In this document: positions 1 through 64,000 of the stretch, one piece after another
Position numbering within the stretch: position 1 is the stretch's first letter
Layout of the letters: each line of letters begins with the position of its first letter
Source of the DNA: a candidate division WWE3 bacterium CSP1-7
Lineage (GTDB): Bacteria > Patescibacteriota > WWE3 > 9FT-COMBO-53-11
Reading direction: 5' to 3'
Length of the DNA stretch: 64,000 nucleotides
NCBI GenBank assembly: GCA_001443395.1
Contig: LDXK01000001.1
Coordinates: forward strand, 47,426 to 111,425
Program-made: the position numbers and the translations under genes
Notes under the pieces: generated by a model
The model's database searches: none
The model's input: only the letters and a program-made list of their open reading frames with translations
What the model was told of the DNA's origin: nothing

Positions 1-23
1 AAAAAATCCGCTCGAGAGCGGAT
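1..23 (-). terminator. Probable rho-independent terminator downstream of tRNA-Glu (hairpin ATCCGCTC-GAG-AGCGGAT followed by a T6 run on the minus strand)
   Basis: Perfect 7-8 bp GC-rich inverted repeat at 7-23, followed on the minus strand by TTTTTT at 1-6. The window edge may cut the U-tract short. Confidence 0.5.
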
Positions 24-115
24 GATAGATTCCCTATGGTGGGCGTGAAGCGATTTTCGTCTTGCTTCATCAGTTGGATAGTACAACAAATTCTCTTAAG
101 TTATCAAAGTGTTGC

Positions 116-190
116 TGGTGGCCCCAAGGGGAGTCGAACCCCTCTTTTAGCGTTGAGAACGCCATGTCCTAACCACTAGACGATGGGGCC
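116..190 (-). tRNA. tRNA-Glu (anticodon CTC), 3' CCA encoded
   Basis: Reverse complement folds as a cloverleaf: acceptor GGCCCCA/TGGGGCC, T-loop GGTTCGACTCC, anticodon loop TTCTCAA with anticodon CTC, and a terminal ACCA. Confidence 0.85.
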
Positions 191-271
191 GGAACAGTCC
201 AATTATAAGCAGAGCTTGTAATTGCTAGCGATTCCGATCGCTTCTCAATTATAACCTACGGGAAAGATAAA

Positions 272-565
272 TCAGGCCTTTTCTTCCTTGAGAAACTCAC
301 CGGCGACGAGCGTGACCAGAGCGAGAAAGGTCGAAACCCCAACAAAGGACAAGAAAACCGTAAAAATCTTTGACAGATCAGAGGAGGGCAGTAGTTCGGC
401 GTGACCGATCGTAATCAGAGTCGTCGAGGAAAAATAAAAGGAATCCACCAGGCTCCAACCCTCCGCCAAATAGTAGAAAAGAGTCGCCGCCAAAAGAAGG
501 AAGACAAAGAAAAGGGAAATGATCAAAAAGTCCGCTTTGAACGTCCGACGGTGCTTAATCAGCAT
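272..565 (-). CDS. Small two-TM membrane protein, possibly a divergent ion-channel pore domain (Ion_trans_2-like)
   Basis: Two hydrophobic helices flank 'SFYFSSTTLITIGHAEL', which resembles a pore helix plus TxGxG-type filter (non-canonical TIGHAE). Co-directional with sufU, 20 nt downstream. Confidence 0.4.
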   Translation of the reverse strand: MLIKHRRTFKADFLIISLFFVFLLLAATLFYYLAEGWSLVDSFYFSSTTLITIGHAELLPSSDLSKIFTVFLSFVGVSTFLALVTLVAGEFLKEEKA

Positions 566-585
566 AAAAGTATGCTAGCAAAATT

Positions 586-951
586 TCAACCTCCCAGTGC
601 GTCTCGAAGCGCCTTTAGAGGCAGGAGAGCGCACTCGGTCCGCGAGGTTGTCAGCGAACCGCCAAACCAAGAGATCACATCTTTCTCACTCACTCTGGCC
701 AACTCTTCCGTAGTCATCCCCTTGATTTTTTCCGTGAGCATGGAGGCGGCCGCCACCGAAACCGTGCAAGCATTCGCTTGGAAGGCAACCTCGGAAACCC
801 GCGCCGGTTTGCCTCCCATCTTGATCTGCAGATCCAGCGTATCGCCGCAGAGAGGATTGGCGGCGTGAAATTCAAAGGTGGGACTAGCCACTTTTCCCTG
901 GTTGCGGGGATGGCGGGCGTGATCCAGGATTTCTTCGCGGTAGATGTCCAT
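586..951 (-). CDS. sufU: Fe-S cluster assembly scaffold SufU/IscU (NifU N-terminal domain)
   Basis: Conserved 'NPLCGD' motif and a cysteine pattern typical of the IscU/SufU scaffold. Lies immediately downstream of sufS. Confidence 0.8.
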   Translation of the reverse strand: MDIYREEILDHARHPRNQGKVASPTFEFHAANPLCGDTLDLQIKMGGKPARVSEVAFQANACTVSVAAASMLTEKIKGMTTEELARVSEKDVISWFGGSLTTSRTECALLPLKALRDALGG

Positions 952-953
952 CG

Positions 954-2192
954 TTAAACTTTCAGGATCTTTTTGGCTTTTCCGATTGCCTCCACCAGCA
1001 CATCAATTTCAGAAGTGGTGTTGTAAAAAGCAAAGCTGGCCCGGGCGCTGGCGTTGATCTTCAGATGGGTGTGGAGGGGCATGGCGCAGTGGTTTCCGGA
1101 ACGCACCGCCACTCCTTCCTGGTCCAGAACGGTCGCTAGGTCGTGGGGGTGGATCCCGGCCACGTTGAAAGCGATCACTCCTCCCCGATCCTCGGAATTT
1201 TGAGGACCGTAGATCGTCAGACCAGGAACCGCCGCCAGCTTTTCGAAAGCGTACTCCAAAAATTCCTCTTCGTAGTGCCGAATGTTCTCCATTCCCACGG
1301 ATGATAGATAATCGACCGCCGCTCCCAACCCGATCACCGGCGCAATGCTGGGAGTACCGGCCTCAAACGTGTAGGGAGCGTCTTTGAAGGAGGACTCGCG
1401 GAGGGAGACCTCCTTAATCATCTCCCCTCCTCCCAGGAACGGAGGCATCCGCTCCAGAATTTCCGCCCTCCCCCACAGCCCGCCCGTACCGGTCGGCCCC
1501 ATCATTTTGTGGCTCGAAAAGGCGTAGAAATCGCAGCCCAAACTTGCCACGTCCACCGGCAGATGAGCCACCGCCTGCGCTCCATCAACTAAGACGGTCG
1601 CCCCCGCTTCATGAGCAACTTTGGCGAGATTCTTAACCGGGTTGACGGTGCCCAAAACATTGGAAACGTGCACGAAAGAAACCAGCTTGGGCCGCAGCCG
1701 GCGGATCGCTCCCTCGGGGTCTTCCAGGTACCCCGCGGCGGTGACTGGAACAAACTCCAGATTGAGCTTCTTGCGCTGGGCCAGAAACTGCCAGGGGACC
1801 AGATTGCTGTGGTGCTCCATCAGCGTGAGAAGGATCGTGTCTCCCTCCTTGAGAAACTTCTCTCCCCAGGAGTAAGCCACCAAATTGATCGCCTCGGTTG
1901 TTCCGCGGGTGAAGATGATCTCGGCCGGATTTCGGGCCCCAATGAACTTGGCCAACTTGCCCCGAGAACCTTCGTAAGCCGCCGTTGCTTCTTCCGCCAA
2001 CAGATGAATTCCTCGATGGACATTCGCGTTGTACCTCTCGTAGTAATCACTAATAGCGTTAATCACCGATCGGGGTTTTTGGGTGGTGGCGGCGTTATCG
2101 AAGTAGACCAGAGGCTTGCCGTGCACCTTTCGGTGCAGGATCGGAAAATCGGCGCGGATTTTCTTGAGGTCGAGCGAATTAGATTTCGACAA
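954..2192 (-). CDS. sufS: Cysteine desulfurase SufS (class V aminotransferase)
   Basis: PLP-lysine region 'SSHKMMGPTGTGGLWGR' and the catalytic-cysteine loop 'RSGNHCAMPL'. Confidence 0.9.
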   Translation of the reverse strand: MSKSNSLDLKKIRADFPILHRKVHGKPLVYFDNAATTQKPRSVINAISDYYERYNANVHRGIHLLAEEATAAYEGSRGKLAKFIGARNPAEIIFTRGTTEAINLVAYSWGEKFLKEGDTILLTLMEHHSNLVPWQFLAQRKKLNLEFVPVTAAGYLEDPEGAIRRLRPKLVSFVHVSNVLGTVNPVKNLAKVAHEAGATVLVDGAQAVAHLPVDVASLGCDFYAFSSHKMMGPTGTGGLWGRAEILERMPPFLGGGEMIKEVSLRESSFKDAPYTFEAGTPSIAPVIGLGAAVDYLSSVGMENIRHYEEEFLEYAFEKLAAVPGLTIYGPQNSEDRGGVIAFNVAGIHPHDLATVLDQEGVAVRSGNHCAMPLHTHLKINASARASFAFYNTTSEIDVLVEAIGKAKKILKV

Positions 2193-2484
2193 GGATGTCT
2201 TCTCCTTCCACCTTCACCGGATAGGTCGTAATCGGAACTGTCGCCGGCAGAAAACGAACCGCCCCGCTCTTAACGTCGAAGCGGGAACCATGGCAGGGAC
2301 ACTCCACCTCTTGCCCAACCAAAGAACCTTCTCCTAAGGAACATTGGGCATGGGTACAGGTGTCATCAATCGCAAAAATTTCCGAGCCGATGTGCACCAG
2401 CGCCAATTTTTTACCGCCGGCGGAGAGAGTATGGATCTCTCCCTCGGGAATATCGGCGATTTTGGCAATTTTAATCCAAGGCAT
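2179..2484 (-). CDS. Rieske [2Fe-2S] domain protein embedded in the suf operon
   Basis: Rieske boxes 'CTHAQCSL' and 'CPCHGSRFD'. Confidence 0.85.
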   Translation of the reverse strand: MPWIKIAKIADIPEGEIHTLSAGGKKLALVHIGSEIFAIDDTCTHAQCSLGEGSLVGQEVECPCHGSRFDVKSGAVRFLPATVPITTYPVKVEGEDILVEI

Positions 2485-3001
2485 AGCTGATAACTTTCTC
2501 TAGCTTCGATCCTAGCTTTTTGTCTTCCTCATCTGCAACGGCTTTCCCGAGAAATCCGGCTATCAAAAGCCGTTCGGCCTCCGCTTGGTCCAATCCCCGG
2601 CTTTTCAAGTAGAAGAGCTGTTCCTCGTCCACCCCCGAGGAGGTAGCCGCGTGAGAAGCCCGCACCTCGTCGGCTTCTATCTCGAGGTAAGGGAGAGCCT
2701 CGATCCGCGCCTCCTTCCCCAGAAGAAGCGTGCGTTCCTCCAGAAAATCGTCCGACCCCTGCGCCTTCTTTTTGATTTTGATTAGTCCGCTGACCCGGGC
2801 GGTGGCGCGGTCCCGAAGCACTCCCCTCACCGTGACCCGGCCTCTAGTTTTGGGAGCGGTGTGGATCGCGGAAACGTCCAGATCGATCCGGTCATCGCCT
2901 TTGCCGGCGAAAACGATGACCAATTCTTCTTCTTTCCCAACCCGGTTGAGACGCAGGACAATTTTTCGGCTTGTGTTACCAAAAATAGGAACAAGAATCA
3001 T
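2471..3001 (-). CDS. sufD: SufD-like Fe-S assembly protein, short form (C-terminal beta-helix portion only)
   Basis: C-terminal 'EEQLFYLKSRGL' SufB/SufD signature. The ATG at 3001 overlaps the sufB stop (ATGA). The upstream part of the longer ORF lies out of frame inside sufB and is low-complexity. Confidence 0.65.
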   Translation of the reverse strand: MILVPIFGNTSRKIVLRLNRVGKEEELVIVFAGKGDDRIDLDVSAIHTAPKTRGRVTVRGVLRDRATARVSGLIKIKKKAQGSDDFLEERTLLLGKEARIEALPYLEIEADEVRASHAATSSGVDEEQLFYLKSRGLDQAEAERLLIAGFLGKAVADEEDKKLGSKLEKVISYALD

Positions 3002-4392
3002 CCCACACTTCCTTCCATCTCCAACTCTATTAGTCGATTCAATTCCACCGCGTATTCCAGAGGCAGGACCTTGATGATTGGTTCGATGAAGCCGTTCACC
3101 ACCATCCCCACCGCTTCTTCGGCAGAGAGCCCCCGGCTCTGCAGATAGAAGAGCTGTTCCTCGCCCACCTTCGTCACCGTGGCTTCGTGCGCCACCGAAG
3201 ACTGCTTCTCGTTGATCTTCATCGTCGGGTAGGTATCGGAACGGGACTGGGGATCTAAAATTAAGGCATCGCACCGGACATTGGCGCGGGAACCAACCGC
3301 ACCGGGATTAATCTCCAGCAATCCCCGGTAACTGGTACGTCCCCCACCCCGGCTGATGGACTTAGAGGTGATGACGGAGGAGGTGTAAGGCGCGGCGTGG
3401 ATGGCCTTCGCGCCGGCGTCCTGGTGCTGACCGGAATCGGCATAGGCCAGGGACAGGACCTCTCCCCGCGCTCCCTTTCCCATCAGGTAGACCGAGGGAT
3501 ACTTCATCGTGACCTTGCTCCCCAGGTTACCGTCGATCCACTCCATCACTCCGTCCTCCCCCACCCAGGCCCGTTTGGTGACGAGGTTGTAGACGTTGCG
3601 GCTCCAGTTCTGGATGGTGGTGTAGCGGACCCTCGCTCCCCTCTTGACGATGATCTCCACCACCGCTGAGTGCAGGGAATCGGTCGAATAGACCGGAGCG
3701 GTGCACCCCTCGACGTAGTGGACGAAACTGCCTTCCTCCGCGATGATCAGCGTTCTCTCAAACTGTCCCATGCTGCGGGCGTTGATGCGGAAGTAGGCCT
3801 GGAGAGGGAGGGGAACTGAGACTCCCCGAGGCACGTAGACGAACGATCCCCCGCTCCAAACGGCGGAGTTAAGCGCTGCGAACTTGTTGTCCAGCGGAGG
3901 GATGAGTGTGCCAAAATACTCTCGGACCAGGTCGGGATGCTTCGAGAGCGCTTCGTCCATTCCCAGGAAAATGACCCCTAGCTTCTCCAAATCCTCCCGC
4001 AGGGTACCGTAGATAACCTCGCTGTCATACTGCGCTTTCAATCCCGCCAGGTACTTCCGCTCCGCCTGCGGGACACCGATCCGCTCATAGGTTTTGCGGA
4101 TCGAATCCGGAACCTGCTTCCAACTCTTTGCTTGTTTACCGGTGGGACGAAGATAATAGTAGAGGTCGTCGAATTTTATCCGAGAGAGGTTCGCACCCCA
4201 GCCGGGGAGGGATTTCTTCTCGAAAATGCCGAGAGAGCGGAGCCGAAAATCTCGCATCCAGGCTGGTTCTCCCTTAATCGCCGACATCTCCTCCACCACT
4301 CGGGAGGAGAGTCCCTTCTGGGCCTTAAAAGAGTGCTCCTCAGGATAGGAGAAACCGAAGCGATAGGGTCGGGTGGGTAAACTCTTGGTCAT
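2998..4392 (-). CDS. sufB: Fe-S cluster assembly protein SufB
   Basis: 464 aa with the 'EEQLFYLQSRGL' C-terminal signature and SufB-like central region. Lies between sufC and sufD. Confidence 0.9.
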   Translation of the reverse strand: MTKSLPTRPYRFGFSYPEEHSFKAQKGLSSRVVEEMSAIKGEPAWMRDFRLRSLGIFEKKSLPGWGANLSRIKFDDLYYYLRPTGKQAKSWKQVPDSIRKTYERIGVPQAERKYLAGLKAQYDSEVIYGTLREDLEKLGVIFLGMDEALSKHPDLVREYFGTLIPPLDNKFAALNSAVWSGGSFVYVPRGVSVPLPLQAYFRINARSMGQFERTLIIAEEGSFVHYVEGCTAPVYSTDSLHSAVVEIIVKRGARVRYTTIQNWSRNVYNLVTKRAWVGEDGVMEWIDGNLGSKVTMKYPSVYLMGKGARGEVLSLAYADSGQHQDAGAKAIHAAPYTSSVITSKSISRGGGRTSYRGLLEINPGAVGSRANVRCDALILDPQSRSDTYPTMKINEKQSSVAHEATVTKVGEEQLFYLQSRGLSAEEAVGMVVNGFIEPIIKVLPLEYAVELNRLIELEMEGSVG

Positions 4393-5099
4393 TTGAAAGA
4401 TTTGTAACCGTCTTTTTCCAACTTCTCCGCCAGTTCTTCTCCGCCGGTGGCGGCGATCCGGCCATCAATCAAAACGTGGACATAATTGGGGTTAAGGTAC
4501 CTGAGAATTCGCTGATAGTGCGTGATAATTAGAACCCCCGTCCCCGCCTCCGCCAAAAACCGAATGCTCGCCGCGATCATTTTCAGCGCGTCCACGTCCA
4601 AGCCGGAATCGATTTCGTCAAAGATAGCGAATTTCGGCCGCAGCGCCAACGCCTGCAGGACCTCACTGCGCTTCTTCTCGCCTCCGGAGAGATCGAGATT
4701 GACGGTTCGCCTCAGAAAACTCTCTTCTAATCCCACTCGAGGCATCGCCTCGTTCAAGCCCGCCAGAACATCCATCGCCGCCGTTCCCTTCTTCGCCGTT
4801 TTGATGAGGTTGAAGAGGGAAACTCCCTCAATTCCCACGGGGTATTGAAAGGCCAGAAAGAGACCGGCCCGGAAGCGTTTTTCGGGAGAAAGAGAGGAGA
4901 GATTCCGTTGACCCAAGAGGATCCGTCCCGATACCGAATAACCGGGATGCCCGGCCAGCGCCAGCGCCAGGGTTGATTTGCCGGAACCGTTTGGACCCAT
5001 CAGAGCGTGGATCTCGCCGGGGCGGATTACCAGATCCACTCCCTGCAGAACCCTTTTGCTGCCCACGGAAACTTTTAGGTTACGGACTTCTAATTTCAT
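4389..5099 (-). CDS. sufC: Fe-S assembly ATPase SufC (ABC-type ATPase)
   Basis: Walker A 'GPNGSGKSTL', ABC signature 'LSGGEKKR' and Walker B 'AIFDEIDSGLD'. Confidence 0.9.
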   Translation of the reverse strand: MKLEVRNLKVSVGSKRVLQGVDLVIRPGEIHALMGPNGSGKSTLALALAGHPGYSVSGRILLGQRNLSSLSPEKRFRAGLFLAFQYPVGIEGVSLFNLIKTAKKGTAAMDVLAGLNEAMPRVGLEESFLRRTVNLDLSGGEKKRSEVLQALALRPKFAIFDEIDSGLDVDALKMIAASIRFLAEAGTGVLIITHYQRILRYLNPNYVHVLIDGRIAATGGEELAEKLEKDGYKSFK

Positions 5100-5389
5100 A
5101 TAAAACCGAGCTGGGCCCGAGCCTCCCTCGACATCATCTGCATATTCCAGGGCGGAACCCAGACCACCGAGACCAAAGCCTTAGCCACGCCGGGAACGCC
5201 CCGCGCCGCTTTTTCAATGTCCTTAATCATTTTCGGAAGGTAGGGGCAGAAGGGGGTGGTCGGCGACATGGTAATCCGGGCCTCTCCTCCATTAACGGTT
5301 ACTCTATAGATCAGGCCCAGGTCCACGACATTTATCCCCAGCTCGGCATCATCCACTTTTTTTAAGGCCTGCAAGATCTTATTTTTCAT
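5096..5389 (-). CDS. sufT: SufT-like DUF59 (MIP18 family) Fe-S assembly factor
   Basis: 97 aa with a conserved 'TMSPTTPFCPY' DUF59 cysteine motif. Translationally coupled to sufC. Confidence 0.7.
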   Translation of the reverse strand: MKNKILQALKKVDDAELGINVVDLGLIYRVTVNGGEARITMSPTTPFCPYLPKMIKDIEKAARGVPGVAKALVSVVWVPPWNMQMMSREARAQLGFI

Positions 5390-5393
5390 GGAA

Positions 5394-5816
5394 CTATACC
5401 GGAATCAGCTTGTGCGGATTACCGGAAATCAGATCGGCCAGGGTCACTCGCTGGAGCGTCTTGTGCAGGTGGCGCTGAAGAACCTCCCAAAACCCCCGGG
5501 TAGCGCAATCGGAAAGAGAGCACTGGGAATCCTGGCAGGGAACGGTCTGCAGAGGCCCCTCCAGAACTTCCAAAATCTCCACCAAACTTATCATTTCCGG
5601 GCGCCGCGTCAGCAGGTAGCCGCCGTGACGACCGCGCTGGGCGGTCAACAGCTGTGATTTTTTCAAGTCAAAGGCGATCTGTTCCAAGAAGGTTAGCGGG
5701 AGACGGCAGGAAGCAGCAATTTCCGAAAGAGAATGGGGTTTTTTGTCCAGATCTTTGGCGAGAGATGCCATTAAGAGAATCCCATAGTCTCCGCGAGAAG
5801 TGAGCAATCTTGGCAT
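5394..5816 (-). CDS. Rrf2-family transcriptional regulator (IscR/SufR-like), first gene of the suf operon
   Basis: N-terminal wHTH 'RGDYGILLMASLAKD...SLSEIA', three clustered Cys and an 'RGRHGGY' motif. The start is assigned to the MPRLL ATG at 5816, because the promoter and operator lie upstream of it. Confidence 0.75.
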   Translation of the reverse strand: MPRLLTSRGDYGILLMASLAKDLDKKPHSLSEIAASCRLPLTFLEQIAFDLKKSQLLTAQRGRHGGYLLTRRPEMISLVEILEVLEGPLQTVPCQDSQCSLSDCATRGFWEVLQRHLHKTLQRVTLADLISGNPHKLIPV

Positions 5817-5826
5817 TTCAAATAAA

Positions 5827-5856
5827 TTATTACTAAAACAGTAATGATTAGTCAAT
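5827..5856 (-). promoter_or_regulatory. suf operon promoter (-35 TTGACT, 17 nt spacer, -10 TAATAA) with a 17-bp palindromic operator ATTACTgttttAGTAAT in the spacer (likely Rrf2 autoregulation site)
   Basis: Both hexamers with a 17-nt spacer are readable on the minus strand, just upstream of the Rrf2 ATG. A perfect inverted repeat at 5829-5845 overlaps the spacer and the -10. Confidence 0.55.
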
Positions 5857-5973
5857 TAACCAATAACTAGAGGAGGTAGTTGACTGGTGGAATTTCCGAT
5901 AATTGGTGCTGTCTTCGCTCCGCTCGGTTGCAATTTTTCTTTGCAAAAGTAGTGATAAAATTAGTGCGTCCAT

Positions 5974-6047
5974 TGCGGGATGGTGCAACGGTAGCACGGT
6001 GGACTCTGAATCCATTAATCTTGGTTCGAATCCAAGTCCCGCAGCCA
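5974..6047 (+). tRNA. tRNA-Gln (anticodon CTG), CCA encoded
   Basis: Acceptor TGCGGGA/TCCCGCA, D-stem GTGC/GCAC, anticodon stem GTGGA/TCCAT with loop CTCTGAA, and T-arm CTTGG-TTCGAAT-CCAAG. Ends GCCA. Confidence 0.85.
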
Positions 6048-6080
6048 TTCGACTCTGGTTCGACAAGCTCACCATCACTC

Positions 6081-6341
6081 ATGGCCTATTTTGTCTACAT
6101 TCTTCGCACTTCCTCAAATACCCTCTATACGGGTCAAACTGACAATCTGGAACGCAGACTCAAAGACCATAGGGAGAAATCTTCTAGATCTGCAAAGTAT
6201 ATACGGTATTTCCCTTCTTTTGATCTGGTCTACACAGAAACATTTCCTTCAAGAATTGAAGCGATGCGAAGAGAACTTCAACTCAAACGATGGTCAAAAG
6301 CTGAAAAGGAAGCCCTGATCTATAATCGGAGGAGTATTTGA
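6081..6341 (+). CDS. Small GIY-YIG nuclease-domain protein (UPF0213-like)
   Basis: 'YFVYILRTSSNTLYTGQTDNLERRLKDH' matches a GIY-YIG motif. Low-GC coding sequence. The ORF upstream of the ATG at 6081 overlaps the tRNA. Confidence 0.7.
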   Translation: MAYFVYILRTSSNTLYTGQTDNLERRLKDHREKSSRSAKYIRYFPSFDLVYTETFPSRIEAMRRELQLKRWSKAEKEALIYNRRSI

Positions 6342-6342
6342 T

Positions 6343-7305
6343 ATGTTAATTGATGAGGTAACGATTAAAGTAAATGCCGGTAATGGTGGAAGGGGGGCAG
6401 TTGCGTTCAATAAGACTTTAATGAGCCTAGGGCCGACAGGCGGAAGCGGCGGCAGGGGCGGCAGCGTTTATTTTGAAGGTGTTTCTGACTTAAACTCACT
6501 AAGTAGATTTAGATATAAGAAAAATATAAATGCTGATAATGGCGCGGTTGGAGGGGGACAATTTCGTGACGGTCCAGACGGAGAGGATCTGACGATAAAA
6601 ATTCCTGTCGGAACTGTAATCTCTAAAATAGAGACAAACGAAACTGAAGAAATATTAAAAGTTGGCGATAAGATATTAATTACAAAAGGCGGTATTGGTG
6701 GAAAAGGGAATTTTCTCTTCCGGTCTTCTACAAATACTTCTCCAAAGCAGTTTCAGGAAGGCCTGCCCGGCGAACACACCACCGTAAAACTGGAACTTAA
6801 ACTTATCGCCGATGTAGGTTTTATCGGTTTACCGAACGCCGGGAAATCCAGTTTGTTGAATGAACTCACCAAAGCACAAAGTAAGGTCGCGAATTACCCT
6901 TTCACAACCTTAGAACCAAATTTAGGAGCATATTATGAAATTATACTTGCGGATATTCCGGGACTTATCGAAGGCGCGTCTTCCGGCAAAGGATTGGGAA
7001 TAAAATTTCTTCGCCACATTGAGCGCACAAAGATACTTTTCCATTTAATTTCCGCGGAATCGGAAAGTCCAGTCAAAGATTACAAAACAATCAAGAATGA
7101 GCTCGAAACTTACAGTAAGGAACTCATAAAGAAAACCGAGTACGTATTTCTAAGTAAGAGCGATATGGTAGAACCGGAAGATCTGAAGAAGAAAATTACT
7201 AAGATAAAGAAAATTAATAAAAATGTTTTCCCAGTTTCGATTCATGACTGGGAAAGCTTAAATAAAGTAAAAAAGATTTTAAACGAGATTAAGGCGAAAA
7301 AATAA
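6343..7305 (+). CDS. obg: Obg/CgtA-family GTPase
   Basis: N-terminal glycine-rich Obg fold (GGRGG repeats), then a G domain with 'GLPNAGKSSL', 'DIPGLIEGAS' and 'LSKSD'. Clearly lower GC than its surroundings. Confidence 0.85.
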   Translation: MLIDEVTIKVNAGNGGRGAVAFNKTLMSLGPTGGSGGRGGSVYFEGVSDLNSLSRFRYKKNINADNGAVGGGQFRDGPDGEDLTIKIPVGTVISKIETNETEEILKVGDKILITKGGIGGKGNFLFRSSTNTSPKQFQEGLPGEHTTVKLELKLIADVGFIGLPNAGKSSLLNELTKAQSKVANYPFTTLEPNLGAYYEIILADIPGLIEGASSGKGLGIKFLRHIERTKILFHLISAESESPVKDYKTIKNELETYSKELIKKTEYVFLSKSDMVEPEDLKKKITKIKKINKNVFPVSIHDWESLNKVKKILNEIKAKK

Positions 7306-7460
7306 GAAGGTCCTAGACCGACACGCACAGTCCACTCGACATACTACAGGATATGTGGTACAGTTTAATCTCCTCTTGTGATAGATGAATACCGAGCTCT
7401 TCTAACGTATCTCGATGGTTCATCCGCACTGAGATATTAGAAAAAGCTATTAAGGTATTC

Positions 7461-8669
7461 ATGCGTCATTACTCCCGTAGACCGAGAAAACAAAATATCG
7501 GCGGCCCGAAGGCGTTTTATAACGGCCGACCCATTCGCTTCCCAAGGGATCAAGGCGCTTATATCAATCCCGAAAGATTCATTAATAAAGCCCTAGTTCA
7601 GGCGGACCAAGCTGATTTCGTGCCGCAACACCAATTTAAGGACTTCCCTTTGGAAGAGAGATTGCAACTCAATATCAAAGCCCGAGGTTACACGGATCCG
7701 ACTCCGATTCAAGATGCGGCTATTCAACCGATCTTAGAGGGCAAGGACCTGATTGGGTTGGCTAACACCGGCAGCGGCAAGACCGCCGCCTTTCTATTAC
7801 CAATACTGCACCATTTAAGACAGTTCCCTTATCAAGAAGCGGCGGTTTTGGTTTTGGTCCCAACCAGAGAACTGGCAGCTCAGATCGACGAAGAATTTAA
7901 AGTTTTCGCCTGGGGTCTTAAACTCTATTCTGCGCTATGTGTTGGGGGAGCAAGTATAAATCGGCAGATCGCAGCTCTTAATCGCCGCCCCCAAGTCATC
8001 ATCGGTACTCCAGGACGTCTTACGGACCTGTTCGACCGAGGAGTGCTGCGGTTGGACGGGATTCGGATTCTAGTTTTGGACGAGGTCGACCGAATGCTCG
8101 ATATGGGATTTATTAGAGAAATTAGATTCTTGATAGCTCAACTACCAAGGGAGCGCCAGTCGCTCTGTTTTAGCGCCACAATGCCAACAGAGATCGAACA
8201 GTTAATGAGGGAAATGATGGTTAATCCCGTTACGGTATCAGTCAAAACGGGATTGACCAGCGAATTTATCGAGCAAGACGTCATCCAAGCTTCATCTAAA
8301 GAGCAGAAGATCGAAATCCTAAATGGGCTTCTGCACCAGCCCGATTTTGAAAAAGTCCTCGTTTTCGGAAGAACAAAATGGGGAGTCCAGGAGCTAGCCG
8401 ATAGCTTATCGGCGCTGGGCCACTCGACCGAATCAATTCACGGCAATAAGTCGCAACCACAGCGTCAGCGCGCCCTAAGATCCTTTAAAGAAAACCGCGT
8501 CAAAGTGCTTATCGCGACCGATGTCGCCGCCCGCGGGCTGGATATCCCCGACGTCAGCCACGTCATTAACTTTGATCAGCCCAATACTTACAACGATTAT
8601 ATCCACCGGATTGGTCGAACTGCCCGAGCCGGTAAGCAGGGTAAAGCCCTGACTTTTGTTTCTAGCTAA
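7461..8669 (+). CDS. DEAD-box ATP-dependent RNA helicase
   Basis: Q-motif, 'GSGKTAAF' (motif I), 'LVLDEVDRML' (motif II, DEVD variant), 'SAT' and 'HRIGRTARAG' (motif VI). Confidence 0.85.
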   Translation: MRHYSRRPRKQNIGGPKAFYNGRPIRFPRDQGAYINPERFINKALVQADQADFVPQHQFKDFPLEERLQLNIKARGYTDPTPIQDAAIQPILEGKDLIGLANTGSGKTAAFLLPILHHLRQFPYQEAAVLVLVPTRELAAQIDEEFKVFAWGLKLYSALCVGGASINRQIAALNRRPQVIIGTPGRLTDLFDRGVLRLDGIRILVLDEVDRMLDMGFIREIRFLIAQLPRERQSLCFSATMPTEIEQLMREMMVNPVTVSVKTGLTSEFIEQDVIQASSKEQKIEILNGLLHQPDFEKVLVFGRTKWGVQELADSLSALGHSTESIHGNKSQPQRQRALRSFKENRVKVLIATDVAARGLDIPDVSHVINFDQPNTYNDYIHRIGRTARAGKQGKALTFVSS

Positions 8670-8745
8670 TGCATAGAGATATAATTGGTCCCGACCAACA
8701 CGCTGAGTCATTCGACTCTGGTTCGGTGGTATAATTATTATAGGT

Positions 8746-9384
8746 ATGATTAAGAAAATTTTGATCTGGGCAGTTTTAATTTTAGGTCTAGCCGGGGCAA
8801 CCTGGGGAATGGCGAAACTCGCCAGTGCCCCTAGTGGCAAAGCCGCCACTCTGGCAAACGCCGTTTCCGATTCCGACTGGATCAGGGGGAAAAGGGGCGC
8901 CAAGGTTGTGCTAGTGGAGTACAGCGACTTTCAATGCCCGGCCTGCGCCTTTTATGCGCCGATCGTGAACAGTATCATGGAAGAGTTCGGGGACAAAATC
9001 GCTTTTGTATATCGCCACTTCCCGCTCCCCCAACACAAGCAAGCTGAGTTGGCGGCCCGGGCGGCGGAAGCGGCCGGAAAACAAGGCAAGTTCTGGGAAA
9101 TGGCCGATCTGATTTTTGTGAATCAAAAAGACTGGGCCGAAAAAAGCAATGCGCGGGAAACTCTCGTTTCCTACGCTCAACTCCTAAATCTGGATATGAA
9201 TCGATTTGGAACGGAACTGGATTCCGCCGCGGTTAAAAAGGAGATCGAGAGCGATTACCTGAGCGGGGCCGCTATCATCGACTACACTCCCACCTTCTTC
9301 CTGAACGGAGAGAGAATTCAAAATCCCCAGAGCTACGACGCTTTCCGCGAACTCATTATCCAGAAACTCAACCAAAATCCTTAA
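8746..9384 (+). CDS. DsbA-family thiol:disulfide oxidoreductase (thioredoxin fold), membrane-anchored or secreted
   Basis: N-terminal hydrophobic segment and a 'CPAC' active site within a thioredoxin-like region. Confidence 0.75.
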   Translation: MIKKILIWAVLILGLAGATWGMAKLASAPSGKAATLANAVSDSDWIRGKRGAKVVLVEYSDFQCPACAFYAPIVNSIMEEFGDKIAFVYRHFPLPQHKQAELAARAAEAAGKQGKFWEMADLIFVNQKDWAEKSNARETLVSYAQLLNLDMNRFGTELDSAAVKKEIESDYLSGAAIIDYTPTFFLNGERIQNPQSYDAFRELIIQKLNQNP

Positions 9385-9470
9385 GCTCGTCCGCTGAGCG
9401 ATATAGATTATCTCTCCCAATAAAAGGTAAAGTTATAGGAGATGTTACTCAAATCAAGAGGGGGTGATTT

Positions 9471-9950
9471 TTGATGACGAATTGGCAGAAGACAACGCTT
9501 CTCCTCCTGAGGTTAGCCCTGGGTTGGGTTTTCCTCTACGCCGGCCTCACCAAGGTTCTCAGTCCTGATTGGACCGCCGCGGGGTATCTCAAAGGGGCGA
9601 AAACCTTCACCGATCTCTACCAGTGGTTCGCCGCCGACGCCAACATTGGCTGGGTCAGCTTCCTTAACCAGTGGGGACAGGTGCTGATCGGGGCCGCGAT
9701 GATCCTGGGAATAGGAGTCCGAATTGCCTCCTGGGGCGGAGCCCTGATGATGCTTTTGTACTACTTCCCGGTCCTAGTTTTCCCCAAAATCGGGGCGAAC
9801 AGCTACCTGGTGGACGAGCACATCATCTATGCGCTGGTTTTCTTGGTCTTCGGAGCGCTAGGAGCACAGAGCACTTGGGGAGTTTCCGCTTGGCTGAAGA
9901 GCAAGGGTTTGCTCCAAAAACCGGCTTGGTTGGCTAGGATACTGGGTTAG
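9471..9950 (+). CDS. DoxX-family membrane protein
   Basis: Four predicted TM helices and a 'LRLALGWVFLYAGLTK' DoxX N-terminal signature. DoxX genes are often paired with DsbA-like genes. Confidence 0.7.
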   Translation: MMTNWQKTTLLLLRLALGWVFLYAGLTKVLSPDWTAAGYLKGAKTFTDLYQWFAADANIGWVSFLNQWGQVLIGAAMILGIGVRIASWGGALMMLLYYFPVLVFPKIGANSYLVDEHIIYALVFLVFGALGAQSTWGVSAWLKSKGLLQKPAWLARILG

Positions 9951-9956
9951 GAAAAA

Positions 9957-10001
9957 TGGACGGCCGCCTATGGCGACCTAGCATTTTGAAGAAACAAAAT
10001 G
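9957..10001 (+). repeat. Structured intergenic repeat, copy J (TGGACGG-hairpin-CCTAGCAT, then a second hairpin CATTTTG-AAGAAA-CAAAATG containing the ndh ATG)
   Basis: Hairpin 1 GGCCGCC-TAT-GGCGACC. Hairpin 2 pairs CAU with the start AUG. Confidence 0.7.
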
Positions 10002-11168
10002 AAAACAGAAAACATTGTTATCCTGGGCGGGGGCTTTGGTGGTTTTAGGACGGCCCTGAACCTAGAGAGGTCTCTCCGAAGAGATCGCCGGTATCGGATC
10101 ATCCTAATCGATCAGAATACGTTCCACCTGTACACCGCCAGCTTGTACGAGGTGGCGACCGGAGAGCTTTCTCCCCGGTGTGTCCTCCTTCCTTTTCATC
10201 GCTGTCTCGACCACAAAAAAATTGATTTCATTAATGCGACCGCTACCGAGCTCGATCCGGTTAAAAAGATCATCAAAACCAGTTCCGGCGATCAAATCCC
10301 CTACTGGAAGCTGGTTTTCGCTTTGGGAGGTGACACCGAAGATTTCGGCATTCCGGGCGTGACTCAATTCGGCTTGGGGATAAAATCGGTTACCGACGCG
10401 GAGCGGATCCGCCAAAACCTGGCCCGTTGCGCCGTCACCAAGGGACAAGCGGTTAAGGTCGTCGTGGGCGGGGGCGGATTCGCCGGAGTTGAAGTGGCCG
10501 GGGAACTCACCGGATACCGCGGTTGTCCGGTCGAGGTGACGGTGATTGAAGCCGCTCCTCGAATCCTGAGCGGGCTTCCGGAAATAATTTCCAAAACCGT
10601 GTCCCAGAGACTCAATCTTCTCGGAGTAAAAATCACCACCTCCTCGCCCATCAAAGAAGTCGGGTCGGATCGAATCCTTCTCGCCACCGGACGGGAAATC
10701 TCCTACGACGTCTTGATTTGGACGGCCGGGGTGCGGGGATCGCGTTTCCTAAACCCGAATGTTTTTCCGCTCGATAAAAAGAAGGCTCTGGTCGTGGATC
10801 GGTATCTCCGCGTCAAGGGGTTCGAGGATATCTTCGTGGTGGGTGACAACGCCGCCACGGGAGTAGCTTGGACCGCCACCAAAGCTGAGGCGGATGGCAG
10901 GATCGCGGCCCGCAACATCGTCGCCCAGGTTCGCAAAAAGCCCCTGAGGGCTTACCGAGTCTTCGAACCGCCGTTCATTATCCCGGTCGGGAGAAATTGG
11001 GCAATCGCCAAGGTCGGTTCGATGATCTTCTGGGGAAGACCCGCTTCAATCCTCAAAGATTTAGTGCTTTTCAACTACCTGATCAAAATTGTGCCAATTT
11101 GGAAGGCCTGGAAAATCTGGTGGCGGGGGGAATCCGAGGCACTGGAAATCAAGCGGCCCGTTTCCTAA
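9999..11168 (+). CDS. ndh: Type II NADH dehydrogenase / FAD-dependent pyridine nucleotide-disulfide oxidoreductase
   Basis: Two Rossmann dinucleotide-binding motifs ('ILGGGFGG', 'VVGGGGFAG') and an amphipathic C-terminal tail. Confidence 0.75.
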   Translation: MKTENIVILGGGFGGFRTALNLERSLRRDRRYRIILIDQNTFHLYTASLYEVATGELSPRCVLLPFHRCLDHKKIDFINATATELDPVKKIIKTSSGDQIPYWKLVFALGGDTEDFGIPGVTQFGLGIKSVTDAERIRQNLARCAVTKGQAVKVVVGGGGFAGVEVAGELTGYRGCPVEVTVIEAAPRILSGLPEIISKTVSQRLNLLGVKITTSSPIKEVGSDRILLATGREISYDVLIWTAGVRGSRFLNPNVFPLDKKKALVVDRYLRVKGFEDIFVVGDNAATGVAWTATKAEADGRIAARNIVAQVRKKPLRAYRVFEPPFIIPVGRNWAIAKVGSMIFWGRPASILKDLVLFNYLIKIVPIWKAWKIWWRGESEALEIKRPVS

Positions 11169-12625
11169 TCCAACTCGAGGATTTTTAACGCTCCCGCGAT
11201 CCGGCTGACCGTCTTTTCCTTACCCAAAACATCCATGCACTCGAAGAGAGGAGGAGAAACGGCCTGTCCCGTCACGGCAACTCTCAAGAGCATGAATAGT
11301 TCCGGGGCTTTCCACCCTTTTTCTTGGGACAGTCCTCGCGCCTCCTCTTCCAACCGCCCTGTCCTCCAGTCGTCCTCCTTCTCGAATCGGGCCAGAGCCT
11401 CCCTCAGTTTTTCCGCCGCCGATCCGGCCGATCCTCCCTGCTCGGCCAACTCTTCTTTGGTCCAAGCCACATCATTGAAGAAAAATCCCGCCAGGCCTTC
11501 AAACTCCCCCAACTTCTTGATTCTTTCCTTAACCAAAGGCGAAATCTTCTGCAGGATCTCGGGGTCGACGTCTAAACCGCGGTATGTTTTTAGGTATTCT
11601 CCTAACTTTTCCGCAAGCGTTTGATCCCCCAAAGCCCGGATGTATTCCCCATTCATCCAATCAAGTTTCTCTCGATCAAAAACCGGGGCGGTCGGGGAAA
11701 TGCGACGCAAGTCGAGCTTCTCCACCAATTCCTCAATCGAGAAGATCTCCTTCCCTTGCGGATGGGACCAACCCAAAAGCGCCAGGAAATTCAACAGGGC
11801 TTCAGGCAGATATCCTTCTTCCTTAAATTCGAGGATTCCCACCGATCCATGTCGTTTGGAAAGTTTGGCCCGACTCGCTTCCCTCAAGACCGGGAAGTGG
11901 GCAAATTTCGGCGGCTCCCATCCAAAGGCTTGATAAAGCAGAATGTGCTTGGGAGTGGAAGAGATCCATTCCTCGCCACGCAGCACATGAGTTATCCCCA
12001 TTAGATGGTCGTCCACCACCACCGCCAGGTGATAAGTCGGATAGCCGTCCGATTTGATGAGAACCTGATCGTCCAGAACACTGTTCTCAAAGCCGATTTC
12101 GCCACGAATCAAATCGGCAAAAGATGTCCTCCCCTCTTCCGGAACTTTGAGCCTGATGACGAACTTCTCTTTTTTGGCCCGGGCGGCCGCAGCTTTGGGA
12201 TCAATTTTCCGGCAGAATCGGTCATAGCGGGGCGAGAGACCTTTCTTCTGGGCCTGCTGGCGGACCTCCTCCAAACGGGCCTCGCTGCAGAAGCAGTAAT
12301 AGGCGTGGTCGTTTTTGACCAAATCCGCGGCGTGCTCCAGATAGATGGGCAAGCGCTCGGACTGGCGAAGAGGGCCTTCATCCCAACCAAAACCCAACCA
12401 AGTCAACGCCTCCAAGATCTGGCCCTCGGCCTGGGGCAGGAAGCGAGCCCGGTCCGTGTCTTCAATCCTCAAGATAAATTTCCCATGGTTTTGCTTTGCC
12501 CAAGCCCAATTAAAGAGCGCGACATAGGCGGTGCCGACGTGGGGGGCGCCGGTGGGCGAAGGGGCGAGGCGCGTTTTGATCGCCGAAGATTCTTTTTTCG
12601 CCTTCATCTGAAGAAATCTTAACAT
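11165..12625 (-). CDS. gltX: Glutamyl-tRNA synthetase
   Basis: Class I HIGH-type motif 'PSPTGAPHVGTA' and a KMSKS-type 'KLSKRHG'. The start could be the ATG 18 nt downstream (MKAKK). Confidence 0.85.
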   Translation of the reverse strand: MLRFLQMKAKKESSAIKTRLAPSPTGAPHVGTAYVALFNWAWAKQNHGKFILRIEDTDRARFLPQAEGQILEALTWLGFGWDEGPLRQSERLPIYLEHAADLVKNDHAYYCFCSEARLEEVRQQAQKKGLSPRYDRFCRKIDPKAAAARAKKEKFVIRLKVPEEGRTSFADLIRGEIGFENSVLDDQVLIKSDGYPTYHLAVVVDDHLMGITHVLRGEEWISSTPKHILLYQAFGWEPPKFAHFPVLREASRAKLSKRHGSVGILEFKEEGYLPEALLNFLALLGWSHPQGKEIFSIEELVEKLDLRRISPTAPVFDREKLDWMNGEYIRALGDQTLAEKLGEYLKTYRGLDVDPEILQKISPLVKERIKKLGEFEGLAGFFFNDVAWTKEELAEQGGSAGSAAEKLREALARFEKEDDWRTGRLEEEARGLSQEKGWKAPELFMLLRVAVTGQAVSPPLFECMDVLGKEKTVSRIAGALKILELD

Positions 12626-12667
12626 TTTCCCGGAAGAAGAGGGGGGAATTTTGATAGACTTGAGAGG

Positions 12668-13762
12668 ATGAATCTCTACGAATTTGCCGCTTTCGTCCGG
12701 CGGGCCATAATCTACCTCGCGCTGGGAATCGCCGCGGCAGTCATCCTGTACTTTCTCTATAAACTGGCGGTAAACATCTATCTCACCATCTATCCCCCAC
12801 CCGAAACTCCCCCCACGGTGGGGTTCGGAAAACTGCCAAAGCTAAGGCTCCCATCTCTGGAGATTAAAGGAAAACCGGCCTACATTTTGGAAACGGCCAC
12901 CGGCCAGCTGCCGCAGTTCGACGACCGGGCCAATGTGGTGGCGATGAAACCAAGCCAGCCGACGCTTCTAGGAGAACAGAAGGCCCGAGAACTGGCGCGG
13001 GCGCTGGATTTTGGCGGGGAAGGAGACCTGAGCTCCGATAAGAAATTTCTCACTTTCCGAGATGCCACCGACGCCCGCACTCTCACCGTAAATGTCACCA
13101 ACCAAAACTTCACTCTCACCACGACTTTCGCCCGGATCAGCACTCTTCCCAAAGGGTCGGCCCCTTCCGGGCCGGAAGCGATCCAGGAAGCGCGGGATAT
13201 CTTGTCCCGCCTCGGGCTGCAGAAGTTCGGTTTTGAAGCCGGTAACCAAACCACCTCCTTCCGAGTGGCCAACTCACAGGGAATTGCCGCGGCCGGATCG
13301 CTCTCGGAGGCGCATTTCACCGAAGTGGACTTCTTCCGCTCCTTAACTGAAGTCGGTGACCAAAATTACCCGATCGTGCCGACCGATCCCAAGAAAGGCC
13401 TCATCCAAGTTTGGGTGACCACCGGACTTAAGCCGGAAATCAACAACATCCTGGGGGTTACCTACAACGCCCAGGAAACCGAGATCGATAAAACCCAGGT
13501 GGAAACTTATCCCATCGGCGATGTGATGGCGAACTGGGAGGAAATCAAGTCCGGCCAGGGAACGGCTTACGTGGGGTCGGCGGAAGACTTAAGCACCGTC
13601 CAGATCAATTCGATCACCCTAGCGTACTTCGACGATGCCGTCCACCAGAACTATCTGCAGCCGATCTACGTTTTCTCCGGCGTTGCCAAAACCGTTAGCA
13701 ACAAGGAAGTGGAATTCGTGGCTTATTCGCAGGCGGTTTCCGGAGATTGGCTAGAAGAATAA
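12668..13762 (+). CDS. Hypothetical membrane-anchored protein (N-terminal TM helix, large extracytoplasmic domain)
   Basis: Single N-terminal hydrophobic helix followed by a Thr/Ser/Asn-rich domain. No motif was recognised. Confidence 0.4.
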   Translation: MNLYEFAAFVRRAIIYLALGIAAAVILYFLYKLAVNIYLTIYPPPETPPTVGFGKLPKLRLPSLEIKGKPAYILETATGQLPQFDDRANVVAMKPSQPTLLGEQKARELARALDFGGEGDLSSDKKFLTFRDATDARTLTVNVTNQNFTLTTTFARISTLPKGSAPSGPEAIQEARDILSRLGLQKFGFEAGNQTTSFRVANSQGIAAAGSLSEAHFTEVDFFRSLTEVGDQNYPIVPTDPKKGLIQVWVTTGLKPEINNILGVTYNAQETEIDKTQVETYPIGDVMANWEEIKSGQGTAYVGSAEDLSTVQINSITLAYFDDAVHQNYLQPIYVFSGVAKTVSNKEVEFVAYSQAVSGDWLEE

Positions 13763-13764
13763 CG

Positions 13765-15075
13765 TTAGAGGTGGTGATCCACTCGTTTCATATCGCGGGG
13801 GAAGAGGCTGGCTTCCCGAATATTTGCTAGTCCCAAAGTCTGCATCGTCACCCGCTCCGCGCCGATCGCAAATCCCCCGTGAGGTGGCATCCCGTATTTG
13901 AAAGCCTGCAAGTAGAGCTCAAAATCTTTCGGATCATTTCCCCACTTCTTGATATTGGAAACCAGTTTGTCGTACTCGTGAATCCGCTGTCCCCCCGTCA
14001 CCCACTCCAACCCCCGGCCCAGCAGGTCAAAGCTCAGAGTAAGTTCGGAATCATCCGGGTCGGGATGAACATAAAAAGGTCTTTTGGAGGTGGGAAAATG
14101 GGTGATAAAAACCATCTCCGAACCGTGTTTCTTTTTTGCCCATTCGCAAATGTCTTTTTCATCCTCGGGTGAGAGGTCCGGATCGCCACGGACGTCCCGG
14201 CCGGTCTCTTTGAAAATGACTTCCTGCGCCTCTTGCAATTTCAAACGAGGAAAGTGGGTCTTGTAAACCGGCAGCGTGGCCGAATAAAGAGCCATCTCTT
14301 CCTGACAGTTCTCCTTTATCCCCTTGAATATTCCCAAAGTCACTTTTTCGGCCAGGTCCAACAGGTCCGTCCAGTCCTCCAGGAATCCCATCTCGCAATC
14401 CAGGCTCACATACTCGGAGAGGTGGCGGGTTGTTTCGGAAGGTTCGGCCCGAAAGGCTTTGGTAACCGTGAAATCCCTCTCGAAAACTCCCACCATGATC
14501 TGCTTGTAGAGTTGGGGGCTCTGTCCCAAAAAGGCCTTTTTGTCATAGTACTCGACCGGGAAAACCTGCGCTCCCCCCTCGGTAACCGAAGGAACAATCG
14601 TCGGAGCCTGGAACTCGGTAAAATCCAAACCCTTCAGGATCTGGCGAAAGGAACTCACGATCACCTCTTGAACCTTGAAGATCGCTTTTACTTTGGGATG
14701 CCTAAGGGTGAGCGGACGGTAATCCAAGAGAGTCGGGAGTTCCACGTCGAGTTTCTCTTTGGTGATATCAAACGGAAGCTCTTGGGAGTGCGCCAAAACA
14801 TCAATCTTGGAAACTTTCACCTCAACTTTTCCGGTCGGAAGGTGGGGGTTGATATTCTTTTCTCCTCTTTCTTTGACCTCGCCGTTAACCCGAATCACAT
14901 CTTGAACGTTGAGAACGGCGGCATCCTCACCGCAAACGAGCTGGGTAATTCCCGTCCGGTCAATCAAATCGATAAAGATCAGCTTTCCGTGATCGCGGCG
15001 GTTGTAAACCCAACCGGATAGGCAAACTTTTTTTCCAATTTTCTCGGGAGTTTCCGCGGAGAGTGTTCTTTCCAC
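13765..15075 (-). CDS. aspS: Class IIb aminoacyl-tRNA synthetase, most likely archaeal/eukaryotic-type aspartyl-tRNA synthetase (AsnRS not excluded)
   Basis: N-terminal OB-fold anticodon-binding region, motif 2 'FRAEPSETTRHLSEYVSLDCEMGF' and motif 3 'GGFAIGAERVTM'. The ~436 aa length fits AspRS2 and AsnRS. Confidence 0.65.
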   Translation of the reverse strand: MERTLSAETPEKIGKKVCLSGWVYNRRDHGKLIFIDLIDRTGITQLVCGEDAAVLNVQDVIRVNGEVKERGEKNINPHLPTGKVEVKVSKIDVLAHSQELPFDITKEKLDVELPTLLDYRPLTLRHPKVKAIFKVQEVIVSSFRQILKGLDFTEFQAPTIVPSVTEGGAQVFPVEYYDKKAFLGQSPQLYKQIMVGVFERDFTVTKAFRAEPSETTRHLSEYVSLDCEMGFLEDWTDLLDLAEKVTLGIFKGIKENCQEEMALYSATLPVYKTHFPRLKLQEAQEVIFKETGRDVRGDPDLSPEDEKDICEWAKKKHGSEMVFITHFPTSKRPFYVHPDPDDSELTLSFDLLGRGLEWVTGGQRIHEYDKLVSNIKKWGNDPKDFELYLQAFKYGMPPHGGFAIGAERVTMQTLGLANIREASLFPRDMKRVDHHL

Positions 15076-15089
15076 GCTCTAATGATAAC

Positions 15090-16493
15090 TTATCCGCGCA
15101 CCATCTTCTCAATTTCCGAACGGGCCTGTTCGGTTTTGACAAACCGGAGCCAATCCGGCGAGGGTTTCCGGCCTTTGGCCGTAATAATCTCTATCATCTC
15201 ACCGGTTTTGAGCGGGTAATCAAGGGAGACCACCTTGCCGTTTGCCTTGGCGCCGGCGCACTGCCGGCCGATCTGGGTGTGCACCGCAAAGGCAAAATCA
15301 ACCGGGGTCGCGCCCTTCGGCAGAACCTTGACGTCTCCCTTGGGGGTGAATACAAAAACGCGGTCAGGAAAGAGATCCAGCTCTCGGCCCTTCCCCCAGA
15401 CCAAGAGAGACTTGATGATCCTGATCCTCTCCTCAGCGGTAACGTGCCGGTCTCCTTTTTCTTTGTAGATGGAATGCGTCGCCAGGCCATACTCGGCGAC
15501 CTCGTGCATCGGCCCCGTCCGGATCTGGATCTCCACCGGATGCTGATTCACTTCAAAGACCGCGTGGAGAGATTGATAGCCATTGACCTTCGGATTAGCG
15601 ATGTAGTCATCGAAGAGTTCGGGAACCTCCTTCCAAAGCCGGCGGACAATATCCAAAACTCGGTAGCAATTTTCGACTGTATCGGTAACAACCCGCAGTC
15701 CCAACACATCAAAAAGACGGCCGCCGGGATGGCTCTTGTAGCGGGTCATCTTCCGGTAAACTCCAAAGAGGTGCTTGGTGCGGCTGGTGATTTCAACCGG
15801 AATGCTTTGATGATGGAGCTCCGTGGAAATCTTATCGGAAACCAGATCGACAACCCGGGACATTTTTTCGCTCTCCGACCGAACGGCGCTCTTGATACTT
15901 TCAAACTCGCGAGGGTGAAGAATCTCGAATGCCTGGTCCTCCATTTCGGACTTGAATCGGTAGAGCCCCAATATCTCCGCTAGCGGCGCCCAAATGTCAA
16001 AAACTTTCTGGGCGGATATTCTCCGCTCCTCCTCCGTCAGGACCGAGGAAGTGCGCAGGTTGTGGATCTTATCCGCCAGGCGAATTATCATCACCCGCGG
16101 ATCATGAATCGAAGCCAGGATCAGGTGGCGGAGGTTTTCCCAGTCTTTCCCCTTGCCGATTTCCACCCGCCCGCTCGCCGCCCGGACCACTGTCAATCCG
16201 TCAACCAGCGCTGCGATCTCTTCATTGAACTCTTTTGCCAGCATCTGCCGGTCGATGTCGCTCTCTTCGAGAACATCGTGAAGGAGCGCCGCCGCCAACG
16301 TCACCGAATCGACCCGATAATCCGCCAGATAATCGGCGGTTTTGAGAAGATGGGCGATCTCATCCTCGCCGTTCCGGCGCTTCTGCCCCAGGTGAGCCGC
16401 TTCCGCAAAAGCGTAGGCGTGGCGGACCAGATCCAGATCCACACCCTGGTCATACTCTTGATGTTTTTTCAAAAGAGTGTCCAAGTTCACCAT
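15090..16493 (-). CDS. rel: Bifunctional (p)ppGpp synthetase/hydrolase Rel/SpoT homolog (HD + synthetase + TGS; no ACT domain)
   Basis: HD motif 'LLHDVLEES', a RelA_SpoT synthetase region ('GYQSLH', 'EIQIRT') and a TGS domain 'VFTPKGDVKVLPKGATPVDFAF'. Confidence 0.85.
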   Translation of the reverse strand: MVNLDTLLKKHQEYDQGVDLDLVRHAYAFAEAAHLGQKRRNGEDEIAHLLKTADYLADYRVDSVTLAAALLHDVLEESDIDRQMLAKEFNEEIAALVDGLTVVRAASGRVEIGKGKDWENLRHLILASIHDPRVMIIRLADKIHNLRTSSVLTEEERRISAQKVFDIWAPLAEILGLYRFKSEMEDQAFEILHPREFESIKSAVRSESEKMSRVVDLVSDKISTELHHQSIPVEITSRTKHLFGVYRKMTRYKSHPGGRLFDVLGLRVVTDTVENCYRVLDIVRRLWKEVPELFDDYIANPKVNGYQSLHAVFEVNQHPVEIQIRTGPMHEVAEYGLATHSIYKEKGDRHVTAEERIRIIKSLLVWGKGRELDLFPDRVFVFTPKGDVKVLPKGATPVDFAFAVHTQIGRQCAGAKANGKVVSLDYPLKTGEMIEIITAKGRKPSPDWLRFVKTEQARSEIEKMVRG

Positions 16494-16530
16494 TGCAGAA
16501 TAAGCTTAACTCAAAGGTTAACGATTTCAA

Positions 16531-16562
16531 TGGACGGCTCGGCTATGCCGAACCTAGCATTC
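16531..16562 (+). repeat. Structured intergenic repeat, copy F (between rel start and recJ stop)
   Basis: TGGACGG + GGCTCGGC-TAT-GCCGAACC + TAGCATTCC, followed by CATTCC-GGAG-GAATG and ATGTGA (start-stop). Confidence 0.65.
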
Positions 16563-18189
16563 CGGAGGAATGTGAAAGTTTTACATCCCGCGCTTTCAAG
16601 GTGATGCTTTCCTTACCTTGCCAGGATTCAATCTGAGGAGTGTAGGCAAAATCAATGGTCTGGCCGCGAGCCAACGGTTGGGTGGCGTTAAACCACAAAA
16701 CCTCAAATCCCGGGGCGACCCCCAGCTTGAGGTGGTTCTTCCCGCGCCCCACTTTTTTGACCTGTAAAACAGTTGCGCCCTCGGCCAGAAAAACCGGTTC
16801 GGGATTATCAACTCCGTGAGGAGAGAAATCCTGCAGTTCTTTAACCAACCCGGAATCAATCATCTCCAACGGAAGGGGGAAGTCAATCTTGAGAACGGGA
16901 CGCGGGTCTAGTTTTGACAATTCCGGGTCGGCGTTTTTACGGACGGTTTTTATAAACTCTTCCAGTTTCTCGGTTCTGATCGTAAAACCGGCGGCGGCGG
17001 CGTGACCGCCAACATCCTCCAATAATTTGCCCGCTCCGCGCAAAACATCCACAATATTTAAACCGTTAACCGAACGGGCGGAGCCTTTGGAGAAATCCTT
17101 GCCTTGGGAGATCACGATCGCCGGCCGACCGTACTCCTCGACAATTTTGCCGGCTACCAAACCGATGATTCCCTCATGCCAGGAATCGTGATGGATGACA
17201 ATCAGTCCTTCCTCGCCCTCTACCAATCCCTTGGCGTGGTCGAAGGTATGCACCGTCAGTTCCTGCCTCTCGGTGTTGACTCGATTGAGAACCTGAGCCA
17301 GCTGGTGAGCCCGGGTAGGATCGGTAGTGCACAGGAGGCGCAGCGCCTCAATCCCGTGTTTGAGCCGGCCGACCGCATTGATCCGCGGGCCAAACACCCA
17401 TCCCGCCGCGTAGCTTCCCAGTGTTCCCGGCTTAAGGCCGGCAATCTCCGCCAGAGCCAGCAGGCCGGGACGCTCCAACCGGTTAAGCACCTCAAATCCG
17501 GATCTCACCAGCGAGCGGTTCGCTCCCAGAAGCGGCTGCAGATCCGCCACCGTGGCGATCGCCACGAGATCAAGACTAGGGTCTAGGGAATAGGGTTTAG
17601 GGGGTAGCTGAGATGCCAGCAACCAGGCGATGCCGGTGCCGCAGAGGGCAGTGGTGTGGACAATGGCGTAGGCCTTCGGTAATTTTCGGGGTTTGAGGTG
17701 GTGGTCGGTGATGATCAGATCAGCTCCCAATTCTTTGATCAGGTCCGCCTCCGCCCCGGCCGTTATTCCGGAGTCGACTGTGATAATCAAACGGCAACCC
17801 TCCCCCACCAGTTTTTTGATTGCGGCGGCGCCCAGGCCGTACCCCTCCTCAAAACGGTCGGGAATGTGGGGAAGGGCTTTTGCCCCCAGTCCGTACAACG
17901 TTTGCCACAGAACCGCGGTGGCGCAGATACCATCCACATCGTAGTCCCCCCAGACAATAATCTTCTCCCCTTTTTGAATGGCGGTTTTGATTCGAGAAAC
18001 AGCGCGGTTGAGCTGGTCTTGATCAAGATCGGAAAAATACTTGGCGGATTGGGCAATCAGATCGCTTGGTTTGGGAGGGGTGAAGAATTCCTCCTGGTTC
18101 TTGATTCCCCTATTACCGAGAAGAGTTCTTTTGATTTCTTCCAGATTATCCGGCTTCCGGTCGCTAACCAATTCCCATCGTTTTTTCAT
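16543..18189 (-). CDS. recJ: Single-stranded-DNA-specific exonuclease RecJ
   Basis: DHH motifs 'VWGDYDVDG' and 'ITDHH', followed by a DHHA1-like region. Confidence 0.85.
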   Translation of the reverse strand: MKKRWELVSDRKPDNLEEIKRTLLGNRGIKNQEEFFTPPKPSDLIAQSAKYFSDLDQDQLNRAVSRIKTAIQKGEKIIVWGDYDVDGICATAVLWQTLYGLGAKALPHIPDRFEEGYGLGAAAIKKLVGEGCRLIITVDSGITAGAEADLIKELGADLIITDHHLKPRKLPKAYAIVHTTALCGTGIAWLLASQLPPKPYSLDPSLDLVAIATVADLQPLLGANRSLVRSGFEVLNRLERPGLLALAEIAGLKPGTLGSYAAGWVFGPRINAVGRLKHGIEALRLLCTTDPTRAHQLAQVLNRVNTERQELTVHTFDHAKGLVEGEEGLIVIHHDSWHEGIIGLVAGKIVEEYGRPAIVISQGKDFSKGSARSVNGLNIVDVLRGAGKLLEDVGGHAAAAGFTIRTEKLEEFIKTVRKNADPELSKLDPRPVLKIDFPLPLEMIDSGLVKELQDFSPHGVDNPEPVFLAEGATVLQVKKVGRGKNHLKLGVAPGFEVLWFNATQPLARGQTIDFAYTPQIESWQGKESITLKARDVKLSHSSGMLGSA

Positions 18190-19089
18190 TTAGGGAAGTC
18201 GGAGAACCCCCCGCCAACCATGCTTGACCGAAAGCTTGTGCCAAACCACCAGAAGCGGGGCGGCGGTGAAGGTAGAAGAATAGGTCCCCGAGACCGTTCC
18301 CACCAGGAGAGCAAAAACGAACCATTTCAGAGTCTCGCCGCCCAGAGCAAAGAGGGCCAGAAGCATAAAGATGATCGTCAAGGAATTATTGAGGGAGCGA
18401 ACCATCGTCTCTCCCACCGCCTGATCCACGGCTTCCTCGAGATCGAGGTTGGCATTGCGGCGAATTTCCCTGATCCTGTCAAAAACGACAATCGTGTCAT
18501 GGACCGAAAAAGAAAGAGTAGTGAGAACTGCGGTCACAAAAAGAGTTCCGATTTCGACTCCGGCGAAGCGGCCGAGCAGGGAAAATACTCCGAACAGGAC
18601 CAAAGTGTCGTGAAACATCGCCAGAATTGCAGTCGCCCCGTATGCCAAATTCTTGAAGCGATAGGCGACGTAGAGCAGGATGGCCAGGGTCGCCAGGACA
18701 ACGGCAAAAGCCGCCTTGCGAAGCAGTTCCGTCCCCAGGCGCGGGCCCAGAGTCTCAAAACGAATCTCCGTAAAATCGCCGATCCTCTCTTTCAAAGCTG
18801 CGGCAATGGTCTGCTTTTGAGAAGAATCCACCACAGCGGTTTTGATCAACAACCGATCCTCCGCCGCGGTCTGGATTTCCACCGGCAGCTTTTCGACTTC
18901 AAATACGCTCTGAACCACTTCAATTCCGGAAGAAACTCGATCGCTCGCGACCTGAATTTCCCAGAGAGTACCTCCGGTGAAATCGATGGAAGGTTTGAGA
19001 CCGAAAGAAATTAAGGAAACTAACCCCGGCAGGATCACCGCCAGGGAGACGAGGAAAAACAGCAATTTATAGCGCATAAACTTGAGCAT
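18190..19089 (-). CDS. secF: Protein translocase subunit SecF
   Basis: N-terminal 'IDFTGGTLWE' SecF signature and six TM helices. Adjacent to secD. Confidence 0.85.
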   Translation of the reverse strand: MLKFMRYKLLFFLVSLAVILPGLVSLISFGLKPSIDFTGGTLWEIQVASDRVSSGIEVVQSVFEVEKLPVEIQTAAEDRLLIKTAVVDSSQKQTIAAALKERIGDFTEIRFETLGPRLGTELLRKAAFAVVLATLAILLYVAYRFKNLAYGATAILAMFHDTLVLFGVFSLLGRFAGVEIGTLFVTAVLTTLSFSVHDTIVVFDRIREIRRNANLDLEEAVDQAVGETMVRSLNNSLTIIFMLLALFALGGETLKWFVFALLVGTVSGTYSSTFTAAPLLVVWHKLSVKHGWRGVLRLP

Positions 19090-19090
19090 T

Positions 19091-20398
19091 TTAGCGATAA
19101 AAAACCCGCACGAGCGTCCGCGTCACCAAAACACCGGTGAAAAGCGAAAGCAAAACTCCCAAACCCAGAGTCAGCGCAAATCCCCGCACCATCCCCGAAG
19201 TCACCAGGAAAGACCAATCAAAAGGGTTGAAAAGGATTGAGACCGTCGCCAGCGTCGCCAGGTTCGCATCGCGAATCGAATCCCAGGCCCGTCCAAATCC
19301 CAACTCCATTGCCGTCTTGAGATCCTTCCCCCACCGCCGTTCTTCCTTGATCCGCTCAAAAACCAGGATGTTCGCGTCGACCGCCATCCCGACGGAAAGA
19401 ATAAATCCGGCAATCCCCGAGAGAGTTAGCGTAACCGGAATCAACTTGTAGATCGCCAGTGTGAGAGTGCCGTAGATCGCCAACGCAATGGCGGCCAGCA
19501 AACCCAATCGGCCATAGTTTCCCACCATGAAAAGAAGAACCAACACCAACCCGGCCAATCCCGCTACCACACTTTTCTGAAGCTCCTGCTCCCCCAGCGT
19601 CGGGCCGATCTGGCGCCTCTCTAAAACCGAAATAGGGGTCGGCAGGGCTCCGGCATTCAGCTGGGCCACGAAGCGGCGGGCCTCCTCCAGGGTGAAAGTG
19701 CCGGTGATCACGGCGCTTCCGCCGGAAATCTTTCCCTGCACCGTCGGGGCAGAGAGAACCGCCCCGTCCAAAAAAATCGCCAGCGGCTGGCCGATGTTTC
19801 GGGCCGTGATCTCCTCAAACTTCTTCGCCCCCGCAGCGGTAAAGGTCAGACCGATCTGGGGATTGCCGTTCGTGCTGTCAAATTGGAGATCCGCTTTTGC
19901 CAAATCTTTGCCGGTCAATCCGGTAGTGACAAAATTATCCCCTTCCCGAAAGGGCTGCCCCTCGGTATCCTCGGGTTGCAATTTCGCTTCGCGAAAGTCG
20001 AGCTGGGCGGTCGACCCGATAAGCGCCAGGGCTTCTTCAGGGTTGGTGACGCCGGGAAGTTCCACAATTATTCGGAAAGATTCTCCCAGTCGAGAAGTCT
20101 GGACCGTCGGTTCCGCCACCCCCAGAAAATCAACTCTCCGCTCGATCACCGCCCGGGCACTCTCCAAGGCCGAGGGACGATCGGCCGAGGAAACACCGGA
20201 CATTTCCGCTTCCAAAACCAGCTGCAAACCACCCTGCAAGTCCAACCCGCGGCGGAGGGTAAAATCGTAGGGAAAACTCCGGTCAAAAAGGCGAATCTCA
20301 CCTTTCCCATTCCACAAAAATCCGCCGGCGGCCACGATCGCCGCCAAAATAGTCAATAAAATAATTACCAGAAAAATCCGAATCGGGGTTAACTTCAT
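19091..20398 (-). CDS. secD: Protein translocase subunit SecD
   Basis: 'GLDLQGG' SecD motif, a periplasmic domain and C-terminal TM helices. Confidence 0.85.
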   Translation of the reverse strand: MKLTPIRIFLVIILLTILAAIVAAGGFLWNGKGEIRLFDRSFPYDFTLRRGLDLQGGLQLVLEAEMSGVSSADRPSALESARAVIERRVDFLGVAEPTVQTSRLGESFRIIVELPGVTNPEEALALIGSTAQLDFREAKLQPEDTEGQPFREGDNFVTTGLTGKDLAKADLQFDSTNGNPQIGLTFTAAGAKKFEEITARNIGQPLAIFLDGAVLSAPTVQGKISGGSAVITGTFTLEEARRFVAQLNAGALPTPISVLERRQIGPTLGEQELQKSVVAGLAGLVLVLLFMVGNYGRLGLLAAIALAIYGTLTLAIYKLIPVTLTLSGIAGFILSVGMAVDANILVFERIKEERRWGKDLKTAMELGFGRAWDSIRDANLATLATVSILFNPFDWSFLVTSGMVRGFALTLGLGVLLSLFTGVLVTRTLVRVFYR

Positions 20399-20604
20399 CT
20401 TTGTTTTTTCTCAACTGCTAGAGGAAGCTGCCGGACCGACGGGAAACTAAAAGTGATTTCTCCTTTGACATAATTAATCGATACTTCCACCGGATCACCA
20501 ATTCTGAGGTTTAAAACTTTGATGAAATCCGCAGGCAAAGTCACCGCCGCGGAGTTTCCGGTTTGGATGATCTTTTTTGCCATCGCTCCAATGATAGCAG
20601 ACAA
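20395..20604 (-). CDS. AbrB/MazE-like (SpoVT_AbrB swapped-hairpin) small DNA-binding protein, translationally coupled to secD
   Basis: 69 aa. 'TGNSAAVTLPADFIKVLNLRIGDPVEV' resembles the AbrB/MazE N-terminal domain. Its stop overlaps the secD ATG (ATGA). Confidence 0.45.
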   Translation of the reverse strand: MSAIIGAMAKKIIQTGNSAAVTLPADFIKVLNLRIGDPVEVSINYVKGEITFSFPSVRQLPLAVEKKQR

Positions 20605-20608
20605 AACT

Positions 20609-21271
20609 CTAGATCGAGAGGTAATTATCCGGTCCCGTGGTCAAGACAACTTTGGGCTGGAGGAGAGCGTTGATAATCAACGGGTCGCGCCGCTTCTTCA
20701 GCTCATCAAACTCTTTTTCCGAAAGAACCGCGTAGTTGATCTCATTGCCCCGGTGCTTCTCTTCTTCTTTGACAACAACGGAGATCTTTGACACCGGAAT
20801 CCGGCCCACTATCAGGATATCGATGTCATTTGGTCCGGCTGTCCTTCCTAGAAGGAAGGGAATCGAAACAAAAGCGAACTTGATGTCGCGGCTGTTCCGG
20901 CCAAGCAGAGCCTTTCCCAGACCCTCCTCTTTCACCACCAACCCCAGGACCTCCCCCAAAAGAGGAAAATCATGGCGCAGCTGGTAATAAATTCGGTTCT
21001 TCTGGGGGTTGGGCTGCAGCATCCCCAGTCCGGTTAAGTTTTCCAGTTCCCGCCGCACCGCATTGATCTCGGTCCCCACCCGACGAGTGATCTCACGGAC
21101 GTGATACGAAACCGCCGGGCGCAGCAGAAAAAGCTTTAGAATATCCACCCGCACCTGCGAAACAAAAAGCTTCTTCAGAGCACCGGCGGCCGAAGCCAGA
21201 CTCCGCCCTCCTCCAGATCGCGTTCGGCGAGTCGTTCTTGTTGTTTTTCGGCCAGGTTTAATTAAAGCCAT
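20609..21271 (-). CDS. Winged-helix (ArsR/MarR-like) DNA-binding domain fused to a minimal nucleotidyltransferase (MNT-like) domain
   Basis: 'SYHVREITRRVGTEINAVRRELENL' HTH region. C-terminal 'GRTAGPNDIDILIV' matches the hG[GS]...DhDh nucleotidyltransferase signature. Strong SD GGGAGGGGGTGAAG. Confidence 0.5.
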   Translation of the reverse strand: MALIKPGRKTTRTTRRTRSGGGRSLASAAGALKKLFVSQVRVDILKLFLLRPAVSYHVREITRRVGTEINAVRRELENLTGLGMLQPNPQKNRIYYQLRHDFPLLGEVLGLVVKEEGLGKALLGRNSRDIKFAFVSIPFLLGRTAGPNDIDILIVGRIPVSKISVVVKEEEKHRGNEINYAVLSEKEFDELKKRRDPLIINALLQPKVVLTTGPDNYLSI

Positions 21272-21288
21272 TCATCTTCACCCCCTCC

Positions 21289-21332
21289 CAATTTTTCTTA
21301 AAAATTGCTAGCCCGCTTAGGCGGGCGTCCAA
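21289..21332 (-). repeat. Structured intergenic repeat, copy M (upstream of the wHTH-MNT gene)
   Basis: Minus strand TTGGACG + CCCGC-CTAA-GCGGG + CTAGCAAT, then CAATTTTT-AAG-AAAAATTG, then the SD and ATG. Confidence 0.65.
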
Positions 21333-22490
21333 TTATTTAGGAATAATCTCGATCCAAGTTAAGCCTCGGTTGAAATTAATTTCGGTGCTCTTCCCCCGCT
21401 TGTAGAACTTCATTCGGGCGGAAACAGACGACCGTTTCCAAGTCCCCAAAATTTTGACCCCGTCCAGGTAGATCTCGGCATTCCCCTGCCCCGTTGTGGT
21501 GTAGAGGAGATGGCCTGTTCCGTCCCCGGCCGAGCGCTGGGAGACGTGCGCCAGGACGATGTTTTTGGCGGAGAGTTGTTTCTTGGTGGCCTGGTCGAGG
21601 TGCTTGGCTCCCCCTTGAAAACGGAGGTAGGAATTCGTGGTCCGATCGTAGCGCCATTCTCCCTTGTAGGCCACCGGGTAGCCCCAGAAACTGAAGGAAA
21701 TTTTTTGGGCCTTTGGCCGCTGGGCGTAGGGCGATTCCGCCTTGAACTTCCATTGGGAGAAGTTGGGTAAAGTGTTTGTTCCCTGGTAGAGAGATTGGCC
21801 GGCGTTCCAGAGCTTCTGGGTGGAGGTGTAATTGATGTGAGATAGCACCATCCCCCCATTGAAAAGGACATTGCCGCCGAAGGTGAAGGTAGAGGAACCG
21901 AGCCGAAACTGATCGAGATCCAGAACCCCGTGACCGGCAATGTAGTCGTAGATGTTGGCCGGCGAACCATGGGTGGAAGCTCCGCCGACATGGGCATAGT
22001 AGGCCGGAAACTGGAGCGCCCATTGAATGAAATAGACCCGGGAGGAGCGGACGGGTCCGATCTTGGGCACACTCTGACCGTGAAAGACCGCCAGAAATCT
22101 CGTGATGCCGCCCTCGGCCACCGCCTCGTAGATCTGGTCGGCCTTCTGCAGCCCAAACTGATAACGCCGGGCTAGCGAGTGGTTATCGATCATCACCGCC
22201 AGGGGGCGCTTCTTCTGCCAGAACTCGGCCTCACTCTCCGAGTAAAAAGTCCCGCTGATCGGCTGGACAGTTTCTTTTATCGCGGGATCGGCGAGGGCCA
22301 CCGCGGGTTTGTTATCGGCGCCTCCCAAAGGATTAATGAACGGGAGGGAAAAATACTGGGCGAGGAGAAGGTATCCCCCGCCGGCCGTAAAAACAAAAAG
22401 GAACCATCCCGTCAGAAGAATTCCGCGGCGATGGTTTCTCAGGAATCCCACGAAATTAGACCAATATTTACTCAATCGTTCACGCATCAC
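21333..22490 (-). CDS. DUF3048-family protein (YerB-like), N-terminal TM anchor
   Basis: 'PLAVMIDNH...ADIVYEA..EGGITRFLAVF' resembles the DUF3048 N-terminal domain. Confidence 0.55.
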   Translation of the reverse strand: MMRERLSKYWSNFVGFLRNHRRGILLTGWFLFVFTAGGGYLLLAQYFSLPFINPLGGADNKPAVALADPAIKETVQPISGTFYSESEAEFWQKKRPLAVMIDNHSLARRYQFGLQKADQIYEAVAEGGITRFLAVFHGQSVPKIGPVRSSRVYFIQWALQFPAYYAHVGGASTHGSPANIYDYIAGHGVLDLDQFRLGSSTFTFGGNVLFNGGMVLSHINYTSTQKLWNAGQSLYQGTNTLPNFSQWKFKAESPYAQRPKAQKISFSFWGYPVAYKGEWRYDRTTNSYLRFQGGAKHLDQATKKQLSAKNIVLAHVSQRSAGDGTGHLLYTTTGQGNAEIYLDGVKILGTWKRSSVSARMKFYKRGKSTEINFNRGLTWIEIIPK

Positions 22491-22628
22491 GCTTTACTGG
22501 ACTAGTAACCTCAAATCGTACCCTTTCATTACTCAATGTAACAAGATTGGAATCGGGGTTGCAAGTGCTGTCCTCGCTTACGCTCGGTTGCACTAATTAC
22601 TCGCTAGCGCTGCGTCATTAGTTCCGAG

Positions 22629-22659
22629 AAGGACGGCTTGGCTACGCCAAACCTAGCCT
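22629..22659 (+). repeat. Structured intergenic repeat, copy G (degenerate)
   Basis: AAGGACGG + GCTTGGC-TAC-GCCAAAC + CTAGCC, then TTAGC-TTT-GCTAA, then a GTG start at 22681. Confidence 0.5.
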
Positions 22660-22680
22660 TAGCTTTGCTAAAGTTAAACC

Positions 22681-22974
22681 GTGGCTAAGAAAACCCGCCA
22701 AGAGAAGGATCTGGCCCGGCTCCGTCGGCAGATAGAAGTGCTAAGGGCCCAAAACAGCGAGCGTTCCCATGACTACTCCCCTCCCCCGCGGGAGGTGCAA
22801 GAAGAAAGCAAGCCGGGAAAATCTACGGAACCACCGATCAAGAATTTGGAAATCAGAAAAGTCGCCCCTAAATTTATTAAAGCCGATCTGCTCAAAACCA
22901 TCGTCCTCTCTTTGGCGGCGCTGGCAGTTATCGCCGCTTTATATCTGTTGCGCAATCAAATTCCTTTCCTCTAG
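22681..22974 (+). CDS. Hypothetical small tail-anchored membrane protein (GTG start)
   Basis: Charged N-terminal half and a single C-terminal TM helix. No homology was recognised. Confidence 0.3.
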   Translation: MAKKTRQEKDLARLRRQIEVLRAQNSERSHDYSPPPREVQEESKPGKSTEPPIKNLEIRKVAPKFIKADLLKTIVLSLAALAVIAALYLLRNQIPFL

Positions 22975-23018
22975 AGTTCTTCTCTCGGTCGGTATTGGAC
23001 AAGAAGTACAATCCCGGC

Positions 23019-24551
23019 CTAGAGTTCTTCCCTAGGCCGGTATTGGAGAGCCTCGGCGACGTGTTCGGGAAGAATATTGGAAACTCCGCCCAGGTCGGCA
23101 ATTGTTCGAGCAACTTTCAGAACTTTGTGGTAAGCCCGAGCTGACAACGCCATTTGAGAAACGGCCTGCCGGATCAATGTCTGCGCTTCTTCGGTTGCCT
23201 GGCAATAAACTTGGACCTCTTTGGATGAGAGCTCTCCATTGCTGTAAATCCTCTTACCCCGGTACCGCGCCAGTTGAATATCGCGGGATGCCTGAACCCT
23301 CTGCCGAATAATCCGGCTAGACTCTCCTTGCCGGCTTCTATCATCCTGCATCAATTTCTCCGTCTTCACTGCCGGAACTTCAACGTGAAGATCAATTCGA
23401 TCCAAAATTGGACCGGATATTTTCTTCTTGTACTGCGATATCTGGTGAGCGGTGCAAGTACAGTTCCGCCGCGGGTCGCCGAGATACCCGCAGGGGCAGG
23501 GATTCTCCGCCGTCACCAAAATAAACTTAGCCGGAAAAGCAATCGTCCCGGCCGCCCTCGAGACCGTCACGATCCCGTCTTCCAACGGCTGCCGCAACGC
23601 CTCCAAAACGTGGCGGGGAAACTCCGGAAATTCATCCAAAAATAGTATCCCCCGATGAGAAAGAGAGATTTCTCCGGGAGAGGGATGAGTCCCTCCCCCG
23701 ATCAGACCAATCCTAGAGGTGGTGTGATGGGGAGAACGAAAAGGCCGCCGCTTTATCAGTGCTTCTCCGACGGGGAGATTTCCCGAGATGGAATAGATCT
23801 TGGTAACTTCCAACGCCTCGTCCGGAGTGAGCTGCGGCAAGATCGAGGGCAACGATCGCGCCAGGAGAGTCTTTCCGGCTCCGGGAGGACCGGATAACCG
23901 AAGGTTATGACCGCCGGCGGCTGCAATTTCGAAAGCCCGTTTTGCCTGTTCCTGGCCAAGAATATCGGAAAAATCAAAATCCGCTTCTTCTTCCCCAATC
24001 AAATCAGCGATTTCGGCGGTCTCGGCGTGGCTAATCAATTTCAATCCTAGGAAGTGCTGGATCAAATCATAGAGAGTTGGAACCGGGTAAACCTGAACCC
24101 CATGCACCAGCGAAGCTTCCGCCGCATTGGCAGCCGGCAAAAATATCTTTCGGATCCCCTCTTCTTTGGCAAGAAGGGCCGCCGGCAGCACTCCCGGGGT
24201 GTGGCGAAGAGAACCATCCAGAGAGAGTTCCCCTAAGACCATAATTTCTTCCGATTTTAGATCAATCTGGCCGGAAGCAATCAGAATTCCCATCGCAATC
24301 GGCAGGTCATAATAGGAGCCTTCTTTCTTTAAATCGGCGGGAGCAAGATTAACGGTGATTCGGTAGTCGGGAAAATCGGCCTTGGTATTAACGATCGCCG
24401 AACGAACTCTTTCGCGGCTTTCTTCCACCGCTTTATCAGGCAGGCCGACAATCGTAAAAGCGGGGAAACCGCGTTTCTCAATATCCACCTCAACTTTTAC
24501 CGGAATGGCGTTCAGACCGACCGTGGCCGCGGAAATAACTTTCGCCAGCAT
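23019..24551 (-). CDS. YifB/ComM-family Mg-chelatase-like AAA+ ATPase
   Basis: N-terminal Lon-like domain ('MLAKVISAATVGL'), Walker A 'GPPGAGKT', a ChlI-like AAA+ core and a C-terminal domain. Confidence 0.85.
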   Translation of the reverse strand: MLAKVISAATVGLNAIPVKVEVDIEKRGFPAFTIVGLPDKAVEESRERVRSAIVNTKADFPDYRITVNLAPADLKKEGSYYDLPIAMGILIASGQIDLKSEEIMVLGELSLDGSLRHTPGVLPAALLAKEEGIRKIFLPAANAAEASLVHGVQVYPVPTLYDLIQHFLGLKLISHAETAEIADLIGEEEADFDFSDILGQEQAKRAFEIAAAGGHNLRLSGPPGAGKTLLARSLPSILPQLTPDEALEVTKIYSISGNLPVGEALIKRRPFRSPHHTTSRIGLIGGGTHPSPGEISLSHRGILFLDEFPEFPRHVLEALRQPLEDGIVTVSRAAGTIAFPAKFILVTAENPCPCGYLGDPRRNCTCTAHQISQYKKKISGPILDRIDLHVEVPAVKTEKLMQDDRSRQGESSRIIRQRVQASRDIQLARYRGKRIYSNGELSSKEVQVYCQATEEAQTLIRQAVSQMALSARAYHKVLKVARTIADLGGVSNILPEHVAEALQYRPREEL

Positions 24552-24608
24552 TTTGCCACCAGCATAACACCGATCTAGGGAATTTCAAGACCCCGTGATA
24601 AAATGTAG

Positions 24609-24970
24609 ATGCGTAGGAAATCGGACGATCGCTCGCCTTAAAAGCGAGAGGAAAGTCCTGACTCCTTAGAGCAAGGGTTGGGCCGCAAGGTCCGACGGGT
24701 GACTGCTGGTGGTCCGAATCGAAAGAATTCGGACACGGGTCTCGAATTAACGAGACCCGAGAGCAACAGAGACGAGCTTGGATCTAAACCGCAAGGCATG
24801 ATTCAAGAGTGAAACGGGCAATCCCACCTGGAGCAATCCACGAACGCACCTTAGGCTGCTCGCCGATGCTTTTGATGACAAATTTTGGCCAACAAAGGCA
24901 GGGTGCAAAGATGGAGCTTAGAGAGATGATCGTCTAAAACAGAATCAGGCTTACTGGTTTCCTGCGCAAG
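24609..24970 (+). ncRNA. rnpB: RNase P RNA (bacterial type A)
   Basis: 'GAGGAAAGTCC' 5' P4 strand and 'ACAGAAtCaGGCTTA' 3' P4 strand. 5'/3' P1 complementarity (GCGTAGGAAA / TTTCCTGCGC). Followed by a terminator. Confidence 0.85.
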
Positions 24971-24975
24971 AAAAC

Positions 24976-25005
24976 GTCCCGCTGAAAGCGGGGCTTTTTC
25001 GTTTT
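24976..25005. terminator. Bidirectional rho-independent terminator (CCCGCTGAAAGCGGGG + T-run) shared by rnpB and the convergent AI-2E transporter gene
   Basis: 6-bp GC stem with a GAAA loop, flanked by A-run/T-run on both sides. Confidence 0.7.
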
Positions 25006-25999
25006 ACCTTCGGGAGTGGTTCCAATCGAGGATGTCGCGAGCAATAATGCTCAAAAGAATGGCCGACGGAATGGAGAGCACCGCTCCGCCGATGCCGAAA
25101 AGCTGGGCGCCGGCAAAGATAATGACCAGGGTAATCAGCGGAGAAAATCCGATCGCCCGCCCCATCACGTTCGGCACGATCAGGGAATTTTCAAGCTGCT
25201 GCACGATCAGATAGAGACCGAGAATCCAAACTCCCAGCCAAAAAGAGGTCCCAAAACCGACCAGAAGGGCCGGGATCGAGGAAAGAACCGGTCCGATGGT
25301 CGGCACCACCTCCAAAAGCCCGGCGATCACCGCCAGCGGAAGAGCATATTCCACTCCCAGCGCGAGAAGGCCCAAGTAAACCATTACCCCCACCACGACC
25401 ATCAACAGCAACTGGCCCCTCAACCAACCTCCCAACTGCTTTTCCATCGATTCCACAATCCGCTGGAACCTAATCCGAGAGTGCGAATTGAGCATCGCGG
25501 CAAATCTTCCCTTTAGGTTCTCCCAATCCAAGAGAACATAAAACGTGAGGAAGAGAACGGTAATCACGAAGAGGGCGTTGGAAACGATTGCTCCGGCGAT
25601 CGACAGGATGTTAGCTGAGAGCAGGGTGGCCTGCGAAACCAGCTGCTGTTGAAGTTCGCTCGCAAACGGGATCGGCCCGATCTTCTCGAGAAAGGGCCCG
25701 AGGAAATTGGGAAGATTGACGATAAACCTTCCCGTCTGATTTATCAACGGAGTAAAGCCGTAGGCCGTTAATCCCAGCAATAGTGCCAGAAAAAAGAAAA
25801 ATACAAAAAAGACTCCGATCGGGCGAGGGAGGCGCAGTTTCTTCAATTTCACCACCAGAGGATCGAGAGCCAGACTCAGAGCAAGGGCGATAAAAACCGC
25901 CACCACCACCAGCTTGATCTGGATCAGTACCCAAGTTATCGCCAGCAGAGCGATACCGATGACAATTGTTCTCGGAGTGACTTCGTAGCGTTTGTCCAC
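25004..25999 (-). CDS. AI-2E family transporter (UPF0118/PerM-like membrane protein)
   Basis: About 8 TM helices with conserved 'GGWLRGQL' and 'LEVVPTIGP' regions typical of the family. Confidence 0.65.
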   Translation of the reverse strand: MDKRYEVTPRTIVIGIALLAITWVLIQIKLVVVAVFIALALSLALDPLVVKLKKLRLPRPIGVFFVFFFFLALLLGLTAYGFTPLINQTGRFIVNLPNFLGPFLEKIGPIPFASELQQQLVSQATLLSANILSIAGAIVSNALFVITVLFLTFYVLLDWENLKGRFAAMLNSHSRIRFQRIVESMEKQLGGWLRGQLLLMVVVGVMVYLGLLALGVEYALPLAVIAGLLEVVPTIGPVLSSIPALLVGFGTSFWLGVWILGLYLIVQQLENSLIVPNVMGRAIGFSPLITLVIIFAGAQLFGIGGAVLSIPSAILLSIIARDILDWNHSRR

Positions 26000-26029
26000 G
26001 TCAGATCAGTTTAGCAAAAGAAACCATAA

Positions 26030-26308
26030 TCACTTGCCCTCAATCGTCTTTTTCAGGCCAACCCCCGCGATGAAAGCCGGGGTGAGGTGTTCAGGAATCT
26101 GCACCCGTTGGCCGGTGCGGGGAACTTTTCCCAGCCGCGCCTTTCTCTTTCGAACCTCGAAAGTCCCAAAACCGGTGATCGTGACCCGCTCCCCATTCGC
26201 CAAACCTCGCCCAATCACTTCCAAGAAAGAATTCACAATCCGTTCGGTCCGAGCAAAGGGTAGGCCGATTTCCTTAGCGACATCGTAAACAACGGCGGTT
26301 TTGTTCAA
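26030..26308 (-). CDS. hup: DNA-binding protein HU (histone-like, HU/IHF family)
   Basis: 92 aa. 'GFGTFEVRKRKARLGKVPRTGQRVQIPE' is the DNA-binding arm signature. Confidence 0.85.
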   Translation of the reverse strand: MNKTAVVYDVAKEIGLPFARTERIVNSFLEVIGRGLANGERVTITGFGTFEVRKRKARLGKVPRTGQRVQIPEHLTPAFIAGVGLKKTIEGK

Positions 26309-26309
26309 A

Positions 26310-27125
26310 TTAGTTCACCTCCAAATCAACTCTCTCTATCCTTTTTAGCTCATTGTTGAGGGAAAATTCAAGAAGAACCGCCCGAAAAACCGCCGGACCT
26401 TTTTCCACCCATTCGAACGGTTCGGCCGTTCCATCCTTAAGGCGATCAATAATTACCCGAGGCTCAACTCCCAAAACGGAATCCCGGGCCCCGGTCATCC
26501 CAATATCGGAAACGTATCCCGTCCCCTCAGGCAGGATCGTCGGATCGGCGGTGGGGACGTGGGTGTGCGTTCCCAAAACGGCGGCCACCCGGCCGTCCAG
26601 AAAGAAACCCATGGCCCGCTTCTCACTGGTCAGTTCGGCGTGGAAATCAACGAAGACCATCTCTGCGGAAATTTTCTTCAACAACTCATCCACGGCATGG
26701 AAGGGATTCGCGACATCACCGGCGAGCCAGGTATTTCTTTTATCACTGGCGAGTTTTTCCCCCAGAAATTCCCAACCCAAGAGGCTCACAATGGCGACCT
26801 TTTTCCCGCCTATCTCAACAATCTTGGAACCCACACCGGGCGTTGCTTCCGGCAAATTTGCCGGCCGGATGACCGGGACGGCGGGATCAGAGAAGGGCTC
26901 ATTCGGATCAAGGTAAAAAATATGGTCGCCGGAAGTGAAGAGATCAACTCCTGCTTTCTGAAGTTCGCGGAGATGTTCGATTTTGGCCCCCCGGCCGTGG
27001 GTTACGTTCTCGGCGTTTGCCACCGCAAAATCGATCTTTTCTTTTTTCTTGAGATTAGGGAGAAGCTGCTCAACCGCGGCTCGGCCAATTTTTCCGACAA
27101 CATCGCCGATGAAAAGAATGCGCAT
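26310..27125 (-). CDS. ymdB: YmdB-like metallophosphoesterase (2',3'-cyclic-nucleotide phosphodiesterase family, TIGR00282)
   Basis: 'MRILFIGDVVGKIGR...DFAVANAENVTHGRG' N-terminus. Downstream of rny, as in the Bacillus rny-ymdB arrangement. Confidence 0.75.
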   Translation of the reverse strand: MRILFIGDVVGKIGRAAVEQLLPNLKKKEKIDFAVANAENVTHGRGAKIEHLRELQKAGVDLFTSGDHIFYLDPNEPFSDPAVPVIRPANLPEATPGVGSKIVEIGGKKVAIVSLLGWEFLGEKLASDKRNTWLAGDVANPFHAVDELLKKISAEMVFVDFHAELTSEKRAMGFFLDGRVAAVLGTHTHVPTADPTILPEGTGYVSDIGMTGARDSVLGVEPRVIIDRLKDGTAEPFEWVEKGPAVFRAVLLEFSLNNELKRIERVDLEVN

Positions 27126-28348
27126 TAGACTTGGGATTCAAACCGAGCTTCGCGGATCACGACCACCCTTACTCCTCCCGGTGTGACAACTTGATCCTTA
27201 ATCCGCTTGCCGATCTCCTGGACCAACTGCGCCGAACGTTCATCGGAAACCTCCCCGGCCTTCACGATCACTCGAAGTTCCCGGCCGGCGGTAATCGCAT
27301 AGGCATCATCAACTCCGGAAAAAGACTTGGCGATGTTTTCCAGGTCGGTCACTCGTTTGACGTACCCCTCAATATCCTCGTAACGAGCTCCGGGACGGGA
27401 GCCGGAAATGGCATCGGCGATGTAAACCAATTCGGCTTCGATCGATTTCTTTTCCTCCCGGCCGTGGTGGGAAGCCGCCGCGTTGACCAGTTTTTCCGGA
27501 AATCCAAAACGTTCCAGAATCTTTCTGGTCAAGATGTCATGGGGCTCACCGGATTCGGAGGTTGCCACCTTGCCGATGTCGTGAAAAAGAGCCGCGGCCT
27601 TAGCGAGCTCCACATCCGCCCCCACCTCCGCCGCCAGATAACTCACCAGCTTAACCATTTCCAGAGAGTGCTTCGCCAGATTTTGACCGTAGGAGGTCCG
27701 AAACTTGAACCGGCCTAAGAGCTCAACAATCCCGCCGGGCAGCCCTCCCAAGCCTGTTTCCAACGCCAGCTGTTCTCCTTCGCGGCGGATCTCGTGATCG
27801 ATGTCACCTTTAACCGAGGAAACGACGGTTTCGATGTTCTCGGGCTGGAAGCGATCCTCCTTGATGAGCCGTTCCAGGGAGAGACGAGCGATGTGCCGGC
27901 GGACCGGGTCAAACGAGGAAATCCGCACCGCTTTCGGAGATTCCTCCAAGTCCAACTCCACTCCCGTCGCCCGTTCGAAAGCCCGGACGTTGCGGCCCTC
28001 CTTGCCGATGATTTTGCCCTTCCAATCTTCGGATGGAAGCTCCACCACCGAAACGGTAAATTCCGCCACGTAGGAAGTGGCAGCGTGCTCCATCGCAGAA
28101 ACGAGAATGTCGCGGCTGCGATCCTCCGATTCCGCTTTGATCTGCTCCTCCACCTCAGCCATCCGCTGCGCTTTCTCATTCACCAACTCCTGGTCCAACT
28201 CCTTGAGAATCATCTTGCGCGCATCTTCCCGCGATAACGCGGCCGACTTCTCGAGCTCTTTCAGGTATTTTTCTTTCAGTTGTTCGACGGAGAGATTATC
28301 CGGAGACTCCGGACTTTCCGAAGGGTCTTTGATTTTTTTGTCTTTCAT
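27125..28348 (-). CDS. rny: Ribonuclease Y (KH + HD domains; no N-terminal TM helix)
   Basis: Coiled-coil N-terminus, KH 'KGKIIGKEGRNVRAFERATGVEL' and HD 'AALFHDIGKV'. Confidence 0.8.
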   Translation of the reverse strand: MKDKKIKDPSESPESPDNLSVEQLKEKYLKELEKSAALSREDARKMILKELDQELVNEKAQRMAEVEEQIKAESEDRSRDILVSAMEHAATSYVAEFTVSVVELPSEDWKGKIIGKEGRNVRAFERATGVELDLEESPKAVRISSFDPVRRHIARLSLERLIKEDRFQPENIETVVSSVKGDIDHEIRREGEQLALETGLGGLPGGIVELLGRFKFRTSYGQNLAKHSLEMVKLVSYLAAEVGADVELAKAAALFHDIGKVATSESGEPHDILTRKILERFGFPEKLVNAAASHHGREEKKSIEAELVYIADAISGSRPGARYEDIEGYVKRVTDLENIAKSFSGVDDAYAITAGRELRVIVKAGEVSDERSAQLVQEIGKRIKDQVVTPGGVRVVVIREARFESQV

Positions 28349-28389
28349 TTTGGTTTACCAAAATGCTAGGGCGTTTCTGCGCCCGTCCA
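28346..28389 (-). repeat. Structured intergenic repeat, copy A (rny leader)
   Basis: Minus strand TGGACGG + GCGCAG-AAA-CGCCC + TAGCAT, then CATTTTGG-TAAA-CCAAAATG (includes the rny ATG). Confidence 0.7.
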
Positions 28390-28413
28390 TTTTTTTGCAT
28401 CCTTCTTTGTAAA

Positions 28414-29472
28414 TTATACCTTTTCCCGGATCGCTTCCTCGACTTGAGAGCTCAGCTTGGAATCCTTCACGAACATTTCCCGAGTGGCGTCGCGGCCCTG
28501 CCCCAGTTTTTTACCCTTGAATTCGTACCAGGTCCCGGTTTTGGAAAGAACCTCCAACTTCTCGCCCCAATCAACGATTTCCCCCACCCGATCAATTCCC
28601 TCGTTGAAAATCAGATCAAATTCGGCCTGGCGGAAGGGAGGGGCAACCTTGTTCTTAACCACCTTCACTCGGACGCGCGAACCGACCGCTTCCTCCCCCT
28701 TCTTGAGGGTTGCGATCCGGCGGATATCCAACCTCACCGAAGAATAAAACTTCAGCGCCAATCCCCCCGGAGTCGTTTCCGGGTTGCCGAAGAGCACCCC
28801 GATTTTTTGCCGGATCTGGTTGGTGAAAACCATCGTGCAGTTTGTTTTGGAGAGAATGCCGGCCAGCTTTCGCAACGCTTGGGACATCAACCGAGCCTGT
28901 CGACCCAAGTGCAGATCCCCCATCTCTCCCTCAATCTCGGCTTGCGGAGTAAGGGCCGCCACGGAATCGATCGCGACCAGGTCCACCGCCCCGGAACGAA
29001 CCAAGGTTTCGGCAATCTGCAGAGCCTGTTCCCCGGTGTCGGGTTGGGAGAGCAGCAGGTCATCCACGTTAACCCCCAACTTCTTCGAATAATCCGGGTC
29101 CAGGGCGTGTTCGGCATCAATAAACGCAGCGGTTCCGCCCGCCTTTTGAACCTGGGCGATGATGTTCAAGACGAGGGTCGTCTTTCCGGATGCTTCAGGA
29201 CCAAAGATCTCTGTGACTCTCCCTTTGGGAACCCCCCCGATCCCTAGGGCAATATCCAAACCCAAGGAACCGGTGGAAATCGCCGCCACCCGGCCGGCAT
29301 GAGAGGCAATGGATTCACCCAACTTCATAATCGAACCGCGACCGAAAGATTTTTCGATCTGCTCGATCGCGCTTTCCAGCGCGCGGGTTTTTCCGGAGGA
29401 AGGAGATTCGGTGGTTTTTTCTGAAGCTTTCGGCATCCTCTTGATGGTAATGCCTTTAGGGATAGATTGCAA
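28414..29472 (-). CDS. recA: Recombinase RecA
   Basis: Walker A 'GPEASGKTT' and RecA loops L1/L2. Confidence 0.9.
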
Positions 29473-29500
29473 ATGAAAAAGGAGCTAGATTTGATGTCAT

Positions 29501-29932
29501 CTAGCCCCTCACAAACATCTCCACTGCCAGCTGCACCAGTTGAGACTTGATTTCGGCCGTCATTTGGCGTGAGAGCAGTCGATAGGCGGGATGTTTCATC
29601 GCCACCACCGGCACACTGATCGCCATCGACGCCACCGCTCTCTGCGCCACGCTCCCGCATGTCAGAACCACACTGGGCTGGATGCGGTGAATGACTCGCC
29701 TCAGGTGCACCAAATCGGCCGGAAAAACTCCATCGGGAGAATCGGCCAAGGTAGGATTGGCGTTGCAGACCTTCACTTCGAAGATATCGGTCGGCAGCGC
29801 TTCCTGGAGACGAATCCCGGTGCGCGACAGCCACAGTTCCCGGCGCCACACCCGAGGATTCCAACCGTTCGAGAGTCCTCCCTTGCGCCAAGGGCACTGG
29901 AGGACGACCAGGAGGACGGGCTTCGACTTCAT
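29501..29932 (-). CDS. Hypothetical protein (possibly DUF1643-like), translationally coupled to the upstream gene
   Basis: ATG at 29932 overlaps the stop of the upstream ORF (ATGA). 'NANPTLADSPD' is reminiscent of the DUF1643 NPSxAD motif. Weak assignment. Confidence 0.3.
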   Translation of the reverse strand: MKSKPVLLVVLQCPWRKGGLSNGWNPRVWRRELWLSRTGIRLQEALPTDIFEVKVCNANPTLADSPDGVFPADLVHLRRVIHRIQPSVVLTCGSVAQRAVASMAISVPVVAMKHPAYRLLSRQMTAEIKSQLVQLAVEMFVRG

Positions 29933-30279
29933 TCCGAGTACCCTTCGTAGACGAAGAAACGGAGCACCGTGACTCTGTCGTGCCACGTCAAATCCGGATA
30001 GCGATGCCGGAGAGACTCCGCCAGGAGATAGAGATCCGAGAACCCCAGCTCCTTGACGTCCTCTTCGGGAACCTCGGCGAGGGAACAGGAATTCCGATTC
30101 CTCAAAACCGAATGGAAACCGTCTTCATCCCGATCGACCAGCACCACCGAATCGAACAGTTTCAGATCAGACTCGCCGGCAACGAGCACCGTGACCTCAA
30201 TCCCAGGCTCCAGCCGCTCCTTCGAACGGATGACGGAACCATCCCCGAGACGGATCCTGGAAGTCTTGTCCGCAGGCAT
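29929..30279 (-). CDS. Hypothetical protein
   Basis: 116-aa ORF co-directional with recA. No motif was recognised. Confidence 0.3.
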   Translation of the reverse strand: MPADKTSRIRLGDGSVIRSKERLEPGIEVTVLVAGESDLKLFDSVVLVDRDEDGFHSVLRNRNSCSLAEVPEEDVKELGFSDLYLLAESLRHRYPDLTWHDRVTVLRFFVYEGYSE

Positions 30280-30423
30280 CGCCCCTCCCTTTCCCCTTGT
30301 TTTTAGGACTTAAGTATATCCGGGAAAGTGGAAAATTCAAGGGAGAGAGGATAGAATTGGAGAAGCTTCGGGGCGTAAGGCCTTGCTTCGCAAGGACCAT
30401 GCCCCCCGATTCGCCGTGCTCAT

Positions 30424-30498
30424 CGGGGCGTAGGTCATCGGTAGACCGCTCGCATGGGGTGCGAGAGGTAGTGGGTTCAATTCCCGCCGCCCCGACCA
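30424..30498 (+). tRNA. tRNA-Pro (anticodon GGG), CCA encoded
   Basis: Acceptor CGGGGCG/CGCCCCG, D-arm GGTC-ATCGGTA-GACC, anticodon stem CTCGC/GCGAG with loop ATGGGGT (GGG, G37), and T-arm GTGGG-TTCAATT-CCCGC. Ends ACCA. Confidence 0.85.
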
Positions 30499-30519
30499 GA
30501 TTAATCCCAGTTTGAAAGG

Positions 30520-31143
30520 TTAAGCCTTAAAGTTCTCTTCAACCTGATCCCAATTCACGACGTTCCACCAGGCCTCGATGTATTCCGGCCGGCGGTTTTG
30601 ATACTGGAGATAGTAGGCGTGCTCCCAGATGTCCAAACCCAAGAGGGGGGTTAGACCCTGGGAAAGAGGCGAATCCTGGTTGGGGGTTGGCACGACCGAA
30701 AGTTTTCCGTCCCCGCTTTTGACCAACCAAGCCCAACCGCTCCCAAAAATCGCCGCGGCAGCATCGCTGAATTTCTTTTTGAAATCTTCAAAACTGCCAA
30801 ATTCACTCTTGATGATACCCCCCAGATCACCGCTTGGCTCCCCTCCCCCACTTTTTTTCATCATCTTCCAGAAAAGCGAGTGGTTAAAGTGTCCCCCACC
30901 GTGATTGCGCACCGCGGTGCGAATATCTTCGGGAATCGAATTTAGGTCCTTGAGCAAGTCCTCTAGGGATTTGGGTTGCAGATCGGGGTATTTTTCCAGA
31001 GCCTTGTTCAGCTTCTCCACGTAAGTGGCGTGATGCTTGTCGTGGTGAATCTGCATCGTCTGGGCGTCAATGTACGGTTCCAACGCGTCGTAGCTGTAGG
31101 AAAGGGGTTGGAGTTCGAAGGCCATTGTTCTACTACTTAACAC
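30520..31143 (-). CDS. sodA: Fe/Mn superoxide dismutase
   Basis: '[10 protein letters not shown]' and C-terminal 'DIWEHAYYL' metal-ligand motifs. Confidence 0.9.
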
Positions 31144-31163
31144 ACTTTTGGCTTAAAATACAA

Positions 31164-31703
31164 ATGATGAAGCGAATTTTTCTCGCCGTACCGGTCACTC
31201 AAAAGATTATCAGAGAATTGGCAAAAGAAATTGAGAGGCTCAAGAAATCATTACCTGATTGGGAAATAAAATGGGTCACACCGGAAAATCTTCACATCAC
31301 TCTCGTTTTCTTTGGCTGGGTTAAAGAAGATCAGATAAAAAATCTCAAGACCGAGATCGAGGCATTGGTTCCAAAATCCACACCGTTCCAAATCACGACC
31401 GGCAAATTATTCCTAAAAGTAAGACCACTATGGCTCGAAATTGAACAAGGTCGAGAGGAACTTAATCGACTCGCTGAGGAAATAGGACATCAACTGACCA
31501 TTAAAGGTTCGCTCAAGGAAGAACGCGGATTCTACCCCCACCTCACTTTAGGGCGGGTTAAGAAGCGAGGCAAGATCAAACTACCGTTGGTTCATGAAGA
31601 ATTTTCTTGGAAAGCAAATCGATTAGTCCTCTACGAAAGCAGATTTGTCCGCAAACAGCGCGTTTATGAGGAGTTATTCCCATTCCCTTTGAAAGGGAAT
31701 TAA
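31164..31703 (+). CDS. thpR: RNA 2',3'-cyclic phosphodiesterase / 2'-5' RNA ligase (2H phosphoesterase, ThpR/LigT)
   Basis: Two H-x-T-x motifs: 'HITLVF' and 'HLTLGR'. Confidence 0.75.
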   Translation: MMKRIFLAVPVTQKIIRELAKEIERLKKSLPDWEIKWVTPENLHITLVFFGWVKEDQIKNLKTEIEALVPKSTPFQITTGKLFLKVRPLWLEIEQGREELNRLAEEIGHQLTIKGSLKEERGFYPHLTLGRVKKRGKIKLPLVHEEFSWKANRLVLYESRFVRKQRVYEELFPFPLKGN

Positions 31704-31795
31704 AACAGGCCTGTTTTATTATATATAGTATACTATTAGATAACGGGGCTTGACTAGAGCAGTTTTGGCAGTTCTATCCTTTAGCGCTTGGAATA

Positions 31796-31838
31796 TTGGA
31801 CGCGACCTTGTCGCTAGAAATTTTGCGAAGCAAAATTT
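31796..31838 (+). repeat. Structured intergenic repeat, copy L (in a convergent spacer)
   Basis: TTGGACG + CGAC-CTT-GTCG + CTAGAAA, then AAATTTTGC-GAA-GCAAAATTT. Confidence 0.55.
31818..31838. terminator. AT-rich perfect hairpin AAATTTTGC-GAA-GCAAAATTT in the thpR/rpsI convergent spacer (candidate bidirectional terminator)
   Basis: 9-bp perfect stem. Lies immediately 3' of a TGGAC-hairpin-CTAGA repeat copy. Confidence 0.4.
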
Positions 31839-31860
31839 AACGGCCGCGGACGCATCCTAG

Positions 31861-31890
31861 CAGTATTCTTCGCTAACGCTTCGAATACTG
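31861..31890. terminator. Hairpin CAGTATTC-(TTCGCTAACGCTTC)-GAATACTG at the 3' end of rpsI (candidate terminator; contains a GCGTTAGCG motif)
   Basis: 8-bp perfect stem in a convergent intergenic region. Confidence 0.35.
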
Positions 31891-32277
31891 TGGCCGCTTG
31901 CGGGCTTTCTTGAGGAAATATTTCTTTCTCTCTTTTTCGCGGGGGTTGCGAGTCATCAAGCCGGCATCGCGCAATGGCTTGCGCAGGTCTCCATTGAAAA
32001 GGACGAGAGCTCGGGAAATTCCCAAGACGATAGCGTCCAATTGACCAACCTTACCTCCCCCCTCCGCCCGGGCAACAAAGTAAAATTTATCTTCCGTTCC
32101 GGTCGCTCTGTAAGGCAAAACCAACTTGGCTTGGAAAGAATCAATCGGAAAATATTTAGAAACGGGGGTGCCGTTCACAGTTGATTCCCCTTTTCCGGCG
32201 AACAACCGGACCGTGGTGGTCGCTTCCTTCCTTCGGCCGATCGCTTGATAAAATTTTCCTTGCTTTTTTTCTGACAT
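31873..32277 (-). CDS. rpsI: 30S ribosomal protein S9
   Basis: C-terminal '...KKARKRPQYSKR'. Confidence 0.9.
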   Translation of the reverse strand: MSEKKQGKFYQAIGRRKEATTTVRLFAGKGESTVNGTPVSKYFPIDSFQAKLVLPYRATGTEDKFYFVARAEGGGKVGQLDAIVLGISRALVLFNGDLRKPLRDAGLMTRNPREKERKKYFLKKARKRPQYSKR

Positions 32278-32322
32278 TTTATTTCTTTAAAATGCTAGGT
32301 TCGGCGTTAGCCGAGCCGTCCA
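32275..32322 (-). repeat. Structured intergenic repeat, copy B (rpsI leader; overlaps the rplM 3' end)
   Basis: Minus strand TGGACGG + CTCGGC-TAAC-GCCGAA + CCTAGCAT, then CATTTTA-AAGAAA-TAAAATG (rpsI ATG). Confidence 0.7.
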
Positions 32323-32737
32323 TTTTTACCTTACCGATCATCTCCCCTTCTTCCCCGGGGTACACGAATAGCCGGGTGATCATTCTACTGCCAAGTTTGT
32401 TCTTGGGCAGCATTCCCAACACCGCATGGCGGATAATCTCCTGCGGCCGCCGCTTCCTTAACTCTCCTAGATTCTCCGATTTTAATCCGCTCGGGTACCC
32501 GGAGTAGCGGAAGTAGCGCTTTTGGGTTTCTTTCTTGCCGGTTACCTCAATTCTGGCCGCATTTTTAACGACAACGTAATCTCCCTGGTCGAGATAAGGA
32601 ACCCAATCCGTTTTCTCCTTTCCAATTAGGAGTCGGGCAATTTTGGTCGCCAGGCGACCCAGGACCTGATCTTTGGCATCGAAGAGGTACCAACTTCGTT
32701 CGACTTTATCTTCACTTCGCTTTTGCGGTTTTGGCAT
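32279..32737 (-). CDS. rplM: 50S ribosomal protein L13
   Basis: 'RSWYLFDAKDQVLGRLAT' N-terminus. Its last ~14 codons are encoded by a repeat-element copy. Confidence 0.9.
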   Translation of the reverse strand: MPKPQKRSEDKVERSWYLFDAKDQVLGRLATKIARLLIGKEKTDWVPYLDQGDYVVVKNAARIEVTGKKETQKRYFRYSGYPSGLKSENLGELRKRRPQEIIRHAVLGMLPKNKLGSRMITRLFVYPGEEGEMIGKVKMDGSANAEPSILKK

Positions 32738-33110
32738 TTTTTGTTCCTTTCTTGGTAGGCTTTTTCACGCTCCCAGTTTTAGCTACCACCTTCGGCTTTG
32801 CTTTCGCCGGTTTGATCTCTTCGACAAATTCCACCCGCGCCTGCGGTGCCCGGTCGCCGCGCCGATAGGAGAGTTTAACAACTCGGACGTAGCCCCCGAT
32901 CCGTTGGCTGAATTGGGGAACAATCTGGTCGATGAATTTCTGCGCCGCTCCCTTCTTGGTAAAAAGCGCCAGGGCCTTCCGCCTGGTAACAAGATTCAAA
33001 TTTTTGGAACGCGAAATTAGTCGGTCAATTTCCCGTTTGAGAGCTTTTGCCTTGGCTTCGGTTGTGACAACTTTTTCGGAAGAGACCAGAGAGGTGAGGA
33101 GTTGGCGCAT
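32712..33110 (-). CDS. rplQ: 50S ribosomal protein L17
   Basis: 'RQLLTSLVSSEKVVTTEAKAKALKREIDRLI' core. Start is probably MRQLL; the longer ORF extends to 33128. Confidence 0.8.
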   Translation of the reverse strand: MRQLLTSLVSSEKVVTTEAKAKALKREIDRLISRSKNLNLVTRRKALALFTKKGAAQKFIDQIVPQFSQRIGGYVRVVKLSYRRGDRAPQARVEFVEEIKPAKAKPKVVAKTGSVKKPTKKGTKNAKTAKAK

Positions 33111-33131
33111 CGGTGACGATCCTTTCATAAC

Positions 33132-33896
33132 CTATTTCTTCTTTGAGGAGGCGCGCTTTTTGGTTGCTTTCTTGGGCTTTCCCGCCACCGCTTTCGCTTT
33201 CGGTTGAGAAGGAGATTTTTCAGGGAAAGAAGTGGCAATTTTCTCGAAGTAGCTCCTGATAAATTCCGCGGCTTGGCCGAGAGCCCGCGCCGGTTTAATG
33301 GTCCCATCGGTGGTCACTTCCAGAATCAATCGTTCAAAATTTGTTTTTCTTCCAACCCGCGCTCCTTCTGTCGAAAAAGCAACTTTTAACACCGGGGTGA
33401 AAATGGAATCCAGTGGGATTACGCCAACTTTACCGCGCTCGCGCTCTTCGGCCGGCTTGTACCCTACCCCCTTCTCGATCAGCAGGGAGAGTGAAAGCTT
33501 GGAATCTTTATCGGTCAAAGTAGCAATCTTGAGATCGGGATTAACCACCACCAGTTCCGAACTGGCTTTGATATCACCAGCGGTGATTGTTTTCTTCCCC
33601 TTCACCTCAATGATTCCTTCGACCGGCCCGTCACCCCGGAGATTGAAGCGGATTTTTTTGAGATTCAAGATAAGTTCCACCACATCTTCCCTGATTCCCT
33701 TGATGGTGGTGAAGGGATGAGTCACTCCTTGAATGCGGACTTCGGCCACGGCTGCTCCCGGGAGAGAGGAGAGCAAAACTCTCCGCAAAGCGGTTCCCAT
33801 AGTAACTCCGTAACCCTCCGGAAGAGGTTCGATCACAAATCGACCCAGATCTCCGGTTTCCTTTTCAACTTTTATCCCAAATTCCAGTGGTTCCAT
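33132..33896 (-). CDS. rpoA: DNA-directed RNA polymerase alpha subunit, NTD only (no alpha-CTD; lysine-rich tail)
   Basis: 254 aa. Alpha-NTD signature 'GVTMGTALRRVLLSSLPG'. The C-terminus is a K/A/P-rich tail in place of the ~80-aa CTD. Confidence 0.85.
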   Translation of the reverse strand: MEPLEFGIKVEKETGDLGRFVIEPLPEGYGVTMGTALRRVLLSSLPGAAVAEVRIQGVTHPFTTIKGIREDVVELILNLKKIRFNLRGDGPVEGIIEVKGKKTITAGDIKASSELVVVNPDLKIATLTDKDSKLSLSLLIEKGVGYKPAEERERGKVGVIPLDSIFTPVLKVAFSTEGARVGRKTNFERLILEVTTDGTIKPARALGQAAEFIRSYFEKIATSFPEKSPSQPKAKAVAGKPKKATKKRASSKKK

Positions 33897-33938
33897 TATC
33901 TTGAATAGGACGCCCGCCTCAGGCGGACTAGCTATCCG

Positions 33939-34520
33939 CTAACGCGAATAGTATTCGATCACCATCTTCTCGTTGACCTCGGGACCAATTTCTTCCCGAG
34001 CCGGAAAGGCGGCGATCCTGGCAATCATTTCCTTCTTGTCCACTTTTATCCAGGAAGGACGGATCACTTCATCGTAAATGATTGCACCTTTTTTAGCAAA
34101 GGTAATTTTATCACCAACCGCAACCAAAAGCGACGGGATCGTCACTCGCCTTCCATTCACCTTCACCAAACCGTGGGCCGCCATCTGTCGAGCGTGCGGA
34201 CGAGTGCTGGCAAAACCGGCACGGTAGAGCACGTTGTCCAACCGCCGTTCCAAAAGCTGGAGCAAGACTTCCCCGGTTTTTTCTTTACTGCCAAGGGCAT
34301 TCTTGAAATAGCGTTGGAACTGTCCTTCCCGAACCCCATAGATCCGTTTGGCCTTCTGTTTTTCGCGAAGCTGAAGACCATACTCGGAAAGGCGACGACG
34401 GAAAGCACCGTGCTGACCGGGAGCGGACATCCTCGTTTTGACCGGACAATTGTCGCGGCCGCAGAGCGGAACGCCTTCGCGCCGGCAGAGTTTGTGGGTG
34501 GGACCGGTGTATCTACCCAT
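33939..34520 (-). CDS. rpsD: 30S ribosomal protein S4
   Basis: N-terminal zinc-ribbon-like 'CRREGVPLCGRDNCPV' and an S4 domain. Confidence 0.9.
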   Translation of the reverse strand: MGRYTGPTHKLCRREGVPLCGRDNCPVKTRMSAPGQHGAFRRRLSEYGLQLREKQKAKRIYGVREGQFQRYFKNALGSKEKTGEVLLQLLERRLDNVLYRAGFASTRPHARQMAAHGLVKVNGRRVTIPSLLVAVGDKITFAKKGAIIYDEVIRPSWIKVDKKEMIARIAAFPAREEIGPEVNEKMVIEYYSR

Positions 34521-34553
34521 TTAAACGCGTCTCCTGTTCTTGGGACGGGGGCC

Positions 34554-34585
34554 ATTGGACGGCTCGCCTGCGGCGAACCTAGCAA
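34554..34585 (+). repeat. Structured intergenic repeat, copy H (between rpsD start and rpsK stop)
   Basis: TTGGACGG + CTCGCC-TGC-GGCGAA + CCTAGCAAT. Confidence 0.65.
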
Positions 34586-34639
34586 TGTCCCGCTTACTGT
34601 CTCCGAACTGAAATTTTGTCATAGTATTTTCTTTATCCA

Positions 34640-35011
34640 TTACACTCTTCGGCGGTTCTTTGGCCGCGGGCCATTGTGGGGGATCGGGGTCACATCGGTG
34701 ATCGCTGTGACTTCCAGCCCACCAACTTTTAAGGCTTTGATCGCGGAATCGCGGCCGGGTCCCGGCCCCTTTACCAAAACAGAAACTTCTTTAACACCCA
34801 ATTGACGGGCGGATTTCGCGATGGCCTCGGCGGCTTGAGAAGCGGCAAAGGGAGTCGCCTTTTTGGTTCCTTTAAAACCGGCCGTCCCCGCCGAGCCCCG
34901 CACGATCACTCCCCCGACCTCCTCCCCGATTGTAATCAACGTGTTGTTGAAAGTGCAGGTGATGTGGGCTACTGCTCTTTCCGGTATTTTGCGTTCTTTC
35001 TTTTTTGACAT
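34640..35011 (-). CDS. rpsK: 30S ribosomal protein S11
   Basis: '[16 protein letters not shown]...[10 protein letters not shown]'. Start assigned to MSKKKERK, because the longer ORF runs through a repeat-element copy. Confidence 0.85.
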
Positions 35012-35056
35012 TTTTTGTTTATTCAAAATGCTAGGTCGTTTCTTCGGCCGTCCATT
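35009..35056 (-). repeat. Structured intergenic repeat, copy C (rpsK leader)
   Basis: Minus strand TGGACGG + CCGAAG-AAA-CGACC + TAGCAT, then CATTTTG-AATAAA-CAAAAAATG (rpsK ATG). Confidence 0.7.
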
Positions 35057-35459
35057 AGGTCTTTTCGGACTTCTTCGCCGCGATCGCGGACTTGCTCGTT
35101 CCGGCAATCGCCATCTTCCGACCTCTTCGGGTGCGGGCATTGGTCTTGGTTCTCTGCCCCCGCACCGGCAAACCCCGGGCGTGTCTCATTCCTCGATAGG
35201 ACCCGATCTCTTGGAGACGCTTAATATTATTAGCCGTTTCGGCTGCCAGTTCTCCCTCCACCCGGTAACCGCTCTTCTGAATTACCTCCCTAATCTTACC
35301 AACCTGTTCCTCCGAGAGATCTTTGACACGGATCTCGGGTGACACTCCGGCTTCCGCGATAATTTTTTTGGCCAAAGTGGTACCGATCCCCCGGACGTAG
35401 GTGAGGGCCACCTCCACTCGCTTTTCAACCGGTAAATCAACTCCTTCAATTCTTGACAT
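35055..35459 (-). CDS. rpsM: 30S ribosomal protein S13
   Basis: '[26 protein letters not shown]'. Confidence 0.9.
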
Positions 35460-35503
35460 TTTTATCTTTTAATCATCCTTGGACTGTCCTCGCTAAAGCT
35501 CGG

Positions 35504-35533
35504 TTGGACGGTCGCCTTAGGTGACCTAGCAAT
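35504..35533 (+). repeat. Structured intergenic repeat, copy I (between rpsM start and rpmJ stop)
   Basis: TTGGACGG + TCGCC-TTA-GGTGA + CCTAGCAAT. Confidence 0.65.
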
Positions 35534-35570
35534 CTCTCTACACTCGATTGTACAAACATAGTTCTTATAG

Positions 35571-35684
35571 TCATCCTTGTCTCTGTTTGTGCTTGGGATT
35601 CTTGCAAACGACGTAGAGACGCCCCTGGCGCTTAATAATCTTGCAATCTCTGCAAATTTTTTTAACTGATGCTCTAACTTTCAT
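35571..35684 (-). CDS. rpmJ: 50S ribosomal protein L36 (37 aa; not in ORF track)
   Basis: Manual translation gives [37 protein letters not shown]. It has the C-x2-C...C-x4-H zinc ribbon of L36. Confidence 0.85.
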
Positions 35685-35730
35685 TTTCTTTTGAAAGATA
35701 GCGATTTCTCATCGCGTCCTTTCATCGTTT

Positions 35731-35973
35731 CTATTTGCTTCGGTAAACAATTCTTCCCCGATTGGGATCGTAGGGGGATAACTCCACCCGAACCGAATCA
35801 CCAAGAAGAACTTTGATGCGGTGGATGCGCATCTTCCCGGAAATATGAGCGAGAACCTCCCGGCCCTCCTCCAGCTCAACCCGAAAAAGAGCATCAGGCA
35901 GGGTTTCTTTGACAATCCCGCTCAGTTCCGCTCTTTCTTTCTTTCCAGAAGAGAAACCCTTTGTTTTTACCAT
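35731..35973 (-). CDS. infA: Translation initiation factor IF-1
   Basis: S1-like OB fold '[31 protein letters not shown]'. Confidence 0.9.
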
Positions 35974-35983
35974 ATCAATCCTG

Positions 35984-36769
35984 TTAGGTCAACCCGCTCG
36001 ACTCACTTCGTTCGCTCAGGGTTAAGATTTCCGGTCCTTTTTCAGTTATTGCCACCGTGTGTTCAAAAAGACCGCTCAAGCTCTTATCGACGGTTTCCAC
36101 CGTCCAGCCGTCGGCGGCGATCTGGAGATCTCGACCCCCCTCAGTATAAATCACCTCGACCGCCAACGCCATTCCTGCGGAAATTTGGGGATTTGGTCCC
36201 GCCATCACCAAGCAAGGAATCTGGGGATCCTCGTGCAGGTCTTTCCCTACTCCGTGTCCCACCAGCGTGTCCACCGGGGTGTAACCGGCGCCCTCGATAC
36301 CTTTCTGAATGGCAGCGGAGATATCGAGAATGCGGTTGCCCTCCCGAGCTTCGGCAATTGCCTTCTTCAGCGCCTCTTCTCCGGCCCGAAGGAATTTGGT
36401 CTTGGCGCGCGGCGCTTTCTGTTCGTCGCCAATGTAGACCGTCCAGGAGGCGTCGGTGTTGAATCCTTGGTAGAAAGTCCCCAGGTCGACACTCAAAATA
36501 TCTCCTTCCTTGAGTTTTTGAGAGGTGGGAATCCCATGGACAATTCCCTCGTTGACGTTCAGGCAGGTCGCAAAATGGTAGCCCTTAACCCGCTCAAACG
36601 CCGGTGTCCCCCCGCCTTGAATGATCCCCTCCCGGGCAATCTTTTCCAAATCCAAAAGAGAGGTTCCCGGCCGGGCCTGCCGCAGCACATCCTGAAGAGC
36701 GGCGGCGGTGATGCGGCCACCCTCCCGCATAGCTTGGAAATCTTCCTTACTCTTTATCGTAATCATCAA
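35984..36769 (-). CDS. map: Methionine aminopeptidase type I
   Basis: Metal ligands in '[12 protein letters not shown]', 'HGVGKDLHE' and 'EHTVAITE'. Confidence 0.9.
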
Positions 36770-36801
36770 AAATTCAACGGGGTGGTTGGGTATCCAAGAG
36801 A

Positions 36802-37068
36802 TTAAAGACCGGGGACTTTCATGTTCATCAACATCCCAGATAGTTTCTTGGAAACTTCCTTTTGCGATTCCTTTATCGCTTTGTTGAAAGCCTTCTTGAG
36901 ATCATCACGCTTCTCTCCGTCGACGGTAATCTCTTGGATCTCCTGGTCGCCTCGAATCCTAATTTGGATATCCCCTTCAGAAACGTCGACCACAATCTGC
37001 TCCATCTCGGACTTCATTTTCTGGCCCTGCTTCCGAAGCTCATTCAATTGTTTCATCTGTTCAAACAT
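36802..37068 (-). CDS. YbaB/EbfC-family nucleoid-associated protein (occupies the usual adk slot between secY and map)
   Basis: 88 aa, Q/K/M-rich helical N-terminus and a C-terminal '...LPGL'-type tail similar to YbaB. Confidence 0.5.
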   Translation of the reverse strand: MFEQMKQLNELRKQGQKMKSEMEQIVVDVSEGDIQIRIRGDQEIQEITVDGEKRDDLKKAFNKAIKESQKEVSKKLSGMLMNMKVPGL

Positions 37069-37105
37069 GCTGTTTAACTATACCCTATCCCCTATACCCT
37101 GGTCT

Positions 37106-38368
37106 CTAGAGATACCCCTCATATTCCCGCACCGACAACTCCCCCTCCAGCTGGCGGAGAGTCTCCAGAACCACCGAAACCACAATTAGAATTCCGGTTC
37201 CCCCTAGCGCAAAAGCCGTTACCCCGGTGACCGCCGCCCCCACCGAAGGAAGAACGGCAACCAGTCCCAAAAAGATGGCGCCGAAGAAAGTCGTCCGGGA
37301 GATGATTCGATCAATAAAATCCTTCGTTGCCATTCCCGGCCGGATACCAGGAATAAAACCGCCCCTCTTTTGCAAGTTTTCGGCCAAATCTTTTGTATTA
37401 AAAACCACTGCGGTATAGAAGAAAGTGAAAAGAAAGACCGAAACAAAATAGACCAGGTTATAGAATAAACCGTTCGGCGAGAAAAGCTTGATAATTTCGG
37501 CAGAAATAAGCTGAATCTGGGGGTTGGCCACCCCGCTCAAGTAACGCGCGATGGTCGGAGGAATCAAAACCAAAGAAACCGCAAAAATGATCGGGATCAC
37601 TCCGGCTTGATTAATACGAAGCGGAAGAAAACTCTGGGCGCCGGCATTCGGTCCGCGGACCGCATACTGGATAGGAATCCGGCGAACGGCCTCATTGATC
37701 AGCACCACCGCGGCAAATAGACCCAGGAGGAGTGCCAGGAAGAGAAACAAGTTGGCTACCTGGCCCGCCGTCAACGCCGTCAGAGACTGCGCCAGGGAGA
37801 GAGGGTAGCCGGCGGCAATTCCGACAAAAATCAGGAGGGAAATCCCATTTCCGATCCCCCGCTCGGTCAGGAGCTCACCCAACCACATCATAAAGAGTGA
37901 TCCGGCGGAGAGCGCAAAAATCAGGGCCACAAGGGAGAGCGGTGATAGCGCCGTGACCACTCCCTGCTGGCGAAGCAGAAAAAAGAATCCGTAACCCTGC
38001 AGAATCGAAAGCGGCAGGGTAAGCAGCCGGGTGTATTGATTGATCTTCGCCTGACCCCATTCCCCCTCTTGAGAGAGCTCTTTAAGTTTGGGAAACCCAA
38101 AAGTCAGAAGCTGAAAAATAATGGAGGCGTTGATATAGGGAGCCAGTCCCAGAGAAACCACGGAAAAATTCTCCATTGTTCCTCCCGAAAATGCGGAAAG
38201 AAGTCCGAGAAGAGCATTTCCAGCGAAGAGCTGACGAAGCTGAACGCGATCAACTCCCGGAAGAGGAACGTGGGCCAGGAACCGAAAGACGACAATTGCC
38301 AGAACCGTAAAAATTATCCGGTTCCGTAGTTCCTTTTGGTACCAAATTCGCTTTAAAGCTTCAATCAT
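37106..38368 (-). CDS. secY: Preprotein translocase SecY
   Basis: 10 TM helices with a conserved N-terminal region and plug. Confidence 0.9.
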
Positions 38369-38571
38369 TTCCGCGAACGGACAGTTCCCCGCCGCGGCAA
38401 GCGGCGCGCCAACGGAATCTGACCCCCCTCGAAAGAGGAGCGAACCCGATTGCGAACCTTCTGGCCCTTTGCTCCTCGGCCGGTCGTATGTCCCCCCTTA
38501 CCGGACCCGTAACCGCGACCGACTCTTTTTTTCTTTCCTTTTACAATCCTCGTGAGTTCATGCAGTTCCAT
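38365..38571 (-). CDS. rplO: 50S ribosomal protein L15, truncated (N-terminal ~65 aa only)
   Basis: '[42 protein letters not shown]' matches the L15 N-terminus. The stop overlaps the secY ATG, and no C-terminal domain follows. Confidence 0.7.
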
Positions 38572-39043
38572 GATTTTTGCTTAAAATCTTCAAAGCCTCA
38601 ATCGTCGCTTGGGCGTTCGCCATCGGGTTGTTCGTTCCCAGAATCTTAGCCGAGACATCCACCACTCCCGCCAGACCCAGAATATTCCGAACTACACCCC
38701 CCGCGATCAAACCGGCCCCTCGCGGCGCCGGCATCAACAGAAGGCGGGCGGCCCCTTGTTTGAGCGTAATCCGGCGCGGCAGTGTTGATTCTCGCATTAC
38801 AATCTGGAAAACATTCTTCTTGGCTTTGGAATTGGCCTTGACAATCGCCGACCGCAGGTCCCCCGCCTTTCCGTAACCCAAACCAATCTTGCCATTTCTA
38901 TTTCCCACCGCCACCAGGGCGGTAAATCCGATTTTGTCGCCACCCTTAATCTTTTTCGCAACCCGGTTCACTACCAGAACTTTGTCGACAAACTCGCCCG
39001 GTTGAGTGATCTCGGATTGACTTCTAAATCTCGTTCTTTCCAT
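38558..39043 (-). CDS. rpsE: 30S ribosomal protein S5
   Basis: dsRBD-like N-domain and '[16 protein letters not shown]'. Start assigned to MERTRF. Confidence 0.9.
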
Positions 39044-39044
39044 T

Positions 39045-39395
39045 TTAAAAATCCAAACCTCCTGCGCGCGCACCCTCCGCTACCATCCTAACGCGACCGT
39101 GGTAGGCGTATCCCCGGCGATCAAAAACTACTTTCTTAATCTTAGCTTTCAGTGCCTTCTCGGCCAACTCTTTGCCCACAGCGGAAGCCCGTTCGCTCTT
39201 CTGGCCGCTTTGGAGCGTGAGATCGGCAGCCGAAACCAGTGTTGCCCCTTTTTCGTCGTCAATCAACTGGGCGTAGATGTGCTTACCGGACCGAAAAACA
39301 CTAAGACGAGGCCTCTGGGCCGTCCCAAAAATACGGCTTCTCCCCCGCCGAATTCTTTTTTCCCGTTGAGAATCGTTTTTGTTTATCATGATCAA
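39045..39395 (-). CDS. rplR: 50S ribosomal protein L18
   Basis: '[18 protein letters not shown]'. Confidence 0.9.
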
Positions 39396-39937
39396 GCTCC
39401 CCCTCCCGCGGCCGCCTTAACCACCTTCCCCTGCTTGCGGCGGACAACCTCTCCGGCGTAGCGAATCCCTTTGCCCTTGTATGGTTCGGGCGGGCGAAGC
39501 TTGTGAAGCTGGGCCGCCGTTTGGGTCACCACCGCCTTGTTTATCCCCGTCAACTTGATTTTGGTACTGTCGGTCACTTCTACCGCCACCCCTTCCGGTA
39601 TTTTAAATTCCACCGGATGCGAGAAACCCAGAGAGAGTTTTAGCCCCAGGGCGACCTTTTCGGCCCGATAACCCACTCCCACCAGCTCCAGCTCTTTGCT
39701 GAATCCCTGGCTAACTCCCTCAACGGCATTGCGAACCAGCGCAAAACCCAAGCCATAAACCCGCGCCGGAACGGCCGCCGCCGCCGAAAAACGCAGCTCT
39801 TGATCCATCACTACCGCCTGCACTCCCCTGGGAAGATCAACCGAGAGCTGACCCAACGGACCGGAGACCCCGACGATTTGACCTTCGACGAGGACACTTA
39901 CACCTTCCGGCAATTTAATCGGTTTCTTTCCAATCAT
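39392..39937 (-). CDS. rplF: 50S ribosomal protein L6
   Basis: Two-domain L6 with '[23 protein letters not shown]'. Confidence 0.9.
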
Positions 39938-39943
39938 AGCGTC

Positions 39944-40318
39944 TTACCAAATCTCCCCGACCAACTCCCCACCCAACTTCTTCTTCCGGGCTTGCTTGTG
40001 AGTCAGAATTCCCTCGGGAGTGGAGATGATAGCAATTCCCAACGGCGGTTTTTGAATTTCTCGCCAGGAAACATACCAGCGGGCTCCGGGCTTGGAGAGC
40101 CGGCGAACGTTTTCCAGTTTGGGGCTCTGCATGGACAGGAAAAAGTTTTTCCCTTTCTGTTCTTTGAATTTTCGCACCTCTCCCAGGTATCCCTCCGCCA
40201 CAAAAAGCTTGGCGATCTCTTCTTTGAGCCGCGAATACGGGACAACAATCTCACTGCGACCAGCGAGGACCGCGTTTCGGAGTCGGGTGAACATGTCGGC
40301 GATTGGATCGGTTACCAT
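39944..40318 (-). CDS. rpsH: 30S ribosomal protein S8
   Basis: '[16 protein letters not shown]'. Start is at MVTDP. Confidence 0.9.
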
Positions 40319-40497
40319 GATGCCTTCCTTACTCCCGGCAACTCGCCCCGGGAAGCCAACTCTCGAAAACAAATTCGGCACATCCCGAATTTACGGATAT
40401 AGGCACCCGACCGACCACAGATGCTGCACCGATTGTAGCCGCGGGTTTTGAACTTCGGCTCTCTTTTGTGTCTTTCAATCCAACTCTTTTTAGGCAT
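40312..40497 (-). CDS. rpsN: 30S ribosomal protein S14 type Z (zinc-binding)
   Basis: 61 aa with 'CSICGRS...CRICFRE' (C-x2-C...C-x2-C). Confidence 0.9.
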
Positions 40498-40499
40498 TT

Positions 40500-41033
40500 T
40501 TAGTCGCGAAACGGCATCCCCAACTCCTTGAGAACTCGGTGAGCTTCATCATCCTTATTGGCGCTGGTGGCAATGGTAACTTCCAAACCACGAATCTTGC
40601 CAACTCTGTGAGGGTCGATTTCCGGAAAAGCAGTGTGCTCCACAATCCCGATGGTCAGGTTGCCATGGCCGTCAAAGCTCTTTCGGGAGATCCCCTTAAA
40701 GTCCCTGGTCCGGGGCAGAACCACTCTGATTAGCTTCTCGAGGAAGTCCCACATCCGGCGTCCCCGCAAGGTAACCGCCAAACCCACAATATCGCCCCGG
40801 CGAATCGCAAAGGAAGCGATTGCTTTTTTGGCGGCCCGGAAAGAGGGTGTCTGGCCGGCAATCATAGCGACCTCCTCTTTGACCTTCGCCAAAACCTCCT
40901 TTTCCTCTCTCTCTTTACCAACGCCGACATTGACGACAATCTTGGTTACTCGGGGAACAGCGTACACATTCCCCTTGCCAAGCTCTCCCTTAAGCTTTGA
41001 AGCAACTTCTTTTTGATAGATTTCTTTCAGCAT
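40500..41033 (-). CDS. rplE: 50S ribosomal protein L5
   Basis: '[14 protein letters not shown]'. Start is at MLKEIY. Confidence 0.9.
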
Positions 41034-41034
41034 T

Positions 41035-41355
41035 TTATTTTTTGGCCTTCTTATCCACACTCGCTCCGCATTGCCGACAGTTTCTGGAACCGGTCAGACG
41101 AGAAACTTTTTTGCACTTTGGGCAGACCACCCCCACTTTGGACGCCCAGAAAGGAGCCTCCGCCGCCACAATCCCCCCGGCCGAATCCTTGGTCTTTTTT
41201 GTGAAGCGCTTGAGCATGTTTATGCCCGCCACCACGATCTTTCTCTCTCCGAGAATCACTCGGAGGACATCTCCCTCCCGGCCCCGATCCTTGCCCGAGA
41301 GAACCCTGACCGTATCGCCTTTCTTAATTTTCATGCCAATCTTCGTATTCTGCAT
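41035..41355 (-). CDS. rplX: 50S ribosomal protein L24 with a C-terminal zinc-ribbon extension
   Basis: KOW 'MKIKKGDTVRVLSGKDRGREG', then a tail 'CPKCKKVSRLTGSRNCRQCG' (C-x2-C...C-x2-C). Confidence 0.85.
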   Translation of the reverse strand: MQNTKIGMKIKKGDTVRVLSGKDRGREGDVLRVILGERKIVVAGINMLKRFTKKTKDSAGGIVAAEAPFWASKVGVVCPKCKKVSRLTGSRNCRQCGASVDKKAKK

Positions 41356-41362
41356 CTGGCTC

Positions 41363-41731
41363 TCAAAAAACCTCGGTCGCCAAAGAGGCGATCTTCTTAA
41401 ACCCCCGCTCCCGCACCTCTCGGGCAATCGGTCCGAAGACTCGGCTCCCTTTAGGATTGCCCTGATTGTCAATCACCACTCCGGCATTATCGTCAAAGCG
41501 AATGTAGGAACCGTCCGGCCGGCGGACCTCTTTTCTCGTCCGAACAACGACGGCCCTCTCAATCCCGTGGTCCTTGACGGCACCGTTGGGATCGGCTCCC
41601 CGAATCGCAACCGATACCGTATCACCCAGATAGGCGATGCGGCTCGAGCCCCGACGAGGAATTCCGATCACCCGCAACTTTTTTGCTCCGGAATTATCGG
41701 CGGCGACCAGCATTGTTTCGCGTTGAATCAT
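41363..41731 (-). CDS. rplN: 50S ribosomal protein L14
   Basis: 'MIQRETMLVAADNSGAKKLRVIG'. Confidence 0.9.
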   Translation of the reverse strand: MIQRETMLVAADNSGAKKLRVIGIPRRGSSRIAYLGDTVSVAIRGADPNGAVKDHGIERAVVVRTRKEVRRPDGSYIRFDDNAGVVIDNQGNPKGSRVFGPIAREVRERGFKKIASLATEVF

Positions 41732-42063
41732 TTCTTCGACCCCTTTCTCCGCCGACTTACGGTTTTCTTGGCACCTTCTGTCTTGATTTTCTCCTTGGCT
41801 ACTGGCTCCTGGCTCCTAGCGACTGATTTCCCATCCAATTCCACCACCACCCACCGCTTTGTTTTTGAGATGGGCCGGCTCTCCTCGATCGTCACCGATT
41901 TCCCAACCGGAGCGTCTCCGTCTGCCACGTGAACCAAGTAAACCTTAGAAGTCAGGATGCGCTTCCGGTAGCGGGGGTGATGAAAAACCCGCACCACCTC
42001 CACCGCCACGGTGTTCTTGCCACTGATTCTTTTGATTATCCCTTTAAGCTTTTTTCTTGCCAT
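41728..42063 (-). CDS. rpsQ: 30S ribosomal protein S17 (K-rich C-terminal extension)
   Basis: OB-fold 'KTVAVEVVRVFHHPRYRKRI'. Confidence 0.85.
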   Translation of the reverse strand: MARKKLKGIIKRISGKNTVAVEVVRVFHHPRYRKRILTSKVYLVHVADGDAPVGKSVTIEESRPISKTKRWVVVELDGKSVARSQEPVAKEKIKTEGAKKTVSRRRKGSKK

Positions 42064-42280
42064 TTTGTTTCTCTACCAAAACTTCCTTCAGAATTTCTTT
42101 CTCACCCATAGCCGTCATCACCCGCGCCGCCTCCCGCCGTTTTTTGCTAATCGTGGAGGTGTCGGCCAAGGAACCGATCGCCCGCTTGCCGCGGAGCTGG
42201 GAAATCTCCGCCTGCGTCTCCGCCAAAACCTTGCGGAGCTCCTTCTCCTCTTTTTCGCGAAACTCTTTCATTTTGCTCAT
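42044..42280 (-). CDS. rpmC: 50S ribosomal protein L29
   Basis: Helical 'ELRKVLAETQAEISQLRGKRAIGSL'. Confidence 0.85.
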   Translation of the reverse strand: MSKMKEFREKEEKELRKVLAETQAEISQLRGKRAIGSLADTSTISKKRREAARVMTAMGEKEILKEVLVEKQNGKKKA

Positions 42281-42316
42281 TTTTTCAAAATGCTAGGTCG
42301 TTTCTTCGGCCGTCCA
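42278..42316 (-). repeat. Structured intergenic repeat, copy D (rpmC leader; near-identical to copy C)
   Basis: Minus strand TGGACGG + CCGAAG-AAA-CGACC + TAGCAT, then CATTTT-GAA-AAAATG (rpmC ATG). Confidence 0.7.
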
Positions 42317-42322
42317 TACGGC

Positions 42323-42727
42323 TCATTTCTTGACAATCTTCGTGGCGAGAGGCAACTTGGCCGCCGCCAATTTTAGGGCCTTCTCGGAAAGCTCCGCGGG
42401 AACACCGGAAATCTCAAGCAGGATCCGTCCCGGTTTGATTTCGGCCGCGTAGTGGTCTACTGCCGATTTTCCTCCCCCCATCCGAATTTCCGCCGGCTTT
42501 TTGGAAACCGGTTTGTCGGGGAAGATCCTGATCCACAACTTTCCCCCTCTTTCCGTGTATCCCCGAATAACCTTTCGAGCCGCCTCAATGTGCCGGGAGG
42601 AAAGATTCCCTTTTGTCAGGGCTTGCAGACCGTATTCCCCAAAGGAGACCTCGCTGCCACGCCAGGCCTTGCCCTTGATCCGGCCGCGAAAACGTTTTCT
42701 GAATTTTGTCTTTTTTGGTAACAGCAT
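42323..42727 (-). CDS. rplP: 50S ribosomal protein L16
   Basis: '[24 protein letters not shown]'. Confidence 0.9.
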
Positions 42728-42730
42728 TTT

Positions 42731-43378
42731 TTAATCCTTGTTCAGCTCACCTCGGAAAACCCAAACCTTAACTCCAATTTTTCCGTAGCGCGTGGAGGCA
42801 AAACGGCCGGCAAAATCGATATCGGCTCTCAGAGTGGAGAGCGGGATCGATCCGCGCGAAATCTTTTCTCTTCGCGCAATCTCGGATCCCCCCAATCTCC
42901 CGGCCGCCTCGATCTTTACCCCCTTTGCTCCCCGACTCATCGACTCCTCGACGATCTCATTCAAAACTCTTCGATACTGACGCCCCCGCCGCTCCAGAAT
43001 ATTCACCACCCGGTCCGCCAGAAGAGCCGCGGAGGTGGCCGGCGATTTGGATTCGACGATATCCAGCTCCACCGGGACTTCCAGAATTCTTGTCAGTTCT
43101 ACCTTGAGGAGCTCGGCGCCGCCGCCGCCCCGGCCGATGACCAAACCGGGCTTGGCCACAATCACGACCACTTTAACCTTTGATCCGGAACGTTCGATCT
43201 CGATGTCCTCCAAACCCGCTTCTATAAGCCTCGCGGCGAGGAAACGGCGGATCCGCGAGTCCTCTCCGGCGTTCTTGGCGTAATCCCGATCGCTAAACCA
43301 GCGCGAGCGCCACGGCAGAAAAGTGCCCGTTCTCAGAGATTTGGGACTCAGCTTATGACCCACTGTTACTCCTTTCAT
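42731..43378 (-). CDS. rpsC: 30S ribosomal protein S3
   Basis: KH domain plus S3 C-terminal domain, with 'GQKVNPKSLR'-like N-terminus. Confidence 0.9.
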   Translation of the reverse strand: MKGVTVGHKLSPKSLRTGTFLPWRSRWFSDRDYAKNAGEDSRIRRFLAARLIEAGLEDIEIERSGSKVKVVVIVAKPGLVIGRGGGGAELLKVELTRILEVPVELDIVESKSPATSAALLADRVVNILERRGRQYRRVLNEIVEESMSRGAKGVKIEAAGRLGGSEIARREKISRGSIPLSTLRADIDFAGRFASTRYGKIGVKVWVFRGELNKD

Positions 43379-43784
43379 CTCTATCAGCGATCTTCTTTAG
43401 AACGACCATTAGATGGGTGGAGGGGCTGATAATCATTCCGCGCGATCCCCGGGATTTCGGGTCCACTCGCCGCCGAAAGGTAGGTCCCTTGTCCGCCCGA
43501 ACTTCCGCCACCAACCAGGTTTCTTTATCGAAACCGGCTCCGGCGTTGGCAGAAGCGGAGTGGAGAACATCGGCCACCGTTTCGCCGCCGCGGGTACCGC
43601 TGAACTTCAGGATAGTTTCGGCTACAACCACCCTCTTGCCGCGGATCAAGCGCGCGAAATCCCGGACTTTGGTCGGGGTAATCTTCAGGTAGCGACCAAT
43701 AGCCCGCGCTTCCGTCTTTGCGGGAGCGACCGGAACCGCCGGTACCGATTTTTCTTTTTTGTCTTTAATCTTTGTTTTTTCCAT
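43353..43784 (-). CDS. rplV: 50S ribosomal protein L22 (N-terminal K-rich extension)
   Basis: 'RYLKITPTKVRDFARLIRGKRV'. Confidence 0.85.
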   Translation of the reverse strand: MEKTKIKDKKEKSVPAVPVAPAKTEARAIGRYLKITPTKVRDFARLIRGKRVVVAETILKFSGTRGGETVADVLHSASANAGAGFDKETWLVAEVRADKGPTFRRRVDPKSRGSRGMIISPSTHLMVVLKKIADRDERSNSGS

Positions 43785-44077
43785 TAGACTCTTCCCTCCG
43801 AGAGGGTCGCCTTGACCCCTTTTGCCCCATGCTTCCGGAAGGTCCGCGTCGGGGAAAACTCTCCCAAATGATGTCCCACCATCGCCTCGACAATTTTTAC
43901 CGGGATGTGCTCTTTTCCGTTGTAAACCGCAATCGTTAACCCCACCATTTCCGGGGAAACTTGGGAAGAGCGCGACCAGGTTCGAATCGGCTCGTTGCTA
44001 CCGGCTTCTTTGGCCCGCAAAACCTTTTTCATCAATTTTGGCTCGATAAACGGCCCTTTTTTGTTACTTCGGCTCAT
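43784..44077 (-). CDS. rpsS: 30S ribosomal protein S19
   Basis: '[14 protein letters not shown]...[10 protein letters not shown]'. Confidence 0.9.
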
Positions 44078-44823
44078 CTTTTCTTTTTCCTCAATACAAT
44101 GTAACGATCGGTATGAAAGCGCTTCCGCGTCTTCTTGCCCAGAGTGGGTTTACCCCAAGGAGTTTTGGGACCGGGCATTCCGATTCCGGAACGGCCTTCT
44201 CCCCCTCCGTGCGGATGGGAGGACGGATTCTGCGCCACTCCCCGCACCGTGGGCCGAATCCCCATGTGCCGTTTGATCCCAGCCTTCCCGTATTTTCTCA
44301 GCTTGCGCTCCACTCCCGCCAAACGGCCGACCGTCGCCCAACAATCTTTAAATATGCGGCGAACTTCTCCGGAGGGCATCTTTAGGTGGACGAACTCATC
44401 CTCCCGCGCCACCACCACCGCGGCCGAACCGGCCGTCCGGACAAACTGCGCTCCCCTTCCGGGGATGAGCTCGACGTTGTGAACCTCGGTTCCCACCGGA
44501 ATCTTGCCGATCGGCAGGGCATTCCCGGTTCGGATCGGGGCGGAATCATCACTGACCACCTGGTCCCCGACCTGGAGCTTCTCCGGCTGGAGAATAAACC
44601 GCCGCTCTCCGTCTTTGTAGACCAGCCGAGCGAGATTGGCAGAGCGGTTGGGGTCGTACTCGAACAGCTCCACCCGCCCCGGCAGTCCGCGCTTATCGCG
44701 TTTAAAGTCTATCACCCGATAGAGCCGTTTGGCGCCTCCGCCGTGGTGGCGAGTCGTTACTTTTCCGAGGCTCCGCCCCACCGCCCGCTTTCGGCCAAAT
44801 TTTAGAGTCTTTGGTTTGGTCAC
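44074..44823 (-). CDS. rplB: 50S ribosomal protein L2
   Basis: '[11 protein letters not shown]' and '[12 protein letters not shown]' motifs. Confidence 0.9.
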
Positions 44824-45119
44824 TTTTCTTCAAAAAACTCAATCTTCCCCTCCGACAAAGTCACCAAGGCCTTTTTAACCGCACTCTGTTCCGCCCGCAC
44901 CGGTCGCTTTTTGGGTGTCCGCCAGCGAGTCTCTTTTCCGGGAGTGCGAATAATGGCGACCTTCGCCACTTTGGTTCCTTTGTGAAGAAGCTCGACCGCC
45001 GCGGCCACATCTTTCTTCGTGGCCTGAGGCGCAATCTCAAAAAGATATTTTCCCTGACGGGCCTGGGCGTAGCCCTTTTCCGAAACCACCGGCTTTTTTA
45101 AAACTTGATAGATGTTCAT
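44820..45119 (-). CDS. rplW: 50S ribosomal protein L23
   Basis: '[15 protein letters not shown]'. Confidence 0.85.
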   Translation of the reverse strand: MNIYQVLKKPVVSEKGYAQARQGKYLFEIAPQATKKDVAAAVELLHKGTKVAKVAIIRTPGKETRWRTPKKRPVRAEQSAVKKALVTLSEGKIEFFEEK

Positions 45120-45856
45120 CGCTTCTTGCTCTTTGTCTTTCGCTTAGGGCCAACCGTCTTTTTTACTACTTTCACTGGCTTTATCGCCTTTACCACTTTT
45201 ACCGTCTTTCTTTTCTCCGTCAATCTCTCCTTGAGCTTCCCAATGCTTTCCTGGAAAAAAACCAGATCGCCGGAGTTGAGAACCTCATAGGGATTCAGGT
45301 TCCCCACCAACTCCACCGTCGCGTCCGCCAGATTCCGGAAGGAACGGAAGACATTGGTATTCATTTCAGGAACGACCACCAAAGCTTTCCGAGTTTTGAG
45401 TTTCGCCAAAAGCTGTTGGGCAACGGCGGTTTTCGGCTCTTTGAAAACTGGGTCCACGACCACCCAAACCCTTTCCGCCGCCGCTTTGGCAGAGAGTGCC
45501 GACCGTAACGCCAAGTCCTTAACCTTTTTGGTCAGAAGCGCCTCAAAGGTGCGAGGCCGGGGACCAAAGGTTATCCCCCCGCCAACCCAAATCGGAGAAC
45601 GAACCGAACCGTGCCGCGCCCGCCCCGTGCCCTTCTGGGCCCAGGGTTTGCGTCCCCCACCGGAGACCTCACCCCGAGTCTTGGTGGCCACCGTTCCGGC
45701 CCGCTGGATGTTCCGATAGACGTGGATGTACTGACGCAGGACCGTGAGGTTTGGCTTCACTCCAAAGATATCCTCCGGCAGTTCAATCTTCTTTTCGGTT
45801 TTTACTCCCTTCGCGCTATAGATACTAACTTTCATGGTCTTTTCATGAAATTGCAA
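45116..45856 (-). CDS. rplD: 50S ribosomal protein L4 (K-rich C-terminal extension)
   Basis: '[19 protein letters not shown]'. Start possibly at MKVSIY (45835). Confidence 0.85.
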
Positions 45857-45880
45857 CCCCCTTTAGCGGGGACAGCACTC

Positions 45881-46411
45881 TCATTGTTTTTTCTCCTCTT
45901 CCTTAACTTCTTCCTTCGAACTCTCGGTTCCCGGCGCGGCTTTTTCCGCCGGCGGAATCTCGCTCTCCGTTACGGTCTCGCCGGGTTCGTAAAATATCGT
46001 TAGATTACTCAGCCGCGGGCCGGGAAGAGCTCCCGAGATCCTGGCGATTTTCTTCTCGGTATCCACCTCCACCACCGATAATCCCGGCACCGTCACCTGC
46101 TCCCCACCCATGCGGCCGGCCATCCGCTTGCCGCGATAGACTCGGCCGGGAGTGGTTGTGCCGCCGATCGAACCTGGAGCGCGCCCCTTGGTCGAGCGGC
46201 CGTGGGTTGCCGGCATTCCTGCAAAACCGTGGCGCTTCATCACTCCGGCAAAGCCCTTTCCCTTGGACGTTCCCACCACTCTAACGGGCGTCCCGGGGGT
46301 AAAATCGGCCGGAATCTCCGTCAGCGAAACCGCGGTCACAGGAACAACTCTCCCGTCGGGCGAGAAAACCTGACCCATATCCAATTTTCGAGCTTCGATT
46401 TTGTTAGTCAC
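45881..46411 (-). CDS. rplC: 50S ribosomal protein L3 (GTG start)
   Basis: '[21 protein letters not shown]'. GTG start abuts an upstream hairpin/U-tract. Confidence 0.85.
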
Positions 46412-46442
46412 AAAAAAAGCCGCTGCTCAAGCGGCCAAAAAG
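46412..46442 (-). terminator. Attenuator-like intrinsic terminator hairpin (GCCGC-TTGAGCA-GCGGC + U7) directly abutting the rplC GTG start, at the end of a ~120-nt leader
   Basis: On the minus strand, a 5-bp GC stem with a 7-nt loop, A-run upstream and TTTTTTT immediately 5' of GTG. Confidence 0.5.
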
Positions 46443-46538
46443 TCAGCGAGTTATTAGCACTAGCCAGCCGTATCCCGAGAACCCGCCTGCCGACTGCTGT
46501 CTGCTGTCTTTGTGAAACGCTTGGGCATTAACGAAGAG

Positions 46539-46567
46539 ATAATAACAGAAGAAATCAAGCTTAGCAA
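46539..46567 (-). promoter_or_regulatory. Sigma70-like promoter for the rplC-led operon (-35 TTGCTA, 17 nt spacer, -10 TATTAT) inside the 218-nt rpsJ-rplC spacer
   Basis: Hexamers read on the minus strand with an exact 17-nt spacer. Confidence 0.45.
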
Positions 46568-46629
46568 CAGTGAGGATCATTTTCGAGTAAAACGAGAAAA
46601 GAGGGTTGGTGAGCCCTTAGCGAACCGCC

Positions 46630-46938
46630 CTACATCTTCACCTCTACCCCGACGCCGGCGGGGAGATCGAGGTTGGAGAGTTCATCAATGGTTTTGGGGG
46701 TGGGTTCTTCGATATCGACCAGCCTTTTGTGCGTTAGGATTTCAAACGATTCGCGGGAACGCTTGTCGATGTGAGGGGAACGGATCACAGTAAAAATCTC
46801 CCGTTCTGTCGGGAGTGGGATGGGGCCTACGACCTTGGCGCCGGTGCGAATCGCCGCATCGACAATCTTCTCCGCGCTGCGGTCAATCACCCGGGCGTCG
46901 TAAGCTTTTAAACGAACTCTAATCCTTCCTTTTGGCAT
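46630..46938 (-). CDS. rpsJ: 30S ribosomal protein S10
   Basis: '[22 protein letters not shown]'. Confidence 0.9.
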
Positions 46939-46975
46939 GAAACGTGCTACTTACCCTAGTCGGCGGGAGATCAGG

Positions 46976-48166
46976 TTACTTGATAACCTTGGAAACGACT
47001 CCCGCTCCCACTGTGTGCCCTCCTTCGCGAATTGCGAAGCGCACACCCTCTTCGAGAGCAATCGGCTGAATCAGTTTTGCCGTAACTTTGACGTTGTCAC
47101 CCGGCATCACCATCTCCACCTCTTTGGGAAGAGTAACCTCGCCCGTTACATCGGTGGTCCGCAGGTAGAACTGCGGCCGATAGCCGGTGAAGAAAGGAGT
47201 GTGGCGCCCGCCTTCCTCTTTGGAGAGAACGTAGACCTCGGCCTCAAACTCGGTGTGGGGAGTAATCGAACCGGGAATCGCCACTACCTGACCGCGCTCG
47301 ATATCGTCCCGCTCAATTCCGCGGAGAAGAAGACCGACGTTGTCACCGGCCTGAGCTTCATCCAACGATTTGCGAAACATCTCTACTCCGGTCACGACCG
47401 TCTTTTTTGTATCCTTTAGACCGACCAACTCAACTTCATCGTTTACCTTGATCTTGCCACGATCGACGCGACCGGTCGCAACTGTTCCTCGGCCCTTGAT
47501 GGAGAAAACATCTTCCACCGGCATCAGGAAAGGTTTGTCCAGATCGCGTACCGGAGTGGGAATGTAGTCATCGACTGCTTTCATTAACTCTTCGATGCTC
47601 TTGAGAGCCTCGGCGTCACCGTCGAGGGCTTTCAAGGCGGAACCACGAATCACCGGAACTTTGTCACCCGGGTATTCGTACTTGCTCAGGAGCTCCCGAA
47701 CCTCAACCTCCACCAGGTCGATTAGCTCCTTGTCGTCAACCATGTCCACTTTGTTGATGAAAACGACAATCGCCGGCACGTTCACCTGGTGCGCCAAAAG
47801 AATGTGCTCCCGGGTTTGCGGCATCGGGCCGTCCGGAGCAGAAACAACCAAAATCGCCCCATCCATCTGAGCGGCGCCGGTGATCATATTCTTAATGTAG
47901 TCGGCGTGTCCCGGAGCGTCGATGTGAGCGTAGTGGCGCTTCTCGGTTTCGTATTCGACGTGAGAAATGTTAATGGTAATCCCACGTTCCTTTTCCTCGG
48001 GAGATTTGTCGATATCTTCAAACTTATAAAACTCCGACATCCCCTTGGTGGAAAGGTATTTGGTGATGGCCGCGGTAAGGGTGGTCTTCCCGTGGTCAAC
48101 GTGGCCGATTGTGCCCACGTTTACGTGGGGTTTGGTTCTTTCAAATTTCTTTGCTGCTTCTGCCAT
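46976..48166 (-). CDS. tuf: Elongation factor Tu
   Basis: '[10 protein letters not shown]', 'DAPGHADY' and 'NKVDMVDD'. Confidence 0.95.
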
Positions 48167-48177
48167 TGGACTAGTAG

Positions 48178-48206
48178 ATGTTAGAGCTTAATGCTAAGTA
48201 TGTCAA
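48178..48206 (-). promoter_or_regulatory. tuf promoter (-35 TTGACA, 17 nt spacer, -10 TAACAT)
   Basis: Perfect -35 consensus, read on the minus strand ~10 nt upstream of the tuf ATG. Confidence 0.5.
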
Positions 48207-48251
48207 GCCCCTTGTTTCCCCCCAGAGATGATTTTCTGCGCCACGTTCTCC

Positions 48252-48335
48252 GGAACCTTCTCGTAATAAGGCTTCTCGCTAACGCTCAGGAACCTTGTCC
48301 GCCTCTGGCGGATAAGGCTTCTCGCTAACGCTCGA
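48252..48335. repeat. Two imperfect tandem ~46-nt units in the fusA-tuf spacer, each ending in the 22-nt exact repeat ATAAGGCTTCTCGCTAACGCTC (48266-48287 and 48312-48333)
   Basis: Exact 22-mer duplicated 46 nt apart. Each unit begins GGAACCTT(C/G)TC. Confidence 0.8.
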
Positions 48336-48343
48336 AGACCATC

Positions 48344-50446
48344 TTACTCACGCTTCCCACCGGAAATGATTTTTGAGGCAACACTTTCCGGGACGCGTTC
48401 GTAATGAGATGGTTCAATGTTAAAAGTTCCTCTTCCCGATGTCAAGGAACGAATGGTAGTGGCGTAGCCAAAAATTTCGGCCAGCGGCACAATTGCTTTG
48501 ATGACCTGGGCATTGCCGCGCGAATCCGTTCCCTGGATCTGTGCCCGCCGGGAAGAGAGGTCCCCCATCGTTTCCCCCAGATATTGCTCGGGAATAATAA
48601 CTTCAATTTTCATAATCGGCTCGAGCAGGACCGGCTTCCCCCGCCGGCATCCCTCCCGGGTAGCTTCGGAGGCGGCAATCTGGAAGGCAATATCGGAGGA
48701 ATCCACCTCGTGAAAAGAACCATCGAACAGCGTCGCCCGCAGATCAATCATCGGATATCCGGCCAAAACTCCTTTGCCGAGAGCCTCTTTCACGCCTTTT
48801 TCGGAGGGCGGAATAAATTCGACCGGAATTGATCCACCCCGAATCGCATTCACAAATTCGAAACCGGATCCCGGGGGCAGCGGTTCGTACTTGAGGAAGA
48901 CATGCCCGTATTGCCCTCTCCCCCCCGACTGGCGAATGTACTTACCCTCCTGCTCAACCATGGCGGTGATCGTTTCCTTGTAGGCCACCTGGGGAGCGCC
49001 GACGTTTGCCTCGACCCCGAATTCCCGTTTCATTCGGTCAACCAGAATCTCCAGGTGAAACTCCCCCATTCCCGAGATGAGAGTTTCCCCGGTTTCGTGG
49101 TTGGACGAAATCTTGAAAGTCGGGTCTTCTTCCGCCAGTTTCTTCATCGCCTCTCCTAACTTCTCCTGGTCGGCCTTGGTCTTGGGTTCGATCATCACCG
49201 AAATCACCGGTTCGGGGAAGGAAATGTTTTCCAAAATTATCGGGGATTTTTCGTCCGAAAGACTGTCGCCGGTGGTGGTCTGCGCCAAACCAACCGCTGC
49301 GCCAATCTCTCCCGCCCCAATCTCGGGAATCTCTTCGCGAGAGTTGGCGTGCATCAGGAGAATGCGGCTGATTCTCTCCTTGACACCCTTGGTGGCATTA
49401 AGAACGTAGGAACCGGAAGAAATTTTGCCAGAATAAACTCGAAAGAAAGTTAATCGACCGACAAACGGATCGGTTTGAACTTTGAAGGCCAGCGCTGCGA
49501 ATGGTTCACTGGTGTCGGCTTTGTGGGTCGTTTTGTTTCCGGAAAAATCCAGCCCCTCCACCGCCGGCCGATCCAAAGGCGAGGGCAGGTAATCCACCAC
49601 CGCATCCAAAACTTTTTGCACTCCTTTGTTGTGCAGGGAGGATCCGCAGAGAACCGGAAAAACCTGACCGGTAAGGGTCGCCCGACGCAGGGCTTCTTTC
49701 AGCTCTTCATCCGAAATCTCCTGCCCCGCCAGATATTTTTCCAAGAGCTGCTCGTCCTCTTCGGCAATCGCTTCAATCGTTTTCGCCCGGTACTGGGCCA
49801 TCTTTTCTTTGAATTCCTCCGGCACCTCCTCCTCAATGACATCCTCCCCCAACTTCCCCTCGAAGCGGTAGGCTTTCTGCGCCAGGACGTCGATCATCCC
49901 GGAAAAATCACCTTCCCGGCCAATAGGAAAATTCAGGACAACCGTCTTGGCGTTTAGTTTCTCTTTGATGGAGGCAAGATCCTCATCAAAATCGGCCCCG
50001 ATCTTGTCCATCTTGTTGATAAAACAGATCCGCGGAATGTTGTACTTGTCGGCCTGCCGCCAAACTTTTTCGGATTGGGGCTCAACTCCTTCCTTTCCAT
50101 CAAAAACCACCACCGCCCCATCCAAGACTCGGAGGGAACGCTCCACCTCCGCCGTAAAATCGACATGGCCGGGAGTGTCGATAATGTTAATCCGGCAGTC
50201 CCGCCAAAAAGTGGTTGTGGCCGCGGCGGTAATCGTTACCCCCCGCTCCCGTTCCTGGACCATCCAGTCCATCACTGCCGCCCCCTCGTGGACCTCGCCG
50301 ATCTTATAGGTCCGACCGGTGTAATAGAGGAACCGCTCGGTTGTGGTCGTTTTACCCGCATCGATATGGGCGATGATCCCGATGTTTCGAACCTTATCGA
50401 GCGCCGCTTTGAATCCTATCTTATGTGAAAGTTTTTCTTCAACCAT
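48344..50446 (-). CDS. fusA: Elongation factor G
   Basis: '[14 protein letters not shown]' and the EF-G domains II-V. Start assigned to MVEEK at 50446, since the upstream in-frame ATG lies inside a repeat element. Confidence 0.9.
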
Positions 50447-50449
50447 GAT

Positions 50450-50480
50450 TTGGACGCGATTCTTTCGAATCGCTAACAAT
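50450..50480 (+). repeat. Structured intergenic repeat, copy K (in the divergent fusA / C39-like spacer, abutting the fusA ATG)
   Basis: TTGGACG + CGATTC-TTTC-GAATCG + CTAACAAT. Confidence 0.6.
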
Positions 50481-50579
50481 CTCATTCCATTCGATTGAAC
50501 GAATCATCTTACCAGAGCCAGGATAACGGAGCAACCGGCAAAATAGCAAACGACTAGACGCAGGATTTAAACTAAGAAG

Positions 50580-51488
50580 ATGATCTACACTCCCAAACGG
50601 CTCCAAAATCTCTATCTCTGGCAGGAGAAAAATCTGCGAATTGGTCGGGTCCTAAATCTTCCGAGCTATTCCGTTCGGAAAAAGAAATTTATTTCTTCAA
50701 AGGAGGGAAGAAAATTCTTAAGCTATCGCACCAAAAAAATCACCGACCTTAACGGCGTCGCCGTTTGGTTGGTAGACGGAATTGCGATCCGCAGCGGACT
50801 AAAAGCCGGTGATATTGATTTCACTATGGGCGGGCACGGCTATCGCTACCTTTACATCCCCGAAAAGGAAATCTGGATTGACAACGCCAACGCCCACCGC
50901 GGCGATCTTGAACCGGTCATCTGGCACGAGTACCTCGAACGCAAGCTAATGAAAGGGGGAATGGGTTATGACGGTGCCCACACCATCGCTTCGGACCTGG
51001 AAATTACTCTCCGCGAGGGAACTTATTTTGTTCTCCCGGTCGGCACCTTCCGCCAAACCGCCGGGTTCTGCGGCCCGGCCGCTCTAAAAATCGTCCTCAA
51101 TTACCACCAAATTCCTGCTACCGAAAAAAAGCTTTCCCAACTTTGCCGAACCACAAAAGCCGGCACCGATCCGCAAAATATTGTCGCCGCCGCCCAGAAA
51201 TTCGGACTCTCAGCTTATCAAAAAGAAAATATGACGGTCGAGGAAGTCAAGAAAATCATCAGAGGAGGAAATCCCGTCATCGCCAACTTTCAGCTCAAGC
51301 CGGAAAAGGGTGAAGGGCACTACGCCGTCATCGTGGGTTACAGTCGAAACACTTTTATCCTCTCCGATCCGCAGGAGGATCAGGGCTACCGCGAAGTTGG
51401 GATCAAAAATTTTATGAGTCTCTGGTACGAACTCGAAGACAAAACCGTTCGGCAAGGGATTGTGTTAAAACCACAAAAGGGATTGTAA
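50580..51488 (+). CDS. Fusion of a basic N-terminal region and an uncharacterised middle domain (GGHGY / WHEYxER motifs) to a C39-like papain-fold cysteine peptidase domain; paralog 1
   Basis: C-terminal half carries 'FCGPAAL' (Cys164), 'GHYAVIVGY' (His247) and 'ILSDPQEDQGY' (Asp263), matching the Peptidase_C39 / C39_2 catalytic motifs. No signal peptide. Confidence 0.6.
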   Translation: MIYTPKRLQNLYLWQEKNLRIGRVLNLPSYSVRKKKFISSKEGRKFLSYRTKKITDLNGVAVWLVDGIAIRSGLKAGDIDFTMGGHGYRYLYIPEKEIWIDNANAHRGDLEPVIWHEYLERKLMKGGMGYDGAHTIASDLEITLREGTYFVLPVGTFRQTAGFCGPAALKIVLNYHQIPATEKKLSQLCRTTKAGTDPQNIVAAAQKFGLSAYQKENMTVEEVKKIIRGGNPVIANFQLKPEKGEGHYAVIVGYSRNTFILSDPQEDQGYREVGIKNFMSLWYELEDKTVRQGIVLKPQKGL

Positions 51489-51539
51489 TTGGTGAAAAGT
51501 GAATTAAAATAAAGACAAAACCAAGATAAGGAGGGAGAG

Positions 51540-52562
51540 ATGGCGAAAAACGCTAGGGTCTTTCAGCCGCCGAGCCTTGCTGACCTTTATAGGAAGCATG
51601 AAAGCCTGCGAGTTTGGCGCGTCAAAAGCCTGAAGCGGCACCACGAGAAGAGCCGCCGCCTCCGTCAGCGCCGCAACTTCAAGCGCTATCGCATCCGGAT
51701 AATCGCCCGCCTACCGGGGGTAACCGTCTGGAGCATAGACGCGGATGCCCTTCGCGAAGGACTGGAAAAAGGCGATGTGGATTTCACGATGGGCGGGCAC
51801 GGATACACCCACCTCTATATCCCCCCAAATGAAATCTGGATCGCCAACGACCTACGGCGGCGTTCTGTCGTGCCGACAATCTGGCACGAATACTTTGAAC
51901 GGTTGCTGATGCGCGGGGGGATGCACTACAACACCGCCCACTCCCTCGCCTCTCGGCTGGAAATCACTCATCGGGAGGGAACCTACTTTGTTCTGCCGGT
52001 CGGAACTCATCACCAGAGAGAAGATGGCTTCTGCTTGCCGGCGACGCTCAAGATCTACCTAAGCTATCTGGGCCGGAACTTCTCCGAAGGACACCTTGCT
52101 CGGCTCTGCAAAACCACGGTCGAAAATGGCACCGATCCGATCAACGTCGTCACCGCGGTGCGCCGCCTTGGTTTCAGGGTCCAACATCGGGGCCGACCGC
52201 TGATGCTTCGGGAAATTCAGCGTTACTGCTCGGCCGCCGGAGCCAAGGGCAAGGAAAGGAAAGAGCTGACCAATCAAGTTCGCCGGCAAGCGGGCACCGT
52301 TCGGGTCCATCAAGCCTGGACCGCCGCGGAAGTCAAGAAGTCCCTCAAAAAGGGGCGGCCGGTCCTCGCCAACATCCAACTTAGCCGGGAGTACAAAAGC
52401 GGGCACTATCTAGTGGTCATCGGCTACACCAGCAACACCTTCGTCGTCAGTGACCCGAACGACGATAACGGTTACCGGGAAATCCCGATCCCCGAGTTCA
52501 TGAAGCTCTGGTATGAACTTGAGGACGGCACCGTTCGCGAAGGTTTTACAATCTCGTCTTAG
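51540..52562 (+). CDS. Paralog 2 of the middle-domain + C39-like peptidase fusion (Arg-rich N-terminus, internal insert)
   Basis: About 45% identical to paralog 1 by eye. Conserved 'DFTMGGHGY', 'IWHEYFER..LM.GGM', 'REGTYFVLPVGT', Cys in 'FCLPATL', 'GHYLVVIGY' and 'VVSDPNDDNGY'. Confidence 0.6.
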   Translation: MAKNARVFQPPSLADLYRKHESLRVWRVKSLKRHHEKSRRLRQRRNFKRYRIRIIARLPGVTVWSIDADALREGLEKGDVDFTMGGHGYTHLYIPPNEIWIANDLRRRSVVPTIWHEYFERLLMRGGMHYNTAHSLASRLEITHREGTYFVLPVGTHHQREDGFCLPATLKIYLSYLGRNFSEGHLARLCKTTVENGTDPINVVTAVRRLGFRVQHRGRPLMLREIQRYCSAAGAKGKERKELTNQVRRQAGTVRVHQAWTAAEVKKSLKKGRPVLANIQLSREYKSGHYLVVIGYTSNTFVVSDPNDDNGYREIPIPEFMKLWYELEDGTVREGFTISS

Positions 52563-52595
52563 CGAGATTGCTAGGTTCGCGAAGCGATCCGTCCG
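52549..52595 (-). repeat. Structured intergenic repeat, copy E (3' of C39-like paralog 2)
   Basis: Minus strand CGGACGG + ATCGC-TTC-GCGAA + CCTAGCAAT, then CAATCTCG-CTAAGA-CGAGATTG. Confidence 0.6.
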
Positions 52596-52608
52596 ATCTT
52601 CAACTGAA

Positions 52609-52644
52609 CCCCCAACTTGGGATGCCAAGCTGGGGGTTTTTATT
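52609..52644 (+). terminator. Rho-independent terminator after C39-like paralog 2 (12-bp stem CCCCCAACTTGG/CCAAGCTGGGGG, loop GATG, then TTTTTATT)
   Basis: Long GC-rich stem with one mismatch, followed by a T-run. Confidence 0.75.
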
Positions 52645-52685
52645 GACCAATTCTGCTACATTTATTCCAGGGAGGTGATTAATCA

Positions 52686-52886
52686 ATGATGTTTTTTGGC
52701 AGTCTACTAATTCTGTTGGGAGGTTTTTGGCTCTTGAGCAACCTGGGAATAATCTCGGCCGAGTTCTGGCAGGTCTTTTGGCCCACGATTGTCATTCTCT
52801 TGGGAGTCAAACTCTTGTTCGGGCCCTCCAAGTGGAAGAAGTTTTGGACCCAATTCGAAGACGGGAAAAAAATTAAGATCGAATAG
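52686..52886 (+). CDS. Small two-TM membrane protein (LiaF-N/DUF5668-like)
   Basis: Strong SD 'GGGAGGTGA' 6 nt upstream. Two hydrophobic helices with an 'LSNLGII' motif. Confidence 0.5.
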   Translation: MMFFGSLLILLGGFWLLSNLGIISAEFWQVFWPTIVILLGVKLLFGPSKWKKFWTQFEDGKKIKIE

Positions 52887-52892
52887 CCTCGC

Positions 52893-53387
52893 TCAAGCCG
52901 CCGGGACTTTAAAGATCAGCCCCACCACATAGCCAATTAGGGCGGCGGCTATGCCGATCAACGTAATCTTTAATCCCTCGAGTCCGAGATTCAAACCGAT
53001 TACCCGGGCTTTGTAAATTCCGAGAAGAAAAAGAAAGATGGCCGAAATGAGAACGGCAACTTTTATCCCTAGAGAAATCGGAAAAAAAGCAAAAGGGAGA
53101 ATGGGAATTATCGAGCCAAAGATCGCGGAAACACCCACAATCAGCGCGTCGGTTAGCGCGTGAGATCCTGTCATCGAAGAGGTGTAGGCCACCGCGGCCA
53201 TCGAAAAAGATTCCGCAAAGGTCGCGGCTAATCCCGCCGCCAAGACGATTCGAGTATCTCCCGAAGCCGCCGCCACACCCAGGGTCACCCCCAAAACATT
53301 CACCAGTCCGTCCTGACCGCCGAGAATGATGTCCCGAAGATCGAGCTGGCGGTGTTTGAGTTCTCCCAAGCGGGAAATTTTAGTCAT
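52893..53387 (-). CDS. VIT1/CCC1-family (DUF125) membrane transporter, membrane domain only (putative Fe/Mn efflux)
   Basis: 'ILGGQDGLVNVLGVTLGVAAA' matches the VIT family signature. Five TM helices. Confidence 0.6.
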   Translation of the reverse strand: MTKISRLGELKHRQLDLRDIILGGQDGLVNVLGVTLGVAAASGDTRIVLAAGLAATFAESFSMAAVAYTSSMTGSHALTDALIVGVSAIFGSIIPILPFAFFPISLGIKVAVLISAIFLFLLGIYKARVIGLNLGLEGLKITLIGIAAALIGYVVGLIFKVPAA

Positions 53388-53884
53388 TTCAAGTTCCTCT
53401 CCCCCGCGGCGATCGGCACCTTCAGCCAGTTCTCCACCGGAGGCAGAGGACAGGAGTAGCCCGAGCTGTAGGCGCAGTAGGGGTTGTAGGCATAATTGAA
53501 ATCGAGCTCAAACTTCCCATCTTTCTCCTCTACCTCCAGGTAACGACCGGCGCCGTAGGTTTCTTTGCCTGAGGTCGCGTCGCGAAAGGGCAGGAAAAAA
53601 GAACCACTGGCAGCTTGGTAGAGGGTGATTTGAACCGGCTGGCCCTCGACCGAAAAACCAAGTTTCCCAATCCGCTTGAAGATCTTTTTCTCCCCGGAGG
53701 AAGTTTCAAATTCGAGCTCCTCTTCCGGAACTCGGGCCAGCGGAACGAGAAAACGCAGTTTCGGATCATCCGGAAAATATTTCAAACCCGCAAAGGAAGT
53801 CCGTTCCTCGACCGGAATTGGCGATTCGGTCCCGGTTTTTAAAAATTCGTCTTTGCGTTTGCGAAATTCCAACAGACTTTCCAT
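53384..53884 (-). CDS. DUF1684-family protein
   Basis: 'FRDATSGKETYGAGRYLEV' and 'NPYCAY' motifs resemble DUF1684. Confidence 0.55.
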   Translation of the reverse strand: MESLLEFRKRKDEFLKTGTESPIPVEERTSFAGLKYFPDDPKLRFLVPLARVPEEELEFETSSGEKKIFKRIGKLGFSVEGQPVQITLYQAASGSFFLPFRDATSGKETYGAGRYLEVEEKDGKFELDFNYAYNPYCAYSSGYSCPLPPVENWLKVPIAAGERNLK

Positions 53885-53925
53885 ATCCTAACTCTAGCAA
53901 AGCCAAAGATAGGTTGGGTGATAGA

Positions 53926-54291
53926 ATGACCCTTGTGATTAGCTTTATTCGCCTCGCAAAATCCTTCCGCCACGCCTGGCGCGGACTCGTTCACACGCTA
54001 TTTTTCCATCAGAATCTGAGAATTCACTTGGTGGCGGCGGTTATCACCGCCGCACTCGGACTCTATTTTCAGATATCTTCCCGAGAGTGGTTTGGCATTC
54101 TGGTTGCCATCTTCTTGGTCCTGGTGGCGGAGATGATCAACACCTCTTTGGAGGAGATAATCAACCTAGTGAGAGAGGATCACCACGAAAAAGCCCGCAT
54201 TGCCAAGGACGTCTCGGCGGGAATGGTGCTTTTGGCGACGATCTTTGCCGTCCTAGTGGGATTGGCTGTCTTTCTACCCCGAGTATTCTAA
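53926..54291 (+). CDS. dgkA: Diacylglycerol kinase / undecaprenol kinase (DgkA family)
   Basis: Three TM helices and a 'VLVAEMINTSLEEIINLV...AKDVSAGMVL' DgkA signature. Start assigned to MTLVIS. Confidence 0.7.
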   Translation: MTLVISFIRLAKSFRHAWRGLVHTLFFHQNLRIHLVAAVITAALGLYFQISSREWFGILVAIFLVLVAEMINTSLEEIINLVREDHHEKARIAKDVSAGMVLLATIFAVLVGLAVFLPRVF

Positions 54292-54357
54292 AGAGTTACC
54301 AACGGAAATAAGACTATTCGCGAAAGCTCATAGATCATCTTTCCTCGATGACTAGCG

Positions 54358-54846
54358 TCACCAGCGGAAATGGGCAAAGGCGCGGTTGGCGTCGGCGATC
54401 CGGTGAACTTCCTCCTTCTTCTTGACGGCCGCTCCTTCGTTGTTGTAGGCCGCCGTTAACTCCTGAGCCAGCCGCTCCGCCAACGGGCTGCCCTTTTTGC
54501 TCCGGGCGGAGTTTACGAGCCAACGAATGGCGAGCGCCTGCGCCCGTTCCGTCCGAACCTGAGTGGGAACCTGGTAGGTTGCTCCCCCCACCCGGCGGGA
54601 ACGAACCTCCAACTGCGGAGTAACGTTGGTCACCGCCTGGGTCAGAACCAGAAGCGGCTCGGCCCCCAGAGCCTGCGCCGCCTTGTCCATCGCTTGGTAG
54701 ACCGCGGCCTGGGCCGTGGCCTTTCGGCCGCTCAACATAATTTGGTTGGTGAATTTTGCCACAACCGTGGAACCAAAGCGGTAATCCGATTCCAGCTGTC
54801 TTTTTCGGACCGGGCCTCCTCTAGGCATTTGCTTCTCCTTCCGCAC
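54358..54846 (-). CDS. rpsG: 30S ribosomal protein S7
   Basis: '[35 protein letters not shown]'. Start may be at MPRGG (54828). Confidence 0.9.
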
Positions 54847-55306
54847 TCGCTGCTACCGGCTCGGGTGCCGCAGTCGCCGGCTGCGGTCGACTTCCTTCTG
54901 CGACCCTCTTGGCCCCATAGATGGAGCGGCTGGTCCGACGGCCTTCCACCCCCGCCGTGTCAAAAACACCCCGGACAATCGTGTACTTGATTCCCGGCAA
55001 ATCCTTGACCTTCCCGCCCCGCACCATCACGATCGAGTGTTCCGCCAGATTGTGGCCCTCACCGGGGATATAGGACGTGACTTCCCGCCCATTCGAGAGG
55101 CGAACCCGCGCCACCTTGCGAAGCGCAGAATTAGGTTTCTTGGGAGTCATCGTCCTCACCTGCAAAACCACCGCTCTCTTAAAAGGAGAGTTCGCGACCT
55201 TCTTGCGCCGGCGGAGCGAGGAATAGATCTCCGCCAGAGCCGGGGCTTTGGTTTTGTGGGCAATCTTTTTTCTCCCCTTTTTGATGAGCTGTTGAACCGT
55301 TGGCAT
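54821..55306 (-). CDS. rpsL: 30S ribosomal protein S12 with a ~35-aa C-terminal extension
   Basis: '[34 protein letters not shown]' core, then an Ala/Pro/Glu-rich tail. Confidence 0.9.
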
Positions 55307-58300
55307 CTATTTTGCCTCCTTCTTCACCTTCTCCTCCTTCTTCTTCTCTTTGAGTTGCGATCTCTCTCCGGTTGGGATCAACCGACCCACAATGACGCTC
55401 TCCTTTAATCCTAAGAGATTATCAACCTTTCCCGCGGCCGCTGCTTCCGTCAGGATTCGCGTTGTCTCCATGAAAGAGGCCGCCGAAAGCCAGGAATCGG
55501 TCTTGAGAGAAGAACGGGTAATTCCCAACAGGACCGGTTCTCCGACCGCCCGCTTTGATCCCTTGGAAAGCTCATCATTCGCCTTCTCCAGTTGGATCTT
55601 GGTGATGATTTCTTCAGGAATAAATTCGGTATCTCCGGGGTCGGTGATCCGCAACTTGTTGAACATCTGCCGGACAATCACTTCCAAATGAATATCATCC
55701 AATGAAATCCCCTGGCCGGAGTAAACCTTGAGAATCTCATTCACCAAATATTTCTGGGTGGAGAGGATCCCACGGACGCCCAAAATTTTCTTCGGATCGA
55801 GGTACCCCTCGGTGAGCTGGACGCCGGCTTCCACCTTCTCACCATCCTTCACCAGAATGTTGCGGCCCACCGGAACGTCAAACTGCATTGCCCCCTCCTT
55901 GCCGGTAAGGAAGACCTTCCGGGAATCTCCTTCTTCCGAAACCGAGATCTTTCCGGCGTAGGGAGCCACGTTCGCTTCGAATTTTGGTGTCCGGGCCTCG
56001 AAAACCTCCTCGATCCTCGGCAAACCTTGGGTGATGTCTTTACTGGCGGCGATTCCACCCATGTGTTTTGTCCGCAGAGTTAACTGCGTTCCCGGCTCCC
56101 CAATTGACTGAGCGGCCACTATCCCGACGGGAGTCCCTATCGCTGCCGGCCGGTTACGCCCCAGATCCAAACCGTAACAGGACGCGCAAACTCCGTGAAG
56201 ACTTTCACAGGTAAGCGGGGAACGAATCTTGACTTCCGTAATTCCAGACTTTTCAATCGCCTCCGCCGCGAGGGCATCAATGAGTTCATTTTTCTTCACC
56301 AAAACCTTGCTGCGAATCTTGATATCTTCCGCCGCAACTCGCCCATTCAAGCGACGTGAGAAAGTAATCAAGAACGTTTCTTCCTCTTTGGCGAGGGAGA
56401 TGGAGTTCTTTGTTTTGCAATCAGCTTCTCGAATCAAAACGTCCTGGGCAACATCCACCAACCTCCGCGTGAGGTAACCGGCGTCGGCGGTCCGCAGCGC
56501 CGTGTCCACCAGTCCCTTGCGGGCCCCGCGAGCCCCCACGAAATATTCGAAGCTGGTTAAACCCTCCCGATAGTTGGAGCGGATCGGTAGTTCGACCACT
56601 TTTCCGGTCGGATCCACGACATGGCCCCGCATTCCCGAAATCTGCTTCACTTGGTCCCGAGTGGCCCGCGCCGCTCCCGAACCGATAATTAGTTTGATCG
56701 GGTTGTCTTCCCCAAGAGCATTCCAAGCCAAATCATCTAAAACATTGGTGGCCTCACTCCAAACCACCCGGGAAAGCTCTTTTCTCTCAGAATCGGTGAT
56801 CAATCCCCGCCGGAAGTTTTGGTCGATTTCGGATACCTTCTTTTCGGCATCGGCCAAAACCTTGGGCTTTTCAGATGGGATAATTCCGTCAAAAGCCGAG
56901 ATGGAAGCGCCCGAATAAGTAGCGTAATGGAAACCAAGATGCTTGATCGCATCCACCAGATCGGCGACCACCTGATCCTCCGATTTTACCAATGCCTGAG
57001 AGATAAAATCTTTGGCTTCCTTTGCGCCCACTTTGCCATTATAAAAACGAAGGAAATCCGGCAAAACCGAGTTGAGGATTACCCGCCCCACGGTAGTCAC
57101 TAGGATCTGCTCCCCCACCATAACCTTGATTTTCTCGCGGAGAACAATCTTTTCAAGATCGTAGGCAATGATTGCCTCCTGTTCACTGCTAAAGACCTTG
57201 AAATCCTCTTCCTTTCGCGTCTCCTCTTCGACCGGGATGCTGGTCAGATAGTAAGTGCCCAAAACCTGTTCCTTGTTGGGAAAAGCAATCGGTTCACCGG
57301 TCGCGGGACGGAGAAGATTGTTCGTCGAAATCATCAGCGCCTTTACTTCCGCAATCGCTCTCTTTGAAATCGGAAGGTGGACCGCCATCGCGTCACCATC
57401 AAAATCGGCGTTGAATCCGGCACAAACCGCCGGGTGCAGTTGGATCGCGGAGCCATCCACTAAAATCGGATAAAAACCAAGGATAGAGAGACGGTGCAGG
57501 GAAGGGGCTCGATTCAGCAAAACCGGATGATCCACCACCAGTTGTTCAAGGATTTCCCAAACTTCGTCGGAACGCTCTTCCAAATAGGCCTTGGCACTTC
57601 TGAGATTGGAAGCGGATCCCCGCAGGAGAATTTCCCGGAGCACATGGGGCTTCCAAAGCTCCAGAGCCATTTCCCGAGGAATTCCCACTTGATTGAGTTT
57701 CAAATAGGGACCGACAACAATCACGGAACGCCCGGAGTAGTCCACTCGCTTTCCGAGCAAATTTTGACGGAAGCGACCCTGTTTTCCGGATAGAAGATCG
57801 GCAAACGACCGCAGGGTCTTTTTGCCCCGCCGCACCTTGCCGCGGCGCGCCTTGGAAGAATCGATTAGGGCATCAACGGCCTCCTGTAGCATCCGTTTTT
57901 CGTTACGGACAATAATTTCGGGAGCGCCTAGCTCTAGCAACTGGCGCAAGCGGTTATTGCGATTGATCACGGTCCGATAAAGATCGTTTAGATCGGAGGT
58001 TGCGAACCTTCCTCCCTCCAACTGGACCATCGGTCGCAGATCCGGCGGGATCACCGGCAAGACCGTCAGGATGAACCAAGCCGGCTCCACTCCGGCATTC
58101 TTGAGTCCTTCCACAATTCGCAAACGCCGGCGGGCCCAGACCCCTCGCTCCCCCTTGCTCTCGTGGACAACCTTGCGCAGCTGGAGCGAAATCTTGCCCA
58201 GATCAACTAGGGCCAGGGCCCGGCGAATCGCTTCCGCCCCCATCATCACTTCGGAAAATTCCTTTAGATAAGGCAACGCCAGTTCGACCTCCCGCTCCGA

Positions 58301-58885
58301 GAGAACCGAAAAGAGCTTAACGCTTTTGAGAACTTCCAGTCCCTCCCGTTTGGTATCGGAAAGTTTTATCTTGTTGGCCGGATCCTGCTCTTGTTTGATC
58401 TGCTGATTGAGATCGTGTTCAAATTTTTCCAGGACCGGACCGCGCTTCTCGCGATCAAACTCGGTGATCAGGTAGCGGGAGAAGTAGATTACCCCTTCCA
58501 CATCACGCGAAGAAATCCCCAGAAGAATACTGACCATGGAAGGAACTCCGCGGAAGAACCAGATGTGCGCCACCGGAGAAGCCAGGGAAATGTGCCCCAT
58601 CCGCTCCCGCCGGACCCGCTTGCTAGTGACCTCCACTCCGCACTTATCGCAGATGATTCCTTTAAAGCGGGCCTTCTTGTATTTTCCGCAGTAGCACTCG
58701 TAATCTTTGGTCGGGCCAAAAATCCGCTCATCAAAGAGACCATCTTTTTCCGCCTTGAAAGTTCGATAGTTGATTGTCTCCGGCTTGGTGACTTCACCAT
58801 AGGACCAACCCTTGATAATCTCCGGAGAAGCAAATTTAATTCTCAGAGAATCAAATTCTCGAAAAGCTTCCAAACCACTAGGCAT
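55307..58885 (-). CDS. rpoC: DNA-directed RNA polymerase beta' subunit
   Basis: Zn-finger 'CYCGKYKKARFKGIICDKCGVEV', 'NADFDGD' active site and a trigger-loop region. Confidence 0.95.
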   Translation of the reverse strand: MPSGLEAFREFDSLRIKFASPEIIKGWSYGEVTKPETINYRTFKAEKDGLFDERIFGPTKDYECYCGKYKKARFKGIICDKCGVEVTSKRVRRERMGHISLASPVAHIWFFRGVPSMVSILLGISSRDVEGVIYFSRYLITEFDREKRGPVLEKFEHDLNQQIKQEQDPANKIKLSDTKREGLEVLKSVKLFSVLSEREVELALPYLKEFSEVMMGAEAIRRALALVDLGKISLQLRKVVHESKGERGVWARRRLRIVEGLKNAGVEPAWFILTVLPVIPPDLRPMVQLEGGRFATSDLNDLYRTVINRNNRLRQLLELGAPEIIVRNEKRMLQEAVDALIDSSKARRGKVRRGKKTLRSFADLLSGKQGRFRQNLLGKRVDYSGRSVIVVGPYLKLNQVGIPREMALELWKPHVLREILLRGSASNLRSAKAYLEERSDEVWEILEQLVVDHPVLLNRAPSLHRLSILGFYPILVDGSAIQLHPAVCAGFNADFDGDAMAVHLPISKRAIAEVKALMISTNNLLRPATGEPIAFPNKEQVLGTYYLTSIPVEEETRKEEDFKVFSSEQEAIIAYDLEKIVLREKIKVMVGEQILVTTVGRVILNSVLPDFLRFYNGKVGAKEAKDFISQALVKSEDQVVADLVDAIKHLGFHYATYSGASISAFDGIIPSEKPKVLADAEKKVSEIDQNFRRGLITDSERKELSRVVWSEATNVLDDLAWNALGEDNPIKLIIGSGAARATRDQVKQISGMRGHVVDPTGKVVELPIRSNYREGLTSFEYFVGARGARKGLVDTALRTADAGYLTRRLVDVAQDVLIREADCKTKNSISLAKEEETFLITFSRRLNGRVAAEDIKIRSKVLVKKNELIDALAAEAIEKSGITEVKIRSPLTCESLHGVCASCYGLDLGRNRPAAIGTPVGIVAAQSIGEPGTQLTLRTKHMGGIAASKDITQGLPRIEEVFEARTPKFEANVAPYAGKISVSEEGDSRKVFLTGKEGAMQFDVPVGRNILVKDGEKVEAGVQLTEGYLDPKKILGVRGILSTQKYLVNEILKVYSGQGISLDDIHLEVIVRQMFNKLRITDPGDTEFIPEEIITKIQLEKANDELSKGSKRAVGEPVLLGITRSSLKTDSWLSAASFMETTRILTEAAAAGKVDNLLGLKESVIVGRLIPTGERSQLKEKKKEEKVKKEAK

Positions 58886-61800
58886 TTTCTTCCTCCTTTT
58901 GTTCTGCTCTCTCGGCCGGTTGGCCCTCCGCTACTTCACCCATCGCCGCCTCCTCCGCCGGACCCTCCTCGCTGGGTTCGGGAGCGAAAACAGCCGCGGC
59001 CAGCTCGGCTTCCTCGGACACCGGGGGCTCGGGAAGAGACGGTACCTCGGCCACTCGGGCGGAAACAATCTTTTCGCCCTTTTTCAGCGGTTCAATATTC
59101 AGCCCCACTCCGTTGAGTTCTCGAATCAAGAGCTTGAATGATTCGGGAAGAGTAGGTTCGGGAATTTCCTCACCCTGGACGATCGCACGGTACGCCGCCG
59201 AACGCCCGACCAGATCGTCCGATTTGGTCGTCAACATCTCTTGCAAGGCATAGGCTGCACCGTAAGCCTCGATTGCCCAGACCTCCATTTCCCCAAAACG
59301 CTGGCCGCCAAATTGAGCTTTTCCTCCCAGGGGCTGCTGGGTAATTAGCGCGTAGGGTCCGGTCGAACGGGCGTGCATCTTGTCCTCCGCCAGGTGCTCC
59401 AGCTTGAGAATGTAGGCATTGCCGACGACCACTTCCTGCTCAAAAGGCTTGCCGGTCCGGCCGTCGAAGAGCTTTGCCTTGCCGGAAACCGGTAGATTGG
59501 CCGCCTGAAGTTCCGCCTCCAGCGTTGCTTCGCCAAACTTTTCGAAAACCGGCACCGCATAATGCTTTCCCGATTTGGCTCCCGCCCACCCCAGATGGGT
59601 TTCCAACAGCTGGCCCAGATTCATCCGGTTAATGACAGAGTGCGGCGCCAGAATGATATCGACCGGCGTCCCGTCCTCGAGGTAGGGAAGATCCGCTGCC
59701 GGCACAATTCGAGAAATAACTCCCTTGTTACCGTGCCGCCCCGCCAACTTGTCCCCCACTGTGATCTTGCGGATCTGCGCCACGCGGACATAGATCTCCT
59801 GCAGAACTCCCTCGGGAAGTTCCGATTCTCCCCGATTCAAAATCTTTACCTCGACCACGGTCCCCCACTCCCCGTGAGGAACTCGCAGGGAAACATCTCG
59901 CACCTCGCGAGCTTTCTCCCCAAAAATGGCGCGGAGAAGCCGTTCTTCCGCCGAGAGCTCGGTCTCGCCCTTGGGAGCGATTTTCCCAACCAAGATATCG
60001 CCGCCCTTTACCTCTGAACCGATGGCGGCGATACCGCTTTCGTCCAGATTGCGCAGGGCCTCTTCGGAAACATTGGGAATGTCCTGTGTTACCTCTTCCG
60101 GACCGAGTTTCGTTTCCAGGACCTGAATGCTGTGTTCTGAAATGTGAATCGAAGAGAGCAAGTCCTCCCGGCGCAGACGATCAGAAAGCACAATACCGTC
60201 TTCATAACCGAACCCGTCCCAGTACATGTAAGCGATGGTGAGATTACGGCCGATGGCCAGCTCACCGTTTTCGGTCGCCGGCCCATCGATCAGCACATCA
60301 CCCTTCTTAAAAACCTGGCTGGACTCCACTCGCACGTGCTGGTTGTAGCAGGTTTCATCGTTGCTTTTGACGAACTTCTGCAGATCATAGTGCTTCTTTT
60401 TGCCCCCCTGGTAAACCACTTCCAACCTCCCCGCATCCACATAAGAGACCTTTCCAGCATCCTCGGCGATAATCGTCAGACCGGAATTGATCGCCAAATC
60501 CCTCTCAATTCCCGTCCCCACAATCGGCGCTTCCGGGACAACCAGCGGCACGGCTTGGCCGACCATGTTGGATGCCATCAACGCTCGATTCACATCATCA
60601 TGCGCCAAAAAAGGAATAAGGGCCGCCGAGGCGGAGACAATTTGGCGAGGAGTCACGTCCACTAGCTCGGCCTGGTCGGCGGAGCCGAAGAAGAACTCGA
60701 TCTTGTGGCGGAGTGGAATCCGTTCATCCAGGATCCGCCCGCTCTTGTCCAGCCGGACGGAAGCATCCGCGACCACGTATTGATCCTCTTGAGAAGCGGT
60801 GAGATAGATAATCTCCTTTGTCACCATCGGTTTGCCATTGATTTTCTTAACTTTTCGGTAAGGGGTCTCCAAAAATCCAAGCGGGTTGATCCGCGCGTAG
60901 AGCGCTAGGTGGGTTGTTAGTCCAATTGAAGTTCCTTCCGGGGTTTTGACCGGGCAAATCCGCCCGTAGTGGGTGTAGTGGGCATCTCGCACCGAAAAAC
61001 TAGCCCGCTCCGCGGTTAATCCGCCCGGGCCCTTAACCGAAAGGCGCCGAAGGTGCTCCAGTCCCGCCAAAGGATTAACCTGCTCGTGATACTGCGAGAG
61101 TTGCGAAGAAGCAAAGAAAGAGTGCAGCCGCGCCTCTACCGGGCGGGTTGAGATGATTGCCAACGGTTTGGGAAGCTGATTCCGCGCCTGCAGGCTCATT
61201 CTCTCCTTGACGACCCTTTCCAATTGGATGAAGCCGATCCGGAGCTGACCCTGGATCAACTCCCCCACCGTCCGCACCCGCCGGTTCCCCAGATGGTCAA
61301 TATCACTTGGTTCACCGATGCCGTGGTTGAGTTCGATCAACCGCTTCAAGGCCGAGATCAAGTCGCCGCGGGTGAGCAGGCGGTTGTGCCGCTCATCCAA
61401 GGAAAGATCCAACCCCAGGATTTCATTGAGTTTGAAGCGCCCCGCTTTCCCAAGATCGTAGCGGCGGGGATCGAGGAAGATCCGCTCAAAAGTGAGCTTG
61501 GCGGTATCGAGCAGAGCCGGCTCCCCGGGCCGGACCTTAGTGAAAATTTCAACGACGGCCTCCTCGTAGGATTTGGTGGAATCTTTCTTGAGAGTTTCTT
61601 CGATGAAATTTCGATTGGGGTCGGTGTCAACATCGTTGAAAGCCGCGCGAATGTCGTCATCCCGGGTTAAGCCGAAAGCTCGCAAGAGAGTGGTGACCGG
61701 CATCTTGTGGTAGTTGCTGATTTTAACCGTGATGTAGTTGCGACGGGCGGTACTGAATTCCAGCCAGGCTCCGTTCTTGGGAAGAATCCTTGCCGAGGAC

Positions 61801-62243
61801 AACAGAACCCCGGTCGTGGGATCGGTTTCTTGAGAAAAATAGATTCCTTCAGAACGAAGGAGCTGATTAACGACGGCGCGTTCGATCCCGGCCACGATGA
61901 AGGTTCCTCCCTCCGTCATCTGGGGAATTTCCCCCATGTAAATCTCCTGGGAAACGGTCTTGCCGCTTTTTACTTCCTTCAGTTCGGCGGTGAGGTACCA
62001 AGAGAAAGAAAAGGTCAGACCTTTCTTGATGGCTTCTTCTTTGCTGACGCGGGGCTTGCCGTAGCGGGGCTTGTTGAAACTCAGTTCCCAACCACGGCCG
62101 GTGTAGTCTTGGATCGGATTGATTTCTTCCAGAACTTCCAAAATCCCCTCTTTGAGGAGCTGATCGAAAGATTCTTTCTGGACCGCTGAGAGATCCGAAA
62201 GGGGCAAGGCCTCTGCGGTTTTCCCTAGCCACACTCTAGTCAT
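58878..62243 (-). CDS. rpoB: DNA-directed RNA polymerase beta subunit
   Basis: Rif-cluster region and a 'GDKLAGRHGNKGV' motif. Start assigned to MTRVWLGK at 62243; the longer ORF to 62276 runs into the predicted promoter. Confidence 0.95.
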   Translation of the reverse strand: MTRVWLGKTAEALPLSDLSAVQKESFDQLLKEGILEVLEEINPIQDYTGRGWELSFNKPRYGKPRVSKEEAIKKGLTFSFSWYLTAELKEVKSGKTVSQEIYMGEIPQMTEGGTFIVAGIERAVVNQLLRSEGIYFSQETDPTTGVLLSSARILPKNGAWLEFSTARRNYITVKISNYHKMPVTTLLRAFGLTRDDDIRAAFNDVDTDPNRNFIEETLKKDSTKSYEEAVVEIFTKVRPGEPALLDTAKLTFERIFLDPRRYDLGKAGRFKLNEILGLDLSLDERHNRLLTRGDLISALKRLIELNHGIGEPSDIDHLGNRRVRTVGELIQGQLRIGFIQLERVVKERMSLQARNQLPKPLAIISTRPVEARLHSFFASSQLSQYHEQVNPLAGLEHLRRLSVKGPGGLTAERASFSVRDAHYTHYGRICPVKTPEGTSIGLTTHLALYARINPLGFLETPYRKVKKINGKPMVTKEIIYLTASQEDQYVVADASVRLDKSGRILDERIPLRHKIEFFFGSADQAELVDVTPRQIVSASAALIPFLAHDDVNRALMASNMVGQAVPLVVPEAPIVGTGIERDLAINSGLTIIAEDAGKVSYVDAGRLEVVYQGGKKKHYDLQKFVKSNDETCYNQHVRVESSQVFKKGDVLIDGPATENGELAIGRNLTIAYMYWDGFGYEDGIVLSDRLRREDLLSSIHISEHSIQVLETKLGPEEVTQDIPNVSEEALRNLDESGIAAIGSEVKGGDILVGKIAPKGETELSAEERLLRAIFGEKAREVRDVSLRVPHGEWGTVVEVKILNRGESELPEGVLQEIYVRVAQIRKITVGDKLAGRHGNKGVISRIVPAADLPYLEDGTPVDIILAPHSVINRMNLGQLLETHLGWAGAKSGKHYAVPVFEKFGEATLEAELQAANLPVSGKAKLFDGRTGKPFEQEVVVGNAYILKLEHLAEDKMHARSTGPYALITQQPLGGKAQFGGQRFGEMEVWAIEAYGAAYALQEMLTTKSDDLVGRSAAYRAIVQGEEIPEPTLPESFKLLIRELNGVGLNIEPLKKGEKIVSARVAEVPSLPEPPVSEEAELAAAVFAPEPSEEGPAEEAAMGEVAEGQPAERAEQKEEENA

Positions 62244-62323
62244 CAATCTAAAAAGAAAAGCAAAGCGCACAAACACAAAACGCCCACGCGCTTATCGGGA
62301 AAAAATATTCACTTAACGAGGCT

Positions 62324-62352
62324 AATTTAACAACAAAAGCGCTAAAAGTCAA
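62324..62352 (-). promoter_or_regulatory. Candidate rpoB promoter (-35 TTGACT, 17 nt spacer, -10 TAAATT)
   Basis: Hexamers on the minus strand, ~75 nt upstream of the rpoB ATG. Confidence 0.4.
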
Positions 62353-62365
62353 TACCCTGAGAACA

Positions 62366-63583
62366 CTATTTAGAAGAACGCCCCGAGGCCAGAAGGAACA
62401 GGTAATTACCCTTAACAGTTTCTAACTTTTCAAATTGGAGTTTCCATTCTGGGAAATTTCTCGAGGTAACATCTCTAAACTCGCTTTCTGTCATAAATAG
62501 CCCACCTCGATCACCTAAGAAATTCCTGTAGTACGCATTCCAAAACCTTGCTCTTTTCGTAGACCGAGATGGATCCTCTACATCAACAATCAAAACCCTC
62601 TTACCGACCTTTTTTAACGAGTCAAGCAAGACAACGAGTTCCTCGTAATTGTGCATATGATGAAGAGTGTTCTTACAAATAACTAAATCGAATTTTTTGG
62701 AAAACGGTAGATCGGTTGCATCGTGATTCGTAAAGATGATGTTGTCGGGAAGATTTCTTTCCCTCCTCAAGGCCGCTGTGACGGATCTGGAGACATCGTT
62801 TGCCACACAAAGCTCAACGCTCTTACAAACTTCAAAGATAAATTTATCGTCTCCGCAAGAAACATCCAACACCGTCTTAGCCGAACCGATGTAGTTTTTC
62901 ATAATTTTTTTAATCCTATCTGAACTGAATACCTTTGATAATGGGGCGACTGTTAACTCATGGATTAGATAATTCAATCTACGATTTCGATTTACGTCTA
63001 TTTCATCATGCGCAAGCAATATCTGTTTTTGAGAGAGTTTTTGTTGCGCCAATTCTAAAATTCTTTCGTTGGCGTACATTAAATTTTTGGACACAGATCT
63101 GAAGTTATCAACAAAGGCGAGAGAAATCTCGGAGTCCCTAATTTTTCCCCTAGCTCTGACTAACCAAGCCAAACCGCGGTGCACAACTTCCCGATGCCCG
63201 TCGACAAAGTGGTTTTCTATAACCGCAATTGGTTCAGTCTCATCTGTTTCCAAACCAGTTTCTCTCTCTACGATCCTAAAGAGAGCGTCCTCCAGATTTT
63301 CTCCCGGTGAGACAGATCCTCCCGGAAGTTCCCAGCCACCATGTTTGCCGGGATCACGCAGAACTAAAAACTGGTAATTCTCATTAAAAATAGCGGCGAC
63401 TATAAAGTTGCCGGCCTTAAGAGAGTAGTGATGCAATAAACTCGAGGGGACAGTTTGTTTGTCTTTGATAACATCAATACCGTAATAATCAACGTAAAAG
63501 TCCAGAATCCGGTCAAAATTACCACCACGCGAGTAAATCTTCCTGAAATTCAATTTTTGGTGGCTACCGTTTCCTTCGTTCAT
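62366..63583 (-). CDS. Nudix hydrolase domain fused to a class I SAM-dependent methyltransferase domain
   Basis: Nudix box 'GGWELPGGSVSPGENLEDALFRIVERETGL' in the N-terminal half. C-terminal half has MTase motif I 'VLDVSCGDDKF' and post-I 'DLVICKNTLHHM'. Low-GC coding sequence. Confidence 0.6.
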   Translation of the reverse strand: MNEGNGSHQKLNFRKIYSRGGNFDRILDFYVDYYGIDVIKDKQTVPSSLLHHYSLKAGNFIVAAIFNENYQFLVLRDPGKHGGWELPGGSVSPGENLEDALFRIVERETGLETDETEPIAVIENHFVDGHREVVHRGLAWLVRARGKIRDSEISLAFVDNFRSVSKNLMYANERILELAQQKLSQKQILLAHDEIDVNRNRRLNYLIHELTVAPLSKVFSSDRIKKIMKNYIGSAKTVLDVSCGDDKFIFEVCKSVELCVANDVSRSVTAALRRERNLPDNIIFTNHDATDLPFSKKFDLVICKNTLHHMHNYEELVVLLDSLKKVGKRVLIVDVEDPSRSTKRARFWNAYYRNFLGDRGGLFMTESEFRDVTSRNFPEWKLQFEKLETVKGNYLFLLASGRSSK

Positions 63584-63607
63584 GTTGTAAAAAGGGCTAA
63601 GCGTGGC

Positions 63608-64000
63608 TTATTTGCTCAGCCCCTCGATTATATTACGAATCTCCCCAACAACCTGAGGGACAGTTTTGAACGTATTATCCACTAGAACATATTCGCTATC
63701 GTATCGTCGGTAAGCTTCGAGTATCTTCTGCCGGATACGCTCATTATCTGTGACCTCATCGCCAACGGAACGGCCCCGGGAACCCAAGCGCCGCTGTCGT
63801 ACACCCTCATCGCTTATGGCAAGAAAAATTGTCAGGTCTGGACGACGAATGCCCTTGGTGTAATTAAGGCGCACTGGCAGACCTAAACCGCGGTGGTAAC
63901 AGACTGTATCAAGAAGGTATCGAACACAGTAAACGTTGCTGCTGTTCCTCAAAAGTTCGGAGATGATACTGGACGCATGGTAGATCGAAGCCAAATAGAA
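63608..64000 (-). CDS. tmk: Thymidylate kinase-like P-loop kinase, 5'-partial (N-terminus beyond window end)
   Basis: 'VRYLLDTVCYHRGLGL' (cf. Tmk DRYxxSxxAYQG), 'PDLTIFLAISDEGVRQRRLGSRGR' (LID) and a C-terminal helix. Confidence 0.5.
   Translation of the reverse strand, partial: FYLASIYHASSIISELLRNSSNVYCVRYLLDTVCYHRGLGLPVRLNYTKGIRRPDLTIFLAISDEGVRQRRLGSRGRSVGDEVTDNERIRQKILEAYRRYDSEYVLVDNTFKTVPQVVGEIRNIIEGLSK

Follow-up and report, generated by a model that had tools for sequence, protein, structure and literature searches.

REP and REPIN elements are mobilised in Proteobacteria by RAYT (Y1 HUH) transposases. They lie mostly outside genes, often inside operons, are clustered, differ in abundance from lineage to lineage, and have a compensatory stem with a conserved mismatch and, at its foot, a short unpaired motif that is likewise conserved. 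The ends of IS200/IS605 elements and their miniature derivatives (PATEs, Nezha-type MITEs) are strand-specific single-stranded-DNA hairpins with mismatches; insertion in this family occurs immediately 3' of a short specific word, a short internal segment is complementary to the cleavage or target word, and empty sites are seamless without a fixed target duplication. A conserved short motif beside a stem kept through compensatory changes is found in both systems. The MIRUs of mycobacteria are reportedly units of 40-100 bp, often tandem, in the intercistronic spacers of operons, with ends that reach over the neighbouring genes' stop and start codons, and the RPEs of Rickettsia are said to be selfish palindromic repeats that can sit in frame inside protein genes of small genomes. 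By a published definition, REP elements are imperfect palindromes that are short, 20-40 nt, and recur many times (PMC3686654).

The repeat analysed here resembles REP/MITE-type selfish repeats and fits no described family. The initial annotation had listed 13 copies in the window, a stretch of 64,000 nucleotides from a WWE3 bacterium, and all 13 are present at the positions it gave, with the asymmetric conserved flanks it described. A covariance model built from them recovers exactly those 13 in the 64 kb and a fourteenth at 33902-33939(+), with E-values from 3e-10 to 9e-4, where about one copy would be expected. The pattern GGACG-N8-26-CTAGC occurs 12 times, compared with 1.22 +/- 1.09 in dinucleotide shuffles (none of 100 shuffles reaches 12), which places it about 10-fold above chance in the window, and CTAGCAWT occurs 11 times compared with 1.73 expected; TTGGACG by itself is not enriched (15 versus 10.5). 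Covariation was scored on a MAFFT alignment without fitting to a structure: 85% of cells are paired as against 60% in shuffles, seven of the eight stem pairs show double changes, and the score of 0.465 compares with at most 0.064 for slid registers. The covariation recurs in another 90 copies, taken from four other genomes; the claim of a variable yet complementary stem is supported. What had been called a partial copy at 221-246 (-), adjoining tRNA-Glu, is a relic with CTAGCAAT and a short stem, lacks the GGACG side and gives no covariance-model match at E <= 1.

The motifs first flagged form the core of a repeat with two hairpins, and the conserved flanks are not its true ends. The true unit is about twice as large as first described, some 44 nt, and reads (A/T)TG, then GAC, a GC-rich hairpin (H1) and CTAG, then an AT-rich hairpin (H2) ending in (A/T)TG. 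At its foot H1 is flanked by GAC on one side and (C)TAG on the other, unpaired triplets that do not vary. H2 abuts H1, starting at the first base past CTAG; the 3' CA(T/A)T is its first arm, and (A/T)TG closes its 3' arm. It has a mean of 6.1 contiguous pairs compared with 3.0 in shuffled tails, and at least 5 bp in 126 of 158 distinct units of an independent metagenome sample. H1 stems and H2 tails come in many shuffled combinations, and (A/G/T)TG stands immediately 5' of each unit. The same short word flanks each unit and ends it; the direct repeat flanking units ranges from 2-3 nt up to 25 nt.

Within the window units occur in both orientations without obvious strand bias, and all 14 are intergenic or lie over gene ends, as had been proposed. 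Several supply a start codon. Unit J (9957-10001, +) consists of TG, H1 (9959-9981, GACGGCCGCCTATGGCGACCTAG) and H2 (9982-10001, CATTTTG-AAGAAA-CAAAATG), and its terminal ATG starts a Pyr_redox_2 gene (9999-11168); the SMAG relative has two tandem units there. Unit A (28346-28389, -; H1 28366-28387; H2 28346-28365, CATTTTGG-TAAA-CCAAAATG) ends in the ATG of the RNase Y gene (27125-28348). Unit B (32275-32322, -; H1 32295-32320; H2 32275-32294), conserved in SMAG (L016), provides the rpsI start and is read through by the rplM ORF, giving the C-terminal extension ..MDGSANAEPSILKK. Unit C (35009-35054, -; H1 35031-35052, canonical GACGGCCGAAGAAACGACCTAG; H2 35009-35030) provides the rpsK start, with its 5' TAATG as the rpsM stop; exactly 43 nt are missing from a strain contig (L007), which reads TAATG/GTAAAAAAG, and the SMAG unit at this site differs in its stem. 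Unit D (42278-42316, -; H1 42293-42314, canonical stem; H2 CATTTT-GAA-AAAATG) comes after the rplP stop, and its last ATG starts rpmC (L29); in WWE3-RBG (L013) the rplP-rpmC junction holds two units.

Other units run over gene ends on the opposite strand. Unit F (16531-16572, +; H1 16533-16557; H2 16558-16572, CATTCC-GGA-GGAATG) is antisense to recJ and contains its last eight codons and stop; the site is empty in an 87%-identical genome (L014), where recJ ends in ..SH. The fourteenth copy, overlooked initially (33907-33951, +; H1 33909-33931, GACGCCCGCCTCAGGCGGACTAG; H2 33932-33951, CTATCCGC-TAAC-GCGAATAG), lies antisense between rpsD and rpoA, where its H2 re-encodes the rpsD C-terminus YSR and stop; neither SMAG (L016) nor Lejia (L025) has a unit at this site. 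Unit E (52549-52595, -; H1 52571-52593; H2 52549-52570, CAATCTCG-CTAAGA-CGAGATTG) is antisense, with H2 over the last codons and stop of a C39-like gene (51540-52562). The C-terminal codons ascribed to units in rplM (L13), recJ and the C39-like gene were all verified.

The remaining units occupy spacers. Unit H (34553-34587, +) lies antisense between rpsK and rpsD; an outer stem CATTG/CAATG encloses its H1 (34558-34582), and no H2 stands out clearly. Lejia has a unit in the equivalent spacer (L025 2797-2836) and SMAG an unrelated repeat. Unit I (35505-35550, +; H1 35507-35529; H2 35530-35550, CAATC..GATTG) is antisense in the rpmJ-rpsM spacer, inserted directly past CTCGGTTG of a second-family repeat, and is missing from two strain contigs (L005, L010). 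The infA-rpmJ spacer holds a degenerate copy under the model threshold (35697-35720, -; GGACGCGATGAGAAATCGCTATC) and in Lejia a full unit (L025 3848-3891). Unit M (21289-21331, -; H1 21308-21329; H2 21289-21307, CAATTTTT-AAG-AAAAATTG), between a DUF3048 gene and the next gene, is missing from strain contigs L047 and L051, and in SMAG the stem of the orthologous copy is CCCC/GGGG instead. Unit L (31797-31838, +; H1 31799-31817, short stem CGAC/GTCG; H2 31818-31838, AAATTTTGC-GAA-GCAAAATTT) separates a LigT-like gene from the convergent rpsI, with a Lejia unit at the equivalent site (L025:1-41). Two units sit in divergent spacers: unit G (22630-22673, +; H1 22632-22656, then a short hairpin TTAGC-TTT-GCTAA) adjoins a second-family repeat copy (22569-22591), the entire block of about 87 bp being missing from L014, and unit K (50451-50497, +; H1 50453-50476, CTAA variant; H2 50477-50497, CAATC..GATTG), between fusA and a C39 peptidase gene, lies 6 nt ahead of the ATG that probably starts fusA on the other strand.

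Copies also exist elsewhere in the genome and in related Patescibacteria. An exact-pattern scan of 185,579 species genomes found 35 stretches, all in four Patescibacteria MAGs of the WWE3 clade, and more than 115 metagenome stretches on groundwater and sediment contigs; the same scan gave no match in viral contigs, and Rfam has none for the repeat. One and the same 22-nt H1 sequence recurs at 29 loci whose flanks differ. Units occur singly, in tandem arrays with a 40-bp period and in nested inverted arrays joined by CAATTG. Genomes about 87% identical have clean filled and empty sites at F, at the 33909 copy, at the recJ/secF and rplW/rplB junctions and for the second unit at J. The rplW/rplB insertion is polarised by an outgroup, the window and L013 being empty and SMAG filled (AAGTAAATG/GAC..CAAAAATG/ACAAGACC). 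Even co-occurring strains differ: on contigs 98.4-99.9% identical to the window, I is missing from two, C from one and M from two, and one contig has an extra unit at the secD start. Since the flanks of such polymorphic alleles are locally diverged, some of these gains and losses may be recombinational allele exchange rather than transposition, and some strain differences may be precise slippage deletions between flanking repeats. In two genomes a unit sits in frame within an RluA-type pseudouridine synthase gene, where it adds 21 codons and is flanked by a 25-nt duplication, at a target that happened to have GGAAT(C/T)G twice.

The end of the unit serves as the start codon for an ORF 60 or more codons long in 47 of 98 units and in 85 of 212 distinct units of a pooled sample (40-48% of copies), and in 71 of these 85 an ATG also stands directly 5' of GAC. 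Most surviving copies lie at tight operon stop/start junctions (TAATG, TGATG, AAATG); others are found reversed where genes end, in spacers between divergent or convergent genes, or in frame within a coding sequence. On the TGGACG strand, position 3 of H1 is a C.A mismatch in 33 of 47 sense start-coupled copies and in 32 of 51 others, and reads G.T on the opposite strand, which folds better than the strand originally read in 79 of 98 units, whichever strand is transcribed. The best reading is a constraint at the DNA rather than the RNA level. The compensatory stem on which structural selection had been argued stands, but selection on a structured RNA is not the reading that suits it best, both because the opposite strand folds better regardless of transcription and because near-identical strains gain and lose copies, as with selfish DNA repeats. 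The observation behind the initial annotation is confirmed and its interpretation partly supported.

We consider it fairly likely that the repeat is a REP/MITE-like, non-autonomous family of small mobile DNA elements, specific to a WWE3 subclade, whose mobiliser was not located. Recognition would be of the single-stranded DNA hairpin formed by the ATGCTAG..CCGTCCA strand; units would be copied in and lost seamlessly, perhaps by a hairpin-specific nuclease or transposase of IS200/IS605-RAYT-like logic that we did not locate, or perhaps by microhomology-guided template switching between matching (A/T)TG-ended flanks. At the stop/start junctions the old ATG stays ahead of the unit and the terminal ATG of the unit becomes the new start codon, served by the A-rich, sometimes Shine-Dalgarno (SD)-like leader of the unit; such insertions are tolerated because the unit supplies a replacement start. 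Several observations sit less easily with mobility. The D, H and L sites and the infA-rpmJ spacer are occupied also in genomes only 72-78% identical, which could mean function rather than hot spots; the variable length of the flanking direct repeat does not fit a classical transposase; and invariant GAC/CTAG around a fast-changing stem shows constraint by some agent. No RayT-like ORF or P-[DE]-H-x-H Y1 motif was detected in the 1.4 Mb of sequence sampled around copies, part of it redundant. The genes beside clusters at two loci, judged from translations alone, look ordinary (probable YchF, MetK, GyrA and a Xer-type recombinase), and flank inspection adds a probable HAD hydrolase.

The claim that no known class has this architecture does not hold as worded, since REP/REPIN and IS200/IS605-type ends share it; the repeat nevertheless belongs to neither, failing on both sequence and gene content. 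Like REPs, the units are short imperfect palindromes in many, mostly extragenic copies, often in operons, with an unpaired foot motif, compensatory stems, a conserved mismatch, clusters and lineage-specific abundance. However, CTAG/GGAC takes the place of the GT(A/G)G head motif, most copies stand alone or in direct tandem and not as inverted doublets, the unit includes a second hairpin and a terminal ATG, and the host belongs to the CPR, has a small genome and shows no RAYT in the sampled DNA. Strand-specific mismatched hairpins, insertion 3' of a short word, seamless empty sites and an internal segment complementary to the cleavage or target word recall IS200/IS605, but the element measures a mere 44 nt or so, one segment (X') would have to serve both ends, the target is merely (A/G/T)TG, no TnpA or TnpB was seen nearby and units in the window have no obvious orientation bias. 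Intercistronic units, often tandem, with ends over neighbouring stop and start codons are MIRU-like; MIRUs, however, are not known to have a covarying hairpin core with invariant flanks and belong to an unrelated lineage. The in-frame units in the RluA-type gene, rplM and recJ are reminiscent of RPEs, which differ in being 100-150 bp long and mostly intragenic rather than at gene junctions.

It is conceivable, though we think it unlikely, that the units are a cis-regulatory RNA module of the host for operon punctuation, in which H1 with its GAC/UAG internal loop would be a hairpin recognised by a protein or an RNase, stabilising or processing polycistronic mRNA, while the start codon in the weak H2 stem, with CAUUUU pairing either the upstream AUG context or the true AUG, would form a translational toggle, and copies would be retained for tuning expression of ribosomal and other core genes. 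A start codon in the 3' arm of H2 in half of the copies, at a constant 14-16 nt in co-directional spacers, fits this idea. So do the covariation between the 5' flank, the post-CTAG segment and the 3' arm (pairing at positions -2 and -3 of 79% and 77%, against 58% and 52% expected), the nearly equal predicted energies of the long-hairpin and two-hairpin folds, the ribosomal-operon spacers that stay occupied across 72-87%-identical genomes with compensatory stem changes, and H2 loops that vary (GAAG, GAGG, GGAG) as though tuning SD strength. However, about a third of the copies in co-directional spacers are antisense (20, with 45 sense) and others are convergent, divergent or inside genes, the transcribed strand of the majority sense class has the weaker hairpin with the C.A mismatch, presence varies among strains more than 98% identical, only 36 of the 85 start-coupled units have an SD-like word, and there is no Rfam family. 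Rho-independent, possibly bidirectional, terminators with common flanks are very improbable. H1 is a GC-rich stem-loop, class-1 copies have an A-run before and a T-run after it (AAAAATG..CATTTT), and a terminator scan flags copies A and B, but these are only two of nine scorable copies (plus one degenerate) in 21-36 kb, both antisense to genes; terminator-like sites are not enriched (28 versus 22.9 +/- 4.9), 5 nt separate stem and T-run, copies lie between co-transcribed ribosomal protein genes (rpmJ-rpsM-rpsK-rpsD-rpoA), and neither invariant GAC/CTAG nor start-codon coupling is explained. Copies do not resemble terminators, and we disfavour this reading.

Slightly more doubtful than operon punctuation is a family without any dedicated enzyme, spreading and shrinking through replication errors and recombination alone: microhomology-mediated template switching at (A/T)TG-ended flanks, tandem slippage, quasi-palindrome correction and strain exchange after DNA uptake. 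Each unit is flanked by its own terminal short word, the flanking repeat varies in length up to the 25-nt duplication, tandem arrays and shuffled stems and tails exist, and a transposase was not found. Yet invariant GAC/CTAG despite stem turnover, the conserved C.A/G.T position and an identical 22-mer at no fewer than 29 unrelated loci are left unexplained, and the second tandem unit at J has a stem unlike that of its neighbour, so simple slippage did not make that array.

Under the preferred reading, a mobile hairpin family, the repeat has spread within a small subclade of WWE3 Patescibacteria. The extension of rplM and recJ, the re-encoding of the rpsD end and the in-frame insertion are damage that is tolerated, as is typical of selfish repeats. 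Consequences for mRNA, for example an intercistronic hairpin or a start codon within the H2 stem, are probably side effects, which the host may in part exploit.

The 13 copies of the repeat that the initial annotation had listed in the window (A 28363-28389, B 32292-32322, C 35030-35056, D 42290-42316, E 52568-52595, F 16531-16560, G 22629-22659, H 34554-34585, I 35504-35533, J 9957-9984, K 50450-50480, L 31796-31818 and M 21304-21332) are all present, and the observation is confirmed and extended here. Searching with a pattern and with a covariance model trained on these copies recovered them and a fourteenth, at 33909-33931(+), but no further copy in the window at E <= 1. As for the partial copy reported at 221-246, its CTAGCAAT side is present and the other side is missing. 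The pattern GGACG-N8-26-CTAGC occurs 12 times in the window versus 1.22 +/- 1.09 times in dinucleotide-preserving shuffles, 0 of 100 of which reach 12, and CTAGCAWT occurs 11 times versus 1.7 expected; TTGGACG by itself is not enriched in the window (15 versus 10.5). The GC-rich hairpin between GAC and CTAG (H1) does vary in sequence while keeping its complementarity, as had been proposed: in a MAFFT alignment made without reference to structure, pairing is seen in 85% of stem cells versus 60% after shuffling, and seven of the eight stem pairs have changed on both sides. The register is specific, with a covariation score of 0.465 versus at most 0.064 when the partner is slid, and the signal holds in 90 copies from four other genomes. 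Orthologous copies can differ in their stem, M having CCCGC/GCGGG in the window versus CCCC/GGGG in the close relative SMAG_U7991, and C having GGCCG/CGACC versus GGCCGCC/GGCGACC, while an identical 22-nt H1, GACGGCCGAAGAAACGACCTAG, is found at 29 or more different loci with tails that are related but not the same.

The element is larger than first described. When the copies were aligned together with their flanks, the base after CTAG was always found to open a second, AT-rich hairpin (H2), for example CATTTTG-AAGAAA-CAAAATG, CATTCC-GGA-GGAATG, CAATCTCG-CTAAGA-CGAGATTG or CAATTTTT-AAG-AAAAATTG. Counted from the first base past CTAG, contiguous pairs in H2 average 6.1 versus 3.0 in shuffled tails, and its first five positions are paired in 88-97% of cases versus 48-73% expected. 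Since H2 follows CTAG and closes at its 3' end with the short word (T/A)TG that also stands 5' of GAC, the unit reads (A/T)TG / GAC-H1-CTAG / X'-loop-X, where X' and X are the arms of H2; measured from GAC to its last base, it is most often 44 nt long. The conserved flanks of the initial annotation are real but do not mark the ends of the element, the 3' CA(T/A)T being the start of H2. Between X' and the 5' word, too, there is a tendency to pair (at position -2 in 79% of units versus 58% expected, at -3 in 77% versus 52%), weaker than that between the H2 arms, and folding predicts nearly equal stabilities for a long hairpin with a GAC/TAG internal loop and for H1 plus H2. A strict long hairpin, in which an outer X:X' stem encloses H1, gains modest support beyond the constant TG/CA (a mean of 3.6 bp versus 2.2 bp with permuted flanks), and we rejected it: the stronger partner of X' is H2, not the outer 5' flank.

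These units form a dispersed, clade-restricted and polymorphic family. A scan with one exact, fairly strict pattern over one genome for each of 185,579 species returned 35 matching stretches, confined to four Patescibacteria MAGs that do not include the window's own genome: SMAG_U7991, the closest at about 87% identity to the window, and candidate division WWE3 RBG_19FT_COMBO_53_11, LejiaD_55_383 and BMS9Abin34, at 72-78%. In 249 kb of loci selected by this pattern from the four genomes, the covariance model detects 90 copies. The same pattern matches more than 115 JGI metagenome contig stretches among the matches listed, and these add at least 158 distinct units, of which 80% have H2; viral contigs gave no match to it. 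No Rfam family corresponds to the units: at the gathering score of Rfam 15 three tRNAs are the only matches in the window, and at E <= 5 nothing overlaps any copy in 31.5-36 kb. Searches of the literature on CPR, WWE3 or Patescibacteria in connection with REP, palindromic or IS200 elements turned up no description of the family.

Comparison with SMAG_U7991 reveals filled and empty sites in both directions. Unit F is present in the window only; the relative reads TTTCAGTGAGAAAG, and its recJ stops two codons past the empty junction. At the recJ/secF junction it is the relative that carries a unit and the window that has none, and at J the window has one unit and the relative two, the additional one with another stem. 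The 33909 copy is missing from both SMAG_U7991 and LejiaD_55_383. The cleanest polarised case is the rplW/rplB junction, which is empty in the window (AAGTGACC) and in the more distant WWE3-RBG genome (AAAATGAC) and filled in SMAG_U7991 (AAGTAAATG / GACGGCCGAAGAAACGACCTAGCATTTTTTAATAGACAAAAATG / ACAAGACC). Polymorphism extends to strain assemblies that share 98.4-99.9% identity with the window: two contigs lack unit I, two lack M, one lacks exactly the 43 nt of C, with TAATG left behind, and one has an extra unit at the secD start. Around these polymorphic alleles the flanks have diverged further than the contigs have on average, so allelic exchange through recombination contributes as well. 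At rplW/rplB, rpsM/rpsK, the recJ 3' end and the secD start, filled sites read RTG-GAC..WTG-flank and empty ones RTG-flank. Single or direct-tandem copies predominate; in direct tandem arrays, which repeat every 40 bp, neighbouring units share an ATG, terminal in the first and leading in the second, and at a few loci (L017, L024, L040) inverted units are nested and joined via the self-complementary CAATTG. Three stretches from related sequences (L043 2184-2273, L042 ~2050-2130, L044 6850-6940) carry truncated H1 modules (AACGG..CCTAGA) in short arrays between convergent genes, alternating with a hairpin ATTCGGC-GAAT-GGCCGAAT, another H1 partner module that is missing at the orthologous window site 13762-13776.

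In agreement with what the initial annotation stated for its 13, all 14 copies in the window are intergenic or lie over gene ends. Their neighbours include rplM, rpsI, rpoA, rpsD, rpsK, rpsM, rpmJ, rplP/rpmC, recJ, the RNase Y gene, fusA and two C39-like genes, and roughly one in five gene junctions of the window is occupied by the family. The unit sits directly after (A/G/T)TG and ends in (A/T)TG, and at stop/start junctions it regenerates a start codon. Of 98 units from the window and the four genomes, 47 have as the final three bases of H2 an ATG, GTG or TTG with which an ORF of 60 codons or more begins, and the same holds for 85 of 212 distinct units in a pooled sample that includes the independent metagenome set from the matches listed. 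An ATG also stands directly 5' of GAC in 71 of these 85, where it often overlaps or follows the upstream stop codon (TAATG, TGATG, TAAATG). In the window, units supply the start codons of a Pyr_redox_2 gene (J), the RNase Y gene (A), rpsI (B), rpsK (C) and rpmC (D). Sense copies outnumber antisense ones in co-directional spacers (45 to 20) and keep a constant 14-16 nt to the next start.

The units also reach into proteins, and the claim that some provide C-terminal codons is borne out: the rplM frame continues through B, adding about 14 residues, recJ terminates within F, and the C39-like genes border or overlap copies. The H2 of the 33909 copy (33932-33951) re-encodes the conserved rpsD end YSR* as TAT TCG CGT TAG, versus TAC TCA AGA TAA in relatives, with the original TCA AGA TAA still present downstream of the unit; the match is either a remarkable chance event or the work of selection that brought the conserved end of S4 back. 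In two other genomes, an in-frame unit with a 25-nt duplication lies within an RluA-type pseudouridine synthase gene (L036 5040-5260, L011 860-1010), just before the catalytic HRLD motif, so that the peptide GIGGRAGI is repeated, and in L036 a second unit lies inverted and in frame 70 nt upstream. Gene calls around copies show several irregularities. Spurious long ORFs or over-long starts arise from unit ATG and CTAG words at 28363-29247(+), 34173-34805(+), 34863-35342(+) and 48344-50485(-), the first 13 codons of the fusA ORF are an over-long start of this kind, and gene callers disagree on the rpsK, rpoA and secY starts among near-identical contigs. The small rpmJ (L36) gene at ~35570-35686(-), between infA and rpsM, falls below the 90-aa size for listing ORFs and is uncalled in the gene tables of related contigs.

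A second dispersed hairpin family, GTGCTGTCCTCGC-nnn-GCTCGGTTGCAATTT, shares its architecture with the units, with an outer stem GTGC/GCAC, an internal loop and a covarying inner stem CCTCG/CGAGG. It is found in the window at 5910-5931(+), 22569-22591(+), 35485-35507(+) and 45853-45874(-), and in related stretches at L007 3831, L016 5710, L019 6076, L026 5671 and 6755, L028 3298, L041 845, L044 5294 and 5483, and L045 1534. One copy closely precedes tRNA-Gln, and in another the CTCGGTTG is directly followed by the inserted unit I. A different repeat of ~85 bp, ATCAATTATCAATTATCAATTAACAAATATTTG..CAATTGTTAATTTGCGAC.GAAAGGAGC, which ends in a Shine-Dalgarno sequence, fills the rpsK-rpsD and rpmJ-rpsM spacers of SMAG_U7991 (L016 ~2640-2720 and ~3600-3680) exactly where the window has H and I (34520-34640 and 35460-35570). 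Ribosomal-operon spacers are being swapped between repeat families.

The third stem position is frequently C.A on the TGGACG strand, which is G.T on the complement, in 33 of 47 start-coupled (sense) copies and 32 of 51 others; other wobble positions show the same strand asymmetry, and the complementary strand is predicted to be the more stable in 79 of 98 units. As the C.A share is similar in sense and other copies and the complement folds better, the better-pairing strand is the same whichever strand is transcribed, and for the larger (sense) class this means the template strand, which mRNA never contains. Selection acting on a hairpin in mRNA is thereby disfavoured; the initial annotation was partly right, in seeing a structured, novel family. 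The asymmetry favours recognition of one DNA strand, or an inherited family signature. A terminator reading was rejected: an intrinsic terminator, which has a U-tract immediately behind a GC-rich hairpin on the sense strand at operon ends, was flagged at two of nine scorable copies (plus one degenerate copy) in 21-36 kb, A and B, both antisense to genes, and copies stand between co-transcribed ribosomal protein genes. A sigma-70-type promoter, with TGGAC as -35 and TAGCAT as -10, would have a spacing ranging from 13 to 20 nt and the wrong orientation in one third of copies, and a promoter scan flags none. A leader peptide or mini-ORF running from the upstream ATG is at odds with unit lengths that are not multiples of three (42, 27 and 16 units with remainders 2, 0 and 1). 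Readings as a tRNA-like or CCA-minihelix, a K-turn or an attC site were dropped because their defining motifs are absent from the sequence. A host function, be it operon punctuation or a translational toggle, strikes us as unlikely.

In their working the units are most like REP/REPIN and IS200/IS605-type miniature elements. They share with REP/REPIN-RAYT systems a short imperfect palindrome in many, mostly extragenic copies (14 in 64 kb, intergenic or at gene ends). However, REPs are defined by a conserved 5'-terminal GT(A/G)G directly before the palindrome (PMC3686654), whereas here the stem is preceded by CTAG, or by GGAC on the other strand, and the copies are mostly single or in direct tandem rather than in close inverted doublets; on these two counts the units fall outside the REP class. 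No RAYT gene flanked by the repeats was seen in 1.4 Mb of partly redundant sequence around copies: there, phmmer with E. coli RayT as query retrieved no RayT-like ORF at E <= 1, a regular expression found no ORF with the P[DENSQ]HxH (HUH) motif, and we saw neither TnpA nor a full-length element bounded by H1/H2-like ends. Judged from their translations, ORFs between inverted copies appear to encode an ordinary GTPase (probable YchF) and a Xer-type recombinase, with nothing that looks like a transposase, and inspection of flanks suggests a HAD-type hydrolase gene near copies. The Xer-type gene (L024 778-1671) lies on a 3-kb contig between a cluster of three nested units (579-672) and a unit at 2005-2043; it is the only recombinase seen beside a cluster and is probably there by coincidence. 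With IS200/IS605-derived miniature elements the units share insertion 3' of a short word, seamless empty sites and no fixed target duplication. Classical MITEs, derived from DDE transposons, have inverted repeats at their ends and a target-site duplication whose length is fixed, unlike the units, whose ends (GACGG.. / ..AAAATG) are not inverted repeats and whose flanking direct repeat ranges from 2-3 nt to 25 nt. In integron attC sites the R''/R' core sites (RYYYAAC / GTTRRRY) pair together and the bottom strand recombines next to intI; GAC and CTAG are unlike these core sites and do not pair mutually, and the neighbours here are core housekeeping genes rather than cassettes. Mycobacterial MIRUs are intercistronic and overlap start and stop codons, as do the units, and the in-frame intragenic copies of Rickettsia RPEs also have their counterparts here.

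It is probable, in our view, that the family is a non-autonomous, REP/MITE-like mobile hairpin element. Its invariant GAC/CTAG at the base of a stem that changes fast, its conserved mismatch and its asymmetry between strands are features of the sort that hairpin-specific ssDNA enzymes such as IS200/IS605 TnpA and RAYT recognise, and the seamless filled and empty sites past a short word would suit TnpA/RAYT logic. Given the length range of the flanking repeat, microhomology-guided template switching and slippage deletion fit at least as well. Insertion would be tolerated mainly where the leader and ATG of the unit can stand in for the displaced start, which would account for the positional bias and the sense excess. 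A bolder and distinctly tentative version of the mobile-element reading is that of a ~44-nt start-codon cassette, a miniature mobile element of a kind not previously described. Such a strand-specific DNA hairpin with GAC/CTAG would integrate directly after (A/G)TG, typically the ATG of a stop/start junction, its own leader and replacement ATG would let it colonise tight CPR operons without killing genes, and the enzyme mobilising it would not be recognisable as a Y1/RAYT transposase. The three-way complementarity between the upstream ATG context, CATTTT and the new ATG might then double as a switch over the exposed AUG. The family is best seen as a new form of small palindromic mobile repeat, distinguished by its start-codon-replacing architecture and its activity in a streamlined CPR genome.

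Patescibacterial genomes are very small and generally regarded as poor in selfish DNA. Since the family occupies about a fifth of the window's gene junctions and varies among members of a natural population, it acts as an ongoing source of genomic change in a CPR lineage. The regenerated ATG and the in-frame extensions (rplM, recJ, rpsD and the pseudouridine synthase gene) show a route through essential operons, along which units could alter translation initiation, operon coupling and protein termini. In practical terms, the units mark strains and also give rise to errors in gene calling, namely spurious ORFs, wrong starts and fused genes. The invariant GAC/CTAG foot points to a putative hairpin-recognising protein, which, if found, would either bring CPR bacteria into the REP/RAYT-IS200 paradigm or show that mobilisation takes a new route.

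Follow-up and report, generated by a model that had tools for sequence, protein, structure and literature searches.

A probable attenuator with an embedded short open reading frame, conserved upstream of rplC in WWE3 bacteria

The window, by which we mean the whole 64,000-nucleotide stretch of DNA that was analysed, originates from a WWE3 bacterium (Katanobacteria, candidate phyla radiation), and the closest named homologues of its ribosomal protein L3 come from 'candidate division WWE3' assemblies. Its minus strand carries fusA (50485-48344), tuf (48166-46976) and rpsJ, the gene of S10, which the open reading frame listing places at 46938-46630 with its TAG stop codon at 46632-46630; homologous rpsJ genes in relatives carry the PF00338 domain. 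The gap between tuf and rpsJ is 37 nt and contains nothing comparable in structure to the 218-nt spacer (46629-46412, minus strand) that separates rpsJ from rplC (46411-45881, minus strand). The latter gene encodes the 176-residue L3, assigned by PF00297 and by its WWE3 homologues, and opens the rplC...rpsI cluster, which extends to position 31873 and whose downstream genes were confirmed by Pfam; rplD, which encodes L4, is the second gene downstream of the leader described below. The corresponding rpsJ-rplC spacer of E. coli is annotated as 32 nt, and it is on this annotated value that the comparison of gaps outside WWE3 is based, the L3 proteins of the non-WWE3 loci having longer N-terminal regions. 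The GTG at 46411 is the first start codon downstream of an in-frame TGA, and the N-terminus that it defines aligns with those of relatives whose ATG lies 0-8 nt past the U-tract that closes the spacer. This GTG is not preceded by a Shine-Dalgarno (SD) sequence, as the original prediction had pointed out, but the same is true of tuf, of rpsJ and of other genes in the window, and the missing SD was dropped as a special mark of rplC.

A promoter, a leader of about 120 nt and a terminator had been proposed within the 218-nt spacer, and all three are present in it. Just 3' of rpsJ, reading of the sequence and of the alignment reveals a weak hairpin, AGGG-CUCACCAA-CCCU, followed by a U-rich run (46617-46589, minus strand). 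Its core CACCAACCCUCUUU is common to the related loci L090 and L091 in the alignment, and the hairpin is missing in L094, where the -35 box lies 4 nt past the rpsJ stop codon. With its 4-bp stem, this hairpin would be at best a leaky terminator. The predicted sigma-70-type promoter follows at 46567-46539 (minus strand): the -35 box TTGCTA (46567-46562) and the -10 box TATTAT (46544-46539) are separated by 17 nt, exactly as had been claimed, and a TG at 46547-46546 makes the latter an extended -10 element. The motif scores 9 of 12 consensus matches in addition to the TG extension; taken alone, it is not above chance, 4 such sites being found in 8 kb for 3.6 expected. Across all 14 variants of the locus described below, TTGnnn, the spacing of exactly 17 nt, TGn and TAnnAT are kept, and the -35 hexamer (TTGCTA, TTGCCA, TTGAAC, TTGCGA or TTGATC) as well as the upstream context differ. 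From a transcription start that we infer at G46532, 7 nt past the -10 box, the leader RNA would be about 121 nt long (46532-46412, minus strand) and would end with the U-tract.

The predicted intrinsic terminator occupies positions 46436-46412 of the minus strand. Its 5' arm GGCCGC (46436-46431), its loop UUGAGCA (46430-46424) and its 3' arm GCGGC (46423-46419) are followed by a run of seven U (46418-46412) and then, without a gap, by the GTG of rplC, so that the hairpin was rightly placed directly 5' of this codon by the original prediction, whose distance of about 110 nt from the promoter has to be corrected to 102 nt, counted from the -10 box. Depending on how it is drawn, the stem comprises 6-7 pairs, 5 of them G-C, with a loop of 5-7 nt. 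The GC-rich stem, short loop and adjoining U run of an intrinsic terminator are all present here and are kept in 14/14 variants; only two perfect GC-stem hairpins with a U-run occur on both strands of the 64 kb, one of which is this one. The end of the U-tract lies 0-8 nt from the rplC start codon in all variants, which leaves no room for a separate rplC promoter. The same arrangement is compatible with the idea, also put forward at the outset, of a hairpin that would occlude the rplC start site.

The DNA of relatives was collected around L3 homologues and by one metagenome scan with a leader-derived pattern; a scan of genome contigs with L3 was dominated by Actinobacteria through universal motifs, and its only useful match was L008 (WWE3 UBA1379). 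Conservation in relatives, which the original prediction had named as a check on itself, is borne out: the promoter-to-terminator unit is located directly 5' of rplC in 14 distinct variants, i.e. the window and 13 further WWE3-like ones, and is thus not due to chance. The L3 proteins of the relatives that bear these variants are 65-99% identical to that of the window. For the six relatives compared, the nucleotide identity of the leader to that of the window is 82-98% versus 69-90% for rplC, and the nhmmer E-values of the leader in relatives range from 1e-22 to 1e-50. With nhmmer, no second copy of the leader was detected in the window or in any locus, the copies being found upstream of rplC only. 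The rpsJ-rplC gap measures 165-330 nt in the relatives without inserted genes. In six lineages it reaches 1-2.2 kb and is filled by unrelated genes, and the leader remains attached to rplC; the divergence of these large-gap lineages from the window begins exactly upstream of the promoter. In L008, a hairpin and a U-run precede rplC, and the upstream strand called block A below is not recognisable.

The leader also contains a short open reading frame (uORF) of 22 codons, MPKRFTKTADSSRQAGSRDTAG, on the minus strand at 46528-46460 (ATG 46528-46526, TAG 46462-46460). The original prediction lacked two parts, namely this conserved uORF and the complementarity that links its first codons with the terminator loop and 5' arm. 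The ATG lies 10 nt past the -10 box in the window and 10-11 nt past it in most variants, a spacing from which the uORF transcript would be near-leaderless. An ATG followed by an open frame is present in 14/14 variants, with frames of 13, 15, 15, 22, 23 and 33 codons; the differences in length are multiples of 3, including a 30-nt insertion in L096, and the ATG itself is invariant in the 14 variants with flanks that vary on both sides. In 13 of these 14, the stop codon is found 23-26 nt before the terminator stem, the intervening sequence being unalignable between classes. Variants L102 and L114, for instance, differ at 17 of 48 positions, and both have 15 codons ending in Lys-Pro-stop; their similarity stops at the stop codon. 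The C-terminal pair that precedes the stop codon is A-G, P-G or K-P. The tuf gene of the window is arranged likewise, with an ATG 11 nt past its -10 box and no SD, and several other long genes of the window show a spacing of 7-9 nt between the -10 box and the ATG, which makes short-leader or leaderless initiation plausible in this genome. One exception is L096, where about 45 nt separate the ATG from the -10 box and an SD is absent; L115 also has a strong distal promoter.

An excess of synonymous change in the uORF is not seen across the variants. Its KTADSS block is nucleotide-invariant, with zero synonymous variation, and none of the three frames is closed across the leader of the window, so that the evidence for coding consists of the ATG, the lengths of the insertions and deletions, and the geometry. 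The uORF peptides contain no runs of codons for a single amino acid in any variant. A conserved micro-protein was considered and rejected: replacements are found at every codon position, the three frames are all open, and selection at the amino-acid level is not evident.

In the predicted minimum-free-energy fold, the leader adopts the shape of a rod in which block A, UGCCCAAGCG (46527-46518, minus strand), made up of the UG of the AUG and of codons 2-4, pairs as the 5' strand of an antiterminator with CGCUUGAGCA (46433-46424), that is, with the 5' arm and loop of the terminator. In the alignment of 11 leader sequences, 90.6% of the antiterminator cells are paired, as compared with 32-50% in slid controls, and three antiterminator pairs are changed on both sides, a number reached by 5 of 500 shuffles. 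When the alignment is that of block A and the terminator in 11 variants, including three distant ones, 86.7% of the cells are paired (slid controls 28-51%), 8 cells are changed on both sides (4/500 shuffles) and the covariation score is matched by 0/500. Codon 2 of the uORF covaries with the terminator loop, the combinations being CCC/GAG, UUU/AAA, UUU/AGA, CUU/AAG and GUU/AAC. The duplex energies of block A with the terminator tell the same story, with a mean of -11.9 kcal/mol for cognate and -9.9 kcal/mol for non-cognate partners (permutation p = 0.0013). The sequences being few and related (11-14), the shuffle controls overstate significance, and we take the covariation and shuffle numbers of the antiterminator as supportive rather than as proof. 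In the predicted folds of an RNA that ends before the 3' arm, block A sits on the terminator 5' arm in 14/14 variants, and for the full-length RNA the predicted terminator and antiterminator conformers are 0-3 kcal/mol apart. The leader thus possesses two mutually exclusive conserved helices that share the terminator 5' arm, which is what defines an attenuator. Compared with shuffled sequences, neither the fold of the whole spacer (236 nt, z = +1.5) nor that of the 121-nt leader (z = -1.1) has extra stability; fold stability being no evidence by itself, the case is built on conservation and covariation.

Between the two strands of the antiterminator, the RNAalifold consensus predicts a central hairpin at 46505-46456 (minus strand), in which AGCA (46505-46502) pairs with UGCU (46459-46456) and CAGUC (46496-46492) with GGCUG (46469-46465). 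The direct repeat noticed in the leader by the original prediction, GACAGCAGACAGCAG at 46508-46494, belongs to this region; it is real and invariant within one clade, and absent from distant variants that keep the switch. The GACAGCAG repeat has two possible pairing registers, with GGCUGGCUAGUGCU and with CGCUG, and its shifted register pairs with GCUG (46447-46444), as used in the minimum-free-energy rod of the window. In the main clade, the AGCA/UGCU and CAGYC/GGCUG pairs are 100% kept and invariant, with a variable apex into which the 30-nt insertion of L096 falls; because these pairs are invariant, covariation neither supports nor opposes the structure. The blocks AAAGACAGCAGACAGCAG and GGCUGGCUAGUGCU are nucleotide-invariant in 11/11 class-1 variants, without covariation. 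Variants L102, L114 and L115 have other hairpins in the place of the central one and keep the promoter, the ATG, the antiterminator and the terminator. From this pattern of invariance, the CAG-repeat hairpin of the main clade looks like a candidate binding site.

The reading that we favour, and that we hold to be probable, is that the spacer is a conserved, lineage-specific antiterminator/terminator attenuator for rplC. By gating the entry of RNA polymerase into the rplC...rpsI cluster, the element would probably determine the extent of transcription of the 14-kb ribosomal protein operon. Since block A is transcribed first, the naked nascent RNA should adopt the antiterminator fold; in this default state, the polymerase would read through and the U-rich stretch before the SD-less rplC start would be left single-stranded. 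The occupation of block A would allow the terminator to form, leading to a stop at 46412 or to the masking of the rplC start by the hairpin. The likeliest occupant of block A would be a ribosome, either at initiation on the near-leaderless uORF or during its translation. Indeed, the antiterminator pairs the U and the G of the AUG, so that the antiterminator and initiation on the uORF are mutually exclusive, and a ribosome bound at the uORF start would free the terminator 5' arm and provoke termination. The net effect would be a negative feedback by which translation-initiation capacity controls the transcription of the ribosomal protein genes.

That the sensor is a ribosome on the short ORF is, in our estimation, nearly but not quite an even call. 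The further proposal that it senses ribosome occupancy, free initiation-competent ribosomes shutting off about 25 genes downstream, most of them for ribosomal proteins, and a shortage of ribosomes turning these genes on, is offered tentatively and with more doubt. A ribosome that has reached the stop codon uncovers block A, and the model therefore requires a slow departure, a repeated loading or a steric exclusion; in the steric variant, a long-range helix enclosing a ribosome would be excluded. The fixed distance from the stop codon to the terminator and the Gly or Pro that precedes the stop may bear on this weak point of ribosome departure. The ribosome-sensor model leaves the invariant CAG-repeat hairpin of the main clade unexplained.

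The original prediction had further suggested that the rplC cluster is regulated separately from rpsJ-tuf-fusA. Judged from the anatomy, this is plausible, as the leader has its own conserved promoter and its own attenuator; only the weak 4-bp hairpin stands after rpsJ, and some read-through from upstream could therefore contribute.

In the trpL, pheL and hisL attenuators, as in the antibiotic-sensing leader ORFs of erm and cat, the position of a ribosome decides how the RNA folds. The WWE3 element resembles these leader-peptide attenuators by its short leader ORF and its alternative antiterminator and terminator hairpins, and their hallmark, a uORF in the leader that overlaps a switch strand, is found in 14/14 variants. 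It differs from them in that its uORF lacks regulatory codon runs and is near-leaderless, and in that its target is a ribosomal protein operon. The antiterminator strand is situated at the first codons of the uORF, whereas it is near the stop codon in the amino-acid and antibiotic leaders, and the untranslated default is predicted to be read-through, as opposed to termination in trp.

The same switch could also be operated by a different sensor, namely a free ribosomal protein made from one of the downstream genes (L4, by analogy, or else L3, L23 or L2). Its binding to the CAG-repeat hairpin, to block A or to both would tip the balance towards the terminator, and the ATG with its frame would then be incidental or secondary. 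The gene of L4 is well placed for this role, as the second of the downstream genes, and invariance without covariation, such as that of AAAGACAGCAGACAGCAG and GGCUGGCUAGUGCU, is typical of a sequence-specific protein site. Precedents exist in L4 on the S10 leader (PMC3616713), L20 on infC (PMC1865079) and L10(L12)4 on rplJL (PMC4538822). But the hairpin that such a protein would recognise is missing in L102, L114 and L115 despite an intact switch, and neither the invariant ATG nor the fixed stop-to-terminator distance is explained. Moreover, the similarity of the leader to the 16S, 23S and 5S rRNAs of E. coli is at chance (score 19 versus 20.1 +/- 2.3 for shuffles), so that no rRNA mimicry beyond chance is found at the sequence level, the comparison having been made with E. 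coli rather than WWE3 rRNA. A suspected resemblance to the 23S rRNA 5' end (GAUGCCC...GUGCUAAU) was dropped, as it too is at chance against the E. coli rRNAs. We regard this autogenous control as possible and rather unlikely.

The comparison with the S10 leader of E. coli, which had been invoked by the original prediction, holds for the kind of device, an attenuator, and for its function, but extends neither to position nor to sequence. In both cases a terminator stands just upstream of the first gene of an L3-L4-L23-L2-S19... cluster, with the same content except for S10, and the WWE3 element, like its E. coli counterpart, could plausibly act on transcription and on translation initiation. 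The E. coli leader, however, precedes rpsJ, whereas the WWE3 element lies between rpsJ and rplC, inside the classical operon, and has its own promoter, a short ORF and an antiterminator pairing at its 5' end. In a local alignment with the 189 nt that precede E. coli rpsJ, the leader scores 16, i.e. at the level of shuffles (15.1 +/- 2.0), and homology was rejected, the shared sequence being one chance 8-mer, GACAGCAG. In E. coli, the mechanism relies on pausing at hairpin HE, stabilised by L4 and NusA, and is confined to Gammaproteobacteria, as are most of the ribosomal protein regulatory RNAs of this species (PMC3616713).

The rplJL leader of B. subtilis offers another parallel in its logic, since it also combines a ribosomal protein operon, mutually exclusive antiterminator and terminator, and a short leader ORF, which is translated in B. 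subtilis. There, the target of L10(L12)4 is an rRNA-mimicking anti-antiterminator, and expression rises when the leader peptide is translated, presumably because Rho is blocked (PMC4538822). Neither an anti-antiterminator nor an rRNA mimic of this type was found in the WWE3 leader; and because the WWE3 uORF overlaps the antiterminator strand itself, the sign of the response is predicted to be the opposite. The infC-rpmI-rplT leader of B. subtilis likewise achieves ribosomal protein attenuation through the long-range pairing of the leader 5' end with the terminator region, but its L20 site mimics 23S rRNA, it has no short ORF (PMC1865079), and its sequence is unrelated to that of the WWE3 leader. 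Rfam 15 yields nothing at the gathering score in the window and, for 46100-47000 at E <= 10, only two chance-level hits (E = 3 and 3.8), a null result that is uninformative on membership in the L4 leaders because Rfam 15 misses even the E. coli S10 leader; the L20_leader family does not match. By position, sequence or Rfam model, the WWE3 element is outside the S10/L4, L20, L10(L12)4 and leader-peptide families. Our literature searches returned no account of ribosomal protein leaders in Patescibacteria or the candidate phyla radiation, nor of such an element before rplC.

The three remaining explanations, namely a static terminator, a gene for a small RNA or micro-protein, and a riboswitch, are less likely. 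In the first, the promoter and a partial terminator would fix the ratio of rpsJ/tuf to rplC-cluster transcripts, block A merely weakening the terminator and nothing being sensed. This fits the near-equal energies of the conformers, which would yield a fixed partial read-through, and the fact that neither a ligand nor regulatory codons can be named. A fixed leak, however, needs no conserved ATG, no constant stop-to-terminator distance and no invariant 50-nt hairpin, and the conservation of the leader above that of the neighbouring coding sequence implies a constraint beyond that of a simple leaky terminator; we find such static tuning improbable.

A similar judgement, in still stronger terms, applies to the view of the unit as an independent small gene, for a small RNA of about 120 nt and/or a micro-protein of 22 residues, with rplC depending on the leakage of the terminator. 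Its promoter, ATG, stop codon and terminator do form a self-contained unit, and trans-acting attenuator RNAs and leader peptides, rnTrpL and peTrpL for example, are known (PMC6614838, PMC7298713). Nevertheless, the unit invariably lies immediately 5' of rplC, with 0-8 nt between its U-tract and the start codon, conservation of the peptide is poor beyond the nucleotide-invariant blocks, replacements being seen at every codon position, and the covariation between block A and the terminator would serve no purpose in a plain small-RNA gene, all of which renders this view very improbable. Finally, a small-molecule riboswitch, whose P1 stem would be the helix of block A with the terminator and whose aptamer would be the central hairpin, borrows some credit from the way in which a conserved hairpin is enclosed by the pairing of a 5' strand with the expression platform, but is hardly credible given that no Rfam family matches even at E <= 10, that the centre is a simple hairpin with a variable apex, swapped for other hairpins in L102, L114 and L115, and that a ribosomal protein operon points to no plausible ligand.

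In conclusion, the element is best described as a new, lineage-specific attenuator with an embedded short ORF before rplC. It divides the classical S10 operon where a break is unusual, its conservation exceeds that of the genes around it, and its anatomy leads to predictions on the mutation of block A (CCCAAGCG to GGGUUCGC), on compensatory mutations of the loop and on the loss of the AUG. To our knowledge, essentially nothing is known of how ribosomal protein synthesis is controlled beyond a few model phyla. If a ribosomal protein proved to be the sensor, the WWE3 leader would represent a new class of L4- or L3-type leaders with an unusually invariant, putative binding hairpin. Could the short ORF itself be the sensor? 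If so, ribosome homeostasis would be achieved here by translation-coupled attenuation and not by the binding of a ribosomal protein, and the leader would provide, in addition, indirect evidence for leaderless-type initiation in the SD-poor genomes of the candidate phyla radiation. And if the reading in terms of ribosome occupancy is true, a bacterium of this radiation with a reduced genome would possess a direct negative feedback on the synthesis of its ribosomes that requires no recognition of RNA by a ribosomal protein.

In close relatives of the window organism, 1-2.2 kb of additional genes separate rpsJ from the rplC leader, at positions 1503-2330 of locus L081, 325-2330 of L083, 802-1700 of L087 and 1277-2300 of L102, and likewise in L104, L109 and L114. 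One of the products is a secreted or membrane-anchored protein of ~205 aa with the motif AGAESTF...WGWG, whose match to the SLT transglycosylases is weak (E = 0.013) and below the Pfam cut-off, and L083 additionally encodes a protein of 383 aa that gives a weak GH127-like match. The window encodes no homologue of either protein. For this lineage, the rpsJ/rplC junction looks like a hot spot of insertion.

The rpsJ-proximal half of the spacer (46601-46629, minus strand) carries, upstream of the promoter, the motif CACCAACCCUCUUU, which is common to the window and the relatives' loci L090 and L091 and occurs in the near-identical form GCAACCCUCUUU in L099. A 7-bp AU-rich hairpin, GCCGAUAAA...UUAUCGGC, is additional in L090/L091 and L099; L094 has neither the motif nor the hairpin. 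This half of the spacer could possibly act as a weak rpsJ terminator or as a UP-like element. Besides the terminator of the rplC leader, the only perfect GC-stem and U-run hairpin in the 64 kb is GCCAG-CCG-CUGGC followed by GAUUUUUU (19791-19779, minus strand), and because just one further such hairpin is present, canonical intrinsic terminators seem to be rare in this genome. Downstream of the leader, rplC (45881-46411, minus strand) encodes a short L3, of 176 aa versus 209 in E. coli, which ends in an acidic, lysine-rich tail of 13 residues; the WWE3 homologues range from 140 to 200 aa.

The tuf gene displays promoter-like hexamers, TTGACA-17-TAACAT, 11 nt from its ATG (48206-48166, minus strand), with no SD ahead of this ATG, a start geometry predicted to be near-leaderless. 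Identical hexamers lie within the fusA 3' end (48445-48417, minus strand), and promoter-like hexamers are found 7-9 nt from the ATG of other long genes (starts 29436, 24551 and 16493). In the 177-nt fusA-tuf spacer (48343-48167, minus strand), the 22-nt sequence GAGCGTTAGCGAGAAGCCTTAT occurs twice as a perfect direct repeat (48333-48312 and 48287-48266, minus strand). Directly 5' of the tuf promoter, the spacer also contains EKVPENVAQKIISGGKQG, which resembles the real fusA C-terminus (18 residues) and reads as a relic copy of the final ~18 fusA codons. This suggests that an insertion or duplication took place long ago at the fusA end.

Rfam release 15 returned no match at E <= 1 on the S10 leader of E. 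coli (L118, NC_000913 3452200-3453700). The classical L4-interacting leader is represented by no Rfam 15 model, and an empty Rfam result therefore cannot exclude a leader of this type. In the distant, low-G+C WWE3 UBA1379, the rpsJ-rplC gap of ~130 nt (L008 2870-3000) contains no recognisable short ORF and no recognisable block A, the 5' strand of the leader antiterminator. This gap carries a hairpin and U-run after rpsJ, ACUUCA-CC-UGAAGUUUUU, and a second one directly 5' of rplC, CCGG-UGCG-CCGG-GUUAUUU. The rpsJ/rplC split may be older than the rplC leader of the window type.

Follow-up and report, generated by a model that had tools for sequence, protein, structure and literature searches.

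Introduction

In E. coli, the str operon genes rpsL, rpsG, fusA, and tufA are co-transcribed, and translation of the downstream genes is regulated by ribosomal protein S7. The same gene order and orientation, between rpoBC and the S10 cluster, is typical of E. coli, Salmonella, and most bacteria and was also observed in the DNA analyzed here, a stretch of 64,000 nucleotides from the uncultured candidate division WWE3 bacterium CSP1-7 (hereafter the window). Unlike in the canonical operon, rpsG and fusA of the window are 3.9 kb apart, with six genes of mixed orientation between them, and fusA is preceded by a conserved predicted promoter of its own. Due to the 3.9 kb gap, S7 coupling of the E. 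coli type to the downstream genes cannot operate across it. In Gammaproteobacteria, Brandis, Cao and Hughes (2019, PMC6735719) described multigene insertions located between operons for translation and transcription.

Gene content of the interrupted locus

Upstream of the split, the str operon comprises rpsL and rpsG, located directly downstream of rpoB-rpoC, and the downstream half opens with fusA, followed by tuf, rpsJ, and the S10 cluster (Table 1). According to ORF and Pfam calls, 3,911 bases and six genes are situated between the end of rpsG and the start of fusA. These genes in mixed orientation had already been proposed from the letters of the DNA (in the following, the sequence-only reading), and their coordinates and identities all hold. 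The 156-aa start of rpsG agrees with the gene calls on identical contigs, and the fusA start codon at 50446 is homologous to the start codons in relatives.

Table 1. Features of the rpsG-fusA gap and its flanks (positions in the window)
Feature	Position	Strand	Evidence or remark
rpsL (ribosomal protein S12)	54821-55306	-	ORF; Pfam Ribosom_S12_S23, E=9e-33
rpsG (S7, 156 aa), last gene of upstream half	54358-54828	-	Pfam Ribosomal_S7, E=1e-55
Convergent spacer, rpsG stop to dgkA stop	54292-54357	.	Folding
dgkA-like gene, 121 aa	53926-54291	+	Pfam DAGK_prokar, E=5e-30
Predicted DUF1684-VIT1 promoter, extended -10 TGCTAGAGT	53891-53899	-	Ends 6 nt before DUF1684 ATG
DUF1684 protein	53384-53884	-	Pfam DUF1684, E=3e-44
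VIT1-family membrane protein	52893-53387	-	Pfam VIT1, E=1e-25
LiaF-TM, 66 aa	52686-52886	+	Pfam PF18917 LiaI-LiaF-like_TM1, E=2e-11
Predicted intrinsic terminator of C39a-C39b transcription unit	52606-52644	+	Hairpin and U-run
Hairpin repeat copy E, CTAGG-stem-loop-stem-CCGTCC	52571-52594	+	8 nt past C39b stop codon
C39b (C39-like cysteine peptidase paralog 2, 340 aa)	51540-52562	+	Pfam Peptidase_C39_2, E=9e-14
C39a (C39-like cysteine peptidase paralog 1, 302 aa)	50580-51488	+	Pfam Peptidase_C39, E=7e-17
Putative -10 box TAAACT of C39a-C39b unit	50568-50573	+	Ends 6 nt before ATG
Predicted fusA promoter	50506-50534	-	TTGCTC -35 (50534-50529), 17-nt spacer, TG (50514-50513), TAAGAT -10 (50511-50506)
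Hairpin repeat copy K, TTAGC-GATTC-GAAA-GAATC-GCGTCC	50452-50476	-	5 nt upstream of fusA ATG
fusA (EF-G, 700 aa)	48344-50446	-	Pfam GTP_EFTU, EFG_III, EFG_IV, EFG_C
Promoter-like site TTGACA-17-TAACAT	48178-48206	-	11 nt upstream of tuf ATG; consensus scan 10/12
tuf (EF-Tu)	46976-48166	-	ORF; Pfam-annotated gene calls on identical contigs
rpsJ	46630-46938	-	Starts 37 nt after tuf

The dgkA-like gene belongs to the prokaryotic diacylglycerol/undecaprenol kinase family and is located antisense to the str genes. tblastn matches were obtained in five relatives, spanning query positions 1-121 to 4-118, and in three of these the called ORF comprises just 60-100 aa; the gene is absent from the other relatives. 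DUF1684 and VIT1 share the strand of the str genes, with the DUF1684 stop overlapping the VIT1 start by 4 nt. The nearest PDB entries of DUF1684 are annotated as uncharacterized proteins, and VIT1, of an iron/manganese transporter family, is always paired with DUF1684 in the relatives. C39a, divergent from fusA, has a PDB match to the ComA peptidase domain (E=4e-6) that is restricted to residues 163-286. It is 44% identical to C39b, in which the C39-like domain is C-terminal and preceded by ~155 residues without family match. LiaF-TM is preceded by the ribosome-binding site GGGAGGTGA at 52670-52678, in good agreement with the strong Shine-Dalgarno sequence noted by the sequence-only reading.

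Microsynteny among relatives

Ten relatives (L091-L098, L102, and L103) were selected solely by S7 similarity (62-93%); the sister contig L106 ends 1.9 kb after rpsG and gives no information on the split. In all ten, rpsG and fusA are separated, by 1.1-6.3 kb, and the 11 split genomes form one clade in a neighbour-joining tree of RpoC, a single protein, calculated without support values. Outside this clade, rpsG of WWE3 GWC2_41_23 directly adjoins fusA. Adjacency is likewise observed in about 90% of the other sampled bacteria: rpsG is located within ~420 nt of fusA in 71 of 78 informative loci fetched with EF-G and in 64 of 70 fetched with S7. The interruption of the str operon in the window is genuine.

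The content of the gap is variable among the 11 genomes and includes dgkA, DUF5667, C39 copies or a remnant (58 codons in L102), ABC transporters, and others. LiaF-TM is the sole cargo gene found in every one of these gaps (tblastn identity 48-83% in the ten relatives), and DUF1684-VIT1 occurs in seven of them (the window and six relatives).

Very probably, the str operon was split anciently and in a lineage-specific manner in a sub-clade of WWE3 (Patescibacteria), with continuing gene turnover in the gap. Foreign genes would have entered a short rpsG-fusA spacer in the common ancestor of the sub-clade, with LiaF-TM as the minimum ancestral cargo and DUF1684-VIT1 probably included. Parsimony favors a single ancestral insertion, mainly because LiaF-TM is present in every gap. 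Collinearity of the flanks would have been preserved, with rpoB-rpoC-rpsL-rpsG before and fusA-tuf-rpsJ after the gap, and the gap presumably became a slot for gene turnover, in which dgkA, DUF5667, ABC transporters, and others were acquired, shortened, or lost, depending on the descendant, and a C39-like peptidase was gained and later duplicated. The six-gene gap of the window would thus represent one present-day state, built by later gains, duplication, and losses in the order of cargo gene gains that we infer here.

Transcription signals and gene neighborhood

The conserved motif upstream of fusA supports the prediction of an independent sigma-70-type promoter of fusA-tuf. Across the 11 genomes, with S7 identity as low as 62%, its TG, TA, and AT are invariant, and the -35 box retains its G almost without exception (alignments A1 and A2). 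The motif is absent from relatives and outgroups with canonical order, in which rpsG abuts fusA. Its hexamers match the E. coli consensus at 7 of 12 positions, and a consensus scanner gave no flag. The sequence-only reading had placed an own promoter of fusA-tuf within 50447-50579, and TTGCTC-17-TAAGAT, kept in 11/11 genomes, is a good candidate for it.

In case of DUF1684, the T, G, T, A, and T of the extended -10 as well as the ATG are invariant in 7/7 genomes (alignment A3), and the element is also kept in L095, where DUF1684 directly follows rpsG. Due to its position just 6 nt before the ATG, a leaderless DUF1684-VIT1 mRNA is predicted. The TAAACT box, which the window shares with just L091 and L092 (alignment A4), might tentatively be taken as the -10 of the C39a-C39b unit. 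For the promoter-like site upstream of tuf, TAACATCTACTAGTC(C/A)AATGG was also found in L091-L093.

Copy E and a strong predicted terminator do follow C39b, as previously noted; the 101-nt fold has -40.3 kcal/mol (z = -4.36), and none of 200 shuffles folds as well. In the rpsG-dgkA spacer, no convincing intrinsic terminator was found by folding (z = -1.0 and -0.35). A stretch of 22-31 nt in this spacer (54308-54338) is similar to the region immediately downstream of fusA (repeat families D2 and D4), and a similar stretch also occurs after rpsG in L094.

Provided that the predicted promoters are active, as we infer from the sequence, the locus would be read as separate units. Judging from conserved signals, the units would be rpoBC-rpsL-rpsG; dgkA, on the strand opposite to the str genes; DUF1684-VIT1, leaderless and driven by its conserved extended -10 promoter; C39a-C39b, ending at the strong predicted terminator; LiaF-TM with its strong ribosome-binding site; and fusA-tuf with the S10 genes, transcribed from the conserved fusA promoter. 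Synthesis of EF-G and EF-Tu would therefore be transcriptionally uncoupled from that of S12 and S7. Due to the lack of a convincing terminator after rpsG, read-through across the antisense dgkA into DUF1684-VIT1, or further, may occur.

Taken to its end, such read-through would yield a single functional super-operon, in which the rpoBC/rpsL promoter reads through the cargo into fusA-tuf, DUF1684-VIT1 has been recruited, and the fusA promoter is an internal booster, similar to the known internal tufA promoter of E. coli. DUF1684-VIT1 is indeed located on the str strand in 7/7 genomes with the pair and begins 51 nt after rpsG in L095, and in the window no clear terminator follows rpsG. However, such transcription would need to run through three or four antisense genes (dgkA, LiaF-TM, C39b, and C39a), resulting in long antisense RNAs and head-on collision with the transcription of these genes. 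DUF1684 and fusA each have a conserved predicted promoter, and L092 carries a terminator-like hairpin with a T-run directly after rpsG. We regard a super-operon as unlikely.

Alternatively, LiaF-TM and/or DUF1684-VIT1 might be kept near fusA by co-regulation or by an action on the translation apparatus, e.g., via a shared divergent promoter region. The occurrence of LiaF-TM in 11/11 gaps across deep divergence would fit, as would the minimal arrangements of L095, L097, and L103, in which LiaF-TM is divergent and about 130-180 nt from fusA. In the window, L091, L092, L093, L096, and L102, however, one to several genes are situated between LiaF-TM and fusA, and insertions at this place without loss of either gene argue against a required shared control region. 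Furthermore, the cargo that can be identified consists entirely of membrane or peptidase family members without known link to translation, and inheritance alone can preserve synteny in small, rarely recombining genomes, which leaves a functional linkage very unlikely.

Hairpin repeats, mobile elements, and assembly

Copy K, a variant of the same repeat as copy E with a 7-bp stem predicted by folding, is located inside an insertion of ~40-45 nt, downstream of the fusA promoter and before the ATG. This segment is absent from L091, L093, L094, L096-L098, L102, and L103; two repeat copies in opposite orientation occur at the site in L092, and L091 has a repeat at the position equivalent to copy E. 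Copy K is missing at the corresponding site in 9 of the 10 relatives with the split, and in the more divergent members L093-L098, which have the split too, no copy of the repeat family was detected. Judged by this comparison, copies K and E are therefore younger than the split and took no part in creating it. Neither copy K, previously regarded as a bound of the insertion, nor copy E marks a boundary of the split.

That a 3.9 kb island or mobile element bounded by hairpin repeats recently entered the str operon of this genome by horizontal transfer is highly improbable, because rpsG and fusA are also apart in the ten related sub-clade genomes. The mixed orientation of functionally unrelated membrane or peptidase genes and the repeat copies near one end of and inside the block would suit an insertion, but relatives with S7 identity as low as 62-68% have the same core genes at this place. 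The cargo matches its flanks in GC (0.45-0.58) and GC3 (0.56-0.71), and no mobile-element signatures were found at the gap: the six cargo proteins have no Pfam match to integrase or transposase families, direct or inverted repeats were not found at the gap boundaries, and the nearest tRNA gene is no closer than about 20 kb. The discrete insertion proposed by the sequence-only reading thus gives way to what that reading had itself named as counter-evidence, an ancestral split, here common to the members of a monophyletic WWE3 sub-clade with S7 identity as low as 62%. The insertion or rearrangement hotspot of the sequence-only reading stands as far as gene turnover among relatives is concerned, but not in the sense of one 3.9 kb block inserted into this genome.

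A contig chimeric at one or both junctions, with rpsG and fusA truly adjacent, had been considered as well and has practically no chance of being correct: the source sequence is metagenome-derived and short hairpin repeats on the fusA side could in principle mislead an assembler, but both junctions are covered at 99.6-100% identity by 10 public contigs that were assembled independently of each other and differ in sample, assembler, and provider (ENA megahit k141 and k127, JGI, and Logan), and the split is also present in divergent relatives.

Comparison with known systems

The CTAGG-hairpin-CCGTCC elements, for which no Rfam match was obtained, presumably resemble REP-type intergenic hairpin repeats. 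Like these, they are short (about 25-50 nt), intergenic, present in many copies per genome and in both orientations, and lineage-restricted as a family, with a stem preserved by compensatory changes and conserved short motifs on either side. Atypically for REPs, one subfamily is located at a constant 17-19 nt upstream of start codons, and its flanks look like -35 and -10 boxes.

Similar to the window, rpsG and fusA are apart by 0.6 kb to >10 kb in the Patescibacteria loci L010, L013, L042, L062, and L072, and where examined, fusA follows an extended -10 promoter (TGCTATACT in L062 and L072, TGGTAAAAT in L013). In contrast to the window, their cargo is entirely different and of unrelated ORF content; tblastn at 1e-5 detected no homologue of any of the six window proteins in these five loci. 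Their separations are independent events and not the insertion of the window.

The order rpoBC, str, S10 matches the supercluster order described for Proteobacteria in PMC6735719. As in the gammaproteobacterial clusters outlined there, old collinear translation genes show small multigene interruptions in some lineages while the flanking order is kept. Insertions in those clusters, as far as described there, occur between operons, whereas the WWE3 interruption separates rpsG from fusA within the str operon itself; unlike them, the split belongs to a CPR lineage, and its gap is still changing in content.

Gene Order and Reality of the Split str Operon

According to the ORF list and Pfam, rpsL, rpsG, fusA, and tuf occur in canonical str order on the minus strand of the window. 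They are not contiguous as in the canonical operon, since 3,911 nt and six genes (dgkA, DUF1684, VIT1, LiaF-TM, C39b, and C39a; the cargo) are situated between rpsG and fusA. The map of this gap drawn in the sequence-only reading is exact with respect to all six genes, their coordinates, and their strands. From its real start S7 comprises 156 aa; an exact-sequence look-up with the 162-aa ORF start remained without match. S12 comprises 161 aa and ends in an Ala/Pro/Glu-rich, low-complexity tail, which appears to be variable, as tblastn matches end at approximately residue 130-140 in several relatives.

Features of the split locus and hairpin repeat copies (window coordinates)
Feature	Position	Strand	Basis or remark
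rpoC	55307-58885	-	
rpsL	54821-55306	-	
S12 tail, 3' end of rpsL	54821-54920		
rpsG	54358-54828	-	
Spacer repeat-like sequence, just 3' of rpsG	54308-54338		
dgkA	53926-54291	+	ORF list, Pfam
DUF1684 extended -10	53899-53891	-	TGCTAGAGT
DUF1684	53384-53884	-	ORF list, Pfam
Extra bases, DUF1684 3' end/VIT1 start	53388-53392		~44 bases in near-identical contigs
VIT1	52893-53387	-	ORF list, Pfam
LiaF-TM-like protein, 66 aa	52686-52886	+	ORF list, Pfam
Predicted intrinsic terminator	52606-52644		z = -4.4
C39b	51540-52562	+	ORF list, Pfam
C39b N-terminal region	51540-52010		
C39a	50580-51488	+	ORF list, Pfam
C39a N-terminal region	50580-51050		
C39a candidate -10	50568-50573		TAAACT
fusA promoter, predicted, -35	50534-50529	-	TTGCTC; alignment
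fusA promoter, predicted, TG	50514-50513	-	alignment
fusA promoter, predicted, -10	50511-50506	-	TAAGAT; alignment
fusA transcription start, predicted	~50499	-	
Copy-K insertion	50447-50485		in-frame ATG at 50485
fusA	48344-50446	-	
22-nt direct repeat, just 3' of fusA	48266-48287 / 48312-48333		exact, 46 nt apart
tuf -10	48178-48183		TAACAT
tuf	46976-48166	-	
rpsJ	46630-46938	-	S10 cluster next
tRNA gene nearest to the gap	30424		
Hairpin copies 1-7	9958-9981, 16532-16557, 21308-21330, 22631-22656, 28366-28388, 31798-31817, 32295-32321		
Hairpin copies 8-12	33908-33931, 34557-34582, 35031-35053, 35506-35529, 42293-42315		
Hairpin copy 13 (copy K, before fusA)	50452-50476	-	variant
Hairpin copy 14 (copy E, after C39b)	52571-52594		

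Adjacency of both genes is the common state. rpsG is located within approximately 420 nt of fusA in 64 of 70 informative loci fetched by S7 similarity, as well as in 71 of 78 informative loci among the matches listed for EF-G similarity, which contain no close relatives (best identity 63%) and are used as an adjacency baseline only. An assembly error, considered in the sequence-only reading as a possible cause of the split, is excluded: ten contigs of ENA, JGI, and Logan assemblies from different samples, including Rifle aquifer sediment, carry the identical gene order with 99.6-100% identity to window positions 49500-55500, and contigs in at least 56 blocks of the public collection encode a C39a protein identical to that of the window. 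The split is thus real. The sole difference to the window is an indel of approximately 44 bp at the DUF1684/VIT1 junction. Eight of the ten contigs contain the extra bases and encode a DUF1684 product of 181 aa overlapping VIT1, compared to 166 aa in the window and in the near-identical contigs L083 and L085. The fusA-tuf spacer varies in length among near-identical strains as well (140 nt in L085 versus 177 nt in L081). It contains an exact direct repeat, to which a sequence just downstream of rpsG is approximately 74-77% similar; the latter is also recognisable after rpsG in the related genome L094 (10493-10514).

Occurrence and Content of the Gap in Relatives

Relatives were picked by S7 identity alone, window proteins were mapped onto the fetched contigs, and two more relatives were obtained from a metagenome scan. 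S7 is 81% identical to that of WWE3 bacterium RIFCSPLOWO2_01_FULL_53_14 and 70% identical to that of another WWE3 genome.

Genes between rpsG and fusA in ten related genomes; (-), antisense to rpsG and fusA
Genome	S7 identity	Gap content
L091	93%	128-aa ORF, dgkA(-), DUF1684, VIT1, LiaF(-), C39b(-), 80-aa ORF, C39a(-)
L092	81%	dgkA(-), DUF5667(-), DUF1684, VIT1, LiaF(-), C39b(-), C39a(-)
L093	76%	153-aa ORF, dgkA(-), DUF5667(-), DUF1684, VIT1, LiaF(-), one C39(-), 86-aa ORF
L094	70%	dgkA(-), DUF5667(-), DUF1684, VIT1, LiaF(-), 181-aa ORF, ABC transporter
L095	70%	DUF1684, VIT1, LiaF(-)
L096	68%	dgkA(-), DUF1684, VIT1, LiaF(-), 74-aa ORF, one C39(-)
L097	65%	DUF5667(-), LiaF(-)
L102	64%	DUF5667, LiaF, Rce1-like protease, 58-codon C-terminal C39 remnant, M10-like peptidase
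L098	62%	kinase-like gene, LiaF(-), GH18, two unknowns, acetyltransferase, ABC transporter
L103	62%	132-aa ORF, LiaF(-)

Including the window, LiaF-TM is located inside the gap in all 11 genomes, and the gap flanks are collinear throughout. DUF1684-VIT1 occurs in 7 of the 11, every time on the strand of the str genes. In a neighbour-joining tree of RpoC the 11 split loci form one clade, and WWE3 GWC2_41_23 (L009), in which rpsG adjoins fusA (spacer roughly 80 nt), is placed outside. On the sister contig L106, 1.9 kb follow rpsG before the contig end; they hold unrelated small ORFs and give no information on the gap. In five other Patescibacteria with rpsG and fusA apart (L010, L013, L042, L062, and L072) the cargo is unrelated to that of the window, which is why these splits represent independent events. 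The tuf gene of L095 (14120-15359), an NCBI metagenome-assembled genome, is broken into two overlapping ORFs of 127 and 302 aa, by either a frameshift error or pseudogene formation.

Age and Mode of the Split

A recently acquired genomic island finds little agreement with the composition of the locus: GC (0.45-0.58) and GC3 (0.56-0.71) of the cargo overlap those of the flanks (0.53-0.62 and 0.61-0.73, respectively). None of the six cargo proteins matches an integrase or transposase family in Pfam, and no tRNA gene is located beside the gap. Mobile-element boundary repeats are rejected as marks of the gap, since neither direct nor inverted repeats were found at its boundaries; the only resemblance, weak and 22-31 nt long, is between the stretches directly following rpsG and fusA. 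Nor is the distribution that of an island, as all ten near-identical contigs possess the core, which extends to relatives with S7 identities as low as 62-68%, and patchiness is limited to accessory cargo.

Due to the flank-like composition, the lack of mobile-element marks, and the phylogenetic distribution, the comparison indicates that the split probably goes back to an old insertion at the base of a WWE3 sub-clade, with the spacer between rpsG and fusA as its site. A split common to the sub-clade therefore replaces the 3.9 kb insertion into this genome assumed in the sequence-only reading. After the old insertion, further gene gain, duplication (C39), truncation, and loss would have followed; cases of truncation are the C39 remnant of L102 and the dgkA gene calls of just 60-100 aa in L092-L094. 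A rearrangement or insertion hotspot inside a core operon, as proposed earlier, is a fair description over evolutionary time, given the gain and loss of cargo among relatives, and the gap may be a long-lived gene-turnover slot.

Predicted Promoters and Terminators

Alignment of all 11 fusA upstream regions (alignments A1 and A2) revealed a conserved, predicted sigma-70-type promoter, consisting of a -35 box TTG(C/A)nn, a 17-nt spacer, and TGnTAAGAT, of which TG, TA, and AT are invariant. In the window (TTGCTC-17-TAAGAT) 7 of 12 hexamer positions match the E. coli consensus. The expectation that fusA-tuf possesses its own promoter in 50447-50579 is thereby borne out at the level of prediction. 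No such fusA promoter is present in outgroups with rpsG beside fusA, and independently split lineages carry different extended -10 boxes before fusA. In 8 of the 11 genomes just 10-22 nt separate the end of the -10 box from the ATG, and they contain no ribosome-binding site, implying a leaderless or nearly leaderless fusA mRNA. This short spacing is found in most relatives, not in the window.

The extended -10 box of DUF1684 ends 6 nt before the ATG in all seven genomes that carry the gene, and is kept even where DUF1684 directly follows rpsG. A promoter-like TTGACA-17-TAACAT ends 11 nt before the tuf ATG, and a weaker candidate -10 box ends 6 nt before the ATG of C39a. These positions suggest that leaderless or near-leaderless mRNAs may be widespread in the lineage, with other genes possessing strong ribosome-binding sites, e.g., LiaF-TM (GGGAGGTGA, 7 nt before its ATG). 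At several genes (DUF1684, tuf, and C39a) -10 boxes are situated just 6-12 nt before the ATG with no ribosome-binding site between.

C39b is followed by hairpin copy E and then by a strong predicted intrinsic terminator. After rpsG no convincing intrinsic terminator was found, the sequence folding no better than shuffled sequence, and hence some read-through from rpsG antisense into dgkA is possible. The antisense cargo and the conserved fusA promoter argue against co-transcription of all four str genes, although we infer this promoter and expression layout from sequence conservation.

Hairpin Repeats

A hairpin of the form TGCTAGG-stem-loop-stem-CCGTCCA occurs in 14 intergenic copies in the 64-kb window, in either orientation relative to neighbouring genes. 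The stem sequences differ but all pair, compensatory changes having preserved the stems, and with its multiple copies and conserved flanks the family corresponds to REP-like hairpins. Rfam at gathering thresholds detected three tRNAs only in the whole window, and neither an r-protein leader nor a hairpin-repeat family. L091 contains one copy (12568-12591), which corresponds in position to copy E, and the fusA leader of L092 (14960-15095) contains two. The family was not detected in L093-L098. As these genomes share the split, the family is younger and cannot have caused it, and on this comparison copies K and E, the former of which was earlier seen as bounding the fusA side, are rejected as ends of the insertion.

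Variant copy K is located 5 nt before the fusA ATG within a segment of approximately 40-45 nt that is inserted between the fusA promoter and the ATG. At the same place, between -10 box and ATG, L092 carries approximately 100 nt with two copies in opposite orientation (14972-15000 and 15033-15057). Copy K is rejected as promoter of C39a, whose own -10-like box is conserved in L091 and L092, the former of which lacks copy K. Through the insertion that carries copy K, an in-frame ATG arises 39 nt before the homologous start of fusA; if it were used, EF-G would carry a 13-residue N-terminal extension encoded by the repeat.

A subfamily of five copies (starting at 9958, 28366, 32295, 35031, and 42293) has the structure AAAAAT-GGACGG-hairpin-CCTAG-CATTTTGAAGAAACAAA-ATG and is situated right before a start codon, with flanks resembling -35 (TGGACG) and -10 (TAGCAT) boxes 15-19 nt apart. 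In the fusA-tuf spacer of L092 (~17205-17371), two degenerate subfamily copies precisely separate the conserved tuf promoter (TAACATCTACTAGTCAA) from the ATG of tuf. Window and L092 represent independent hits on the same core genes. The observed placements comprise fusA in the window (one copy, reverse), fusA and tuf in L092 (two each), and at least five other window genes. The hairpin may represent either a REP-like element or a cassette that combines terminator and promoter. In the latter case, terminator, promoter, and short leader may be united in the element (GGACGG-hairpin-CCTAGCATTTTGAAGAAACAAA-ATG) as a portable cassette, which would insert precisely between leaderless-type promoters and start codons, and, if this reading is true, it rewires the expression of core translation genes. 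This reading as a whole, in which leaderless-type promoters right before each start codon made the turnover slot tolerable and the hairpin is a portable cassette, appears doubtful.

Cargo Proteins

C39a and C39b are 44% identical stand-alone proteins. C39 models or ComA-type peptidase domains match only their C-terminal halves; with 38-62 bits for PF03412 and PF13529 (cut-offs 22-24) both belong to Peptidase C39, and they score far below the full-length NCBIfam cut-offs. GFCGP/GFCLP and GHY motifs recognised by eye in the translations retain the catalytic Cys and His, and alignment to ComA-type domains points to a putative catalytic role. Neither protein is fused to a bacteriocin-type ABC exporter, and ORFs and Pfam revealed neither an ABC gene nor a precursor gene for a double-glycine peptide substrate in the gap of the window. 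A PDB sequence search with C39a returned peptidase-domain matches only, and the N-terminal approximately 155 aa of both proteins have no Pfam, NCBIfam, or PDB sequence match. This N-terminal region is conserved between the paralogs, e.g., DFTMGGHGY...IWHEY.ER.LM.GGM.Y..AH. In relatives, the slot of the C39 genes is occupied by an ABC transporter (L094) or by a C39 remnant with an M10-like peptidase and an Rce1-like protease (L102), which hints at a possible peptide-processing or export theme.

LiaF identity is rejected for the 66-aa protein, since only its transmembrane region matches (PF18917 and PF22570), not the C-terminal LiaF domain, and no two-component genes such as liaSR are adjacent; it is regarded as a LiaF-TM-like micro-protein. 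For DUF1684, a PDB sequence search yielded "uncharacterized protein" entries only, and within the literature searched two papers name this family.

Significance and Comparison with Known Arrangements

The str operon, like its supercluster context, is textbook knowledge; it is among the most conserved bacterial gene arrangements, and its contiguity is often taken for granted in analyses based on marker genes or synteny. Where rpsG is expected beside fusA, binning or synteny tools will meet a real break here, and the split could serve as a shared derived character delimiting a WWE3 sub-clade. Overall, the observation is confirmed and its earlier interpretation partly supported. One CPR lineage has maintained the separation of rpsG and fusA over long evolutionary time, together with a predicted own fusA promoter and changing cargo, and hence EF-G and EF-Tu would not need to be co-transcribed with S12 and S7, at least in these slow-growing, small-genome organisms. 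The split alone reveals no new molecular mechanism; any greater novelty would lie in the hairpin cassettes and the leaderless promoter layout rather than in the split itself.

For WWE3 or Patescibacteria, literature searches yielded no account of rpsG and fusA being split. For the Gammaproteobacteria, multigene insertions between these operons are on record (PMC6735719). The split is a new lineage-specific case of a known event, in which an insertion disrupts a conserved operon and an internal promoter is acquired.
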